NCBI GenBank assembly: GCA_964188305.1 | Contig: OZ076901.1 | DNA length: 64,000 nt | From: Podarcis bocagei | Taxonomy: Eukaryota | Reading direction: 5' to 3' (one strand) | In this document: piece by piece, positions 1 through 64,000 of the stretch | Layout of the letters: the number at the start of each line of letters is the position of its first letter | Position numbering within the stretch: the first letter of the stretch is position 1 | Position numbers and translations under genes: made by a program | The notes under the pieces: generated by a model | The model's database searches: none | What the model saw: the letters and a program-made list of their open reading frames with translations, nothing else | Told to the model about the DNA's origin: nothing

Positions 1-779
1 CAGCTGACGTGCTTCTATGTGCATCCTGCAACACCCCCTTGAGGACTAGTAAAATGCTCAGTCCCTTGAAAACCGGGGCGTGGTGCCTGCCTCGTGATAG
101 TAGTCAGTACAGAGCAAAGCAAGGCACGCAGGTGCTGAAACTAACATCGAGTGTTTCTCCCTTTCATAGACTTGAAATAGTATTTGGCAGCAACTAAGAA
201 GGTTACCCCTGAAAATGGGCTAAGCCACATCCACACATGGAGCGGGTTGCCCCTTCACACATCTTGGCAGTTTCCCAGGCTCTCACCTCCTGTTTCGGGA
301 ACACTTTTAAACACTGCCATTTCCCATCTGGTCTTCAGACACTGTCGCTAAATGGAGCCTCCGGATTCAGAGGCAGTCTATTTCTAAACGTCAGCAGCTG
401 GGGAAGCAACAGCCAGAGAGGGCTGCTGCCTCCAGTGCCCTGCCCAGTGAGCTTCCTTAAGGCGCCTGGTGGGTGCTCGTGGTTGGGAAAGGGGCGCTGA
501 ATCACTAAGGTTGGTTTGATCCATCCAGCTGAGGTTTCCTTGAGGACTAGGAACAAGGAACTGAGAAGGAGGTGTAAGGAAATAACTGCTAAATACGAAG
601 AAGGAACTGAGGTTTAGGAATTAGGGATAAGAAGAAACGATTTGGGAATAAGGAAAGTAAGGAGACGCAGGAATAAGGAACGGGGAATAAGGAGCCAATT
701 CCAGCCTCCGTCTGCCTTCTCCAGGGCTGCTGCTTCCCACCGGCCAAGTCCCTACCGGGAGCTGCTTCCCAAACCCACC

Positions 780-1730
780 ACACAACCCGAGCAATCTGCC
801 CATTGCCGGCGGTTGGCGGGCCGTGCCTTGGGGCGAGCGAGCGTCAGGGAAGGCGCTCTGGCTCCTCCTCCTCTTGCCTCCTCGGTGAGCTCACAGCCCA
901 GCCTGGGCGGCCCCTTCGACGGACTGGCGCGCAGTTGCCAAAGTTGCTTTGGAGAGAGAAAGGCGAGCGCGGCGGATAAGAGAGAAGCCTGCGTGGCTGG
1001 GTCAGGCAAGCGAGAGAGCAAGAGGCAGGAGGAGGACGGAGAGAGCCCCCAGCGCCAGGGCGAGGCGCGTGTGATCCCGTCGAGGCGGCGCCTGCGGCTC
1101 CCTCCCCGGACCCCCTGCGCCTTCGCCCGGATCATGGGAGTCTAAGCGCGGCGCAGCCATGGCCATCAACACGGAGGCGCCGCTGGCGAAGGCGCTGGAG
1201 AACTCTCCTCCGCCCGTGGACTCGCACGAGACGGAGAAGCTGCTGACCGCCGTCGGGGTAGCCCCGAAGTCCTTCTCAGCCGGTGGAGAAGGCGGCGATG
1301 AAGCGCCCGCCGGGGGCGAGGCCGAGCGCAACGGCCACCACAGCCTGCCTTACCAGTCCGGCTCGGAGGGGAAGCTGGAGGCCACGTCGCTCTCGCCGTC
1401 GCGGCTCAGCCTGGGGCGCGCCTCGTCCACGGCCACCACCTCCAACCTCCACGAGCCGGGCCGCTCGCGGGACTACCTCCCGCTGGCCATCTTCTCCTGC
1501 TTCTGCCCCATCTGGCCCCTCAACATCCTGGCCTTAGTCTTCTCCATCATGGTAAGCGGCCGTTCCCCCGCTCCAGCGCGTCCCCTCGGGACTCCGGCTG
1601 TGCGCAAAGACGCGCCGCCCTCGCCAAGTTCCTTGTGCGCCCTGGGCGCACCGGGGACATCGGCACGGCGTCGGGGAGTCGCGGAGCGCGGAAGTCCCCG
1701 GCGGGAACTTTGTAGCTGCGTTTAAAACTT
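780..1730. promoter_or_regulatory. CpG island over TRARG1 promoter, exon 1 and start of intron 1
   Basis: GC-rich stretch dense in CG dinucleotides against a CpG-depleted background; overlaps the first coding exon. Confidence 0.8.
1159..1551 (+). CDS. TRARG1: TRARG1/TUSC5 (CD225/dispanin family) coding exon 1
   Basis: GCCATGG Kozak; MAINTE...ETEKLL...[17 protein letters not shown]...[28 protein letters not shown] resembles TUSC5 ([28 protein letters not shown]); 131 codons, then donor G|GTAAGC at 1552. Confidence 0.93.
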
Positions 1731-2881
1731 GAGCAGAGGGCGTTACATCGGGGAGAATGGAAGAAGAGTGTGTCGGTAAGGGAGGGGTGTCTTAGTTTCT
1801 CCAAAAGTCTGTGAACTGCACGTTTTGGAGTGGACTGTTCTTCCCGTTTCGGAAGGACACGACTTTTGGGGGTTTGCGTGTGACAGAGAAAGAATATGCA
1901 ATCATATCGACCTGGCTGGGAAGTGGAGGAGGAGAAAACAAAGAGTGAATAATTGTAATTTATAACTTTCCCTGCATAACAGACTCCAAATACAGCAGCT
2001 CCCTTCCCAAATGCGGGGTGGGGCGTGTGCGTTTTGTGGATTGGGGAGATGGGAGAAAGACTTAAACAGAGTGTGAGGATTTGGCGGATTTTAATAATAT
2101 TAACATTATGATAAAAGTGCCCTTTCAAATGTAGAATCTTGCTCACGACTGAATTAAGGCTGCGGTACCCTATACCCGCTGTGCTGGGAGTAAGGCGCGT
2201 TGAATTCAATGGCAGTTCTGAGCAGAGATGTCGAGGATTACACAGCAATAAAATCAATTTAATTCGCGGGCCAAATACGAGGGTTTGGTTTTGGGTGGGT
2301 TGGTGGGTGTGCGTGTGGGTGTCTAATTCCCTCTTCTGCTTAGCAAACGAAGTTGATCAATAGCTCCACAGCCTGCCCTCTTCCTTCCCATCCGCCCCAG
2401 CTAGACATGGGTTGGAGACAGATCCCACTTAAGTTAAGACGTGTCAAGAACAGCCTAGGCGTCTCTTGCTTGGCTCTGGATTTTGTCGGGGAGAGATGTA
2501 AAAAATTATAGAGTGAGGAAATGGGGGGGGGGGCGGTTGACAGAACTTGTTGCCATGTAATGTCGAAATAAAGAAAGACTACGCTGAACATGTACAGAGT
2601 GCCTCTGACCACAAAGAACAAACACAAGCTTCTGCCACGGGGAGGGTAAGAGAGCTCAGAGAGCAGTTTCCAGAGCTGATAGATGCAAATTTTGTTGCAC
2701 ATTAACCTCTGACTGGGGGGGGGTGCCCCTTCCATTCCCACCCATCTGTGGGTGCGCTTACCAGCAAGGTGAGGGGCAGCCATGTGTTAACAGGATCCCC
2801 TGCAAAAAATGACAGGACCACAGCAGTCCAGAGAACCTCAAAACGGGCAAAAGTCTCCTGGTCACAAAGGCGTACGAACTA

Positions 2882-3085
2882 GCGGGGCTGTAGTGGTTAG
2901 CGTGGGGGGGACCTGGGTTCAAATCCCCACTTGGATATACGAAGTTCTCTGGGTGTGATCCTGGGGGGCCTGACACCATATTCTTAGCCCGACCTACTTC
3001 GCAGGGATGTAGGGATTACATGAGATGCGGGAGAGACACAGATGCCGTCTTTGAGCTCCTTGGGAGAAAAAGGTGGGTTATAAAG
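2882..3085 (+). mobile_element. MIR/Ther1-related SINE (Squam3-like)
   Basis: GTAGTGGTTAG...CCTGGGTTCAAATCCCCAC head, CCTAC.TCGCAGGG core, GAGCTCCTTGGGAGAAAAAGGTGGG end; second copy on the minus strand at about 20610-20800. Confidence 0.6.
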
Positions 3086-3086
3086 G

Positions 3087-3150
3087 CAAGGAAGGAAGGA
3101 AGGAAGGAAGGAAGGAAGGAAGGAAGGAAGGAAGGAAGGAAGGAAGGAAG
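3087..3150. repeat. (GGAA)n microsatellite
   Basis: Direct observation. Confidence 0.95.
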
Positions 3151-3423
3151 AAGAGAGGAGGGATCCAAAGTTTGTTGGCGGGCAGCACCCCCCTCAGAAG
3201 TCGCACAGCTTCCCTGGGATGACTAGAGGGAAGGAGGAAGAATTCGTTTCCGTTGAGCTGACTATAGAAAGCTCTGGGCATCCATAGGGGGGTGTCTTCC
3301 TGTTTCTCCCCTCTCCAGTCTCTGGATACAACCAAGCATATGTGGGGTTGGCTTTGGGGCAGCCAGAGATGAATTTGGATGCTGAGGAGATTCATCCATA
3401 GGGCTGGCGCAAGGAGGCCTCTG

Positions 3424-3426
<3 letters not shown>

Positions 3427-3468
<42 letters not shown>
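3427..3468. repeat. (CT)n microsatellite
   Basis: Direct observation. Confidence 0.95.
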
Positions 3469-3472
<4 letters not shown>

Positions 3473-4164
3473 TTGGCTCCAGGAAGGCCTCCTGGCAGAT
3501 GCAGTGGGGGAAGAAAGGGAAGGGTGGAGGGGGAAACAGAGCACAGAATTCTAGCATAGTACAGTTGGGAGGGGCCCAAAGGGTCATCTAGTCCAACCCC
3601 CAACCCCTGCTGTGCAGGATGCTCTTTTAATTTCTAAAATGGGGCGTGCCGGTTCTCAAGTTCTGCCTTTGGGCTGGGATGAGGGCAGCCACCCACTTGC
3701 ACCCCTAAGGGTGTAGAGGGCAGGTATCTGGCAGGAAAAGGCCTGGCGCACTTGATGTGCTCAGAGGCAACGCTTACGCTTTTGACATGGTCTGAAAAGG
3801 CTGAGCTCAGAAACAGAGAGGACTAAGGTTTAGCTGCCACGAAGGCTGGGAGAGGTGGGGAAAAGGGCGGCCAACATTATTGGGGAATTGTAAGAGCATC
3901 TCCTCTGACCAGAGTTTACAGGGTTGGCTGTGTAAACTTGGCAGAGCGGTGGATGATGGGAAGAAAAAAGCCGTGCTGGCTGAGCTGATGGGAATTGTAG
4001 TCCAGAACAGCTGGAGGGCCCCAGGATGGCCAAGGCTGGATTAATGGTTAATAATATAAAAGCTGAAAGAGAGAGAAGCAAAGAGGGAGCTGTCCATGGT
4101 AGCAGCCAGGATTCCTCCAAAACAGGGGAAGCTTTTCAGGGAAACGCAGAGCGGTTCCAGACTG

Positions 4165-4570
4165 AACATAGGAAGCTGCCTTAACACTGAGTCAGAACGT
4201 TGCTCCATCTAACTCAGTACTGCCTACACTGGCTGGCAGTGGCTCACCATTGTTTCAGATCAGGGATCCCTTCTCCAAGCCCTGCCTGGGGACGCTGCCA
4301 GAATTTGAACCTGGGACCTTCTGCATGTAAAACTGATGCTTTACCACTGAGCTATGGCCCACCCCTTAAAAATGAATCAAGATGCTAGCCCTCATGGTGC
4401 TGAACTAAGGGCACACAGGAAGCTGCCTTATTAGTCCATCTGGCTCAGGACACTGGCTGGCAGCAGCTCTCCAGGATTTTAGGCAGGGAGCCTTGCCCAG
4501 CCCTACCTGAGGATGCCATTGGCGATTGACACCTTCTGCATGCAAGGCATATGTCCTGCCACTCAGCTCA
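4165..4570 (-). mobile_element. Tandem pair of tRNA-Ala-derived SINEs
   Basis: Head GGGCCATAGCTCAGTGG...TTCAA.T.C.GGCA (tRNA-Ala-UGC-like), body GCTGCCAG.CAGTGTAG, tail AAGGCAGCTTCCTATGTTC; two units plus linker. Confidence 0.75.
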
Positions 4571-4730
4571 TGATAGGCAATGGGGAGAAAGGCTCTGATA
4601 AGCCCCCCATGTACACGGCTTGTCCACAGATAGACAGCAGACTGAGTAGGACATAGAAAGAGGGGGCCGTGGCACATTTGAGCTCTGCATCCATACTAAC
4701 CACATGAAAACACTTGTTGCTCAAGTGTTT

Positions 4731-5078
4731 CTCAACGGCCTTGGTCCAGTATATCTGAAGAAGCGTCTCCACCCCCATCGTTCTACCCGGACACTGAGGT
4801 CCAGCACCAAGGGCCTTCTGGCAGTTCCCTCACTGCGAGAAGCCAAGTTACAGGGAACCAGGCAGAGGGCCTTCTCGGTAGTGGCGCCTTCCCTGTGGAA
4901 CACCCTCCCACCAGATGTCAAAGAGAACAACAACTACCAGGCTTTTAGAAGACATCTGAAGGCAGCTCTGTTTCGGGAAGTTTTTAATGTTTGATGTATT
5001 ATAGTATTTTAATATTCTTTTGGAAGCCGCCCAGAGTGGCTGGGGAAGGTATAAATAAATTGGGCAGGGTATAAATAA

Positions 5079-5133
<55 letters not shown>
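4731..5133 (+). mobile_element. L2-clade LINE, 5'-truncated 3' end
   Basis: LNGLGPVYLKKRL...RAFSVVAPSLWNTLPPDVKE...FRRHLKAALF; GCCGCCCAGAGTGGC 3' UTR; (TTA)n tail. Confidence 0.85.
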
Positions 5134-5134
<1 letters not shown>

Positions 5135-5389
5135 GGCAATAGCAATGCTGAGCCCCCAGGTTCAGATGAAGTCTATCTCAGGAGACCAAGAGATGATGAA
5201 GAATGCCATGGGGAGGGCATTTGCACTCCTGTCCTGCTCAGGGGCATCCCAGAGCCACCCAGATGGCCACACAGCTGGGCCTAGGTGGGCCTTAGGCCTT
5301 AGGCTCCCAGAAGGCCTCTCCAGATGTCCTTACGAAGTAAGATAGTTAAGAGTGGAGCCTCCATAGGCAGAATCAGCAGCAGGCCCTTT

Positions 5390-5770
5390 GAATATTTTAT
5401 TTATTCATTAAATCTGTATGTCACCCTTAATCAGAAGACCTCAGGACTGCTCACAACATAAAAAATACAAAATGAAAACACAAAATACAGAATAAAACCA
5501 AGTTCAAAAACAACTCCCACAAACACATTTAAAGGGTCACAGATTGTTTAATAGGTCAAAACCAGCACTTTGAATTGGGCCTGGAAACTAATTGGCAGCC
5601 AGTATAATTAGGCCAGGATCGGTGTAATATTCTCAAACTGTCTTGCACCGGTGAGCAACCTGGCTGCCAAATTGTGCACCAACTGATGTTTCTGAACCTT
5701 CTTCAGAAGCAGCCCTACACTTAACACTTTGCAGTAATCTAATTTAAAGGCTATCAGAGTACGACTGGGG
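5390..5770 (-). mobile_element. Older L2-clade LINE fragment
   Basis: KLDYC...QLVHNLAARLLTGARQFENITPILA, typical of L2 ORF2. Confidence 0.7.
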
Positions 5771-5824
5771 GACAGACAACCAGGGAGGGCCACTGCCGTT
5801 TATGTCCTGCCCTCACACCTGGGA

Positions 5825-5989
5825 AGGGCTGTAGCACAGTGGTAGAGCATTTGCCTTGCCTTGGGTTCAATCCCAGGCATTTCCAGGTAGGCCCCTCCGC
5901 TGAAATCCTGGAGAGTTGCTGCCAGTCAGTGTAGACAATCTTTAGCTAGAAGGACCAAATGGTCTGTGTCAGAATAAGGCAGCTTCCTG

Positions 5990-6042
<53 letters not shown>

Positions 6043-6250
6043 CCAGCCCTTTATTCAGAGCAATGAGGACTAGGATCTTTAATTTTAGGGAGTCACAGCT
6101 CAGTGGTGGAATACCTGCCTTACATGCCGAAAGTCACAGGTTTAACCTCCAGGCAGAGAGGCTCGTCCTCTGAAACTCTGGAGAGCAGTTGCTGCCAGTC
6201 AGTGTAGACAGTACTGAGCCAGATGGTCTGACTCAGCAGAAGGCTCCTTG
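5825..6250 (+). mobile_element. Tandem pair of tRNA-Ala-derived SINEs
   Basis: Same family; units separated by (ATT)n and the ATGAGGACTAG linker. Confidence 0.75.
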
Positions 6251-6951
6251 TGAGTTTGCCAAATGCATCCTGAAAAGTAGAGGATGCTGGACGGACCATC
6301 TTTGTTTAAGAGATTGTTTCTGCAGTTAAGATTTAGTTTTTGGAGATGCAATCTTGTTGCTGTTACCTGGATCATGCTGCTGCATTTCAGTGATCAGCAA
6401 ATATATTTTATTGCACATTCATGAATAGAAGTAGAAGTTCACATCAGCTTATTGCAGCCATTTAAAGTCTGTGGTGTCTTGTAACCGTGAGAGAACTGCG
6501 TAAACCTTTGGATGGTGCAAACCGCCTTGAGCAGGGCTTACTAAGGATCAAATGTAAGAGTACGTTGAAGGCAGACCTTTGGTCTGCTCCAGCAGCCAGG
6601 CTCTTCCGAAGGATCATTGGAAGGCGGGTCAGCATTTCTGTCCCCTTTCAGGTTGAGAAAAGCAGCAGAGCCACTAAGAAGTCTTTCCTGACTCCCTGTT
6701 ATTTTGTTACAAGTCAGGAGCGTGTGATGTTTTTGCCACCTGTGTCCATTTGATTACCGAAAGCAGCCCCAGAGGACCATTACATACTCCACGGTTTCGC
6801 AAAGATAACTGATTCTCCGCCGCGGAAGCACACACCAAGGCCATCTCCCCGATTAGCAGCAACAACAAAAACAGGCTTATAAACTGAAGTCATAACCCCG
6901 TTTACCTGGGAGTGAGTCCATGCAAAATAAGTGTGTGTGTGTGTGTGTGTG

Positions 6952-7258
6952 TCTTCTTCTTCTTTGGCGATCCCTTGTAGCCGAGTAAGATCGTCTTCCA
7001 TAAACAGGGTTTTAACAATGAGTCCATAAGTGACTGTGGAGGCCAATTCTGGATCCACACATCCTTCCACAGTGGGGACATTGGTTTTCGGACCGGAGCT
7101 GATCACGGTGTGGATTTGCCAAGTGTGCCTTCCTCTTAGCGCATTTCTCCCTTGAGTCCTGAGTTTGAGTGTCTTCAAAGTCCATGACACCTTTGGTAAA
7201 GGCTGTTCTCCAACTGGAGCGCTCGCAGGCCAGTGTTTCCTAGTTATCAGTGTTTATA
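6952..7258 (-). mobile_element. RTE-clade LINE 3' end
   Basis: Minus strand reads ETLACERSSWRTAFTKG...CPHCGRMCGSRIGLHSHLWTH (C2H2 motif), then a (GAA)n tail. Confidence 0.8.
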
Positions 7259-7289
7259 CTACCTTTTTTTATACACACACACACACACA

Positions 7290-7336
<47 letters not shown>

Positions 7337-7868
7337 ACTGGACGACTGATACCTTTTATGCAAAGCAGAACCCAGCTTTTCCCACGGTGGAGGTTTTTTA
7401 AAAACCGTGCACAGCTGTGGAAGTGGGTTCAGGTTGCAAGGGAGGGTTTAATGGGAGATCTAGAATCAAGGGTGGGGGAAGATTTAAAAAAGGGGGGAAG
7501 TTGGCTAGCCAGGGGTTGACCTAGAAAGGGGTGTGTGAGTGAAAGCAGTGTAGACCTAGGTAAAAGCACCACACACACATGGACATCTAAGGTTTCTCAT
7601 TTGTAATGTAAACATGAGCCAGCTGTGTGCTACTGCAGCAAATAAAGCCAATACAATCCTAACCTGGAGATTTCGGGGATTGAACCAGGCCAGGACCTTC
7701 TGCATGCAAAGCAGATGCTCTGTACACCTTACCCATGTGCACAGGGGTCCTTTTTAAAGGTGTTACAGAATTATTATTTTAGAAATCTGCCCGTGCATCC
7801 ATACATGGACCTCAAGGCTGATGGCTTGGAGAATTTACTTTCTAGTGCTAGATTTATTCATTTAGTTC

Positions 7869-7871
<3 letters not shown>

Positions 7872-7909
<38 letters not shown>
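7872..7909. repeat. (AC)n microsatellite
   Basis: Direct observation. Confidence 0.95.
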
Positions 7910-7910
<1 letters not shown>

Positions 7911-8039
7911 ACTTGGCGGTGGTGGTGGTTTTTATAAAAATAATAATCTCAAAGTGGTTTGCAAAAAAAAAGCTAAAACTATCAATACTATAAGATGACC
8001 CGACAGCAAAAATTCAAAACTCCAAAGATGTTAAAATAA

Positions 8040-8400
8040 CAGTAGACTGAAAACAGATCAAAACTCACATTAAATTTCTAAACAACTGGACAGCCTTGCC
8101 TAAATAAGAATGTTTTTAGCAGGCATTGAAAGGAGCTCAGTGAAGGCGCCTGCCTGATATCAAGAGGCAGGGAGTTCCAAAGGGTAGATGCTGTCACAGT
8201 AAGATGCCAAATTCTCCCAAATATACTGGAACAGGTATTATGCGGTCCCTGTAACAGTGCCAGTTCCACCGATCGAAGCAACGCTGTGGGCTTATGTGGG
8301 GTAAAACGATCTCACAGGTAAACTGCCCCCAAGTTGTTCGCTGATAACAACACCTTGAATTTGGCGTGGGAGAAAATCGGCAACCGGTGAAGATCTCTGA
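8040..8400 (-). mobile_element. L2-clade LINE fragment
   Basis: TLWNSLPLDIRQAPSLSSFQCLLKTFLF ORF2 C-terminus. Confidence 0.7.
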
Positions 8401-8596
8401 GCACAGATGTTCTACGCTGACAAGGCCTCATTCTGGTCAGCAATCGTGGGGGAGTATCCTGCCCCAACTGCGCCTTCCGGGTCAAGCGCGAGAGAAGCCC
8501 CCTGTGTCCTCACACAACATGAACCAGGGGGGTGAATGGCAGCGCACAGGTCTAAGACGGTCTGCTTTTCTCTCCTCCCCTCCCTTCTTTTGACAG

Positions 8597-8726
8597 TCTA
8601 GGAACAGCTGCCAACAGGGAGATGTGGATGGAGCACGGCGGTTGGGGCGGGTTGCCAGATTCCTCAGCATCATCTCCATCGTCCTGGGGACCCTCATCAT
8701 CTTGGTTTGCACACTGAAGTTCACAG
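8597..8726 (+). CDS. TRARG1: TRARG1/TUSC5 coding exon 2
   Basis: Pyrimidine tract + ACAG acceptor; [43 protein letters not shown] (CD225 loop and TM helix); donor AG|GTAGGT; phase 0 matches exon 1. Confidence 0.93.
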
Positions 8727-8986
8727 GTAGGTGCCAACCTGTGTCCCACCCAATTCCACCAGAGACACTCGCTCACAACCCTAAAGAGAGCTCAAACTAA
8801 GACGGCATGTTCAACACCACCATTATTCTTCCATTTGCATGCAATTATTTTGACATCTGGCCGCTGTGTTTAGGCAACCGATTCAAGATGTTTCCTATCA
8901 AAAGATCAACAAGGAGCCTAGGATTATACAATACCATCATGTAGTGAGCACAAGACATACAGTCCTTCACATGTAACAGTACACAG

Positions 8987-9175
8987 GGCCTTCTCGGTAG
9001 TGGCACCCTCCCTTCAGATGTCAAGGAGACAAAGAACTACATTCATCTGAAGGCAGCCCTGTATCGGGAAGTTTTTAATGGTTGATATTTTGATATATGC
9101 TGTAAGCCGCCCAGAGTGGCTGGGGAAACCCAGCCAGATGCGCGGGGTAGAAAGAATAAATGAATAAATGAATGA
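8987..9175 (+). mobile_element. Short L2 3' fragment
   Basis: Near-identical to the 4731 copy. Confidence 0.75.
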
Positions 9176-9189
9176 AAAGGAAAAAGCCT

Positions 9190-9315
9190 GGCATTTCAGG
9201 TGGCAGAGCATGCGGCTCTTAATCTCAGGGTTGTGGGTAAAAGATTCCTGAGTTGTGGGGGTTGGGCTAGATGACCCTCAGGGTCCCTTTCAGCTCTAAG
9301 ATTCTACTATTCTAA
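9190..9315 (+). mobile_element. tRNA-Lys(CTT)-headed SINE with CR1-like tail
   Basis: GAGCATG.G.CTCTTAATCTCAGGG head joined to CTAGATGACC...GGTCCCTT...ATTCTA tail; related copies at about 20380-20490 (-) and 27380-27510 (-). Confidence 0.55.
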
Positions 9316-9674
9316 CGAAACTACGTGATTTCCAAGGACCGTCCCCGCAACTCCAGGCCAGATAAAAAAAACCCTGTTCTTTGCTCCCTTCAAGGAAATG
9401 ATTCTGCCTCGCCTCTCTCAATTTTGGTGGCAGGGAAGGGGGGGAAAGGAGAGCTTTGACAGCATATGCCAGAGAAAGCAAAGCCATGTTTCTGTCTGCA
9501 AGGAGTTTATAATGCAGAGCGGCTTAGTGGAAGTGCCTGAGCCAATGCATTCAAATGGCGAAAAAGGAGATTGCGACTAAACTTTAGGAAGGAGATTCTG
9601 AGAGTAAGAGCCATTCAGTCGTGGAATGGTCTCCCTCGGAAGGTGGTGGCCCTCTTTCACTAAAGGTTTTCTAA

Positions 9675-10432
9675 AAAGAATTTTAAATGTAATTTATATA
9701 CAACAATTATTCAACCATCATTTTAACACCTCCAACTTCCACTCCTTTCCGCCTTTCTGCGGTTCTTTGCATTCATTTTCGTCCTTTCCTGCATACTCAT
9801 TCTTTTAATCAACTATTCTCATATATATCTCATATATATTTTTGAAACTGCAGGTTTTTACAACAATCCTGCCAATGGCTTCACCTGCTTACAGTTTATT
9901 TGTAAATACTCAATAAACCATTTCCATTCCTTTCTAAAAAGTTTGTTATCTTGATTTCTTATTCTCCCTGTAAGTTTCGCCATTTCTGTGTACTCCATTA
10001 GTTTCTGTAACCATTCTCTTTCGTAGGGACCTCTTCTTCCTTCCAATTTTGAGCAAATAACATTCTCGCAGCTGTGGTCACATGCATAAACTAACTTCTA
10101 TACTGTTGGTAGTTCTGATCCTATAATTCCCAAGAGAAAAGCTTCTGGGTTGGGGGTTTTTTAACGAATGTTATCTGAAATAATATCTTTTTCAATTCAT
10201 TATATATCACTTCCCAGTAAGCTTTAACCTTATTGCAAGACCACCACATATGGGAAAAGCTAACTTCTTTCTCTTTACATTTCCAACACTTATTCAATTT
10301 TGAATTAGACACTTTTGCCAATCTACTAGGTGTTAGGTACCATCTATATAACATGTTCATATAACTTTCTCTTAAACCAGAACATGCTGTCAATTTTATG
10401 CCCATATTCCACAATCGTTCCCATGCTTCCAT
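9675..10432 (-). mobile_element. L1-clade LINE 3' fragment
   Basis: YRWYLTPSRLAK...CWKC...HMWWSC zinc knuckle; WLQKLMEYTEMAKLT; degraded by frameshifts. Confidence 0.8.
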
Positions 10433-10444
10433 TTATATCTGAAA

Positions 10445-10778
10445 TCCAGTATATCTGGAAGAGCGTCTCCACTCCCATCGTTCTACCCGGACGCTGAGGT
10501 CCAGTGCCGAGGGCCTTCTGGCAGTTCCCTCGCTGCGAGAAGCCAAGTTACAGGGAACCAGGCAGAGGGCCTTCTCGGTAGTGGCGCCCGCCCTGTGGAA
10601 CGCCCTCCCATCAGATGTCAAAGAGAACAACAACCACCAGACTTTGAGAAGACATCTGAAGGCAGCCCTGTTTAGGGAAGTTTTTAATATTTAATGCTGT
10701 ATTGTTTTTAACACTCGATTGGGAGCTGCCCAGAGTGGCTGGGGAAACGCAGCCAGATGGGCGGGGTATAAATAATAA
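10445..10778 (+). mobile_element. L2-clade LINE 3' end
   Basis: Same family as the 4731 copy. Confidence 0.85.
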
Positions 10779-10929
10779 TTTTTTTGGCCTGGATTCGGTT
10801 GGCCTGGATGACCTTTGGGGGTCTCTCCCAACCCTAAAATTGTAACAGGAACACACCTGTCTTGTGCTTGTAAAAACTGCCTGACCAAAACGACCCTCTT
10901 TCTCTCTCTTTCTCTCTCCTCACCTCCAG

Positions 10930-10949
10930 GTTACCTGCAATCAAATTAG
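10930..10949 (+). CDS. TRARG1: Probable TRARG1 terminal coding exon (G-YLQSN-stop) followed by 3' UTR
   Basis: Long CT tract ending CTCCAG at 10929; phase-1 join gives GGT TAC CTG CAA TCA AAT TAG; total 180 aa, close to mammalian TUSC5 length. Too short to confirm by homology. Confidence 0.65.
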
Positions 10950-11935
10950 CATGAGCAAAGCTTGAGGGGAAAGAAGGTGGTCCTTCGACCTGCATATTTA
11001 TTTGTGTTTTTGAGTGGCCGTAGGATTCCTCCCATTTCCGCGCAAAAGGAAGGACTTTTTCAGCGGGAGAAAAATGTGGGGATCCTCCACAGCCCAACCC
11101 TATCCTGCTCCCATCCTTGGACAGAATTACAGCATGCCCATCTTCACCATTAGCCTTTTGGATCACAAAAAAAGTTTATTTCCAGGGGACGAACAAAAAG
11201 TACAATCCAATGAACAGGACTAGGCAGGAGGGGAAGAATGAAGATCCCTTCCTGCCTGGCACAGGAACTCTCTACCTCGTCATCTGCCACACAGAGAGAA
11301 AGGCACGGGTGGGAACGGAGAACCGTCAAGAGGAGGCGCATTTCTCCCAAAGCAAAACTCTCCTTGATCTCCCACTTCCCCCCACGCCAGCGGCAGTGAA
11401 CTGGGTTTTGTACAGCTGGATGCTTTGCCTCTCCGCCGGGGTTGGGCAGAAATCACTCCTGTTGCCATGCAAAAAAAAAATAATTGAGAAGGAAAATCCA
11501 CCGAGCCACCCAGCCCATTCCAAATACTGCTTCTCCCCTGCAGGGATGGTTCTGGAGCAGGGATCAAGGGAAGTTGTGGGCGTCGAGAGGGAATTCTGTT
11601 TTGTATATTTTTGATGAGCATTTGCATGCCTGTACGTAGGAATAGGAGAAACTCATAGCTGACCCTTGTCTCACTGCCCAGGCGCCATCCTTGTGCTTGC
11701 TTGGTCCTGCGCAACGCATGATGGGTTGTTTTGTGGGGTGTTTTTTTCCTTTTTGCAAGAGAGGCCCACGCTGGAGAATTAGTGGCGGTCCGCTGCCTCT
11801 CTCCGCGACCCAAGGACGTTTCATCCCTGGGGCGACTGAGGGGAAAGGGCCCCGCTTCTGCGTCTCCCAACAGCTCGATCCGGCACCCGTCAGGGCTGGG
11901 ATGTGAAAAGGGATCGTTCCGCATCCCTTCGTTAA

Positions 11936-11941
11936 AATAAA
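11936..11941 (+). terminator. Candidate TRARG1 poly(A) signal AATAAA
   Basis: AATAAA about 1 kb after the proposed stop, at the end of a repeat-free stretch; alternatives lie near 13331-13623. Confidence 0.35.
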
Positions 11942-12281
11942 TTATAAAACCTGTTTAAAAATAATATGCAGGAGAAGCAGATGCAACGGAGGGAGGCAGT
12001 TCCAGCCTCTGAAGGCAGCACCAGTTCCCCCAACGGGAAAGTGGGTGTAGAAAACCCTTTTCTCCCTCACTCACAACACTAGAATACAGGGACACCCAGC
12101 GAAGCTGAACAATGGACGTTTCAGGGCACATAAAAGGAAGGGAGTCTCAAGTAACGCTGGGGTTACGTTTTGGGGGTCGCACGTAAAGCCAAAATCCTTT
12201 ATAGCCAAAACACATTGGGTTCAATGGCGGGCGGAATTGCCAAAGTCCTTTTTTCACGCAACTCTGCCACCTTTTTAATTA

Positions 12282-12539
12282 CCATATTTTTTTGCTCTAT
12301 AAGACTCACTTTTTCCCTCCTAAAAAGTAAGGGGAAATGTGTGTGCGTCTTATGGAGCGAATACAGGCTGCGCAGCTATCCCAGAAGCCAGAACAGCAAG
12401 AGGGATTGCTGATTTCACTGCGCAGCGATCCCTCTTGCTGTTCTGGCTTCCAGGATTCAGAATTTTTTCCCTTGTTTTCCTCCTCCAAAAACTAGGTGTG
12501 TCTTGTGGTCTGATGTGTCTTATAGAGTGAAAAATACGG
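12282..12539. mobile_element. Tc2/pogo-like MITE with central hairpin
   Basis: TA-CC(G/A)TATTTTT...AAAAATACGG-TA; internal inverted repeat AAGCCAGAACAGCAAGAGGGAT / ATCCCTCTTGCTGTTCTGGCTT. Confidence 0.82.
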
Positions 12540-14086
12540 TAATTGATTGCCAAGCAAATAAAGCTGAATGCACATAAATGTGTGCAAGCTGTGAGGTACC
12601 TGTACTTATTTAGGCTCTTGTGCTCAGCTTCTGCTTGCAGGTTTCCCATAATAGGCATCTGGTTGATACCTGTGGGAACAGGACTAGATGAGCCCTTGGT
12701 CCGATCCAGCAGAGCTTTCCTTAACGTTTTTATGGCCAAGGGACAGAAGGCAGATTCCTCTTTAAATCAACCTTTTTTTCCAGAACCATGAGGACTAGGA
12801 TCTTAGGGAAATGGCCACAGGGCACCTGCTTGGCATGCAGAAGGTTCCAGCTTCAATCCCTGCAATCTCCAAGTAGGATGGGGGGAAACTCCTGCCTGAA
12901 TCCATGGAGAGCCGCTGCCAGTCAGGGGTGGGAGGACTTTTCTGGCCAAAGGGCAACCTTCTGGAAGCTGCATGGCAGGAAAGGGTTAGGCTAAAGGTAA
13001 AGGAAAATGAACACAGCGATGGATAGAATCATATAATTGTAGAGTTGTAGCGTCCACATGAGGACTGAGCTAAGATACAGCAATGAACTGGCTTGGTAGA
13101 AGGTCATTTCCTGTGTTCTGGGATGTTTTGGGGAAGTTCTGATCATTCCTGCTGTAAACATCTGGATTCTACACATTCCATAGAATCAATTATCAGAATA
13201 TTTGGAGATTTATTAATCCACTGGCCTAGCAATGGAGTCAGCATTTACTTTTCACTGGGGATCAGGAGGCCGGATCCTTCGCGAGAGATCATGCAAGGAA
13301 ACAGCATTCACACATCCATTCCAGGGAGAAAATAAATTGAGGCAGCCAAACTGTCTTTATTTTCTCATTTCTACAGACTCTAGATTGGTGTCTGGGAATT
13401 CTGGGGGGAAGGAAGGGGGGGTCTCCTTTATTTTTGGATGAAAATATCTCTGTCTTCCATTTCTTTTCTGCAAGAGATTGTATCGTATTTTTGTCTTTAT
13501 ACTTCTTGGCATGATGACAAATAAACAGAAAAGTTACCATGCATGGTCAAAACCTGGGCTGGACTCAAGTCTGTTGAAACAGTCCCTTCCAGATCGTGAA
13601 GCGGGAGGTACCAGTTAAATAAAAGCCCTTGCCAGAGGTCTCTTAAAAATGAAATACCCATTGCTCGCTGCACCCAGCCTCATTTTCTACTCCTGACTGC
13701 TGAGATGTTGTGGAATTCAGGACTTCGTAAGAGGCTGCCTGCTGTCTCTCTCCAGGAGTCTCCGCTCTGAGTCAGGCAATACACCTGTGTTGACCCCAGC
13801 CCTGTGTGTTTCAGAGGTGAGCTCCTGCGGGGATGGCCAGCCCTGCTCTAACCAACACAAATGGGGAGGTTTAATGCAGGTGCAATTCAGGAAAATAATA
13901 ATAAATTAGGTCTTGCCTATCTGAAGTTTGGGGAACAGCAATCTGGTTAAAGCGACATTGCAGCTGCAAAGAAACCCTGTAAACTGCAGCCCTTAAAAAT
14001 GCTTCTTTGCCTGAGCAGCTTCTCTCCTCCAATGGGTGCACCTTGTGGAAACTTGTCGGCATCTCAGTGCAAACCTCTCCCAATAT

Positions 14087-14087
14087 A

Positions 14088-14141
<54 letters not shown>

Positions 14142-14625
14142 TTATTTATACCCCGCCCATCTGGCTGAGTTTCCCCAGCCACCCTGGCTCGCAATCGAGT
14201 GTGAAAAACAATACAGCATTAAATATTAAAAACTTCCTTAAACAGGGCTGCCTTCAGATGTCTTTTAAAAATAGGATAGCTGCTTATTTCCTTGACATCT
14301 GGTGGGAGGGCGTTCCACAGGGCGTCGCCACCACCAAGAAGGCCCTCTGCCTGGTTCCCTGTAACTTGGCTTCTCGCAGCGAGGGAACCGCCAGAAGGCC
14401 CTCGGCGCTGGACCTCAGCGTCCGGGCAGAACGATGGGGGTGGAGACGTTTCTTCAGGTATACAGGACCGAGGCCGTTTAGGGCTTTCAAGGTCAGCACC
14501 AACACTTTGAATGGTGCTTGGAAATGTACTGGGAGCCAATGTAGGTCTTTCAAGACCGGTGTTATGTGGTCTCGGCAGCCGCCCCCAGTCACCAGTCTAG
14601 CTGCCGCATTCTGGATTAGTTGTAG
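14087..14625 (-). mobile_element. L2-clade LINE 3' end with (TTA)n tail
   Basis: LQLIQNAAARLVTG...DHITPVLKDLHWLPVHFQAPFKVLVLTLKALNGLGPVYL. Confidence 0.88.
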
Positions 14626-15129
14626 TCCTTCTACATGCAGTGCATAAACTATGGAACTCCCTCCCACAAGTGATGCCACCAACTTGGATGGTTTTAAAAG
14701 ATGAATTTGCAGAGGATAATGTTTTTATGACTCCGAAGGCCATGTCTCCACAGTTGCAGGCAGAAATGCTTTTGCATCTCAGTCCCTGGAAACCACAGCA
14801 GGGAAGAGGGCTCTTGTGTTGGGCCCTGCTTGAGGGTTTCCCTCCATGGCCACTGTGAGACCAGGATGTTGGGCCTGATCCAGCAGCCTCTCCTTATCCT
14901 TATGGTCTTCACGTTAACCAGCCTGGCTGATGCGGAAATGGGATGCTGGGAGTCTTCAGTCCAGCAAGATCTGGAGGGCTGCAGGTTCCCCGAGACAGAT
15001 AAGCAGAAAGACAAGGCTTTCAGAGCTGGAAGCTGAATTCAGCTACCAAAACGGAACTTTGCAACTTTGTCCAGAATGAGTTGCGAGCTGCTGGGATTTG
15101 GACTGCAGGGGTCTACAGCCAGCAGCGAC

Positions 15130-15370
15130 AGAATGGATCCAAACTACAAGAAAGAAGATTCCACCTAAACATTAGGAAGAGCTTCCTGACAGTAAGAGCT
15201 GTTTGACAGTGGAATTTGCTGCCAAGGAGTGTGGTGGAGTCTCCTGCTTTGGAGGTCTTTAAGCAGAGGCTTGACAACCATATGTCAGGAGTGCTCTGAT
15301 GGTGTTTCCTGCTTGTTGGACTCGATGGCCCTTGTGGTCTATTCCAACTCTATGATTCTATGATTCTATG
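15130..15370 (+). mobile_element. CR1 LINE 3' end
   Basis: AGATTCCACCTAAACATTAGGAAGA...CAGTGGAA; (ATTCTATG)n tail. Confidence 0.85.
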
Positions 15371-15898
15371 AATCCCGCTTTGCAGCAACGCCCGCCACCA
15401 CCTCCCCAAAAGCAGGTTCCCTCCGGAGGCCTTTTCTTCCCCCGAGTGGATCTGCTGCAACTCTCTTCCTATCCGGCTCTCCCTGCCAAATGGAAGCGAG
15501 TTCACGGCAACAGCCAAGCTTGCATTATCGCAGCAAAGCAAATTAAAAATAAAATCAAACACAACCCGCCTTTCCCCCCTCGTCATCATCTCCCGAGCGC
15601 CGGCTGTAAGCCAGTTTACACAATCAGCAAAATTGATCTGTAAAGTGTGGGAGGAGGGGGGCTGAGAGCATCTGTTCCGCTTGCAGAAAGCGCCAGGTTC
15701 AACCCGCCCCTGTGACATATCTCCAGATGTGGCCAGGAATGTCTCTTGCTTGAATCCCCAGAGAGCTGCTGCTGCTGCTACTGCCAGTAAGTGTGGAAAC
15801 ACTGAGCTGTCTGGATCACAGGTCAGAATCTGTATAAGGCATATGCTTACATTTCAACCCTTTTTCAGAGCCATGAGGACTAACATCTTGGTTTATTT

Positions 15899-16675
15899 AT
15901 TTTTTTAAATAAATATTTTGTTAAGTTTTCACAATAAGAAACAAAGAAAATACAAAATCACAAAAAACAATACAATACAAAAATACAAACATTAAACACA
16001 TCAAAAGAAAAAGAAAAAAGACATAAAAAACATAGAAAAAAAGGTTCACTTTCTTAAATGTTATTTCCATCACCCTCTTTCTTGACTCCCTCACATCTCC
16101 CTTTTCTGTGTTCCCATTTACAAAATCTTATTCAGCAATATTTCACCTTTTTTCAAGTCTTATTTTATATTATACACTTCAACTATTATGTCTCCAATTT
16201 TTCCCCTTTATTATCTATTTATTTATTTAAGCTTGACATAATATTGTTCAAATTTTACCTTTGTTCTTATAAACCAATTTTGCATGCTCCTTTCAAGTAT
16301 ATCACTAATGCCACGTTATCTTTATAACCTGCATCATTCTAACATTCATACAGTTTACAATGCTTTTGCAAATAATCCTTAAATTTCTTCCAGTCCTCTT
16401 CCACTGTCTCTTCCCCCAGGTCTCGAATTCTGCCAGTCATTTCTGCCAATTCCATGTAGTCAATCAGTTGCGTCTGCCATTCTTCCAACGTGGGCAAATC
16501 TTCTGTCTTCCAGTACTTTGCGATAAGTATTCTTGCTGCTGTTGTCGCATACATAAAGTTCTGTCCTTCTTTGGCACCATTTGGCCGGCAATGCTCAAAA
16601 GGAAGGCCTCTGGTTTCTTAAGGAAGGTATATTTAAATACCTTTTTTAGTTCATTATAGATCATTTCCCAGAAGG
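15899..16675 (-). mobile_element. L1-clade LINE 3' end with TSD
   Basis: YATTAARILIAKYWK...PTLEEWQ...; A-rich tail; 17-bp TSD AACATCTTGGTTTATTT at 15882-15898 and 16676-16692. Confidence 0.88.
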
Positions 16676-17111
16676 AACATCTTGGTTTATTTTAAGGGGA
16701 GCAACCAGAGCTGTTTGGTGCAGCCGCCTCCTTTGCATGCAGGAGGTCCCAAATTCAATCCCCTAGTGGCATCTCAAGTTAGGGCTGTGAACGCAGCACT
16801 AAATGTCACCCCAGAAAGCCCCCAGCCAACACTTTGGGGTGCTACACTGCTTCAGCATATTCTGGGTTCGTAGAGGGATTTTTGCCTTCTCAGCTCGTGA
16901 CTTTATGGGCCAGTGGACAAGACCCGCAGCACGGATCTTTACAGCTAAGGCAAAATTCGTGTTTCCATCTCTGCTTGCCTGGTGGGAGACGTGCTAACTG
17001 GCTTGTCCAATTAGATTAAGGCTTTGGGTACAGAAGCGAGAAAACATAACTCCTCTTAGATGGAAGGGGGGTAGGAACCACGAACAAGCACATTCCTTGA
17101 AAAGCTTACAG

Positions 17112-17361
17112 CAGGGGCCTGCAAACTTTTTCAGCAGGGGGCCGGTCCACTGTCCCTCAGCCCTTGTGGGGAGCCGGACTATATTTTGAGGGGGAAAATG
17201 AACAAATTCCTCTGCCCCACAAATAACCCAGAGATGCATTTTAAATAAAAGCACACATTCTACTCATGTAAAAACACGCTGATTCCCGGACCGTCCGCGG
17301 GCCGGATTAAGAAGGCGATTGGACTGGATCTGGCCCCGGGGCCTTAGTTTGCTCACCCCTG
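17112..17361. mobile_element. hAT MITE
   Basis: CAGGGG...CCCCTG termini; 8-bp TSD GCTTACAG / GTTTACAG. Confidence 0.82.
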
Positions 17362-19357
17362 GTTTACAGAGAATTGTCTCAGCAGAGAAGAGCCCCAGAA
17401 CCTATTTGAAAGGCCACAAACGTATTTGCAGACCTGAAGGGAGAGGAGGCACAGACACTATTCTAATCCATTAACTTTGCAGTGAAAAGCTTGATCTGTA
17501 GGACTCATGACATAGCTGATTGAAACCATGATGAATTTGGGAATACCTTCACTGTTGGAGGCTGGATGCCCCCGAATACGTCTGCTGGGAGTCACAGACA
17601 GAGAGAGTGTCGCTGTGGTGCTCAGAGGTCCTGCCTGTGCAATTCCCTTTGGGGCACTGCTTGGTCACTATAAGAAGCTGGACTACATGGGCCTCCTCTG
17701 GCCTGATCCAGCTGTGGGCTCTTCTTATGGAAACTCCAGGTCCAAAGGCAGTCTATCTTGGTTCTTAGGTTCTTAGGTGAATTTGATCACCGTAAGAAGA
17801 TGTCGCTGGTTCAGAGGGGCTTCCTTTGACCCAATTCAGCTGAAGAGCTCTTCTCATTAATTAGTCACAGGCAACTTTTTACCATTGGTGTACTTTTAAC
17901 ATACAATTAAGGTAATAAGAGATACCTTTTCCATTATATTAAAGGCTCAAGGGTGTTTTTTAAAGAAACCATGTTAAGGAATGACAAAATAATCATACAA
18001 GAGAGAGAAGCAGGAGCAGCAAACCCAACCCAATTCTGTAGCCAACCTGCAAACCATGTAACAACCACCAGGCATTATATAAGCAACACACCCTCTCAAT
18101 TCATTTGGAGACATTAAAATTAACAGGTTAAAATGTCTTCAGGAAACAAATGTCTGCACAGTGGCAGAAAACCATCGGTGAAGGAGTGATCTGGCCTTCC
18201 TTGGCCAGAAGATCCAAAGTTGTCATTATCTTATGAACATGAGGACTAGAAACTTGGATTTTAAACACAAACAAATCCCCACCCCCTCCTCCAATTGCTA
18301 AGAGATTCTTAAGATTCAAAGCACAGAGGCTGCGTCCTGGGAGGTTGTTCCAATTCTTTCCATGCGTTTGACCTGCTTTTGACTCTCGGCCACGAGAGGT
18401 TCCCCTGTGGCTGAAGTCAGCCTGGGAGGTGGGATTTGGGGAGCAAGTCCAAAGTGAAGCACGAGAGAAGGATTGGACAAGACAGGATGTAATCCCAAGG
18501 AGACCCTCACCCCCCACCCTCCTTGGCTGGACAGCCAACACACCTGAGACCAGCCAGGCAGGTGCAAAGTGAGATCAGAGCAGCTGCAGATGCCAGCTTC
18601 TTCCACCTTCTATATTATTAATAAATACAACAACCCGATGGGTCCCCATGAATAATAGATCCCGAAAGGAAGATGATTTCCCCTTCGCAGGAGTACATTT
18701 CCATCAAAAAGGGCTAAGGCAGATTCATCCATTTCTTTACACACATACTCGCCTCCCCCTTCATTTTGCTTAATTGCCTTTGTGTCTTATTTTAGATCTA
18801 GAACCAGCTTGCAATTATTTGACCCAAGAAGAACTGAGGGGGGAAAGAGGGGATTCAAACAGAAGAACTGTGGAAACAGGGAGATTAAGGAGAAGACCTT
18901 GAGGACACAGCAAGGCTTGTGGATTATTATTATTATTATCAATTTTCTTCCATCTGAAGATCAGAGGGCAGTTTGCAATAGAAAAGCACCAAAATACGTT
19001 ATCAGTGTGATTGCCAGTTGCTTGGGTCTTGCTTGTGGGATTTCCTGTGGGGCGCGTGGTTAGCCCCTGTGAGAACAGGATGCTGGGAACTAGATGGGCT
19101 ACTGGCCTGATCCAGCAGGCTCTTTTCTGATTTTCTTATGCTTTTCAGGAGTTTAAGGAAAAAGTAGGCGGAGGTATGACTGCAAATATAGCCCCTCCCC
19201 CTGCCAACAGCACAGAGGGGACCTTTTCTGCAGTGGCCTGAGACAGAGCCGTTGGTTCGTACCTGAAAGGTAGTTCTGTGTTGCAGCATCATTGTGTCGT
19301 TGACACCGATGAACCATGCTTCCATACGCCCCTTTGTTTTCAGATAATACATGGGTA

Positions 19358-19712
19358 AAGTAAGGGTAAAGGGACCCCTGACCGTTTAGGTCCAGTCGCA
19401 GACGACTCTGGGGTTGCGGCGCTCATCTCGCTTTATTGGCCGAGGGAGCTGGCGTACAGCTTCTGGGTCATGTGGCCAGCAGGACTAAGCCGCTTCTTGC
19501 GAACCAGAGCAGCGCACGGAAACACCGTTTACCTTCCCGCCAGAGCGGTACCTATTTATCTACTTGCACTTGATGTGCTTTCGAACTGCTAGGTTGGCAG
19601 GAGCAGTGACTGAGCAACGGGAGCTCACCCCATCATGGGGATTCGAACCGCCAACCTTCTGATTGGCAAGTCCTAGGCTCTGTGGTTTAACCCACAGCGC
19701 CTCCCGCATCCC
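19358..19712 (-). mobile_element. Sauria SINE (Squam1-type)
   Basis: tRNA-like head GGGA.GCGGGTGGCGCTGTGGGTTAAACC, body GCAAGTAGATAAATAGGTACCGCT, (ACCTTT)n tail. Confidence 0.85.
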
Positions 19713-19803
19713 AATAGATAGGTAGATGTGTCTAAAAAGTCTGGGATATAACTTTTCATGACTCTTTAGTGGCTATGGTGACTCATTTACCAGAAGTAAT
19801 GTA

Positions 19804-20042
19804 CAGTGGTACCTTGGTACTCGAATGGCTTGGCTCCTGAACAAATTGGCTCCCCAAACGCCGCAAACCCGGAAGTGTTTTGGTTTGCGAATGTTTTTGG
19901 GAAGCTGAACATCCAATGCAGCTTCTGCTTGAGTGCAGGAAGCTCCTGCAGCCAATCGGAAGCCGTGCCTTGGTTTTCGAACGGTTTCAGGAGCCGAACG
20001 GACTCCTGGAACAGATGAAGTTCAAGAACCAAGGTACGACTG
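19804..20042. mobile_element. Tc1/mariner MITE
   Basis: TA-CAGTGGTACCTTGGT...ACCAAGGTACGACTG-TA. Confidence 0.82.
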
Positions 20043-21831
20043 TACTTGATTCTGACCAAACAAAGCTACTTAGAGCGAAATATACAGGAGAAATGTACAG
20101 GAGGCCTCTGCAAGATATCCCACCGGAAATCAGAATCGATGCTGGTGCCACTTCTCTGCCAGGGCGGTGAGGTGGGAGGCACACCCACTGGGGTGGTGGC
20201 TTCATCCCACCTAATGGTAGGGCCGGCACTGTTCCTATTCCTGGTTCAGCTTTGACGCCGCTGGTGGTTGTGCTGGAGGCTGGGACCTTTGGAACTGGTA
20301 GGGCAGAAGAGAGGGAGACCAACAGTAGGGGGCACCAGATCCAATGGGAAGTGGAGACACTCCCTGGCCTGGTTAGAATACCAGAACTGTAGAACCACAA
20401 AGGTAATCTTGCAACGCAGGAAACTTTTGCCCAATGTGGGGCTAGAACACCCAACCCTGAGATTAAGTCTCATGCTCTACTGACTGAGCTTGGGTTGTAG
20501 GTAAGGAAGAAAGCTGAGGTGGGGATTGGATGAGGTGGGGATTGGATGAGCGCCCCCAATTGCCCCAATGAACTGGTCCTTAACACATACGTATAAATGG
20601 ATGGGTTGATACATATCCCACCTTTTTCTCCAAGGAGCTCAAGGTGGTGAACATGGTTCTCTCCCTCTTAATTTAATCCCCACAACAACCCTGTAAGGTA
20701 GGCTAAGCTGAGAGGCAGTGACTGGCTCAAGGTCGGCTAGTTAGCTTTGTGGCCCAGTGGGAATTTGAACCCTGGCCTCTCGTATCCTCGCCTAACACCC
20801 AAACCACACCACCACCACCACCACTGGCCACTTGCAGCTGCTCCGTCAAGAGAGCGGAAGACATCCTTGCAAAGCCCGACTTCGCACGAACCTTCTTGTG
20901 GCTGGAGGACCGGGCAAAACTCGAACTCACTACCCGCTCTCTGGGCTCGGTTGCAATGCATTTTTCCTGGGCTGCAGCAGACTGTGACTAACGAAGGGTG
21001 CGGTGGAAGCAGCGGCGTTTGTTGGGAGGCGGCCACTGGGGAGACATCACCCAGCACCGCTTCTCTGCTTCAGAGCTGCCGGGCATCTTCAGGGAGGCAA
21101 TTATGCCTGCCCAATTTGCAAGAGCAATGGCCTTGCGCTGTGCCGCTTGTCCCAGGATTTCCCCGCCCGTGGGCAGGAAGTGGAGAAGGCAGCTTTCAAA
21201 AGGATGTGAGAAGAGGATCAGAGTGAAGGTCTCTCCAGTTTGACGTCCCGTTGCCCACAGGGGCAACCAGGGGCCTGCAGGAAGGTTCCAGGCAGGAGGT
21301 GAAGGCAGCAGCCATCTTCTGTCGCTGTCATGGTATTGAGGGATGGACAGCCACTGAGGAAAGGGGGTTCATTTGGCTGCCCCCAAACTCATTGCCTGCC
21401 TGCCTCTCCTTGCCATCTCATTTGTAAGAGCTTTGGGAGAATGTAATGAGAACCTGCTGGACCAGGGCAATGGCACATCTAGTCTAGCATCCTCTACTCA
21501 ACAGAGGCAACTTCTGAAAAGCCCGCAAGCAGGACTCGGACACAAGAGCTCTCTCCCTTCCTGCAGTTTCCAGGAACCAGGATTCAGGAGCATGGCAGCC
21601 TCCGACCATGGAGGCAGAAGGCAGACATCATGGGCTGGTAGCCATCCTCCATGAATTTGTCTTATCTTCTTTTAAAGCCACCTAAGTTGGTGGCCATCAC
21701 TGCCTCCTGTGGCAGAGAGTTCCATAGTTTAATTCTGCATTTGCATGAAGAGATCCATTCTTTAATCCATCCCAACATTCAGCTTCAGTGGATGTCCACA
21801 AATTCTAGCGTTAAGAGAGAGGGAGATAAGT

Positions 21832-22234
21832 GGTGGCGCTGTGGGTTAAACTACAGAGCCTAGGACTTGCCGATCAGAAGGCTGGCAGTTCGAATCCCCA
21901 TGACGGGATGAGCTCCCGTTGCTCGGTCCCTGCTCCTGCCAACCTAGCAGTTCAAAAGCACATAAAAGTGCAAGTAGATAAATAGGTACCGCTCTGGCGG
22001 GAAGGTAAAGCACATCAAAGTGCAAGTAGATAAATAGGTACCGCTCTGGCGGGAAGGTAAATGGCGTTTCCGTGCGCTGCTCTGGTTCGCCAGAAGCAAC
22101 TTAATCATGCTGGCCACATGACCCAGAAGCTGTATGCAGGCTCCCTCGGCCAATAAAGCGAGATGAGTGCCGCAACACCAGAGTCGGCCACGACTGGACC
22201 TAATGGTCAGGGGTCCCTTTACCTTTACCTTTAC
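21832..22234 (+). mobile_element. Sauria SINE with internal 52-bp tandem duplication
   Basis: Same family; 21955-22006 repeated at 22007-22058; (ACCTTT)n tail. Confidence 0.85.
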
Positions 22235-22743
22235 TTATTCACTTTCTCCATGAAATGTATTTAAGGTGTCCATTGAGAGGGATATCTGGCCTCTAAAAAC
22301 CATTTCCTTCAAACCCACAGCTGACAATGCATAGTCAGTCTTCCCTGAGCCAAACGACACGTCTGGCAAAATCGCACAGCACAGATCCTGTAGGAGTGTG
22401 TACCAGTATGGATTACAGCAGGGGAACTCATTTTTGTTCTTTTCAATAGCTCCCCACATTTAAGAAGTAACAAACCACCCTGCACATGGAAAACTAGAGG
22501 ATCAAGGATTTAATATGAGCTAGCTTTCCACAGGCAGGGAGTGTCTGTGTGTGTTTTGAAACATGGAACATTCTGTTACATACTGATGTCTGCACCCTCT
22601 CTAGCTGAACGACATCGGTTCTGTATCTCATTCGCCACTGCTCCTAGCTCCCCACGAGTTCTCAAGATACACTCCAAATAGTCTTCCGCTGAATCTCGGG
22701 GAGGGGGAAAAGAACTAACAATTCTAAGATTAAATAAATGGAT

Positions 22744-22749
22744 TTTATT
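22744..22749 (-). terminator. Candidate GOSR1 poly(A) signal (3' UTR about 2.1 kb)
   Basis: AATAAA on the minus strand followed by U/GU-rich sequence; 22750-24857 is largely repeat-free and UTR-like. Confidence 0.45.
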
Positions 22750-24857
22750 TAGGATAGTGCTTAACTTATTACTTTGCCAGCTACAGAAAGCAACCCAGTC
22801 CTTCCCATCTCAGCAGAGTACAACCACCGTCGAAATGTGGCCAAGAAGTACAGAAGAAAATAAAAGAGAATCCAGGGGTCATCCTTTCCAACTCTGGTTG
22901 CAGAAATTTGATAGCAAATCCACTTAATTGCCCTTTAATCTTCCCCGTCACCAGTTTCCAAGTCAACAGTTTGTATGGAACCGAAGATATTTCCCTACTA
23001 TCAGCCATCTGTCCATTCCTTGTAAGCAAAGGATATAAACCCTGTAATTTTTTTGTTTAAGAAAATCAGCACTAACGGTAAAACGCCTTCAAAACCCAAA
23101 CAGGATCAACAGTTAAATCAGCTCAAGGAATTTGGAGCATCTGTAAAACGGCAGTTTTCTGAGTCTATCTGAACAGATCATGTATTAATTCCAATGGTTC
23201 AGGTTTGGATGTTGTTGCTCTTTGCACAAGGTGCACGGGATATGGTCTTTGCTGGGTTACTTGGAAGCCTCTAAGTTAAAGCAGTGACTGATGCAAAGTC
23301 TCTTGATCAGCCTTTGCCAACCTGGTGCCTCCAGATGTTTCGATGGCGTGTCATAGTCCAGAACACCTGGAAGGAAGGGCACCAGGCTGTCACAGGCTGC
23401 TCTAGTCCGACTCCCCACTTTCACTAAAAGAATGGGCGGAACACGGAATCCGCATTTGCTTCTATGGAAAACGGCGATCTCTTGTCTGAGTCTGGAGAGG
23501 CTGCCACAACAATTTGGTAATTTTTTTAAACCTATTTTTCTTTTTTTAAAAACCCCAAATCCCTGGAAATCCAGTGTCTGTTGTTAGAAAGAGGAGCAGG
23601 CTGCTTTAGGACAGGTTAGGAAGCCCGGGAGAAGAGAGCTCACAATTTGATTTCTTTTCTGGTGTGCGAAGGTGACATCTGAAGAGAAGACTGATTCATG
23701 CCAGTGAGGACAGAAAAGACACAAAAATAAATGCATCTGCAGCCATCCAACCCTCCCCACGACGTTGCAAGATCCAAAAGGACGTGTCTCTCTCTCTTTC
23801 TTAAGAGAAGTCCTTTAAAAATGAGCAAGGCCATCTATATCTCAACAGTTTTACGAAGAAAGATTCCAACAACACACAAGCCCTTCTCCACGTCAAACAT
23901 GATGGCCCTTATGTGTTCCCCTCATGCTCTGACTGCGCCTTCTCCCCGCCCCCCAAAAAACGCCACATACATTACAGTAGAAAACAATGTTTAGAATAGC
24001 TTTCCATCTAAATTAAAATAGATTATTTTTTTAAAAAACGGGTCCTATGTGAAGCCCTGGCCAGAGATATGAGTCAAGATGATAGGCTTTGGTCACTCTC
24101 AAAAAAGTCCCTTTCTCCAAAATGGGGATTTTATATCCCTCGCCCCACCCCCAGAGGATCTCCCCTCTTCCTTAAATCCACCAAGAATCCCTCCTGAACA
24201 TGCACAGATGTGCTGTGAAAAGGGAGCCAAGCAACTGGATCTCTCACAGGGATCTCCAAGAGGCAGGCGGCGGCTCAAAGTAACGCAGGAACAATCGAAT
24301 GGCTGGACCAGGCTAGAATTATTATATATATATATATTTTTAAAGAAACCAAATGTCTTCAAGCTGTATTCATAATAAAACCAGCACATGCTGGCTTGAA
24401 GCCACCTCAAGATCTTAAAACATTTGAGAAAGGCTTGACTCGACATTTTAGGGGCAGGTAGGTTTGAGAAAATTGGGGATGGATCTTTTTCGGGTCCCAG
24501 CCCCACCCAAAAAATGGTCCTAGCTGACACTAAAGGTGGCAGCGTTGTCACGCAGGTTTACTCACCTTGAGCCTACGCATATGTGTGTGTTTTTCAAAAG
24601 AAGGGAAGCGTTAATGCACATGTTTTGAGTACAACCGTAACTGAAAAGAGATGAAGGGGGAGACACCTCTGGGGGTTATGGCCGGCCTCAGAGAGAGGGA
24701 GCGTGACCCCCCCATGCCGCCCTCCTCTCTGCGTGACCCTCGGCTTCGATTTCACCAGAGGGAGTGGCACTCCAACAGTCTTTGCCTGCCTGTCCCTCCC
24801 AGACTAGGCAATGGACACCCCCCTCCAAGCTCAGAAGTCTCTGTGCAAAGCGTCCCG

Positions 24858-24982
24858 TCAATGGAAAGCGTAGAGTAACAAGAGGATGGTGCAGATCCCG
24901 ATTACGCCGCCCAGGATGAGGGAGTCCCGCCGCTTGCGGAAGTTGATCCGCTGGATCAGGCTGTTGACAGCTGGAAACCGGT
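24858..24982 (-). CDS. GOSR1: GOSR1 last coding exon (end of SNARE motif + C-terminal TM anchor)
   Basis: (N)RFPAVNSLIQRINFRKRRDSLILGGVIGICTILLLLYAFH-TGA, matching the GS28 C-terminus. Confidence 0.97.
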
Positions 24983-27900
24983 CTTTTTTGGGGGGGAGCA
25001 GAGTTAAGGTGATCATTGTGCCAAGGAATGCATTTTGTCCAGGGAGCGTGCCCTGAGTGGTCCTTCCCACTCCCTCCCCGTGGCCCCTTGCAAGGCTACT
25101 GGACCTCAGTGTCCACGCCTGGAGGAAATATAGAATTGGAAGGGATCCCCCAAAGGCCATCTAGACCAACCCCCTGCAATGCAGGAGTTGCAGCTGAAGA
25201 TGCCCTGCCAGATGGCGACCCAACCTCTGCTTAAAAACCTCCAGCCGCATAAACATTCATGGCTTTGATATTCAGGCGCATCCACCCCTCTCTCCTTCCT
25301 CCATGCAGGCAAGCAAAGAGGCATGGCCAGTTCAGGGACACGTTTCCAGCCAGGCAGAAACTCTCAAGGGAGGGCGTGAAGGAGGGCCAGAGAGGGGTGT
25401 GGCCTGAGGAGAGGAGGTGTGGCAAGGGAAGGGATGAGAGGTCTGAAGGTCAGAGGTTCCCCATCTTGCCCTGAAGCTACCCACGTCCTCCCTTCCCCTG
25501 GACAGGCAGCCATGCTTTCAAAAGCTCTAGGATGAGCAGAAATCCAACCGGTGCAGATACTCAATCACAGAAGGGCCCTTTTTGATTCAGAAGGATTTTA
25601 GGAACTAGATACATGGGGTGGGGAGGGGCAGATCAATGGGGTGGCCAGCATCTCCCACCCTTTCTTCCTTCACCTCAAAGAGAGTGTAAAGCAGGGCTGG
25701 TGAACGGTGTGGCTTGGGGAGAATCGTGGGGGGCCGGCAGAGAGCTTGGAGGGGGCCGCATTCAGCCCCCAAGGGTCTGAGGTTCCCCAACCCAATCCAT
25801 GAAGATTTGGATTTTTAATATGAGCAGAGCATAGGGGAGGGGAGAAGGGGAAAGGAACATGTCAGAACCCTGTCCCAAGATCATTAGTCATCAAAGAGGG
25901 GAAGGAAAAGTCCCCAACTGCTGAGATTAAGGAGAGACATGTGGCTTTAACCGCTTAACAGCTTATTAGTGGGACTGCAACTGTTTTTTTGTCGTCAGAA
26001 TAAAAGAAAAGGGGGGAGCAATAATGAGAAGGGGGGGTGAGGAAGCTTAATGCTCACAATTATGCAGAATCCTAGTATTTAATCTTCCTAAATGACTGGC
26101 TTAGTTTGTGATACAGAGGGAGCTTAGCTGCTTTAGATAATTGTTTAGAGACCATAACAACTAACCGAGGGGGGGTGGGGGGAGAAGGAGGGAGGGAGAG
26201 AAAGTAACATAGCATATACTGAACATACGCAGGCCAGGGAATCAGGGTGCAAAAAAGAAAAAAGGAAATGTGCCCCTGTGGTTTACTTCCAGTGCAAGGG
26301 AAAAGCATTATAAACACCCCTAATAGACAGGCCTTCCCCCAGAGGGAAGAGAAACAGTGCCCTTATGAAGGGGACAGGAAAGATGCCATTAGACTACAAC
26401 ACCCATCATGCTCTGCCACCAGCCATGCCGGGGATATGGGGAGTTGGGAGTCAAACGTCTGTGGGACCACAGGTGTCCCTGTGCTTGATGCACAAAGAAG
26501 GATTCTTCCAACTCCTCCTCCTTAAACGGGGGTGGGGAGCGGCTATGGCCTTCCGGATATTGCGGTACTACAACTCCCATCATGCCCTGCCACCTGCCAC
26601 AATGGGGCTGCTGGGAGCTGGAGGCCAATGATGTCCAGAGGGCCACCTGTCTCTCTCCATCCCTGCCTTCCAAGATTCCCTTGCATGTCACGCAGCAAGG
26701 AAGCAGGGCTTGGGGAATCAAATAAAAACCTTTCCCTGCTGATCAGCAGCACTGAAAAAGGCTGCACCTTCTGGAGGTCTTGTACCTCCTTCCCCAATAA
26801 TCTTTTAAGGGCGATGCTAATAGCCAACCTCGCTTTGTTTGTGCCCGATGCTGGAGGGGAGGGAGGGGGGAACGAAGGAACGGGGGAAAGAAAAAAAGAA
26901 GCCTGAATGAAATTTACGGTTCATCAAGCTGCGCATCTTTGGGAATGTGATCTGTCTAATCAAATGAGGCTTCATGCCTTTTCTTTGGGCTCATGCAAGG
27001 GAGGCAGGAGGGGGCAAAAGCTTTGTTCTTAGGCTTGGGGAGCGAAGAGGAATGAGGAGGAGAACGAGTCGGGGTGGGTGGGGAGACACACAGACCAGGA
27101 CAGGAACGAGAGCAGCCTGGGGGGATGCGCTGCCGTTGCAGCAATCTTCCGGTTGGTTGCAGGAAAGGGAGGGAGAGGAAGATGGAAGAAACCCCTGCAG
27201 AAGACTCTGCCAACCTTGCCCCCCCCCCAGGACTTGGGCAGCTGGGGCTGATGGGAGTTGGGGTCCAAAACATGGTCACTTCATCAGGGGATGATGGGGA
27301 CTGGAGTCCAAAATACGGCTGTTCCAGGTAGGGCTGATGGGGGTTGTAGTCTAAAACACGGCTGTGCTGACAGAGGCTGATCGTAGAATCATGGAAGGAA
27401 CCACAAGGCTCACCCAGCCCAACCTCCTGCAATGCAGGAATCTTCTGCCCAACGCAGGACTCGAACCCACGACCCTGAGATTAATAGTTCCGTGGTCTAC
27501 CATGGGAGCTTGCAAAGGCTGACCTAAGCAATTTCCTTTGGTGTTTGTCGGAAAAGTTTGCTTGTCCTTTAGAATGCTTCCTCCAAAGGGGGGGCAGGTG
27601 TCAAATTCTCACGACCCCCGTGGAGATGGGTTGGAGAGAGTGGGGATCTGGAGCAAGACGAATTGGCAGAGGGGCAGGCGGAGTCTGAGCGGGATGAGAG
27701 AGGGGCGAAATCGGGGCAGTGCCAGTCATCAAGAGGAGCTTGACCCCGGGGAAGGTTCAAGCGGGGGTCAGAGAGGTGTCTCCCACACCCTGTGATACTG
27801 GACACCTCTAGCCTAGTCTACCCACCCTGTTGCCGTCAGCCCTTTCTGCGAGTAAGCAGCCTCCTTGAGAGCAAGTTGGATAATGAGGTGACGCCTCCAT

Positions 27901-28354
27901 CTCAAGGACATGGGGATGCCAAAGCCATGATGAACGAACCTCACATGCCCAGCCCAGGAGTCACCATTTGCTTGCCCAGAGCAAAGGTGCCTGTTCTATG
28001 CCATGCTCAGGCTGGTGCCCGCCCCGCAGGGGTGGCGTGCAACTTGTTGGATCAATGTCTTGCCTCAAACTTTGCCACCCAGTTCCCCTTCTGTGCCTTT
28101 AACCCTTGCCTGGGGCACTGCTCAGATTCATGTGTTAAATAATCTGGCAGGAACAGAAACCCAAGTTTGAGTTATTTCACCCGGCAGAACAAGAGTCTTG
28201 CTACGTGCAAGTAAGATTCGCACTCCGGAGCAGGTCCAAGGCGAAGTTTAGCTAGAGGAAGATTGCACCCAACCTGCCCAGCCGCAGTGAATTGCAACGT
28301 GCAGATTTCAGTGGGGACGTTTGAAAGCAGAACCGGCTTTCTATGAAAGGATAC
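24983..28354 (-). other. GOSR1: U12-type (minor spliceosome) GT-AG intron, last intron of GOSR1
   Basis: 5' site GTATCCTTT (28354-28346); branch site CCTTAAC (25009-25003); purine-rich AAAAAAG 3' end. Confidence 0.92.
26390..27362. repeat. Clusters of a small palindromic repeat (GACTACAACTCCCATC / GATGGGAGTTGTAGTC)
   Basis: Multiple half and whole units at about 26390-26650 and 27240-27362; same family at about 23310, 44815, 49140, 56950, 58910 and 59550. Confidence 0.6.
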
Positions 28355-28437
28355 TGGCCAAAGTGTTCATCTTGCTCTGTATGGACTTCATCATCCCTCG
28401 TTGAGAGGTCATGTTTTCTTTCGTTGCCATGGCAATG
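28355..28437 (-). CDS. GOSR1: GOSR1 exon, 83 nt (probably exon 8)
   Basis: (S)IAMATKENMTSQRGMMKSIQSKMNTLA(N); TTCCAG acceptor; donor A|GTATCCTTT (U12 type). Confidence 0.96.
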
Positions 28438-29136
28438 CTGGAAAGGAGGTGGGTGAGCAGAGAGAGAGAGAGAGAGAAAAGGAAAGAAAGGTAATGTCAC
28501 TGGTACCCCAAATAACTTGCAATCTGACATAACAAAAAGCTGCCACATATATATGTATGGATGCAAGTGGAAGCATGTTGACAAGTACAAGCTGAATACG
28601 GTTTCAACCATCATGGTTTCCCGCTCCCCAAAGAATTCTGGGAGTTGTCATTTGATGAGGGTGCATAGGAAATGCCTCTGCTAGAGATCCCAAGGCCCCA
28701 CTCGGATCCCAGGATTCCCTAAACAGAGGGGATAGCTGTTAAAACCAGCAGAAGGCCCCACAGCAGGTACCGTCTCGTGTTTAAAGCTCCATGAAGGTGT
28801 TTCTTCTTCAAAGTTGGAAGCGGTCTAAAGTCAAGAGGAGGGACCACAGAGGGCGAAGAGAAGACCATAAGCGACTCAAAACCTAGAATGTTTTAAGGAT
28901 GCAAGCAAGCAAGTGAAAGCAAGCAAGCAGGGGGCGGCCGCAACAGGGAAGGAGAGAGGCGGTGGCAGCTGGGGATGATGACAGTGAGAAGGCACTTTGC
29001 TGAGTGACAGGGAGTTGTGCATGAGGGTGTCAGAGCCAGCCCTGGTTGCTGTGGGGAGAGGTCGCATGAAGCACACCTTGCGGACAGGCTGGGCAACAGA
29101 AAAGCTAATCAGGAGCGGAGAGGAAGATACAAACAC

Positions 29137-31230
29137 AGGAAGCTGCCTTATACTGAGCCAGACCATTGGCCTATCCCACCCAGGGTTGTCTGCACTGGCT
29201 GGCAGCACCTCTCCATGCTTTCAGGCAGGGAGTCTTTCCCGCCAGCCCTACCTGGAGATGCCGCTGGGGTTTGAACCCGGGCCCTACAGGGATGGGGAGG
29301 CTTCACTTTGCTGAATCCTGCTCTCTTTTATTTCTTGAGGTTTGCTTCATTTCGGAAGTGTTTAGCCGTGTTAAGATGCGGCCTTTAAGTTGGGGCAAAC
29401 CCCAAGGCAGGTGTATAGGAGGTTGTTGGGTTTTTGTAAGTGTTTTTAAAAATGGGAATCTCTGTATACGCAGCACGGCAGATTGGTGTTTGTTTCCACA
29501 GCTACCCAGGCCCAAGGGGAAAGAGAGGCAACCCGCCGGCACTTCTGGGAGCCCTCTTCTGAAGATCAGGCGAGCAGGGGACGGAGGCAGGAAAACAAAG
29601 AAGCAGAAAGTCTTCTCCTTCTGTGGTATGGCAAAGAAAGGGATTCAAAAGGGGACCCTCAAAGCTGGAGGAGCTGCCAGCAAATGCGCAGGAAGCAGAA
29701 GCAAAAGGGGTGAAAATGAAAATGGGAGACAGGAAGGAAGTTCTGCAACGCAGGGAGCAAGAGGGAGAAAGAGAGGTTTGCCATGCTGCTCCGTAACAGT
29801 GGAAAGCGCATTTCCTGGGTGGATTTGTTGCTAAGAGAGTATCAGGTCCAAAAAGCTGCCTCATCCCAAGTCAGACTCATTCGTCCATCTAGCTCAGTAT
29901 TGTCTACACTTGACTTAAAGAGGCTCTCCAGTGTTTCAGGCAGAGGATCTTTCCGGTCCTGCTCAAAGGCGATCGAATCTGGGGCCTTCCGTGTGCAAAG
30001 CAGATGCTCTATGCTGCTGAGCTATGGTCCTTCAAATGCAAAAGGAGAGCTTTATGTGTTCCACCTAGCACTGTCTGCACTGACTGGCAGTGTCTGCCCA
30101 GGGTTTCAGGCCTGGTCTCCCCAGCCTTAGCTGGGTGTTTCTGCATGCAAGGCAGCTGCTCAGCCACGGAGCTATGGCCCGACTTAGAAAGTCAGAGAAA
30201 CTTTGCACTGCCGTGAAATAAAGAACCATAATTGGCTTTACGTAATTGGTGAATGACAGCAAGTGATTTATGCGATTGGCTAATGAAAACCTCCACTCAG
30301 ACAATAACACGTCCCGGCCTAAGTGTCCGCCTTCTTTACGTAAGAGCACCAGAAGAGCTTGGCTGCTGGATCAGACCATGCAACTGCATGCTCCCTGTTT
30401 ATGAGTCGCAGACTGAGATACAGCAGAATACTGCCTCTGGCAGAGAGGGAGCGCAGCCATCATAGTCAGTAGCCATTCATAGCCTGATCCACCATGAATT
30501 CCCCCCCAAACCCCCTTTTAAAACTGTCCAACCTGCTTGTCATCACCTCTTGTGGCAGTGAGTTCCACAGTTTACCCATGCACTATGTGACCAAGTCCTT
30601 CCTTCGTCTCCCTTGAATCTCCCAGCATTCAGTTTCAATGGGTGACTTTCTGGGGTTCTAGTACTGTGAGGGGGGAGGGAGGAATTCTCCCTACCTACTT
30701 TCTCTGTGGAGGAAAAAATTATTCAGCTTCCCTAAGTATCTTTTCGACCTGAGCAGTAAAGGAACCCACCTCATAAGGTTTTCCTTTCACGAGAAATCCA
30801 GAGCATTACCTTTTTTGCCTCTCAGTTTGTACTCTGAGAATACAAATAATAAAGGTTTGTTCTGCTGGCCAACATGGATTTGCGGCAGCCCACCTAATGG
30901 AATATTCAAAAAGCCCCAGAACTGAGCACAGTTCTTGCCAGGGAGACGTGGTGTGACATTTCTGTATTTATAGGTAAAACATAAACATTCATCAAGGTGA
31001 GAGCATATGACTAGACTAAATTATTTGCATCCCTAAAGAAGAAAATTCACTGCTTCTGACTTTTGCAGATGGAGTATAGAATCACAGGAAGCTGCCTTAT
31101 ACTGAGTGAAATTACTGGGTCCATCTAGCTCAGAGTTGTCTACACTGGCTGGCAGCAGCTCTCCAGGCAGGAGATAGTTTAAACTTGGCAGATGCTGGGG
31201 ACTGAACCTGGAAAGATATGGCCCTTTTCC
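29137..31230 (-). mobile_element. Scattered tRNA-Ala-derived SINE copies (about 29137-29290, 29855-30180, 31085-31230) plus a CR1-type fragment (about 30345-30700)
   Basis: Recurring GGAAGCTGCCTTATACTGAG...CTAGCTCAG...CTGGCAGCAGCTCTCC motif. Confidence 0.7.
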
Positions 31231-31954
31231 AAGAGAGGGGCAGGTGGGTGTGAAGAAACCAGCCTACTGAAGAATTGCAAGATTTGCATCTGTTGCTCCA
31301 CCCACTTCCACGTCTAGCCCCGCCCACCACAGGCATGTGGCCCTCAGATGGTTGCCCCGGACAGAATGTGGCCCTCAGCTGGAAAGGGTTTCCCTGGGCA
31401 AGGGAGCTGCCGTTTTCTGCCCAAGAAATGCATAATTGTTTTTGTCCAGAACCACGATCCTTACCCTGGGCAACTGAGCGGCCCCCAATCTGCGCAGGGC
31501 TGGGTTTGGGGACTTGCAGAGGCAACCCAATCGACCCACAACGACGCCCTTCCAGCCAGCCGTGCGGGTGAGAGGGCCCCGAGCCAAGCGCTAATGTTAA
31601 ATACATCTCAGGCTCGCTCGCTGCAAAGGCCGCCGCAAGCGCTCCCCTCGCTTCAGCTGGCGTGGGGGGGGGGGGAAGGCTGCCAGATGCTTTTCTGTTG
31701 CATTAAAAAGGAGAGAGAGGGAAAGGGGGGGACACCATTAAGGAAGAGAAGCTTGAAAGGAACCTTTTCCGACAGCTGCTTAAAAACCTCCGGTGAGATG
31801 CTTGGAGCAGCAGAACCGCCTTCTCCAGCACCAACCTTGCAAAACGGTTTCAGAGCAGCAGAAAGGGGCTGTGTTTTTTGCTGGGGGAGGCAGTGGGAGG
31901 GGGAAGGGGCGAAGTCCAAGGGCCAGTGAGTGAGTACCAGCACAGAGCCCCTGC

Positions 31955-32550
31955 TTGGCCTGTTAGGCTGCGTCCACAGAAGCAAAGTGCTCCAATCAAG
32001 GGAAGTCATAGTCCCACTCTGTTCTGCCTTGGTCAAACCACACCTGGAGTACGGATTCCAGTTCTGCCTACCACAATTAAGAAGGATGTTGACAGGCTGG
32101 AAGGCGGGCAGAGGAGGGCAACCAGGATGGCCATGGGCCTGGAAACCAAGCCTGATGAGGAACGGTTGAGGGAGTTGGGGATGTTTAGCCTGGGAAAGTG
32201 GAGACTGAGAGGAGATATGGGAGCCATCTTCCAATATCTGAAGGACTCACATGGAGGATGGGGCAAGCTTGGTTTCTCCACTCTGGAGGGTAGGACTTGA
32301 ACCAGTGGCTTCAAGTTATGAGAAAGGAGATTGCAACTAATCGTCAGGAAGAACTTTATGACAGTTAGAGCTGTTCGACAGTGGAACGGTCTCCCTTGGG
32401 AGGCGGCGGACTCTCCTTCCTTGGAAGTGTTTAAGCGGAGGTCAGATGGCCACCTCTCTTGGATGCTTTAACTGAGATTTCTGCATTGCAGGGGGCTGGA
32501 CTGGATGACCTTGGGGTTCCTTCCAACTCTACAATTCTACGATTCTATAA
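31955..32550 (+). mobile_element. CR1 LINE 3' fragment
   Basis: [19 protein letters not shown]...QRRATRM...[11 protein letters not shown]...RLRGDM; ATTCTAC tail. Confidence 0.9.
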
Positions 32551-32683
32551 TCCTCAGTGGCACTTCCTGGCAATGTCCCTCCTGGCTGGCAATGTCCCTC
32601 CTGCCTGACATGCTAGTGTTACGCACTAAACCTTCCACACCTGCATTTGACCATGAAATACCTCTGTTTGTGTGTGCAGTAGA

Positions 32684-33130
32684 AACTGGTTTGGGAGCTG
32701 CACAGTCAGGGGAAAAACAATGCTAACCAGGGTTGTAAAGACTGCGGAGATAATAACTAGGTGCACTCTTCCCGCCTTGGATCAAATCTATGCTTCCAGG
32801 TGTCATAAGAAAGCTGCAGAGATGGCACAGGATAGTGCGCACCACGGAAATGATCTCTTTCAGCTTCTGCAGGGTACAGGGTTATAAAGACTAGGACTAG
32901 CTGCCTGAGAAACAGTTTTTATCCAAATGCGATTTTGGTTTTAAACGCAGTGTAAGGTAGTCTCTATGGGAGTATATTGTATTTAATTATGGGGTATCAA
33001 GAGTTTTTAGAGGGCTAAACAGGCTGGGATAGCAGGCTTGTTGGTTTCTGAATGTCTGATGTAGATTTTTTCAATTTCGTTGTTCTGTATGGGACAATGA
33101 CAATAAAGATTATCGTATCGTAGCGTAGCT
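32684..33130 (+). mobile_element. Rex1/Babar-clade LINE 3' end
   Basis: WFGSCT...RVVKTAEII...LPALDQIYASRC...LFQLL...RNSFYPNAI; GACAATAAAG + (TATCG)n-like tail. Confidence 0.75.
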
Positions 33131-34004
33131 ACTGAGGGCAACTGGGGCACTGCCCCACCAAGGTGATTCTTCTTGCCTTCAGCCAGCCCCACACCGGACT
33201 GCCTCTTTACTCAAACCAGCCCCCTGGGGCTGACCTTGCCCACCAGCTCCCTCCTCTTCCTCCTCTGTGTTGCCCCTTGTTACCTCTGGCCCAGCCCATT
33301 GCTGGCATCCCTGCCTTCCGTCCCACCAGTCTCAATGGCACCAGTCACTGCTGAATATGACTAGGGGCTGGGGAGAGAGTTGAACCACTCGGGCTGTTGC
33401 CCAGAGCTAACAGAATTCTCTCACTAGGTCACTCTGCTAAATGCCACACCCTGGTACATCCTTCTTCAATTTTCAGAAGGAGGTTTAATGTAATCTGAAG
33501 AGCTGAGAGAGATCATCCCCCCCAACCCCAATTTTCTCAGGGTTTGCAGCTAAACAAACGGAGCCACAACGAAGAGTGCCCCTCCCCTCAAAAATCCCCC
33601 AGCAGTCATAAAACTCTGGAGGAGGCAGCAAGGAGCCTTTCTTGATGATGGCGCACAGGAATTTCTGCTTCATTTAGGTGGTGCATGGAGCGTAGCCGGT
33701 CATTCGTTTTACTTCATTTCAGGGAAAGCTGACATAACAAAGGGGAAGGGAGGAAGGAGGGAGGGAGGGGAGAATGAGGACATGGTTTTGCAAGAGAAAG
33801 CACTTCCAAAACTGCTCTTTTCCATGGAGTTGGCAATGCAAGAGAAAAGTGAGGGAGGGAAGGAAGGAAGGGGAAATTTTTGTTTAGGATGCTGGAGCTG
33901 AATTTCACATGTGCAAAAATTTAAAATTAAATTTATCTCACTAGGACAGATTAAGGGGTCATCTCCCCCAAATTCCTGCAAGCCAACAGATCTCAGAGGA
34001 ACAG

Positions 34005-34862
34005 GTGAAGCTTCCTCATACAGTCAGCTCATCGGTCCTTCTAAGCCCAGTGGTGTCCACCCTGAAAGGGAACGGCTCCTCAAGGTTTCAGGAAGGGAGT
34101 CTTAACAAGCTCTACCTGTCAGGGATTGAACCCAGGAGGTTCTGTGTCCACAGCACACAGCACAGTCAACCACTGAACTGTGGGTCTTGCACTAAAAGCA
34201 AAACAAAGTTCAAATCCTCATGGTTCTAAATTAATGGCTGCCTTATACTAAGCCAGACCTTCAGCATATCTAAGCTCAGTATTGTCCGCGTTGACTGGCA
34301 GCAGTTCTCCAGGACCTCAGACAACATTCCCAGCTCTACCTCTGCAAAGCAGGGTCTGTGTACCACTAAACTATGCTCCTTTCCCTAAAAATAAGCTAAG
34401 ATTCCAGTCCTCATGATTCTAAAGAAAGGGATGGTTTAAACAGGGACACAGGAAGCTGCCTTATCCTGCGTCAGATCACTGGCCCATGTAGCTCAGTACA
34501 GTGGTATCTCTGGATGCGAACGGGATCCGTTCCAGAGCCCCATTCGCATCCTGAACGCAACCCATGTCCGTGCGTCTGCATGTGTCACGATTTGCCGCTT
34601 CCGTGCATGCGCGTGACGTCATTTTGAGCGTCTGCGCATGCATGAGTGGCGAAACCTGGAAGTAACGCGTTCTGTTACTTCTGGGTTGCCGCGAAGTGCA
34701 ACCCGAAAAGGCTTAACCTGAAGCGACTTCAACCCGAGGTATGACCGTCTTGTCTACACAGACTGGCAGCAGCTCTGTAGGATTTCTGGCGTTCCAGATG
34801 CCATCAGGGACTGAACCTGAGACCTTCGCCATGCCAAGTTCTTACCACTGAGCTATGGCCCT
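34005..34862 (-). mobile_element. Three tandem tRNA-Ala-derived SINE units, one interrupted by a MITE
   Basis: Three head-to-tail units with linkers at about 34195-34235 and 34395-34440. Confidence 0.7.
34499..34747. mobile_element. Tc1/mariner MITE nested in a SINE
   Basis: TA-CAGTGGTATCTC...GAGGTATGACCG; splits GCTCAGTA|TTGTCTACAC of the host SINE. Confidence 0.75.
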
Positions 34863-35540
34863 TCTCTAAGGGCTCTGTCGCAAATCTCCTCGGGACCTGT
34901 GGAAGACCCCTGGGGCAGATCTCCAATCTCCTCCTGCTCTCCACTCCCCAGATTACCACCCGCCTTAAGCAGATGATGGAAATACACCAGGAAGCCAGCC
35001 ACGCTCCAGTCACCCAAGCAGCCGTAACTCAACGCCGCTCAGGCTCTGCATTGCCTCACGTGCTCCCACTGGGTGATGACAGACAAGGAGCTAATTAAGA
35101 GACGGGCGAATTCCTAGTGGGTACAATTCCCTCAAGCAACAGCAGCAGCAGCCGCGCTACCACCAATTAATCAGATACACAAATGTTTGCAATTACAGTG
35201 AAGAAAACTGGGGGGCGGGGGGAGGGAGAGAAGAGAACGAAAACATGGGCTTTGTTCTCACAGGGTGTTTTGCAGAAGCCACACCTGAAACGAGGACATG
35301 AAAGTTTCCCTCCCTCTCTCTCATCCAATGAAGCTGAATGTTGGAAAATTCAGGACAGGTTAAAAAAAAAGCCCTTCTTCACGGAGCATGGAGTTAAACT
35401 GTGGAACTCACTGCCACAGGAGGCAGTGATGGCCATGAAAGACGACTGCACAAATTCACAGAGGGAGAGGGCTATCAATGGCTATGAGCTACGATGGCTA
35501 TGCACTGCCTTCACAATTGGAGGCAGCCATGCTGCTATAT

Positions 35541-35542
<2 letters not shown>

Positions 35543-35586
<44 letters not shown>
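35543..35586. repeat. (GT)n microsatellite
   Basis: Direct observation. Confidence 0.95.
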
Positions 35587-35589
<3 letters not shown>

Positions 35590-36538
35590 GCAAGTAGGCT
35601 GCAAATTGAAAAGGCAACGAAAACTCAAAACAGAAGGTGATAGTCTGAGTAAAGAGGGGAGCTACTTCTCACAACTTTGCAAACACCTCTGCTCCTCATT
35701 GGCAGCTGCTGCTAATCTATATTTAAAACACCCTCAAATTGCCTTTCGGCTGCCCAGCAGTGCTGAAGGCGTCACGTGACGTGACACTGTGCATTTATAA
35801 GATAATAAATGAACGTTCAGAAATAAAACAGGAGGTCTGAAGAACAGAGTCCAGAATGAAGAGCTTTGGAAAACGAACGCTGGCTTTGCATCCCCCCCAA
35901 GGAGAGCAGTGAAGTCAACTTGTCAAAGGAACAAGGACTCAAAGGTCATTTAGTCCAACCCCCTAACAATGTTTATTTTGTTGAACTACGTCAATGTGGC
36001 TTTTTAAAGAAAAGTTATGACTAAAAGTGTCAAGTGGCTGGTGGCAGTATTTAATTTTTCCTTTTTTATTTTGATACGTCAGTGACTTAGAAAAGATCTA
36101 CAAAGCGTTCCACTATCCTGGTTATTGTGGGGGCAAATGTCTTCTTTTTGTGGGGAATGGGAGAGATAGTCAAACAGCGGCTCTTAGGCAATTAAGTACT
36201 TGGGAAAGTAGCTTAATAGCATGAGGTCTCATTGCTGTATAGGATCCTGGATGACACAGTCATAGGTATGACTATTACCCTAAAATCCCAGTGGAAAAAT
36301 TACTCCAGTTGTATAAGAAATTTAGTGGGCCGCTATATGGATTAGAGAACTATCTCCATCGATCTTTGCACCCACCAGAAGTGAGATGGCTGGCATTAGG
36401 ACCCCTCAGAAATTTTATAGAGGCTAAACTCTGAAGCAGGGAGGGGTGAGCTTTGCAAGTCTGATTGTACAAGCAGGAAAGTGCAAAATGCATGAGCTTA
36501 GAAACAAGATGGGTATGAGGTGGTAGGCTGCGTCTTAC

Positions 36539-36568
36539 CTTATTGTCTCTTCTACCAGCCGGTCAGAG
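36539..36568 (-). CDS. GOSR1: GOSR1 30-nt micro-exon (probably exon 7)
   Basis: (N)SDRLVEETI(S); long C/T tract + TTTCAG acceptor, AG|GTAAGA donor; exactly fills the gap in the SNARE motif. Confidence 0.93.
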
Positions 36569-36671
36569 CTGAAACAAAAAAAAAAAAGGGGGGGGGAGAC
36601 ATTTAAAAGAAATAGAATTTTATACATCACAATTTCTATACAGTAGAAATATATATTATATAAAATAAATG

Positions 36672-36747
36672 TCCAGTAGCACCTTAGAGACCAACTAAGT
36701 TTGTTCTTGGTATGAGCTTTCGTGTGCATGCACACTTCTTCAGATAC
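36672..36747 (-). mobile_element. Penelope-like element terminal-repeat fragment
   Basis: Hammerhead core followed by ...TTAGTTGGTCTCTAAGGTGCTACTGGAC, a typical reptile Penelope end. Confidence 0.65.
36710..36747 (-). ncRNA. Minimal type-I hammerhead ribozyme motif (Penelope-derived)
   Basis: Minus strand GTAT-CTGAAGA-A-GTGTG-CATG-CACAC-GAAA-GC-TC-ATAC: stem I GTAT/ATAC, core CUGANGA and GAAA, stem II, UC cleavage site. Confidence 0.75.
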
Positions 36748-37265
36748 GTGAATAGATTTCTATACACACAATCAGAGCAGCTTACGATTAAAGAAGGAAA
36801 GCAGAATGGCTTTTTTTGAATGTCACAGTAAACCATGGAATAGAGAACCAAATGCGGCCCCCCAGGCCTCTCTATCTGGCCCTTGGGACTCTCCCCCAAG
36901 GCCACACCTCCTCAGCAGCCCTACTTTGCAGCCTCCTGGAGTGTGTTTTTTGCCCGGTTGAAATGTCAGTGTGGACAATACTGAGCTAGACAAGGCAGCT
37001 TCCTGTGTTCCTGAATTAAACCTACACGATTTTCAGGAATGCAACTGGTGAGGACTTAAACACAAGAATGTCCCTCAAATCAGCTGAATTAAAAAATGAA
37101 ACGAAAAAACCTTGTCAGTCATCAACACTGTTCGGCGTCAAATAAGCAGCCTGCAACTTTTCTCACTGCTGCTAGGTACAAAGGCGTTGCTATCAGGTGG
37201 GTCTACATTGCCCAAGAAACAGCTTAAATTCGCCCCTCTCCATCACATTTTTATGTTAAACAATA

Positions 37266-37595
37266 CAGTGGTGCCTCACAAGACGAAAAGAATCCATTCT
37301 GTGATTCTCTTCGTCTAGCGGTTTTTTCGTCTTGCGAAGCAAGCCCATTGACGGATTAGCGGATTAGCGCTATTAGTGGCTTTTAGCGGCTTATCGGATC
37401 AGCTGATAAGCGGCTTAGCGGCTTAGAAAAAGGGAGGGGAAAGGGGAAAAAAACCCGCAGGAACTCGCAAGACATTTTCGTCTTGCGAAGCAAGCCCATA
37501 GGAGATTCGTTTTGCGAAGCACCTCCAAAACGGAAAACTCTTTCGTCTAGCGAGTTTTCCGTCTTGCGAGGCATTCGTCTTGCGGGGCACCACTG
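37266..37595. mobile_element. Tc1/mariner MITE with internal (TTAGCGG)n
   Basis: TA-CAGTGGTGCCTCACAAGACGAA...TTCGTCTTGCGGGGCACCACTG-TA. Confidence 0.85.
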
Positions 37596-39350
37596 TAACT
37601 TCAACATAACATACATAATCTAGAGAAGCTTATTTGAGTGCTTCTGTTTGCCCAATAACAATCAAAAGTTACCTGTTGGTAGCAATAACATGTTTCTAAC
37701 ACAAAGCTTACTAATAGCTCAACTGTCAAAAAATCCTTTCCATACACAAGTTTGGGATTTTGGAGGAAGAAATGGGTTCTGACCCCCATTGACTAATGAA
37801 CACTCTCTCTTCTATTTATCCCCCTGGCAGCTCTTCTGTGCTTTGTCAAACAGTCTGCAGGGGCCATCATCCACACAAGGCTGACCCAATCTATCAAAAT
37901 GTATCTCAGATTTTGTCTTCCAGTGTTCGAAGCGTCAAAAATCGCCTGCTTGGCCAGAAATGCTGGAAAAGCTACAAGGAATCTCCCCCTATGTGAGTTG
38001 CATGAATGGCAACGCAGGATACAGTGCACAATGTATTTGATATGGCCTGATTGCTACCACCATGGGAAGGGTTCAAGTTGTATGAATGTAAGGGCCTCCT
38101 GGATCAGGCCAAAGGGGGCTCATTTAGTCCAGGATCCAGATCTCAGTGGCCAACCAGGTGCCCCCAATGAGAAGCTCGCAAGCAGGACCCGGGTGCAACG
38201 TTTTCTTCCTCCCCAGACCCCAAACTCTGCAACTGCTTGCCTGCTGATTTCAGCCTGCTGCTGAGCTCCGAGGAAGAGCCCGCAAGCCCCCCCCCCAGCA
38301 GGATTCCGCCTCCAGCTTGCAGAGAAGGAGAGAGAGAGAGAATCTGCTCATTTGGTAAGTTTTACAAAAAGCTCCCCCTCGCTGCCGCCACCCCTCCCCA
38401 TCTCAGCGCACGGATTTCCACATTTAGCAGAACGCTTCCCTAAGGCAACATAACTTTTTGCAGAGTCCCCCCCCTCCCTTCCCACCTGCCCCATATTTTC
38501 TCAAAATATATTTAAACCCCTTGCAGGGAGCAGATGCCAAAGCAAGATGCCCACATTTTATCTAATTTAAGGAGTGGAATGGAGGAGTGGGGAGGGGGGA
38601 GAAAGCCAACAGATTCCTACTTTGGCACGCATGGCACCCCTGAGTAATATCATGGAAGCGCATGGAAAAGGGGTCGCAAAATAATAATCATACAGAAAAT
38701 AAATCAAGGATGGCACGATACAGAAAAGAGAACGTTGCCTCTTTGTATGAGTTACTGTTCTGAAGGTGTCTCCCCAATACAGAAACATAGGAAGTTAGGG
38801 TCCAACCATGTGAAGACCCACTGAAATCACTGGTCGTGACTAATACAGGTCCATTTATTTCAGTGGGTCTACTCTGGTGCAACCCAGGTGTTCATCTGAG
38901 GAGGGGAAATTCTCCACATGCTTTGGAACAAAACCAGCTTGGCTGAAAGTGGTGAAGTGTGTCTCTGGTTTTAGTTTAGATAACAAAGGGTGCGTCTAAG
39001 CCTGTTGGGAATTTCAGCAACACTCCTCTGGACACTCAAGGGTTAAAGCCCCTGCTTCGCATGCAGAAGGTCTCCTGAAAGCCTCTCCAGCTAAAATGAA
39101 GATTAGGCGACCTTCCTCTGTTTGGAACCCCAGAGAGCTGCTGCCAGTCAGTGTAGACAACACACAGCTAGCTGGACGCAGCGTAAGAGGTAGCTGAGTG
39201 GAAGAGCACCTACTTTGCATGAAGAAGGTAGGTATGTTTAAAGCACTCTGGTTACGCCACTTTAACAGTCATGGCTTCCCCCAAGGAATCCTGGGGACGG
39301 CGGTTCATTAAGCTCACAGCACCACAATTCCCAGGACTCAAAACAAACGA

Positions 39351-39592
39351 CAGTGGTACCTCGGATTAAGTACTTAATTCGTTCCGGAGGTCCGTTCTTA
39401 ACCTGAAACTGTTCTTAACCTGAAGCACCACTTTAGCTAATGGGGCCTCCTGCTGCTGCTGCACCGCCGGAGTACGATTTCTGTTCTCATCCTGAAGCAA
39501 AGTTCTTAACCCGAAGTACTATTTCTGGGTTAGCGGAGTCTGTAACCTGAAGCGTATGTAACCTGAAGCGTATGTAACCTGAGGTATCACTG
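39351..39592. mobile_element. Tc1/mariner MITE, same family, opposite orientation
   Basis: Reverse complement of the 43068 copy with an extra internal TGTAACCTGAAGCGTA unit. Confidence 0.85.
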
Positions 39593-40214
39593 TACAGTTT
39601 CCAGGGTTCTCTGTGAATTTTAAAGTGGAGTGCTTTAAAATGGATGGTATGTAATGGGCAAAGTTCGCAGGCTTGGGCCTCGTCTACCTGACCACACATT
39701 TTTTGATCGAGAATCTCAAAACAGAAGAATTAGGGGGGTTGCACTGCAGGGGGCTGGACTACATGACCCTTGGGGTTCCCTTCCAACTCTAGAATTCTAT
39801 CATTTCAGACAACTAATGGCAGACCTAGATTTCCAGGTGCCACGGGAGACGGATCACGTGCGCCGTTTGATCTGGAGCTGAAATGCTTTTGCAAAGTACA
39901 CAGGGCTGGTGACATAGCTCCAGAGAGAGGCCTTCTCAGTAGGCACCCACATTGTGCCTACTGATCAAGAGAAATAAACAAGCCCCATATGCACTAATGG
40001 AGTAATTAGCAGCAGCGTCAAGAAAGCTGGGTTTATATTTTCAAAAGGCAACAGGGCGGTGGGTGGGGAAGAGCGAGGAAATCCGGGCCGTTTTCCAAAA
40101 CCTTCCAAGGAGAGTTTGCGGCTCGCTCTTTTCCGAGGAAAAGCGCAAAGCTAGACTATGGAGCTCGCAACTGTGGGGGGCAGCAAGGACCACCACCATG
40201 GATGGCTTTAAGAG

Positions 40215-40563
40215 GTAAAGGGACCCCTGACCATTAGGTCCAGTCGCGGACGACTCTGGGGTTGTGGCACTCATCTCGCTTTACTGGCCGAGGGAGCCGG
40301 CGTACAGCTTCCGGGTCATGTGACCAGAATGACTAAGCTGCTTCTGGCGAACCAGAGCAGCGCACGGAAACGCCATTTACCTTCCCGCCGGAGCGGTACC
40401 TATTTATCTACTTGCACTTTGAGGTGCTTCTGAACTGCTAGGTTGGCAGGAGCAGGGACCGAGCAACGGGAGCTCACTCCGTCGCGGGGATTCGAACTGC
40501 CGACCTTCTGATTGGCAAGCCTAAGAGGCTCTGTGGTTTAACCCACAGCGCCACCCGCGTCCC
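40215..40563 (-). mobile_element. Sauria SINE inserted in a CR1-type fragment
   Basis: 11-bp TSD GGCTTTAAGAG at 40204-40214 and 40564-40574. Confidence 0.88.
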
Positions 40564-41134
40564 GGCTTTAAGAGAGGACTAGACAAATTCAAGCTGTCAA
40601 TAGCTACTAAGCATGGCAGCTATGCTCAGTCTTCACGGTCAGAAGCAGCAATTTCTCAATACTGGAAACCACAGGAGGGGCGACTTGTTCTTGGGCCCGG
40701 ATCCTGCTTGTGGGTTTCCCAGAAGTGGCACCTGGCTGGCCACTGTGAGAACAGGATGATGGGCCTTTGGCCTGATCCAGCAGGGCTCTTTTTGCATTCT
40801 TGAAATTGCTATGGGCCAGACCTTCTAAAACATCTAAAAATGGACTGATAAGGAATGGATTTGCCATGTGCTCCAAACATGCAACTTACCCCTCCCCACC
40901 CTCCTCCTTCTTCTTTTACCTGGCAAGACAGATGGAGAGCTGACAGAAACATTTCTTAAGCAACAACAACACGCCTCTTGGGAAGGGATGGCGTATAAAG
41001 ATGCTGATGCAAGCTAATGGCCCAGATCCAAGAACAGCAGCAGCCGGCGTCTTCCAAGAAAGATGAGCCAACACAAAGCACCTTGTTTACAGTCAATCGT
41101 GGCTTTGAAAAGGAATTCCCGAAGAAGTGCCTCA

Positions 41135-41510
41135 TAGAATCCTAGGGTTTGAAGGGACCCCCTGAGTCATCTAGTCCAACCCCTGGCCATGCAAGAATCA
41201 CAGCTAAAGAATCCCTGGCAGGTGGCCGTCCAACCTGTTTAAAAACAGCCTTTGAAGAAGAGTCCATCACCTTCTTTACTATCACACGGTTCTTCCTAAT
41301 GTTTAGTCGGAATCTCCTTTCTTGTTATTTGGATCCCTTGGTTTGGATCCTTCCCTCTGGAGCAGCAGAAAGCGAGCTTGCTCCATCTCCCATGTGACAG
41401 GCCTTCTGATGTTTGGCTCTCATGTCACCTCTCAGTCTCCTCTTCTCCAAGCTGAACATACCCAGCTCCCTCAACCATCCCTACCAAGGCTTGCTTTCCA
41501 GACCCTTCAA
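41135..41510 (-). mobile_element. CR1 LINE 3' fragment
   Basis: Reverse complement of the CR1 end (CATAGAATC...GTCATCTAGTCCAACCCC...CCCAGCTCCCTCAACC). Confidence 0.75.
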
Positions 41511-43067
41511 TGAGTTCAACAGGGTTGGCTTATTTCAAAAAGTGAAAACCCGGACACAAAAGTTGCAAAAGTAATCTGCAAAAAAATCAACACTTGCTTT
41601 CCTGGACATTTTTTGTTTCCAAGACATTTGTTTCTGATGGACAAATCCCAGATATGTCCAGGAAATTCTAGACATATGACAGCCCTAAGTTAGACCTCTT
41701 AGACTCATGTTCCCTTTTCAGCTGGCACCAATCAACTATGGCCCTCCAGTTCACTCTGTCTGGCCCTTGAAACTCTCCCCAAGCCACGCCCTTCTCCAGC
41801 CCCGTTCTGCATCCTGTGCATTTTTACCTGGCTGCCGATGTGTCCCCGAACCGTGACGGACCTCCATTCTCAGTTCGCTCACCATGAGCTCTGACAAGGC
41901 CGCACCTCATTTCAATCCTTTGCAGCCGTGGTTCATTTATTAAGCTTGCAATTCTATCCTGCTGTTTCTGCAACAGGGAGAGCACTTGCCAGCCGAGATT
42001 CTGCCAAGCCTGCCTGCCTGCCTGCCTGCAGAGATTCCTGGACACACCCAAGCCCCAGACCACCGCTCCAGCTTGGATGCTTGAAGGAAGACAATACAGT
42101 CAGGAACACTATAGATGCACAGAAGATGCTCCCACTCTCATCCTCACACACTGGGTGGAGCAAGAAAGTGACAAGTACATTAACTGTAACCCCATAGTCT
42201 CTGAAATACGTTATCTCTCTTTCAGAAATTGAATGTGCAGGGTGAAGAAATACACTTTGCCCCCTGTTATTGCCTGGTGCCACCAGCTGGTGTGGGCACG
42301 TCCTTGGGGCCGTCAGAGCTCCAGGGCTTAGCGCTGCAACTCCTGAAACAATGTAAGTGATACATCATCCCACTGCCATCCCAAAATATCCACAAAGCCG
42401 ACCAGCGACAATCCTCATTTACGTGTTGTTGGAATGTACGGCTTTGAGTGAGGATGTTTCCATGCAGCACGATGAAGGCAGAGCCCGTGATTTGCAGAAG
42501 GGAAGTTACAAAGCTGCTAACGGCTGGAGATGAAAGGCTGCTTTCAAGGCTGAGCCACTTTCGTTTGGAGAGCAGATGGAGGGGAGCGCTGCTCTCCTGC
42601 CCAAGCAGAAGGCTGCAAAGGAGAACTAAGATGGAAAAAGAACTGTGCTTAAGAATAAAGGAGCAGCTTGCAGGGATCGAACCATGCAACCTGGCACTGG
42701 GGATAAGAGCTTCACTGATGCTCAGGAAATTGAGGTGGTGCTCCAGAAACCTGCTAAAGGGAAAGAAACTACAGGAAGGCAGCAGCTGGAGGGAACGACT
42801 CATGGTTTCAGTTGTCTCTACAAAAATGCACAGAGTATGGGAAACAAACAAGATGAATTTGAGCTCTTAGCACAGGATGGCAAATACGACCTGGTAGGCA
42901 TTACTGAAACCTGGTGGGATGAGACTCATGACTGGAATGTAGGAATGGAGGGGTATAACCTGTTCAAAAGGAATAGACCAAACAGGAAGGGAGGAGGAGT
43001 GGTGTTGTATATAATGCATGTGTACACTTGTGAAGAAATACATGACCTGGAGCATGAAAAGGAGATA

Positions 43068-43279
43068 CAGTGGCACCTCGGGTTACATACGCTTCAGGTT
43101 ACAGACTCTGCTAACCCAGAAATATTACCTCAGGTTAAGAACTTTGCTTCAGGATGAGAACAGAAACCGCGTGGCGGCAGGAGGCCCCATTAGCTAAAGT
43201 GGTGCTTCAGGTTAAGAACAGTTTCACGTTAAGAACGGACGTCCAGAACGAATTAAGTACTTAACCCGAGGTACCACTG
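43068..43279. mobile_element. Tc1/mariner (Tigger-like) MITE
   Basis: TIR CAGTGG(T/C)ACCTCGGGTTA...TAACCCGAGGTACCACTG; TA TSD. Confidence 0.88.
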
Positions 43280-43916
43280 TATATGGGTAAAAATTGTAGG
43301 AGAGAAAAACAACAGTGACTTTACTGTGGGTGTCTGCTATAGACTGCCAAGCCAGACTGAAGACTTGGATGATGCCTTATGAGAGCAGATTACCAAACAC
43401 TAAAAAAAGGAGAGAAATAGCAATCATGGGGGACTTCAACTTCCCCAGTATCTGTTGGGACTCAAAGTCTGCCAAGAGTGTAAGGTCTCACAAATTCCTC
43501 CACTGCATCACTGACAATTTCATTTCCCAGAAGCTGGAAAAACCAACAAGGGGAATCATCTATTTTGGACCTGGTCCTCACCAATAGGGAGGAACTGACT
43601 GATGAAGTGCTCAGAAACTTGGGAGGAAGTGACTGTGTTCTCCTGGGTTTCAAGATACAGAGGCAAGAGAAACACGCACTCTGGACTTTAAGAAGGCCAG
43701 TTTAGAAAAGCTGAAGAAGCTCCTGGGTGTGATCCCGTGGTCAGAAATATTCAGTGAGAAGGGAGTCCAAGAAGGATGGGAGTTTCTGCAAGGAGAAATA
43801 TTAAAGGTCCAAATGCAGATAATACCAATGAGAAAGAAAAGTGGGAGGCATCTAAGGAAACCGGTGTGGCTGCATAAGGAGCTTATAAATGACCTGAGAG
43901 TTAAGGAAGGCATGTA

Positions 43917-44142
43917 TAGTGGTACGTCGGGTTACATACGCTTCAGGTTACAGACTCTGCTAACCCAGAAATATTACCTTGGGTTAAGAACTTTGCTTCA
44001 GGATGAGAACAGACATCGTGCTCCGGCGGCGCAGCAGCAGCAGGAGGCCCCATTAGCTAAAGTGGTGCTTCAGGTTAAGAACAGTTTCACATTAAGAACG
44101 GAGCTCCGGAACAAATTAAGTACTTAACCCGAGGTACCACTA
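43917..44142. mobile_element. Tc1/mariner MITE, same family
   Basis: TIR TAGTGGTAC...GTACCACTA; TA TSD; excision restores CR1 codons ATG TAT AAG AAA TGG. Confidence 0.88.
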
Positions 44143-44249
44143 TATAAGAAATGGAAGAAAGGGGAAGTATACATGAGTAGCCAACAGTTGCAGGGAGAAA
44201 GTCAGGCTGGCTAAAGCTCAGAAGGAGCACCCTTCCAACTCTAAGATTT

Positions 44250-44495
44250 AATAATAACAATAATAATAATAATAAAGTAATTTATTATTTATACCCCGCC
44301 CAGCTGGCTGGGCTTCCCCAGCCACTCTGGGCAGCTTCCAAGAAAATATTAAAATACCGTAAAACATCAAACATTAAAAGCTTCCCTAAACAGGGCTGCC
44401 TTCAGATGTCTTCTAAAAGTCTGATAGTTGTTGTTATCTTTGACATCTGATGGGAGGGCGTTCCACGGGGCGGGCGCCACTACTGAGAAGGCCCT
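44250..44495 (-). mobile_element. L2 3' end
   Basis: Same family; further fragments at about 51410-51760 (+), 60080-60370 (+) and 61780-61897 (-). Confidence 0.8.
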
Positions 44496-44681
44496 CTATC
44501 ATTCCATGAACCATTCGATGTGAACAGAGATGCACTGGGTGGAGGGGGGGTAAAGAGGAAGTGTGGGAGGGGTCCTATAGGATTTGGGGGGACAATCCCC
44601 ATCCCAAAATGCAAAGCCACTTCAAGTCCTCCAGTTAAGACAGGGATGGTGATTAGCGTTGGTGCAGAGGTCACTCTAAGC

Positions 44682-44804
44682 TAAGGTTACCAGATTTTTT
44701 TCAACGAATCTGGGGACACTTTTCAACTTTAATGGGTTTTGTATGGGGACTGATTTGTAAATCCAGGGACTGCCCCTGGGAAACGGGGACGTCTGGTAAC
44801 CTTA
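44682..44804. mobile_element. hAT MITE, 123 bp
   Basis: TIR TAAGGTTACCAGA / TCTGGTAACCTTA; perfect 8-bp TSD CTCTAAGC (44674-44681, 44805-44812). Confidence 0.88.
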
Positions 44805-46849
44805 CTCTAAGCCGGCCTACTCAAGCTGGTGCCTTCCAGATGTTTGGGAGTTGTAGTCCAAAACATCTGGCGGGCACCAGATTTCATTTATTTATTCATT
44901 CATTGAATTTATATACCGCCCTAAACCCAGAGGTCTCAGGGCGGGTCACAGAATAAAATCAAAATATAAAGCCACAAAATACATAATAAAAATAACAACA
45001 ACAACCCAATAACCCCCCAAAAACACAGTTTAAAAGGGCTGTGCTTTTGGGGGGGAGTGTTATAAGCATCTCCACTGGTCTTCCAAAGTGACAGCTCTGT
45101 TTTACAGCGGCTCAGCACTCCCTCTTCATCCTCTGCGCATGGGAAGTTTATTGCATTTAAGCTGCGACTCCTGCACTGCAGAGGGTTGGACTAGATGACG
45201 CTTTGGGTGTCCCTTGCAACTCTACACGATTCCCTGTGTGTAAGAAGAAGGGGGAGGCTATGCACTCTCCTTGGGGGTGGGGAGGTGGGCCCAGGCTAGC
45301 CTATCTGCCTGCTCCCTGGCGCTGCCAAAGCCAGGATCCTTCCTCCCTCCTCCCTGGAAGGCCAGTTCCTGGAGAGACTGACCCTCCCATGTAATTGCAG
45401 CAGATTCCCCCAGGAACCGGGATAAATGAACTTAAAAACAAAACTGGGCGGGCATTAATGTAAGTCATTACCACCAACCACATCTGTCAGAACAAATTCC
45501 GGTAATTCACTAATGGACTATGCAAAGCTTCCCTCTCTCTCTCTCCCCCACTCTTACCCATTTCAGCTTTTTCACAGCCTTGCAAAGCTCTGAGCCAGAG
45601 AAATCTGCTGGAAAGGAACCACCGTTGAGGAGCTCTATAGGGACACCCACCCACATAAAAAAATAGATTTGTAATTAAGAATAATTCAAAGGAAACGGGG
45701 CGGGGGGAGGCACTGAGGCCTTCGTTAAGACAAACTAAGAAGAGAGAAAGGTTTAAAGGAGGCTTAAAAAAAGGAAAATATTCTTATCAGAATGAATGTT
45801 AATCAAAAGAAGGCATGGGGAGGCGTTAAGGATGCTATCGTGAGAATGATGGGAAAATGTCAGCCTGCCATTAGGAATGAGAGATATTCTGCGCAAATAG
45901 ACACAATTTTGCCCTCTGCTTTTAATTAAAATATAAATATGCATGTATAGAGATAGAGGCATTGACACACACACACACAGCCTAAACCTCATAGGGGCAG
46001 TAATAATAATAGCAATAATTAAATTTATTGCCCGCCATTCACCAGCAGGCCCCAGGATGGGTTACAAAAATCTAAATGTAATTAACTTTTCATTAAAAAA
46101 ATAATTGGTATACTAATTCTGTGAAATAAAATTTAAGTTTAACTTGCAAAATAAATCTGCTAAGGTGCATCCAATAATATTCAAACAAGAATGTCAACGC
46201 AGGCACAGATGCCTCAGTAACCAGCACATACCCAGAGCCCAGAAGAAGTTGGACTCATCCATTATGCCGCACCAGCAGAAATAAACACTGAAAACAGCCT
46301 TTCCAGAGCATTTCACCTAAGTCATGCCTCCTTCCAACCACTCCTTCCCTGCAGAATCAGATGCTTCCAAAACAAAACATCCTGCCTAAGGCAATTCTCA
46401 TCCTCCAGGGAGGGGGAGATCAGGTTTAGAAGCTCACTTAGAAAGGTGCTAAATGGCTGGCCTTTGCCCCTCCCTCACTGTGATTAGCAAAACAGGAACA
46501 AATTAAGCATCTCAGCAGAGTTATGCAAAACAAAGTAGGCGCATTTGCTCAATGACTAAGGATCTCAAAATCCAGCTTTTACTGATTTGCTTCTCTCTCT
46601 CTTTTTAAATTAAAGCATGGAGTAAACAACTATCTTCTAAGGATCGGAAACTTACTTTTTTCTCTTGTTTTGGTTGGGTTTTTTTAAAAAACAAACATGA
46701 AGGCACTGTCAGACTGACATCAGATTCCACGCTTGGGCAAGAGGCAGCAGAGGCAAGTGGTACATACATTTCAAGGGAGAATAGTAATAAGATCTGGATG
46801 CTGGAACTTTTTTTTTAAATAGCCAAGAGCCATCCTCACCAGGGGAAGG

Positions 46850-47420
46850 AACATAGGAAGCCTACCTTATTGGTCCACCAGGCTCAGGACTGTCTGAACT
46901 GACTGAAAATAAACAAAGATTCTAGTCCTCATGGCTCTGAATAAAGGACTGAAATAGGAACCCAGGAAGCCCCCTAAGGGTTCTGAATTAAGGACTGATT
47001 TAAACAGGCAGTTGTCCTACGCTGAGTCGGCCCTCGGGTCCATCTAGCTCAGTATTGTCAGCATTAACTGGGAGCTCTCCAGAATCTGAAACAGGGTTCT
47101 GCCCCAGCCCTACCTTGAGATGCCGTTGGGGATTCAACTTGGAACCTTCTGCATGCAAAGGTGATGTTCTGCCACTGTGCTGCAGCCCTTTCCCTAGAAT
47201 CATGATGCTAGTCCTCATGATTCGAAATAAAGAGGTGGTTTAAAGAGGAGCAGAGGAAGCTGTTTTCTGCTGAGTCAAACCACTGGGCCATCTAGCTCAG
47301 TACTGCCTTCCCTGGCTGGCAGCAGATCGCCAGGGTTTCAAGGAGGGACATTCCGAGCCCTACTTGGAGATGCTGTTGGGGACTGAACCCAGAACGCCCT
47401 GCATGCAAAGGGAGAGTTCC
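46850..47420 (-). mobile_element. Tandem array of tRNA-Ala-derived SINE units
   Basis: Two near-complete units plus partial units; linkers at about 46915-46960 and 47195-47250. Confidence 0.7.
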
Positions 47421-48431
47421 CCGACATCCAGCTGCGAATCCTTTCCTCCGTGCAGGGAGTGAGCACCGTGACCTCACCACACCGCAAGCAGAACGTTCCT
47501 AAAGACACAAGTCATCCTGCCAAAGCTTCAAGGAACATTCGCCTTATTGCACCCTTTCCAAGTTACAAAAAGCAAAGCAAGAAAGAAATTCAATGGGGAA
47601 GCAGCTGGAGAAGAATGTGTGTGTTCTGCAGTTCCAACAGCAGCCCTTCTTGCTTTCCTACACTTAATTTATTTTTTATATAGAAGAGTTTATTTTGGTT
47701 CAAGCCACCGGAGCATCAAAAATAGCAAAGCACCAGGGTGATTCAAAACTCTGCACAGAGAGAGAGCGAGAGAGAGAGAGAAGGGGAGAGAGAGAAGGGG
47801 GGGGGGGAGAAAGAGAAGCACCTTGGCCATCTGGGAGAGAACAGGCAGGATAGGACGGCAGCTTCATTTAGTGATCTTCCTAGTTGAGCGAGCGATTTAG
47901 AAGTGCCAAACTGGACTTCTTTTATCAGAGCTCTTAAAAGCTACATTGCAATCTGGCAAGTGGAGACTCCTCATCCAGTGGGAGCCCTTTGCAGACTCTG
48001 CAGGCAGGACCGAGGGTGGGTGGGTTGGAGGCAGAAATGCCATAAGGATAAAGGAATTTGGGGCAAAGTGCAGCCAGACTCCTGTGCATGGGAGGTGCCG
48101 GTGAAACCTACACTCTGTTTATTTACGTATTCCATAAAATTTAGAGCCCATTGGCAGAATACCTGATCTGCATGAAGATGATCCTGGGTTCAAACTTAGG
48201 AAGGGTCGAGGGCAATCTCTGACACCCCGAGTCACTGCCAGCTAGTGTGGGCAAAGCTAAGTTTGATGGAACAATGGTCTGTCTCGGTAGAAGGTGCTGC
48301 CTCCTCAGCTCCAAGCTTGCACACCTCCCTCTGTCAACACCAGGGTTCCAGTAACTAATGAACAAGGTGTACCCTGTAAGGCTGAGGTCTGCCACACCTG
48401 GTCTAAACAATGCGCATTTGCTGTGGGTTTA

Positions 48432-48768
48432 AAGGTAAAGGGACCCCTGACCATCAGGTCCAGTCGCAGACAACTCTGGGGTTGCAGTGCTCATCTCGCT
48501 TTACTGGCCGAGGGAGCCGCCGTTTGTCCACAGACAGCTTCCGAGTCATGTGGCCAGAATGACTAAGCCCACGGAAAAGCTGTTTACCTTCCTGCTGGAG
48601 CAGTACCTATTTATCTACTTGCACATGACGTGCTTTCAAACTGCTAGGTTGGCAGGAGCAGGGACTGAGCAACGGGAGCTCACCCCGTCGCAGGGATTCG
48701 AACTGCCAACCTTCTGATCGGCAAGCCCTAAGCTCTGTGGTTTAGACCACAGCGCCACCCGAATCCCA
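48432..48768 (-). mobile_element. Sauria SINE
   Basis: 14-bp TSD TTGCTGTGGGTTTA at 48418-48431 and 48769-48782. Confidence 0.88.
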
Positions 48769-49658
48769 TTGCTGTGGGTTTACGATCAAGCAAATAAATA
48801 CGTATTGCCATTAGGGAGGCTTGCCCTGGAACGCCACTCCAAGGAAGTCTTGCAAGGATGCCATTTCTCTCCCCTCCACTGGCTGGAAGCTCACCTCCTC
48901 TGACATGAACTGCCAACCGAAAGGAATGCCAAGGGCATAACCAGATTTGTCTGCACCCACCCTCTATTACCCTTGCCCTGCCCGTGATTTGGGGCTTGGA
49001 ATACACAAAATACGATGAAAATCTAATAAAGCAAATGTTAAAGAGCGTGGTGACCAGGCGCTCTTCGTCCTTATGAACTGGCAGTCGTAAGAATCAAACA
49101 GGGAAGAATATAATAGGATCAGTTTGTACCAGCCTTTGCAGAACTAATGCTCTCTGGGTGTTTTGGACTGCAACTCCCATCAGCCCCAGACAGCACTGGT
49201 CAGAATAAGCAAATAAATAGAAGGGGGGACCCTCAAGCCTGGGCCTCTTTAGGTGGCCCTCGGGAATCTCCCCAGACCACGCCTCCTTTCTCAAGACCAC
49301 ACCCCTCCCTGGTCACATCCTCCCATGACTGCTTCTGCCTGGCTGGGAAAAGTGTCCTTGAACTATGGTCATGCCTCCTGGGTGGAGAATAGAGAGAGGA
49401 GGGTGTACAGAATCTGCACCCGCTGCTTCCCCCAGAAGGTTGCTCAGGAAGGAATGTGGCTCTTGGGATGGAGAAAAAAAAAGAATTCTCAACTCCTGAA
49501 CTACTGGGTTGCAGTGGGTCAAAGCCACAGCACGATCACTGTACAAATAAACAATTAACAAAAAAAGTGGGTCCCCAAAATGCTTTTTGGGCTAAAGGTG
49601 GAACCTCAGGTCTCAATTGCTGAAAATTGCTATTTAAGTTCTTGTGCTCTGATATATA

Positions 49659-49917
49659 CCATATTTTTAGCTCTATAAGACTCACTTTTTCCCTCCTAAA
49701 AAGTAAGGGGAAATGTGTGTGCGTCTTATGGGGCGAATGCAGGCTGCACAGCTATCCCAGAAGCCAGAACAGCAAGAGGGATTGCTGCTTTCACTGCGTA
49801 GTGATCCCTCTTGCTGTTCTGGCTTCTGAGATTCAGAATATTTTTTTTCTTTTTTTCCTCCTCCAAAAACTAGGTGCGTCTTCTGGTCTGGTGCGTCTTA
49901 TAGAGCGAAAAATACGG
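49659..49917. mobile_element. Tc2/pogo-like MITE, second copy
   Basis: Highly similar to 12282-12539; TA TSD. Confidence 0.82.
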
Positions 49918-50275
49918 TATATAGGCCGGGAGAGAAAACAGTTCTATGAGTTCTTGTGTTCTAGTATATACACAGAAAACTGCTGCATGAGTTCTTGTGT
50001 TCTGATATACAAAGCAGTGACCATTCTGCATGCGCCCAATTAATGTGTGACTGCTAACATGCACACCACTTTTGGCCCCGGAAGGTGGCGGAATGGGCTG
50101 GCATTTGCAATGACCAGGAACGCAACCCATATGCAAACAGGGAGTTGCCAGCATATATAAAGAGAAAACTGGTGCATGAGTTACTGTGCGTGCATGAGAG
50201 CTCTCTCTCTTTCTATATATATATATATATGTAAAACTGCTGTACTAGCTCTTGTGCTCTGATTTATATATATAT

Positions 50276-50288
50276 AAATCTACGAAAG

Positions 50289-50350
<62 letters not shown>

Positions 50351-50618
50351 CTTTCGTAGATTTTCACGGGTACAGGAATGCAGGTTTTGGTATCTTCGGG
50401 TGTCTTCCCGTGTAAGTTCCTCTCTGCCCAGAACGTTGGAGGCTATACACCACACCCCCTCAACAGTATTTATAGGAACTCAAACACTGAGATCCTGCTC
50501 TGTTCTAGTAACAAGAAGCCGAAAGCACCAGCCTGAAGATGACGAGTGAGACCTCGTTAAAAACGTCGCCTAGACACCCCAACTCTTACACGGGAAGACA
50601 CCCGAAGATACCAAAACC

Positions 50619-50655
<37 letters not shown>
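50276..50655. mobile_element. Penelope-like remnant with inverted repeats, embedded in (TA)n
   Basis: Perfect 39-bp inverted repeat (50378-50416 / 50585-50623), degenerate CTGAAGA...AAACGTC hammerhead-like core at 50531-50570, TA tracts on both sides. Confidence 0.6.
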
Positions 50656-50657
<2 letters not shown>

Positions 50658-51782
50658 TAAATCCCTTGCCAGGGAAAACAGATGAAAGAAATGCACGTAC
50701 AGACATAAAAGACCGGCTGTTATCTGTACTAATGATGCTGAAGCAAGCCCACTCTCTCTACCGCATCTGCCTTTCATGCTGGTTATTTATAAATACCAAC
50801 AACAATAGTAATGATAATAATAAGGAAGCCCAGGAGAGCTCCTTTGCCCCTTGGAGCATCGAGCGCACGCACTCACAGGCACGCAGAAAAACCCTAATTA
50901 AGCTGTTCAAGGACCTGCCTGGCTCCGTTATGTAACTGTGCTCCTCCATCACAGCCATTGTTTCCATAAATGGGAACTCTGAGGGGGGAGACGGGGAGTG
51001 GGGGGTGGCCCCACCGGTCAATATAGCAGGGCATCTGCCAGGGGCCCCCACCCCACCAAGGGGTCTCACACTGGACTTTCTCCTCATACTTCACCAGTCT
51101 GCTACCCTTCACAACAGTGGTGGAGAGGAGAAGAATCAGTAGACGTCACTTCCTGCTGGTTCCTGTACGCAATGGGCATGGATGGCTAAAAAAACCCTCA
51201 CTATACCAATGCATATTCCACATGGCCACTGCCCAGGAAAGCTAAACCCTGGAAGAAGCCCTCAAGGACCAGCAGTCCTGATGGGGCACCTGTGCTGCTT
51301 GTGGAGAACCAGGTCCCTACGTTATCCCACTGCTTGCCTCTGCTGCCTTACTGGGCCAGCCTCCCCAGACCAGCTTCCTGCTTCCAGTGGTGGGCCATGC
51401 TTCTAAGCCATGCTCTGCTTGACGGCCATTGACCTGTGACAGGGCCTTTTCAGTGGTGGCTCCCTGTTTGTAGAATGCCCTCCCTTGACTCGCCTTTACT
51501 CTAAGAGACACCAATGCCCAAATGTTGCAAGATAAAAAGATAAGAAGATCAGGCCAATGGCCCGTCTAGTCCAACATTTTGTTTCCACAGCGGCCCGCCA
51601 GATAGCTATGAAAATGTTTTAAATGTTTGATGTTTTACTGTGCTTTTCATATTTTGCTGGGAGCCACCCACAGTGGCTGAGGCAACCCAGTCTTATGGGT
51701 GGCATATAAAAAGTAAAATAAAATAGTAATAATAATAATAATAATAGTAATAATAATAGTTGTTATTTACCCTCCATGTATA

Positions 51783-52146
51783 GGGGTGCGGGTGGCGCTG
51801 TGGGTTAAACCACAGAGCCTAGGACTTGCCAATCAGAAGGTTGGCGGTTCGAATCCCCACAACAGGGTGAGCTCCCGTTGCTCGGTCCCTGCTCCTGCCA
51901 ACCTAGCAGTTCGAAAGCACGTCAAAGTGCAAGTAGATAAATAGGTACCGCTCCAGCGGGAAGGTAAATGGCGTTTCCGTGCGCTGCTCTGGTTCGCCAG
52001 AAGCAGCTTAGTCATGCTGGCCACATGACCCGGAAGCTGTCTGCAGACAAATGCCAGCTCCCTTGGCCAGTAAAGTGAGATGAGCGCTGCAACCCCAGAG
52101 TCGGCCATGACTGGACCTAACAGTCAGGGGTCCCTTTACCTTTACC
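51783..52146 (+). mobile_element. Sauria SINE, full length
   Basis: 16-bp TSD TTACCCTCCATGTATA at 51767-51782 and 52147-52162. Confidence 0.9.
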
Positions 52147-53229
52147 TTACCCTCCATGTATAAGTCCAATCCTCTTTTAGAGCCATCCAAATTGGCTTCT
52201 TTCATAGGGGAGTTGCTCCACGCCCCCCTGAACACATTGGGCTGCCCTTTTCTGAACCTTTTCCATGTAGGGGGAGCAGAACTGCAGGCATTCAGGGAAG
52301 GCCACATAGCAAGGCCTGACGCCAAGAGCTTCCACCCTTCAGAGGTAAACCAGGTCTTCATGGAGAGAAGGCAGGCTTTAACCACCCTTGGTATTCTATA
52401 CTGCCCCCCAGAAAAAAAAACACTTTACACATACAAATGAATTCCTTCAGTGCTGATTTAGGAAATTACTCCCCCCCCCCCCGCCAAAGCCATTAAGCTT
52501 CAGAAGCTCTCAGGGCTACACTCTCCAAACACACACACACACAGAAGTGAGTGCTGAGCTGACAAACTCATTTCCTCTTAGCCCAGCACTTTGCAGGATG
52601 AAGCAGCTGAAGCCTGTCCATTCATCACCCAGCCCTGTGCCTCCATTTGATGGAAAGCCTCGCCCGCTACAGGAGGGAAGGCCGTGGGGGGGGGGGGAGG
52701 AGAACCACACAAATGGATGAATTATTTACTCTGCTCGCCTAAAAGGGTATTAAGCTGGGGAAAGTGGGGCAGGGAAAGGGAGAGGTGCTTTGCAGAGCTG
52801 GTCATCAAGGAAACCCAGCAGGCTGCTACACTTATTACTCATACGCAGGATGGGCAGAGGAGCATCTCTGCCTGGGCATCCCTAATGCAAACAAACATTC
52901 GGATTCCAACTCAACTGTGGAAGGGGCTGCCTCAAAAGGGGGTGGGTGGACTCTCCTTCAGCAGAGGTTTCCAAACAGGGGTTGGACGGTCATCTGTCAG
53001 GGATGCTCTGCTAGATTCCTGCACTGCAGGGGGTTGGACTGGACGACTCCCGGGGGTCCCTCCCAATGCCACAATTTCTGGGGTTTACGCCACCTTCACT
53101 GGTGACCTGTTTGTTTCAGAGAGCAGTCTGGAGCGCCAGGTGTAATGCTTAAGGCTCTAACTTGGCCTTACTTAACTGGGTGCCATCCAGATGTTCTGGA
53201 CTATGGCTCCCACCAGCCCAAGGCAGCAT

Positions 53230-53620
53230 GCCAAGCCACTGGCCCCTCTAGCTCAATACTGTCAACACTGACCGGCAGCAGCTCTCCTGGGATTCAGGCA
53301 GGAGCCTTTCCCCAGCCCTACTGGAGACACCCCTGGGGATTGAACCCGGGACTTTCTGCATGCAAAGGAGATGCTTTGGTCCTTCCCGTAACACAGAGAA
53401 AGACCCCAGTCTTCATGGTTTTGAACTAAAGGCTAATTTAAATAGGAACATTGGAAGCTGCCTGAAACGAAGTCGGTCCGTTGGCCCATCTAGCTCAGCA
53501 AGGACTACACTGGCCGGCAGCAGCTCTTCAGGGATTCAAGCAGGAGTCTCTCTCCCAGCCTTACCTGGGCATGCTAGGGATTGAACCTGGGACCTTCTGC
53601 ATGCAAAGCAGATGTTCTGC
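53230..53620 (-). mobile_element. Tandem pair of tRNA-Ala-derived SINEs
   Basis: Two units with linker at about 53385-53450. Confidence 0.7.
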
Positions 53621-55014
53621 CCCACCTTCCTCTGGGGCCGAAAATGGCATATGCCTCAGTGGCCGCGCGTGCAAAATGGGAGCTGCCTGTATACATCCCC
53701 TGAGGACCCTGCTCCCTCCCACCCGCCCACCCGATTCGGAATAGCCAGCCTTGACATCTGCACCCCCATCAGCAGCTACCATCTTCCTGCTTTGCTACTA
53801 CTACCTCCTGCAGGGAGAGGAGAAACGTGGGACCATCCCTGGAGGACACAGATTTATAATAGCTGGCCTTGACCCCAGACTCCTGGGTGGGGTGGGGAGG
53901 TTAAAGGGGGGGAATTGTTGGTTCAATGTGAATGATTTTGGGTCTAGGGGGAGGGTTGAGGTTTCGTTTATTTGTTAATTAGTGGATCTGAGTATCGCTT
54001 TGTTTATTATTTCACTTTTTTAAAAAATGGATGTCATGTTATATGAAATATTAATGTATTACATGATTCCCCCCCCAACTTTCCCCCCATGGTACTATGT
54101 ATTGTATATCTTTCTTTTGTTGTAAGATGCTCGGAGACCTTTGGGTGACAAGCGATGAATCAGTCTAATAAATGAATATTTAGGGGCTTCAAGAACAGTT
54201 GCAAAACAACCCTGTGTGTTTGAAAACGAGCCCATTAATCTGTGGCTACCGGTAAGGTAAGCTCCTGAGTGGAAGCTGCCCAGCAGCTGCGGTCTCCTTT
54301 GCAAAGGCTGAAACAACAGAGCTAATTCCCGAGCAGAGAATCCGTCGACACACATCAAGGCTTGCACAGGCGTCGGTGGGGTTTTCCGATCCCTCCACCT
54401 GGCCTGTCTAAATCGAACGCTGCTGATGGGCCCCTTAGCCCTTCCGTGAGATGGAGCAGGATGGAAAATGCACTGCTTGAAAACATCATGTAGGGAAAAT
54501 GAAAGAGGGCCGGACCTTGGAAGGGTACCATCCAGCTGGCAATCAGGGTAGGTAGGGGGAACTACAGCTGAGGAATCAGTAACCACAAGGTATCTTCTAT
54601 ATGGTTTCAAAGAATGCAAGCACTTTAGCCTCAAAGCCTTCGATATTACATTTTTGTAAATGATAATAATAAAATAGGCAAAATGCTCACCGAGCTACAG
54701 GCAAAATACTCTTGGGATGATGCAAGGTTGCAAATCCCCACCATTAAAGCTGCCGCACTACAGCTGCTGCCTCTCTCTCTCTCTGCTCTGGGATAGAGAG
54801 CCCCACTCTCAAAAGGAAATTGCATTAGGAGCGCAAGGCTTTCCGGCCAGAAAAGCCCTCCAGTCCCATAGCAGCAGGGCCAGAGCTGCATCGATCCTGA
54901 CAAGCCACCCACCCAGAGTGCCGCAAACGTCCGCGGCAATTAAGCAGAGGAAGGCGGTGGGGCTGGGCCGCGAGGAAAGAGGGCAGTGCCTGGATCCCCG
55001 GGTCAAGTGAAAGT

Positions 55015-55475
55015 ATTCAAGCTGGCCACATGAGAAGTTAAAGAGAGTCTGGACAGAGAAGAGTTTCCTCCTTTTCTCATAACGCCAAAACTGGGGTGTG
55101 AATGTTGGAAGACTCAGAACAGATAAAAGAAAGTCCATCTTCTTCACACAAGGCTTCGTCAACCTATGGAATTCGCTCCTGCAGGAGGCTGTGACGGAGA
55201 CTAACTTGGATGGCTTGAAAAGAGGATTAGACAAACTCGGTGAGGGCTTTTGATGGCTCCGCTCTGACTCCACATTTGGAGACAGCGATGCTTCTGAATA
55301 CCAGTTGCTAGAAACAGCAGGAGGGGCGAGGGCTCTGGTGCCGGAATCCTGCTTGTGGGTTTCACACAATAGACAACACCTGGTTGGCCACTGTGAAAAC
55401 AGGATACTGGACTAAGATGCCTCCCCCCCCCTTTTGGCCTGATCCAGCAGAGTTCTTATCTTTTCATATTCTTAG
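55015..55475 (+). mobile_element. CR1-type LINE 3' fragment (second subfamily, CTTATG-like tail)
   Basis: CTATGGAATTCGCT...TTGGATGGCTT.AAAAGAGGATTAGACAAA...GGCCTGATCCAGCAG; related pieces at about 14630-14905, 21440-21820, 35330-35530, 40565-40800 and 62320-62480. Confidence 0.7.
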
Positions 55476-56690
55476 ACCTCTGGTGGAGGGGAGGGACTGC
55501 TCCTCTCATCTGGCCAGAAACGGATGGATGACTTCCTAAAACCCAAGGGAGGAAGGGAATCTACCTGTCCTCTATCAACCTGGAAAGGGAAAGGGAGGTT
55601 GTCTTCCACAAGATGGATTGAGAAAGTGTTTTATCAGCCTCAGCAGCCAACTCAATTAGCTTTCGGTCAAAAACCATATTAGAAAAGATGTGATGAATAG
55701 ATGTCTTTTTTTAGTCGTCAAGATTTGTGGCATATCCATCAAACTACACACACACACACACACATTTAAAGTCTTGCGCTTTCTTATTAAGACTATTCAA
55801 GATAAATGGGTCCTTGGGGACTTGCCTGACAGGTGCTGTACCTGCAAATTTGCGATACCTGCAAATTATACATGAGGAGCCACAATGCACCAGGAATCAA
55901 TCTGGCACAGAAATTGTCATAAACCATGATAAATGGGAGTTGCTCCTTGTTTGTCACAATGGGATTTGTGCCGAAGTTCCTCAAAAACAACGGAAGTAAA
56001 AATCCACAGGCTGCAGAATGTAGTATCAGGTGCAGAATTTCGCTTGCTGAGAACTTTGGCCTTTAAATATGAAGTTTCTAGTCCTTATAAGGCAGCCACC
56101 AAATAGCCCGCAGGTCCCCTATTCCTGCTCCACCCACTACACCACACTGCACGCTCCCTTCCTCCACCGACGTTTCAAAGCCAGAAGGTGCTCAAAGCTT
56201 CAGGACACACCTAACTAATAACATTTGCCCATTATCTATTTGCAATAGACATCCAGCAAGTGAAAATCAATGGATGCCCCTCCCTCAGCCCTTCCAAACT
56301 TTGCAAATGCCAGCGAGAGCCCCATGGGGAAATTGAGGGATGCACAGACACGGTTTCTCAGATTCCTTGGCCTATCACAACCAAGCAAAAATTTAAAAAG
56401 CCATTTCCTGTAAGAGGTTTTCATGCACCTTTGATTACAGAAAATAACAAAACTGCCTTCACCAGGAGCAGATATTGGAGAACCGCTCTTCTCGAGGGGA
56501 AGAGCGCCCCCTGGAGCCCACATGCTGCTATGGCTATTGCAGAAAGCATCCTGCTGCTATCACATTTCCCTGCAGATTTTTTTTAGGAATGCAGTTTCAT
56601 AAAATTAATCAGAAGCCTAATGAAGGCGCACACTGGAAGTGAAGCTGTGCAACAGGAAGGGACAGAAACATGCCTAAAATCTAAAACTGA

Positions 56691-56750
<60 letters not shown>
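56691..56750. repeat. (AAT)n microsatellite
   Basis: Direct observation. Confidence 0.95.
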
Positions 56751-56751
<1 letters not shown>

Positions 56752-57473
56752 TCTTCCCTGGGAAGCACATTATTTGTGTGTGCAGCTCTTCAAAGGCACA
56801 GTGAAATCAGTACATTGCTTTTTTAAAAAGCGTTTTCACTGATTTGCTTTTTCCCCTAACACTCTAAATAATGTAAGGGAAGTCTGTGTAGGCAACTGAG
56901 CTGTACATTGCTAAGTACCGCTGTAAAAAAATGACATTTGAGCAAGGGTGCCTTTGCCAACCGGTGGCCCTCAAGCTGTTTTGTACTACAGCTCCCATCA
57001 ACCCCAGCCAGCAGGGTCACATTGTCCATTTGGATGAATGAGACTGTGCCCCACCAACCAGCGCCTGCTCTCAGCCAGCCCCTCACCTGCCTGCCTTTCT
57101 ACTCATAACCAATCCAGGTTGCCCTGCCTGCCACCTTCCTCCTCTTTAGTCTCTGTGTTGTCCCTCCTAGAAATCAGCAGGATGGAGGACAGGTACAAAG
57201 CCAGAATTAGTTTTCTCTGGCTGTCATTGGCTCTGGCGCCACCTGCTGTTGGGCTCCCTGCTTTTTGCCTAACCAGGCCCAATGGGCAGTGCCCACCACT
57301 GCTTTACGGTGGCACAAGGCTCCTTGGCTTTTCTGGCTGCAAGAGTCTAACACGGCCGCCGCTGCCGCTGGAAACGTCCCCTGGATGTAGGAAACCGTGG
57401 GTTATGAGAGGAGGTATCGTGGGTGGCAAGTGGTTCTCTTTGAGCAATAATCCGATACAAGGCACAGACTTAC

Positions 57474-57548
57474 TTCCGAAGGTGCTCGTGTTCCTTTAAG
57501 AAAAGCTCTGTCCTTCTGTTGTTGACGCCACACCCGCTTTTGTAGGAC
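57474..57548 (-). CDS. GOSR1: GOSR1 exon, 75 nt (probably exon 6)
   Basis: SYKSGCGVNNRRTELFLKEHEHLR(N); TTCCAG acceptor, AA|GTAAGT donor; phases consistent with neighbours. Confidence 0.96.
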
Positions 57549-57973
57549 CTGGAAGATAAAGGTAGAAAGTCCCCCCAAAATGAGATTGCAGGAGCAGTGA
57601 ACCATGTTATAGTTAATTGTTGCAGCTTGTCTTCACTTACCCCGCCCCACTGCCCAGATCACAGAAGAATATTCCTACGTTATGAATGGTCCATGTCACC
57701 ATTAAGAAAAAGAGGTGGCAACAGGCCAGTGTAAATGTGGACTGTCCCTGGATCAAGGGACTTTTCTTCTTTAAGTTCTCAAAGCTCTTAACCTCGCTCA
57801 AGGTTCTCATCTGAACTAGTCAGATCTTTAAGTGGTAATCAATCACAGTCAGTCCATCATTTGAAAAATAGGACTTTAGAGCCGCCTTGCCACAAAATGG
57901 CAACTAGGCATTCTGTTTTGGTGGCTGTAATCTTGGTTCAAGGAGCCATTTGGTGCCTAGTTTATATATCTCA

Positions 57974-58321
57974 GGGATGCGGGTGGTGCTGTGGGTTAAA
58001 CCGCAGAGCCTAGGACTTGCTGATCAGAAGGTTGGCGGTTCAAATCCCTGTGACGGGGTGAGCTCCCATTGCTTGGTCCCTGCTCCTGCCAACCTAGCCG
58101 TTCGAAAGCACATCAAAGTGCAAGTAGATAAATAGGTACCGCTCCAGTGGGAAGGTAAACGGTGTTTCCGTGCGCTGCTCTGGTTTGCCAGACGCAGTTT
58201 AGTCATGTTGACCACATGACCCGGAAGTTGTACGCCAGCTCCCTTGGCCAATAAAGCGAGATGAGTGCCGCAACCCCAGAGTCGTCTGCGACTGGACCTA
58301 ATGGTCAGGAGTTCCTTTACC
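57974..58321 (+). mobile_element. Sauria SINE
   Basis: Flanked by TTTA(T/C)ATATCTCA at 57961-57973 and 58322-58334. Confidence 0.88.
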
Positions 58322-59356
58322 TTTACATATCTCACTTTCTAACAGTGTCTGCAGGCCCCAAGCCCCAGCAGAACAGAATGTTGGCTGTGCCACCAAGTTT
58401 CCTGGGAGTGAATCAACAGGCAGGGTGAGCCTCGCTGCTCCTTCTACCATTTGGGCAATTCAAATTGTAGCCCCTGTGAAAAAGCCAGCTGCCAATTGCA
58501 GCAACATAGTGCTACTTTTGCTGTTCGGGAGGGCAAAAGGCTATTCTGTGGTTCTCAGCAGACAGAAGGCAGCCACAGGCTGAGCTCAGTTCAGAACAGC
58601 AATGGCCTCCAGGAAAGTAAATATTTGCTGGTGGGAAAACACAAGCAGGGAGTGGCTCCTTGTGTGAAGCAAAGATCCGATTCTCCCTGTTGGCAAATCC
58701 TGCACAGCTTTGGGGAAGCAAGAGAGAAATTCCCAGGGCATATTTTTCTTGGGAATGAGGCAAACTATCTTTTCCATGCTCTGTCAGCCTAGGTTTTATT
58801 GCAACAGAAAATTTTACTGCGTCTCTCCCCCTGCTCCTCTTTGGTGTCTCTTACAAAGAGCAGAGATCTGCCTTGCCTTTGAAAGCTAACTCCGTAACAC
58901 CAGACTTCTTCAATCTTGCCACCCCAGACGTTGCTGGACTACAACTCCCATTGTCCCTGATCATTAGGCTAAGCTGGCTGGGTGTGATGGGAGTTGGGAG
59001 TCCAGTGGCCCCCCAGGCCTTTTTATTAGGCCCTTGGGACTCCCCCTAGGCCTTGCCCTCGCTGGCCCTGCTTTGCATCCTCCATCCTGTGTCCTGGAAT
59101 TCCGATCATGCCTCTCTGCTGACTTGGGAGAGGGGTGTGTGTAGAAACGAACCTTCACTGTCCCAGTCACTTTCTCCTCTGGCTCTGTCCACCAGTGGCC
59201 TGTGGTCATCAAGAGGCTGCCCAAAAGACAATGTGGCCCTCAGGCTGAAAAGCATTCTCTACCCTTGGGCTCTGGGTCACCAAGAATGCCTTTCTGCCCT
59301 GGTGGAACTCGGGTGAAGGCCACGCTCCCTAACGACTGCAGAGAGCGCTAACTTAC

Positions 59357-59448
59357 TCGATATCCTTCCGCACCGAACCCATGAGATTCTCTCTTTCCCG
59401 CACTGCCAGGAAGTTGGTTTTGGTTTTGTGGAATTCGTGTGTGTAGTC
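59357..59448 (-). CDS. GOSR1: GOSR1 exon, 92 nt (probably exon 5)
   Basis: DYTHEFHKTKTNFLAVRERENLMGSVRKDI(E); TTACAG acceptor, GA|GTAAGT donor. Confidence 0.96.
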
Positions 59449-60662
59449 CTGTAACAAGAGCAAAAGATTTCAAGCATGTTAGACTTTGAGAAGTGCGGTT
59501 CTTCCTCTAAGGATGAAGCTCAAAACGTTACAAATCTTCCGAGAGCCTTTCCCAACCCACTGACCTCCTCCACATGTTCTGAACTACAACTCCCAGCAGA
59601 CCCTGCAAACGGTGTTCAGGGATGAAGAGGGCTGGAGTCCAATAGCACCTGAAGGGTGCCAGCTTGGGGACGACTGTCCTATACTATGTATGTACCAAGT
59701 GTAAAACTAAGGCTCACACAGAAACAGGTCTACCAAGGACTCTGGCTCAGTAGATGCCTACTCTAGCCTAACAGTTGCGGCTGCAACCCATTTAAGAACA
59801 GGATCAGAGTCACATTTATTTTCTAGCAGATGTTCGGAACTTCATACATGACACGGTGGCCTTGTTCACACACAACAGTAAACAGTAGCTAACTGTGTAC
59901 TGCGAATGCACCAATCTTGACCAATTCGCTCCTCCCAACTAGCTCAAAGAACAAGCAAAACTATACAAGGAGAGACACTCGCTCTGGAAGACCAGCTCTA
60001 TAGTCTTGAGGTGTGCCTAGTCCCCATGGTGTTGGTGAATGTCCAAGCGTCCTCTAGAGCATGGAGCACCTATTTCTGGCTGCTGCTGGTTTGTTCCCAG
60101 ACAGGTCCAGCTTGCCCACTGCACTTCATGCTCCAATAATGTCCCACCTGGACTCCTGCAATGCACCCTACGCTGCCCTTGAAGACGGCTTGGAAGCTGC
60201 AGCTAATGCAAGATGCAGCTGTGAGAATTCCATTAGGCTTCTCACCTGGGGACCATGGAAACACTGCTTCTGAAGCATTTGCACCCGAAGCCAATTAGCT
60301 ACCCAATTCAAGGTCTTGGTTTTGATGTATAAAAGCCCTATGAGGCTTGGGACCCACTTATCCAAGAGACTGCCTCTCCATGTATAAGAAACAGGGAACT
60401 GATCATCATCCCTGACCACTGGCTACTCTTAAGACATACAGGACTGTATCCAACGTTCTCTGTCCGCTAGTGCAAAGGCTCTTGTGTTAGAGGACAGATG
60501 AGTTTTAACGTTGTGCAATGGAGGAAGGCAATGAAACAGTTCTGCCAGCAGAAACACTTTGCACGATACATTGTGCAACTTACTTCACAGCAAGGTTGCC
60601 AGCTTGTGCGTTCTTTAACTTACCACCTCACTGGATACAACCTGCAGGCTTTACAAAACATA

Positions 60663-61517
60663 CCGTATTTTTCATTTGATAACACGCACCTGACCATAAC
60701 ACGCACATAGTTTTTAGAGGAGGAAAACAAGAAAAAAAAATCTGAATGAAACAGTGGATGTATCATTTTTGTGCTTCATGCTGTGGCCACAGATATGTGA
60801 TTTGACGGTGAGTTTGGGGTAGCCCAATGCAAAGATCCTGAGAATCCATGTGGATCCGTGCTTTGTAACCACGTTTTTGCACCATTGCAGCCCTGTTTTT
60901 GCATCAGATCATTGCTATGTGATCTGATGGTGAATTTGGGGTGACCCAATGCAAAGATCCTGAGGATCCATGTGGATCCGTGCTTTGTAACCACGTTTTA
61001 AGTGGGGAGGGAAGGAAAAACATAGAAGGGACAAGGAGCACCGAGAGGGGTGTGCGGAGAAGCAGCTGGCTAAGAATGCAGGAGAGGGGTTTTACCGGAG
61101 GGAGGAAAGGAAGGCAAAAGTTCCCCCCACGCACCCACCCAAGCCGCCAGCTCTCTCTCTCTCCCCCACCTGCATGTTGCAGCACCGGAGCACGAGAGGA
61201 ATTAGAAGGAAGGACGCTCTGCTTTCCCCTCTGCTTGCCTGGAGGGGAGGGGTTTTCTCTGCTCTTTGTTCCATTTGAGCAAACACAGTAACAAACAGAA
61301 GCGGGTGGGCAGTAAGACCCTGAGGCAGTATGCAGGAAAGCAGCAGCTTCCTCTTTTCAAGGCTTCCCTTCTCCGGACGATTGATATTTGCCTGATTTTT
61401 GCCTTCACTCGCACCTCTCGGCTCCAGGGACCACACATTCGCTCAATAACACACACAGACATTTCCCCTTACTTTTTAGGAGAAAAAAATCTGCGTGTTA
61501 TAGAGGGAAAAATACGG
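60663..61517. mobile_element. Longer non-autonomous Tc2/pogo-like element
   Basis: TA-CCGTATTTTTC...GAAAAATACGG-TA; subterminal similarity to the 12282 family; internal duplication with about 120-bp period (60790-61000). Confidence 0.8.
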
Positions 61518-61955
61518 TATTTTAAAAATACTTGACTGCTGTGTATTTACTTCTGCAGTTGTAACACCCTACCTTACAGGGATAGAGCACGTATAAATGA
61601 TCAAACTAACTGATGAATGCAAAACAAATCCATAGTCAATATTTGGTGTTGGTTGAAAGGTCATGGTTTGTTCGAAGTGAAACAGAACAAGATTCCTGGT
61701 TCAGCTGTAATGCTCTACCTTTAAAGCACATTTCTCTCCCGTCCAAGAATTCTGGGAACTATAGTTCCCCCTGCACTATAATAATTTATTTCTACCCCGC
61801 CCATCTGGCTGTACTTCCCCAGCCACTCTGGGCGGCTTCCAGCAAAAGATTAAAAATACATTAAAACATCAGTCATTAAAAACTTCCCTAAACAGGCTGA
61901 AAGAGCCACCGAGTCTGGCAAACACCAGAGCGTCACCCCCAGAGCTTCTTCCTAC

Positions 61956-62063
61956 CTGCAAGATGTCTCTGTGCCGCTGCAAGGTGTGCATCAGAGCCGC
62001 ATTGAGGGATGGGACTCCGGCGCTGTTGGTGTACTCGGCCATTTTGTCATTTATCCCCGTGAG
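61956..62063 (-). CDS. GOSR1: GOSR1 exon, 108 nt (probably exon 4)
   Basis: LTGINDKMAEYTNSAGVPSLNAALMHTLQRHRDILQ between CAG acceptor and CAG|GTAGG donor. Confidence 0.96.
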
Positions 62064-63903
62064 CTGCGAGAAGGAAAAAGGGAGCACACAGGTTGGACAG
62101 GACACAGGTTCTTCACAGGAAAGTTAAGAGCATGCATTTGGAAAGGGAAACCACTGCTTTTTGGAGCACACAGCAGCTGTTTTAACAAAGAGCAAGGCTG
62201 GCAGAAATCCTGGTGGCAGGTGTGGAAGGCATTCTGAAACAAACGTACAGGCTTCCCAAAACAAATGCTCAACAGTTCCATAATCTGTGTTTTGGGCCAG
62301 TGCTGTTCTGGGACTTCAGAACATTACAAGAGCCTTGATGAATCAGGCCAATCCAGCACCCTCTCCTCGCAGTGGCCAATCAGATGCCCCAGTGAGAAGC
62401 CCAACAGCACCATTATCCCCATCTGCAGTTCCCAGGAACTGGGAGGCATACAGAGATATAGGGCTCCAATGGTGGAGTCAGTACAGTTTGATGCAATTTG
62501 TGCACAAACAACTCAGACCACCGTCTTTTGAGGATTTCTATACTACTCTGAGGGCTGTCTATGGTAAGAAACTATCAGCAGTAAAATAAGCAGCAACAAT
62601 GTCAAAGTGCTTCAAAAATGACAAAGTGTGAAATCAGACAAAGTGATCAGTGTTTAGAATTTAAAAAAAGGTATTGTTACCCAGCCTTGCACTGCAACTC
62701 TTGTGTGGGTGAAATGCGCTGGCATTTTTCAGGCCTCCCCCTTTGGATTGAGCTTGTAAAGAGCAAAACCCATGACTGAAAAGCAACCAGACAGTTCTGG
62801 TGGAGGCAAATAGGCCATTCCAAGATCCTCCGGGTAGTTTAAATTGGGGTGGGTGGAAAGAATGTCGGGATCTACTGGAACATCTCTGGATGGATGTGCA
62901 GCAGTAGTAGATTCCTTTGTTTGTTTGCCTTCTCCAGACTATCCCAAACCAAAAAAAGGTTTAACAGTACGAAACTAACACAAGACACCGTCAATGGACG
63001 TTTACTCAAATAAAATATAACGTAAGTAATCTTAAAATGCTGCGTTACCCTGGCAGATCACAACATGCCTCTTTAAAAAGGGAGAAAAAGCTTCCTCTCT
63101 TAACAAAGATTAAATGAAAAGGAGATGAAATAAAATGAGTTTGCACAAATCTAAATTAAATTATGTAAAACTGCAATTTGATACGCATTGAGGGTTCCTG
63201 TTATTAGCAATGAGATAATTATGTTATCATTCACTAACAGTGATTTTCTTATTTTTGTGCCTTATGTAAAACCAAAATGAATAAAAAGCATAAAACTAAC
63301 ATAAAATACCTAAAATTGTCCCAAGTATTGCTCTCCAAGATGGTATATAAAGGAAAATATATAACATGTGTGACTTGCAATAGGTTGGCAAGGGTTTCTG
63401 GCTCTTGACTGTTTAACAGCAGCAACAACAACTTTAAAAGGGACTTTTCTTACCGCCTATGAAATTAGGCTTCTGGGATTTCTGATGATTTACAGCCACC
63501 TAGCTGTAGATAAATACTTATATATAATCAGGTCATTCCAGAAGATGCTCATGGAATGAGGAGAGAACTGGCTGGGCCCCTGGACCATCAACCTGCATCT
63601 GACTTCAGTCCTAATTTAATCACTAATTTCCTAGCAGTTAAGAAATTCCCTAATGTCTGCATCACAGCAGTAGAGTACAACTTAAAAAAAGGGGGGGGGT
63701 GGATAAGGGAATTGAAGCAGAAAAGGCATCCATTCCAGGCAGGAGATGACTTTTTTGCTCATGGGAGAAAACACACTTTAAGGAAACAGAGCCACCACTT
63801 TCTGCACCGTTGTTTTTTAAGCTGCTCCAGCAGCAACTTGTGTCAAAAACCTTGAAGGTCACAACAGAGGCCTGGGAATTTAACCGGCTGAAATCCCACT
63901 CAC

Positions 63904-63991
63904 CTTCCCCAAGAGCTGCTCGATTTCCACAGCCATCGTTTCGAACATTCGGTCTTGGCTTGATCCATTCAGAAGAGGGGTTGTGTCGGAG
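63904..63991 (-). CDS. GOSR1: GOSR1 (GS28 Golgi SNARE) internal exon, 88 nt (probably exon 3)
   Basis: CAG|C then SDTTPLLNGSSQDRMFETMAVEIEQLLGK, donor AAG|GTGAGT; near-identical to vertebrate GOSR1. Confidence 0.93.
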
Positions 63992-64000
63992 CTGAGTGAT

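Follow-up and report, generated by a model that had tools for sequence, protein, structure and literature searches.

The SINE Squam2 was reportedly described by Grechko and colleagues in 2011. Its consensus is printed in Additional file 6 of PMC10702118 and stops at the CR1-like tail, without the spacer described below. The SINE literature still treats two questions as open: how complex (dimeric) SINEs arise, and whether tandem SINEs come from tail insertion or from joined templates copied together. For the tandem multimers of rodents, tail insertion and dimeric templates are both considered (PMC8466645). For lizard SINEs that depend on L2, a template switch from the SINE RNA to U6, a different Pol III transcript, has been documented and the joining into U6 chimeras shown (PMC4476161).

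The window analysed here is a stretch of 64,000 nucleotides of lacertid lizard DNA (Podarcis bocagei) from the TRARG1-GOSR1 region. It holds about 24 old units of the tRNA-Ala SINE Squam2, each about 20% off consensus, which form head-to-tail dimers or trimers at nine loci, and the same spacer of 55-59 nt stands at eleven junctions. The sample for all the evidence is one genomic region of about 75 kb and its orthologues.

Squam2 arrays and their orthologues

Judged by their sequence, the repeats are old Squam2 copies; this squamate SINE has a head derived from tRNA-Ala and a CR1-like 3' end. The unit consensus built from the window is recognised as tRNA-Ala(tgc) at positions 5-74 (ARAGORN, relaxed threshold) with visible Pol III A and B box motifs, and Rfam gives a tRNA match of 34.2 bits at 4298-4354, within array A. 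The body and 3' region of the unit, which is about 190-205 nt long, are colinear by eye with the published consensus. A preliminary description of this DNA had not recognised the architecture among described families; the family is already described, and both tandem multimers and dimers are known among SINEs.

Multimers with the spacer account for 9 of the 10 loci that hold a full-length unit (Table 1), in place of the canonical monomer ending at the tail. By size there are about one full-length monomer (unit N, the only one in the window), seven dimers and three trimers. Same-orientation neighbours number at least 11, against 0.39 expected for 24 units placed at random. The seven loci at which the preliminary description had seen a common linker are all real by the spacer profile, and the multimer loci come to nine in total. 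At array H the T-rich remnant gave no scored match and can be read as spacer-derived. Downstream of fragment O, a stretch that looks spacer-like by eye gave no match to the spacer profile.

Table 1. Squam2 arrays, solitary units and a spacer-like core in the window
Feature	Coordinates	Strand	Strong whole-spacer profile match	Composition	Evidence
Array A, dimer	4163..4580	-	4367-4412	A1 ~4389-4580, spacer, A2 4163-4361	nhmmer unit and spacer profiles
Array B, dimer	5822..6260	+	6042-6086	(ATT)16 microsatellite (5991-6039) grown between unit-1 tail and spacer	
Array D	12744..13118	+	12757-12806	Last ~15 nt of left unit, spacer, complete unit with 134 bp of foreign DNA inside (12930-13063)	
Array E/F, dimer	15660..16791	+	15855-15898	Unit and spacer 15660-15898, head 16693-16791; split inside spacer by nested A-tailed insertion (~15899-16675) with exact 17-bp target duplication (15882-15898 and 16676-16692)	
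Array H, dimer	29848..30185	-		Eroded junction, spacer down to ~13 T-rich nt	
Array J, full trimer	33996..34865	-	34386-34444; 34193-34247	First unit interrupted by ~247-bp insertion (34503-34749)	
Array M, two tandem units	39039..39229	+		Eroded junction; tail end, spacer and start of next head deleted; second unit cut 3'	
Array K	46846..47444	-	47198-47248; 46905-46958	Unit, spacer, unit, ~48-nt local duplication (tail end and first half of spacer; half copy found by profile at 46979-47008), spacer, third unit (only from model position 126 onward)	
Array L, dimer	53230..53624	-	53390-53446	Second unit cut at model position ~170	
Solitary unit G, 5'-truncated	29124..29285	-		Model positions 46-203, without spacer	
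Solitary unit I, 5'-truncated	31076..31213	-		Model positions 49-200, without spacer	
Solitary unit N, full-length	48142..48314	+		Spacer on neither side	
Solitary tail fragment O	36965..37013	+		Model positions 128-199	
Solitary head fragment C	7656..7722	-		Model positions 22-87	
Spacer-like core without adjoining Squam2 unit	18212..18263	+		Ancient orthologous element, outside arrays	

Unit identity is 0.673 within arrays and 0.668 between arrays. The flanks of different arrays are unrelated and no flanking sequence common to them was seen. There are no left/right diagnostic sites between units (best p=0.007 in 736 tests), and overall the first and the last units do not differ in age (0.794 vs 0.789). 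A1 is the least diverged unit (0.86-0.88, with A2 at 0.81).

The arrays have orthologues in Lacerta agilis and, for several loci, in the amphisbaenian Rhineura, with which arrays B and D and a trimer upstream of the window are common. The Rhineura orthologue of array B is a dimer with spacer (L002 13827-14168) and that of array D has a full left unit (L002 17654-18004), so the left unit of the lacertid array D was lost by deletion. In Lacerta agilis, array E/F is an uninterrupted unit-spacer-unit (L001 23715-24079). The orthologous region of five more distant squamates holds 0-1 monomers. In lacertid and amphisbaenian ancestry Squam2 spread chiefly in dimeric and trimeric form, the units being complete and equivalent and set apart by one fixed spacer, and arrays common to lacertids and Rhineura and absent elsewhere in squamates provide retroposon markers for a lacertid-amphisbaenian grouping.

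Array A is also a dimer in Lacerta, and in Rhineura a single unit lies between the same flanks. This unit carries derived sites as in A1 at positions 11 and 68 and as in A2 at positions 92, 99, 138 and 191; it looks recombinant, on only six sites (p ~0.07), and would fit the loss of one unit by unequal recombination. Unequal exchange has probably changed the copy number at this locus.

The spacer between units

The motif CATGAGGACTAG occurs 11 times at no more than one mismatch, against 0.30 expected, and the internal junctions all score 40-54 bits with the spacer profile. Upstream of first or solitary units the profile matched in none of 14 cases, and downstream of last or solitary units in none of 15. 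The spacer is strictly internal to arrays, which begin at the head's GGGAAGGG (model positions 3-22) and finish at the CR1-like tail (~192-207). At its 3' end, in copies from the window, Lacerta and Rhineura, stands a run of T4-T7 and then an A, and the next head follows at once with its GGG. Column conservation is 0.80 in the spacer and 0.78, 0.79 and 0.80 in the head, body and tail region, respectively; the spacer is as old as the units. By eye, its core is loosely like CR1-type 3' ends.

Folding and covariation analysis of the linker, a check put forward in the preliminary description, showed neither a conserved fold (-0.28 kcal/mol) nor any pair that covaries. The spacer profile found no free-standing copies or LINE ends, with the exception of one ancient core-only match; its matches are confined to Squam2 junctions and this core, which goes against the linker being an independent repeat that serves as an insertion target. 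The core (18238) corresponds to an orphan motif reported at 18240; it is not a SINE junction but an element of ancient origin that Rhineura and a snake have also kept. The other reported orphans, at 40 and 541, are like a further one at 60017 weak core-only matches (E>2) in no repeat.

The linker had been taken to lie outside the monomer, and this is borne out by its absence from the published consensus. Since the spacer lies outside the monomer, is diverged like the units and is internal to arrays, the tail-spacer-head junction itself must have been copied, and the concatemer is therefore the most economical mobile or template unit. The earlier proposal of a concatemeric mobile unit stands to this extent; its circular or rolling-circle and satellite-like versions find no support in the evidence below.

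Origin of the arrays

On balance we lean towards each array being the product of a single retrotransposition, with the spacer as the fossil of a Pol III trailer and terminator, formed by a template jump, by dimeric read-through or by both. The partner LINE, of the CR1/L2 type, would begin reverse transcription in the last unit, at its CR1-like hairpin and octamer tail; this would explain why that unit has no spacer. Reverse transcription would then reach the Pol III start of the last unit and pass on to the following template segment, entering at its 3' end. The spacer would be the 3' trailer of the source gene's transcript down to its T-run terminator, so that the junction would join an RNA 3' end to an RNA 5' end. 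The T4-T7 ending and the position of the junction at the head start fit the architecture of a template-switch chimera; that the spacer is a transcript trailer is inferred.

The founding junction would most likely stem from an end-to-end template jump by the reverse transcriptase. Later arrays could have two sources: read-through transcripts of such dimeric source genes, or monomer RNAs that bear the trailer and onto which the enzyme jumped repeatedly. Pol III should stop at a T5 run that lies within the spacer, which is awkward for the former route, and the T-run argues against efficient read-through across both units. For the latter, our own arithmetic puts the probability of at most one monomer under independent jumps at about 0.01-0.02, and the array sizes do not form a geometric series. 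Each array would stem from one event, which target-site duplications do not directly show: none could be recognised in the sequence flanking arrays A, B and D. The copies are about 20% diverged, and the LINE type concerned gives short target duplications or none.

We put forward more tentatively that the oligomer might be the normal product of a CR1/L2-dependent SINE in one squamate lineage, made when the reverse transcriptase, having copied one SINE RNA from its internal LINE-like tail, jumps end to end to another Pol III transcript of this family and copies it from its very 3' end. If so, the spacer would be the fossil of that transcript's trailer with its terminator, and internal units would be self-contained genes with promoter and terminator, the true source genes of the family.

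Alternatively, arrays may have grown stepwise, with elements of one unit plus spacer inserted singly and exactly at the Pol III start, which is the 5' end, of a Squam2 copy already in place and bearing a promoter. Either DNA bound by Pol III would be targeted, or a read-through RNA would prime by homology of its 3' end to the resident head. Such growth would account for locus A (single in Rhineura, a dimer between the same flanks in lacertids), for the low divergence of A1, and for junctions exactly at the head start. It would also account for the upstream neighbour of almost every full-length unit and for solitary units being nearly all 5'-truncated, and so without an A box (G, I and O). We nevertheless consider it unlikely. 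First and last units are overall equal in age, and the Rhineura unit at locus A is A1-like 5' and A2-like 3', as expected from unequal crossing-over. There is no solitary unit plus spacer in the sample, so the targeting would have to be absolute, and it counts further against such growth that we know of no vertebrate LINE that targets Pol III start sites.

Independent insertion of monomers into tails is the usual origin of tandem SINEs in mammals (PMC9025800; PMC8466645), and the loose CR1-like appearance of the spacer core would suit a spacer that is the SINE's own LINE-derived 3' tail or a repeat that attracts insertions. The lack of the spacer from all 15 last or solitary units, from the published consensus and from any free-standing repeat or LINE end found by the profile makes this very improbable here.

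Duplication at the DNA level, by segmental duplication or unequal exchange of a satellite-like SINE and flank unit, has precedents in squamate SINE-derived satellites, including a few short Squam2-derived lacertid loci (PMC10702118), and unequal exchange probably altered locus A. It has almost nothing left to recommend it as the source of the arrays, which have two or three units at many loci between unrelated flanks, differ within an array as much as between loci, and repeat the whole SINE with extra sequence, while in described satellites of SINE origin the unit never reaches the length of the SINE. A circular template, either a circularised monomer RNA that is reverse-transcribed by rolling circle or an RNA of the retrozyme kind, would yield head-to-tail repeats with a constant RNA 3'-5' junction, but it too can scarcely be entertained: the ends are not permuted, about nine arrays starting no more than some 20 nt from where the head begins, with no start in the spacer or body (for random stops on a 250-nt circle, P far below 1e-6 by our own arithmetic) and about nine finishing at the canonical tail, the window has no ribozyme family at Rfam gathering scores, and the spacer has no conserved fold or covarying pair. 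We rejected classification as a retrozyme or circular-RNA element on the same grounds.

The absence of the spacer from terminal units and its ending in a Pol III terminator make the choice between tail insertion and joined-template copying testable for a LINE type that starts at an internal recognition site. On the practical side, a repeat library in which Squam2 is represented by the monomer alone will miscount the copies and leave the spacer without annotation.

Comparison with known systems

The units share with Squam2 the tRNA-Ala head with A and B boxes, the body, the CR1-like hairpin and octamer tail, the length of about 195-205 nt and a family confined to squamates. They depart from published Squam2 in that nearly every full-length unit belongs to an array of two or three with an additional, fixed spacer.

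The sSat2 squamate satellites (PMC10702118) and the amphibian PolIII/TAN-type repeats are also tandem arrays with a tRNA-like Pol III promoter, some of their repeat units having extra sequence of unknown origin. Their arrays are long and homogenised, consist of incomplete SINE units and occupy few loci, which are often subtelomeric. The arrays here are dispersed, with two or three complete units and no homogenisation. A SINE-derived satellite of the sSat2 type, with at least four units shorter than the SINE and highly similar within a locus, was rejected: there are two or three whole units plus spacer, and identity within and between arrays is nearly the same.

As in the rodent B2-B2, B1-B2 and Dip tandem multimers (PMC8466645), a large proportion of the copies stands in multimers joined head to tail. 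The rodent junctions are A-rich tails, compatible with tail insertion; in contrast, the conserved non-SINE spacer here, absent from terminal units, speaks against it. The U6/LINE and U6/AnolisSINE2 chimeras (PMC4476161) resemble the arrays in having a complete Pol III transcript with a U-run upstream of a retroposon, in one insertion event. Here another copy of the SINE itself, bearing a fixed trailer, would serve as acceptor RNA, and the joining would be the rule and not a rare by-product.

Finally, a constant linker joins head-to-tail units in most copies, as in a true dimeric SINE, and Alu, Twin and B1-dID likewise have a short linker between units that are copied together. Unlike in these, the units here are equivalent, without left/right differentiation, the copy number is two to three, the LINE partner is of the stringent CR1/L2 type and not L1, and a Pol III terminator closes the linker. 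The arrays suggest that Squam2 was copied here in chains and not unit by unit, which is unusual for the family but not new in principle.

Squam2 units and the spacer between them

When the spacer-core sites in the window are read, each unit has a head resembling a tRNA, then a body, then a tail composed of a hairpin plus an octamer, and at many sites about 55 nt of extra sequence follow the tail before a new head begins. Iterative nhmmer searches with profiles made from the window's own copies recover ~24 units. ARAGORN found no tRNA in the raw window and a tRNA-Ala(tgc) in the unit consensus, and one head was scored as a tRNA by Rfam. The published Squam2 consensus (Additional file 6 of Vassetzky et al., 2023; PMC10702118) ends at the tail after ~205 nt, and the head, body and tail in the window match it in a comparison made by reading only. 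This indicates that the units are Squam2 and that the spacer of ~55-59 nt lies outside the described monomer. The alternative of a Sauria/Squam1 family in which the spacer would be the LINE-derived tail of the SINE itself is wrong, because terminal Squam2 units are without the spacer and the Sauria SINEs of the window are a separate young family.

The spacer 12-mer of the preliminary description was borne out, occurring 11 times in the window at up to one mismatch against an expectation of 0.30. Random placement of 24 units in the window would give 0.39 same-orientation neighbours. In SINE orientation, loci A, B, E/F, H, L and M are dimers, J is a trimer and K is trimer-like. D consists of a spacer and a unit, with a left unit reduced to 15 nt ahead of the spacer; C, G, I and O are solitary 5'-truncated units or fragments, and the window holds one solitary full-length unit, N. 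E and F are a single dimer parted by an A-tailed insertion, on both sides of which stands an exact 17-nt duplication of spacer sequence. The dimer is continuous in Lacerta agilis, where the insertion is missing, so the insertion is younger than the split of the two lacertids. All these counts refer to one gene-dense region of ~75 kb and the orthologous regions; Rhineura sequence from two loci not linked to it gave only two Squam2 units, both truncated.

The spacer profile scores 40-54 bits at all well-preserved internal junctions. It has no match in the 70 nt ahead of any of the 14 units that open an array or stand alone, nor in the 75 nt behind any of the 15 units that close an array or stand alone. 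Remnants picked out by eye in front of the first units A1, J0, L1 and N and behind O were dropped because the profile found none. Arrays start at positions 3-22 of the unit profile, in the clear cases with GGGAAGGG straight after unrelated flank, and end at positions ~192-207, which is the canonical tail. The 3' end of the spacer is a run of 4-7 T and an A, followed by the GGG of the next head, in the window, Lacerta and Rhineura copies alike. Target duplications around the arrays are not readable.

Copies are just 62-70% identical in the window self-comparison, which makes this an old family. Column conservation in the spacer (0.80) is close to that in the head (0.78), body (0.79) and tail region (0.80), so spacer and units are of equal age. 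There is no excess similarity of units within arrays (67.3% identity within one array vs 66.8% across loci), first and last units are equally divergent, and no site is diagnostic of non-terminal vs terminal (left/right) units (best p 0.007, 736 tests). Additionally, the spacer RNA has no conserved fold and no covariation.

Arrays in the orthologous region of other squamates

The orthologous region was compared from seven squamates. The gene order BHLHA9 - TRARG1 - GOSR1 (convergent) is kept from geckos to lacertids, and all matches in a BHLHA9 protein search are orthologues of this one locus. Lacerta agilis has the window's arrays and, shortly before the point where the window starts, a further trimer. 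The amphisbaenian Rhineura floridana, which is collinear with the window, has the B dimer orthologue, D as a complete dimer and the upstream trimer; at its counterpart of E/F a Bov-B insertion obscures the site. By profile, Squam2 is absent from ~28 kb in Elgaria and Sceloporus. Candoia has a single short fragment, and Tiliqua and Eublepharis have one monomer each, without the spacer. Taken together, this distribution suggests that the spacer-linked arrays date from after the lacertid-amphisbaenian stem had split from the other sampled squamates and before the lacertid/amphisbaenian split, as judged from profile absence rather than nucleotide-level empty sites. Since D is complete in Rhineura, its left unit was lost by deletion in lacertids. 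Arrays common to lacertids and Rhineura and absent as arrays in the five other squamates could serve as retroposon markers of a lacertid-amphisbaenian group.

Locus A is the sole difference, being a dimer in lacertids and one unit in Rhineura, the flanks being the same. The Rhineura unit agrees in derived state with A1 at two positions (11 and 68) and with A2 at four (92, 99, 138 and 191). On these six sites it appears to have the pattern of unequal crossing-over.

Spacer-like sequence and other repeats of the region

Positions of the features are given in the table.

Features of the window and their counterparts in other squamates
Feature	Window (strand)	Other species	Remarks
TRARG1 exon 1	1159-1725 (+)		Nearest relatives the lacertids Lacerta agilis and Zootoca, 98% identity
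Spacer-like core ..CCATGAGGACTAGAAACTTG..	18212-18263 (+)	Rhineura (L002) 21717-21768; Candoia (L007) 26644-26681	26-34 nt match
Insertion nested in array E/F	15899-16675 (-)		A-tailed, L1-like, 5'-truncated; exact 17-bp target duplication
Young Sauria/Squam1 SINEs	21830-22232 (+), 51790-52150 (+), 48430-48770 (-)		(ACCTTT)n tail; clear 13-14 bp target duplications
Internal tandem duplication of the SINE at 21830-22232	21955-22061		52 bp
Foreign DNA in unit J0	34503-34749		~247 bp, CpG-rich
Foreign DNA in unit D1	12930-13063		134 bp; adjoins minus-strand Sauria tail at ~12985-13005
~400-bp repeat with (ATT)n/(AAT)n microsatellite borders	4731-5130, 10445-10784, 14090-14626	Lacerta locus, at least 4 copies	Several copies in window
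Second CR1-type family, 3' ends (..GGACTAGATGGGCC..CAGCAGGCTCTT..)	12650-12720, 17700-17730, 19060-19150
Block directly 3' of unit F	16822-17000	Rhineura (L002) 20536-20689	Unusually conserved, lacertids vs Rhineura; long invariant runs
Identical 15-nt deletion in A1 and K3 (different loci)	~4440 (A1), ~46870 (K3)		3' arm of tail hairpin

Spacer cores away from the arrays had been listed at three places. Those at 40 and 541, like a further match at 60017, are weak, cover the core only and lie in no repeat. The third, at 18238, does match the spacer profile, but no detectable Squam2 unit adjoins it. Against a profile built without it, the element gives E values of 0.0097 (window), 1.9e-4 (Rhineura) and 4.8e-6 (Candoia) over 26-34 nt. 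It occupies an orthologous place in the TRARG1-GOSR1 intergenic region of a lacertid, an amphisbaenian and a boid snake; the block is collinear with Rhineura and Candoia, with the next conserved patch at the same 367/368-nt spacing, and Rfam has no match around it. The element is older than the Squam2 array burst and could be a constrained element or the relic of an older repeat. Two metagenome scans with the spacer gave 0 and then 13 matches; the 13 were rejected as chance matches, since they have only the searched 19-mer in common and Squam2 is absent.

The (ACCTTT)n tail is that of Sauria/Squam1 (PMC13295347), and these young SINEs bear no relation to the Squam2 arrays. The CR1-type 3' ends are built of hairpin and octamer in the manner of the Squam2 tail, as would be expected if the partner of Squam2 is CR1-like. 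The block 3' of unit F is possibly a conserved non-coding element. Different deletions affect this part of O and B2, so that the one common to A1 and K3 either marks a subfamily or reflects a hotspot for deletions.

Copying of the junction

Homologous junctions are present at ~12 dispersed loci and the spacer is never at an array end, so the junction must have been copied as such, in line with the concatemer idea of the preliminary description. The array ends coincide with the transcript start and the LINE-like tail. Such ends fit target-primed reverse transcription in which a stringent LINE partner recognises an internal site, starts there and ignores the RNA downstream of it. The T-run at the spacer end abuts the transcript start, as joining of an RNA 3' end to an RNA 5' end predicts; the spacer may therefore be read as a Pol III trailer with its terminator.

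For routine propagation of the copied junction two routes remain, neither of which accounts for all the observations. Read-through of dimeric source genes would explain why two units is the commonest array size and why the junctions are uniform, but conflicts with the T5 terminator inside the template. Repeated template jumps fit the terminator, but predict many full-length monomers, of which the window has one. A further possibility is stepwise growth, with each 'unit plus spacer' inserted precisely where a resident unit begins: locus A can be so read, and most solitary units are without a promoter. Rolling-circle and satellite-like DNA origins, both raised earlier, are disfavoured by the unpermuted array ends and the lack of extra similarity within arrays.

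A start of reverse transcription at an internal site, with downstream RNA ignored, is reported to be established for UnaL2 of the eel (Kajikawa and Okada, 2002). Non-LTR reverse transcriptases are known to jump end to end between templates. Such jumps in Anolis join an L2-dependent SINE to U6 (PMC4476161).

Follow-up and report, generated by a model that had tools for sequence, protein, structure and literature searches.

Penelope-like elements (PLEs) carry minimal hammerhead ribozymes (min-HHRs) with a helix I of 4-5 bp, a long helix II and a nucleotide between A9 and position 10.1 (PMC4209133). A conserved G10.1-C11.1 pair and palindromic positions 15.2-16.2 recur in these motifs as well, though all of these traits lay outside the descriptor used for their search (PMC4209133). 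They occur in thousands per genome, mostly as single dispersed copies, and reptiles (turtle, snakes) are among the hosts (Cervera & De la Pena 2014, PMC4209133). No cleavage was detected for a single min-HHR of a schistosome, and that of dimers and trimers was only weak (PMC4209133). General traits of the elements are strong truncation at the 5' end, a hammerhead placed close to the 3' end, and insertion into (TA)n or AT-rich targets (PMC8557442). For the Poseidon element of Anolis carolinensis (PAc), reverse transcription was found to start at a fixed internal site shortly past the hammerhead, in an AC-rich stem-loop, and insertion to take place in AT/TA-rich targets (PMC11167929). Without the PLE protein the PAc hammerhead did not cleave; insertion in vitro did not require the hammerhead, and RNA-seq showed no ends at its cut site (PMC11167929).

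Self-cleaving motifs are also known from introns. A role in mRNA biogenesis has been proposed for the intronic hammerheads of amniotes (PMC6155905), and for Cpeb3 an intronic ribozyme has been documented that modulates its host gene (PMC10919898). Vertebrate non-LTR retrozymes reportedly derive from PLE pLTRs, and about 44% of the related retrozyme copies in Xenopus are intronic (bioRxiv 10.64898/2026.07.22.740005).

Here we analyzed a hammerhead motif in a stretch of 64,000 nt from Podarcis bocagei (contig OZ076901.1), in the following called the window. The motif is an ordinary member of an already known class, the PLE minimal hammerheads described in 2014. Positions 36672-36747, which contain it, are very probably a solitary, dead copy from a Penelope-like family of very high abundance, or from a short non-autonomous derivative of such a family, and most likely a neutral passenger of the host intron. 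The assignment of this family to the Penelope-like elements, whose full-length members encode a reverse transcriptase and a GIY-YIG endonuclease between pLTRs, is suggested by motif architecture and insertion habits.

Architecture of the hammerhead motif

Direct reading of the minus strand identified a complete minimal type-I hammerhead motif of 38 bases at 36747..36710, the parts of which are listed in the table together with the surrounding features. The letters read there are exactly those given for this strand in the initial annotation, which had also described a catalytic core, stems I and II and a stem III reduced to AGCU. All of these were recovered, and standard numbering placed the cut at the same bond, 36714/36713, about 145 nt before 36569. 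Helix I consists of four Watson-Crick pairs (GTAT/ATAC), three of the four being A-U, and the next position is a C-C mismatch. Helix II opens with G36735-C36722, corresponding to G10.1-C11.1, and has 5 bp, extending to at most 7 bp if the entire palindrome pairs, while A36736 stands unpaired between A9 and G10.1. Helix III is replaced by the 4-nt palindrome A15.1-G-C-U16.1 (AGCU, 36718-36715); the monomer has no helix III because AGCU folding on itself would leave a 2-nt loop.

Coordinates of the features of the motif, the repeat copy and the host gene (all on the minus strand)
Feature	Position	Sequence or content	Basis
Helix I, 5' strand	36747-36744	GTAT	direct reading
Core box	36743-36737	CTGAAGA	direct reading
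Bulged extra A after A9	36736	A	direct reading
Helix II	36735-36722; strands 36735-36731 and 36726-36722	GTGTG / loop CATG / CACAC	
Second core box	36721-36718	GAAA	direct reading
Positions 15.2-16.2, palindromic G-C	36717-36716	GC	
U16.1	36715	T	direct reading
C17 (H17)	36714	C	direct reading
Helix I, 3' strand	36713-36710	ATAC	direct reading
Predicted scissile bond	after C36714, before A36713		standard hammerhead numbering
5'-truncated copy	36672..36747 (76 nt)	hammerhead followed by 38 nt of the element, with a small AC-rich stem-loop	
A/T- and TA-rich stretch adjoining the copy on its 3' side	36640..36671	likely insertion target	
Host intron	36569..57473 (20,905 nt)		donor and acceptor read directly
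Upstream exon	ends 57474; donor GT 57473-57472	codes ...NNRRTELFLKEHEHLR	
30-nt exon	36568-36539; acceptor AG 36570-36569; donor GT 36538-36537	(N)SDRLVEETI(S)	
Next exon	starts 28437	codes IAMATKENMTSQRGMMKSIQSKMNTLA	
Terminal exon	about 24.9 kb	tail-anchor peptide	

The boxes, the type-I topology, a short helix I, a long helix II and the palindrome of min-HHRs were thus all found at this locus. Compared with the metazoan PLE min-HHRs (PMC4209133), the motif shares the type-I topology, the boxes, the U-H site, the 4-bp helix I and the G10.1-C11.1 pair, and likewise has an unpaired base after A9, a palindromic 15.2-16.2 step, no helix III and an occurrence as dispersed single motifs in large numbers. 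The architecture is identical; the copy in the window differs in being a 76-nt fragment without pLTR or ORF.

The window was searched with a structural descriptor that demanded a helix I of at least 4 bp, CUGANGA, an optional bulge, a helix II of at least 4 bp closed by G-C, GAAA, a palindromic spacer of 0-6 nt and U-H at the cleavage site. Over the 64 kb and both strands it matched once, at 36747..36710. Shuffles preserving the dinucleotide composition yielded no match with the strict version (0/300) and a single one (1/300) with 3-bp helices allowed. The loose pattern CTGANGA...GAAA...TH was as common in the window as in shuffles (11 matches, 7.2 expected), so that the signal lies in the helices and the G-C closure.

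That unrelated intron sequence merely happens to hold the hammerhead boxes could be argued from the frequency of this loose pattern, from the fold of the bare motif, which is no more stable than that of shuffled sequences (z = -0.37), and from the Rfam hammerhead models. The initial annotation had pointed to these models as a check, and they left the motif unreported, with no match at the gathering score in the whole window (type I, HH9, HH10, II and III) and none at E ≤ 10 in the 301-nt slice 36600-36900. We read this silence as a limitation of the models where helix III is lacking; it was to be expected and is not counter-evidence. The shuffle statistics of the full descriptor, together with the membership of the 76 nt in a family repeated about 10^4-fold, refute a chance resemblance, the probability of which we regard as practically nil. 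The hammerhead motif is real. Searching the literature for the helix II/GAAA string in its exact form returned no match.

The repeat family and its copy in the window

The region 35700-37700 was compared with the raw reads of two bulk RNA runs carrying the same species label, and with the contigs of two related organisms that have roughly half of the sampled 31-mers in common with the window and are ~1.5-2% diverged in the unique flanks. Summed contig depth of the two relatives over the two bins of the motif reached 1.1-2.65 million, compared with about 35-130 in the single-copy flanks; it is not a copy number, and lies about four orders of magnitude above unique sequence. Matches of RNA reads stop sharply at 36672 (224-306 reads per run) and at 36747 (256-347 reads per run). 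Since 95-97% of the matching reads run on into unlike sequence, they derive from other loci, and dozens of contigs from other loci have matches that span just 36672-36747 and diverge at both borders. Upstream of 36747 the family copies have a common continuation (4/4 runs), which is missing from the window; this copy is therefore 5'-truncated and begins with the first base of helix I. Only at 36687 and 36702 does it depart from the family's majority letters, both positions lying outside the hammerhead. The 38 nt following the hammerhead are predicted to form a small CCAA...UUGG stem with an AC-rich loop at about 36710-36691. A Penelope-type minimal hammerhead that would need a dimer had been proposed initially, and this assignment is supported by the presence of the additional traits of published PLE min-HHRs and by the massive repetition of a family of 76 nt or more.

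Within the window nothing usable was found when further copies of the hammerhead, of the 3' module or of the loose boxes were sought. No inverted or direct partner copies lie near the motif; this search turned up an unrelated element with terminal inverted repeats (see below). An exact-pattern scan of metagenome contigs for longer family members gave 0 matches. As a candidate target-site duplication we considered GTATAGAAAT, which occurs on both sides of the copy, but 8 and 30 nt off the borders and in low-complexity A/T-rich DNA, and is not interpretable.

In longer family members, the 14 nt immediately upstream of helix I would be complementary, with a 3-nt bulge, to CUGAAGA and the start of helix II, as judged from a 30-nt read consensus. 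Such a hairpin could mask the ribozyme core in full-length transcripts; the truncated copy in the window lacks this segment.

PAc, a squamate PLE, resembles the family in the window in having a minimal hammerhead near a fixed insertion end, AT-rich targets and an AC-rich stem-loop past the hammerhead (PMC11167929). In PAc, the ORF starts at stem II; the ATG precedes the cut by 26 nt, and the start of reverse transcription lies about 85-92 nt past the cut (PMC11167929). The copy in the window, in contrast, ends 42 nt past the cut (36713 to 36672), and the ATG of loop II meets a stop after 9 codons in the family majority (T complementary to 36702). Spacing and closure of the ATG frame show that the two are different families. 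Non-LTR retrozymes are likewise PLE-related, hammerhead-bearing, non-coding, high-copy and often intronic; they are built of tandem units that measure a few hundred nt, bear canonical type-I hammerheads and give circular RNAs (PMC7229834; bioRxiv 10.64898/2026.07.22.740005). Unlike these, the window holds a single 76-nt unit, one copy in 64 kb, with no tandem arrangement and no evidence of circles.

The source of the copy might nevertheless have been a short retrozyme- or SINE-like unit that consists of the PLE 3' module only (the hammerhead and the region in which reverse transcription starts) and is mobilised by PLE proteins. The extreme abundance of the family, the reported origin of retrozymes from PLE pLTRs (bioRxiv 10.64898/2026.07.22.740005) and the early stop after the loop-II ATG, so that the hammerhead does not obviously open an ORF as it does in anole Poseidon, are consistent with such a unit. 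The common sequence upstream of the hammerhead fits a longer element, and strong 5' truncation of autonomous PLEs gives equally short copies (PMC8557442). We therefore regard a non-autonomous source as possible but rather unlikely; it would leave the verdict of a passenger unchanged.

For the origin of this passenger copy, we infer target-primed reverse transcription, as for other PLE copies. Synthesis would have started at the fixed 3' end of the family (36672) in TA-rich intron DNA and would have stopped early at 36747, which would make the start of the copy at the first base of helix I an accident of the early stop. The hammerhead would be the minimal ribozyme of the family itself, carried along as a passenger.

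Single-copy contigs of both relatives enter the repeat from both flanks, reaching in to 36686 on one side and from 36723/36724 on the other. Presence of the insertion at the same site in both relatives shows that it predates the split from them and is not very recent. Between the copy and the relatives no difference was found in the 40 nt covered by their unique contigs. At a flank divergence of ~1.5-2% about one substitution is expected in 76 nt, and the intact core is thus uninformative on selection. A divergence-based selection test was tried and set aside: 2 differences from the family majority and 0 from the relatives are too few to separate constraint from neutrality. Deep single-copy orthology of the kind seen for domesticated ribozymes was not found, the sequence being repeated about 10^4-fold and the two relatives being only ~1.5-2% diverged. 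The insertion is most likely neutral. The initial annotation had named a neutral recent insertion as its fallback; this reading comes closer to these results, but the insertion is not very recent, since two relatives share the site.

The host intron and the activity of the motif

Four exons of the host gene were located by six-frame motif matches and direct reading of the splice sites, and their reading frames and GT-AG sites place the gene on the minus strand. Phases are consistent over the exon junctions (AA+C = Asn, AG+C = Ser). The exon 28356-28436 matches Pfam V-SNARE_C (E 2.4e-5), which was the sole V-SNARE_C match when the exons were searched one by one; the terminal exon gave weak SNARE-type leads in Atlas. 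We take the gene to be GOSR1 (GS28), a name that follows the human protein and the six-frame motif matches, and that is likely rather than proven. RNA reads over the 30-nt exon have the first mate on the plus strand only and alignments that are cut at 36569 in two bulk runs, which fits a minus-strand gene using this exon. The gene structure proposed at the outset, an intron of 21 kb and a 30-nt micro-exon with the motif in the sense strand of the intron, could thus be confirmed, and the distance from the predicted cut to the exon is 145 nt.

It had also been suggested that the motif nicks this intron and thereby affects inclusion of the 30-nt exon. A second hammerhead motif that could serve as partner in a dimer was not detected by the descriptor in the whole intron or in the 64 kb, on either strand. 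Pairing of helix I was predicted with a probability of 0.8-0.9 in the bare 46-nt piece only, and with 0.03 at most in the 76-nt copy and in native contexts of 151, 301 and 501 nt; these thermodynamic values take no account of folding during transcription, when helices I and II could exist for a short time ahead of their downstream competitors. In the predicted fold, the 5' strand of helix I pairs preferentially over 6 bp with the 3' part of the same element, and two copies are predicted to pair via the 14-nt palindrome of helix II, not via AGCU. No stable monomer fold was obtained (no helix III, helix I at 0.03 or below, z of -0.37). Loop-loop tertiary contacts make natural hammerheads fast at physiological Mg2+, and the motif in the window has no loops for such contacts.

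Read starts or ends did not pile up at 36713/36714, with ~300 family reads per RNA run crossing the cut site. At steady state, most transcripts of the family are therefore not cut; the test flags ends that amount to at least a fifth of the local depth, so that minority cleavage would be missed. The crossing reads report on the family and not on the pre-mRNA of this locus, 0 RNA reads being found in the unique intron flanks 36571-36637 and 36772-37240. The evidence speaks against efficient cleavage at the locus, and we infer that the motif would be transcribed within the GOSR1-like pre-mRNA but would be inactive or nearly so, because the monomer cannot form helix III, the intron contains no second copy to pair with, helix I has four weak pairs that are out-competed in context and loop-loop tertiary contacts are lacking. 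The proposed nicking is not borne out by these observations, nor by the inactivity of published min-HHR monomers (PMC4209133), the dependence of the anole hammerhead on protein (PMC11167929) or the presence of the 30-nt exon in RNA reads. A real effect of the motif on the intron or on this exon appears very improbable.

An exapted ribozyme, modelled on the conserved intronic hammerheads of amniotes and on the CPEB3 ribozyme, would self-cleave the nascent GOSR1 intron and tune the use of the 30-nt exon, either as a monomer assisted by a protein of the host or of PLEs, or through AGCU pairing in trans with a family transcript. An intact sense-strand core 145 nt ahead of the acceptor and the retention of the insertion in two related species are compatible with such a function, but retention over about 2% divergence is also what neutrality predicts, and the intact core carries no weight. 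Family transcripts are abundant, a partner RNA acting in trans or a helper protein is conceivable, and assistance by protein has been described for the anole PLE hammerhead (PMC11167929); against this stand the absence of a partner in cis, a helix I that stays unformed in context, the missing tertiary loop contacts and the predicted joining of two copies by the palindrome of helix II rather than by AGCU. The intronic precedents, HH9/HH10 in RECK, CTCL and DTNB (PMC6155905) and the CPEB3 ribozyme (PMC10919898), are also self-cleaving motifs in the sense strand of introns. They differ in having a helix III, tertiary loop contacts, a single copy, conservation across classes of vertebrates, stability as monomers, recognition by Rfam and demonstrated cleavage (PMC6155905, PMC10919898), whereas Rfam is silent on the motif in the window, about 10^4 paralogues exist and conservation is seen across about 2% divergence only. 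Equivalent copies number in the tens of thousands, and many must be intronic, as are ~44% of the related Xenopus retrozyme copies (bioRxiv 10.64898/2026.07.22.740005). With no pile-up of ends family-wide and the 30-nt exon included in RNA reads, we consider exaptation highly unlikely. Still less credible is its most far-reaching form, in which the insertion is fixed in several lacertids and a PLE protein or a family transcript (via AGCU) activates the motif in trans, so that the intron would be cut 145 nt before the SNARE-motif exon and inclusion of this exon would track retroelement activity.

As a neutral passenger, the copy is of little importance alone, being one of very many solo Penelope-type hammerhead copies in a reptile genome, and an intact-looking sense-strand core inside an intron is what a young family copy shows by default, not evidence of domestication. 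If such a copy did cleave in a host transcript, retroelement expression would be linked to splicing of the host gene. This question of cleavage and splicing goes beyond a single locus and calls for a genome-wide scale.

Neighbouring features

Directly abutting the acceptor of the 30-nt exon is an unusually long pure polypyrimidine tract (36571-36596, minus strand), a run of C followed by a run of T, in which the read alignments are cut. The intron downstream of this exon (36236-36538, minus strand) has few RNA reads, with a depth of about 0.4-1.5. The difference from the unique upstream intron, which has none, concerns a handful of reads and permits no inference; it may reflect the order of intron removal.

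Repeats of other kinds surround the locus. Three intervals, 35901-35967, 36839-36905 and 36973-37039, in which the contig depth of the relatives is 3- to 35-fold that of the flanks, are probably older, lower-copy repeats. At 4298-4354 (minus strand) Rfam reported a tRNA match of 34.2 bits that covers model positions 8-63 of 71 and misses the ends of the acceptor stem; it probably represents the head of a tRNA-derived SINE or else a tRNA pseudogene. The element with terminal inverted repeats mentioned above spans 332 bp (37264-37595) between TA dinucleotides and has inverted repeats of 24 nt (92% complementary) and internal copies of a 16-nt motif. It is missing at the orthologous site in both relatives, whose contigs join 37263 directly to 37596. 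This looks like a young insertion of a MITE-type DNA transposon, or an excision in the relatives. Pieces of the element are repeated about 10^4-fold and are transcribed in both orientations.
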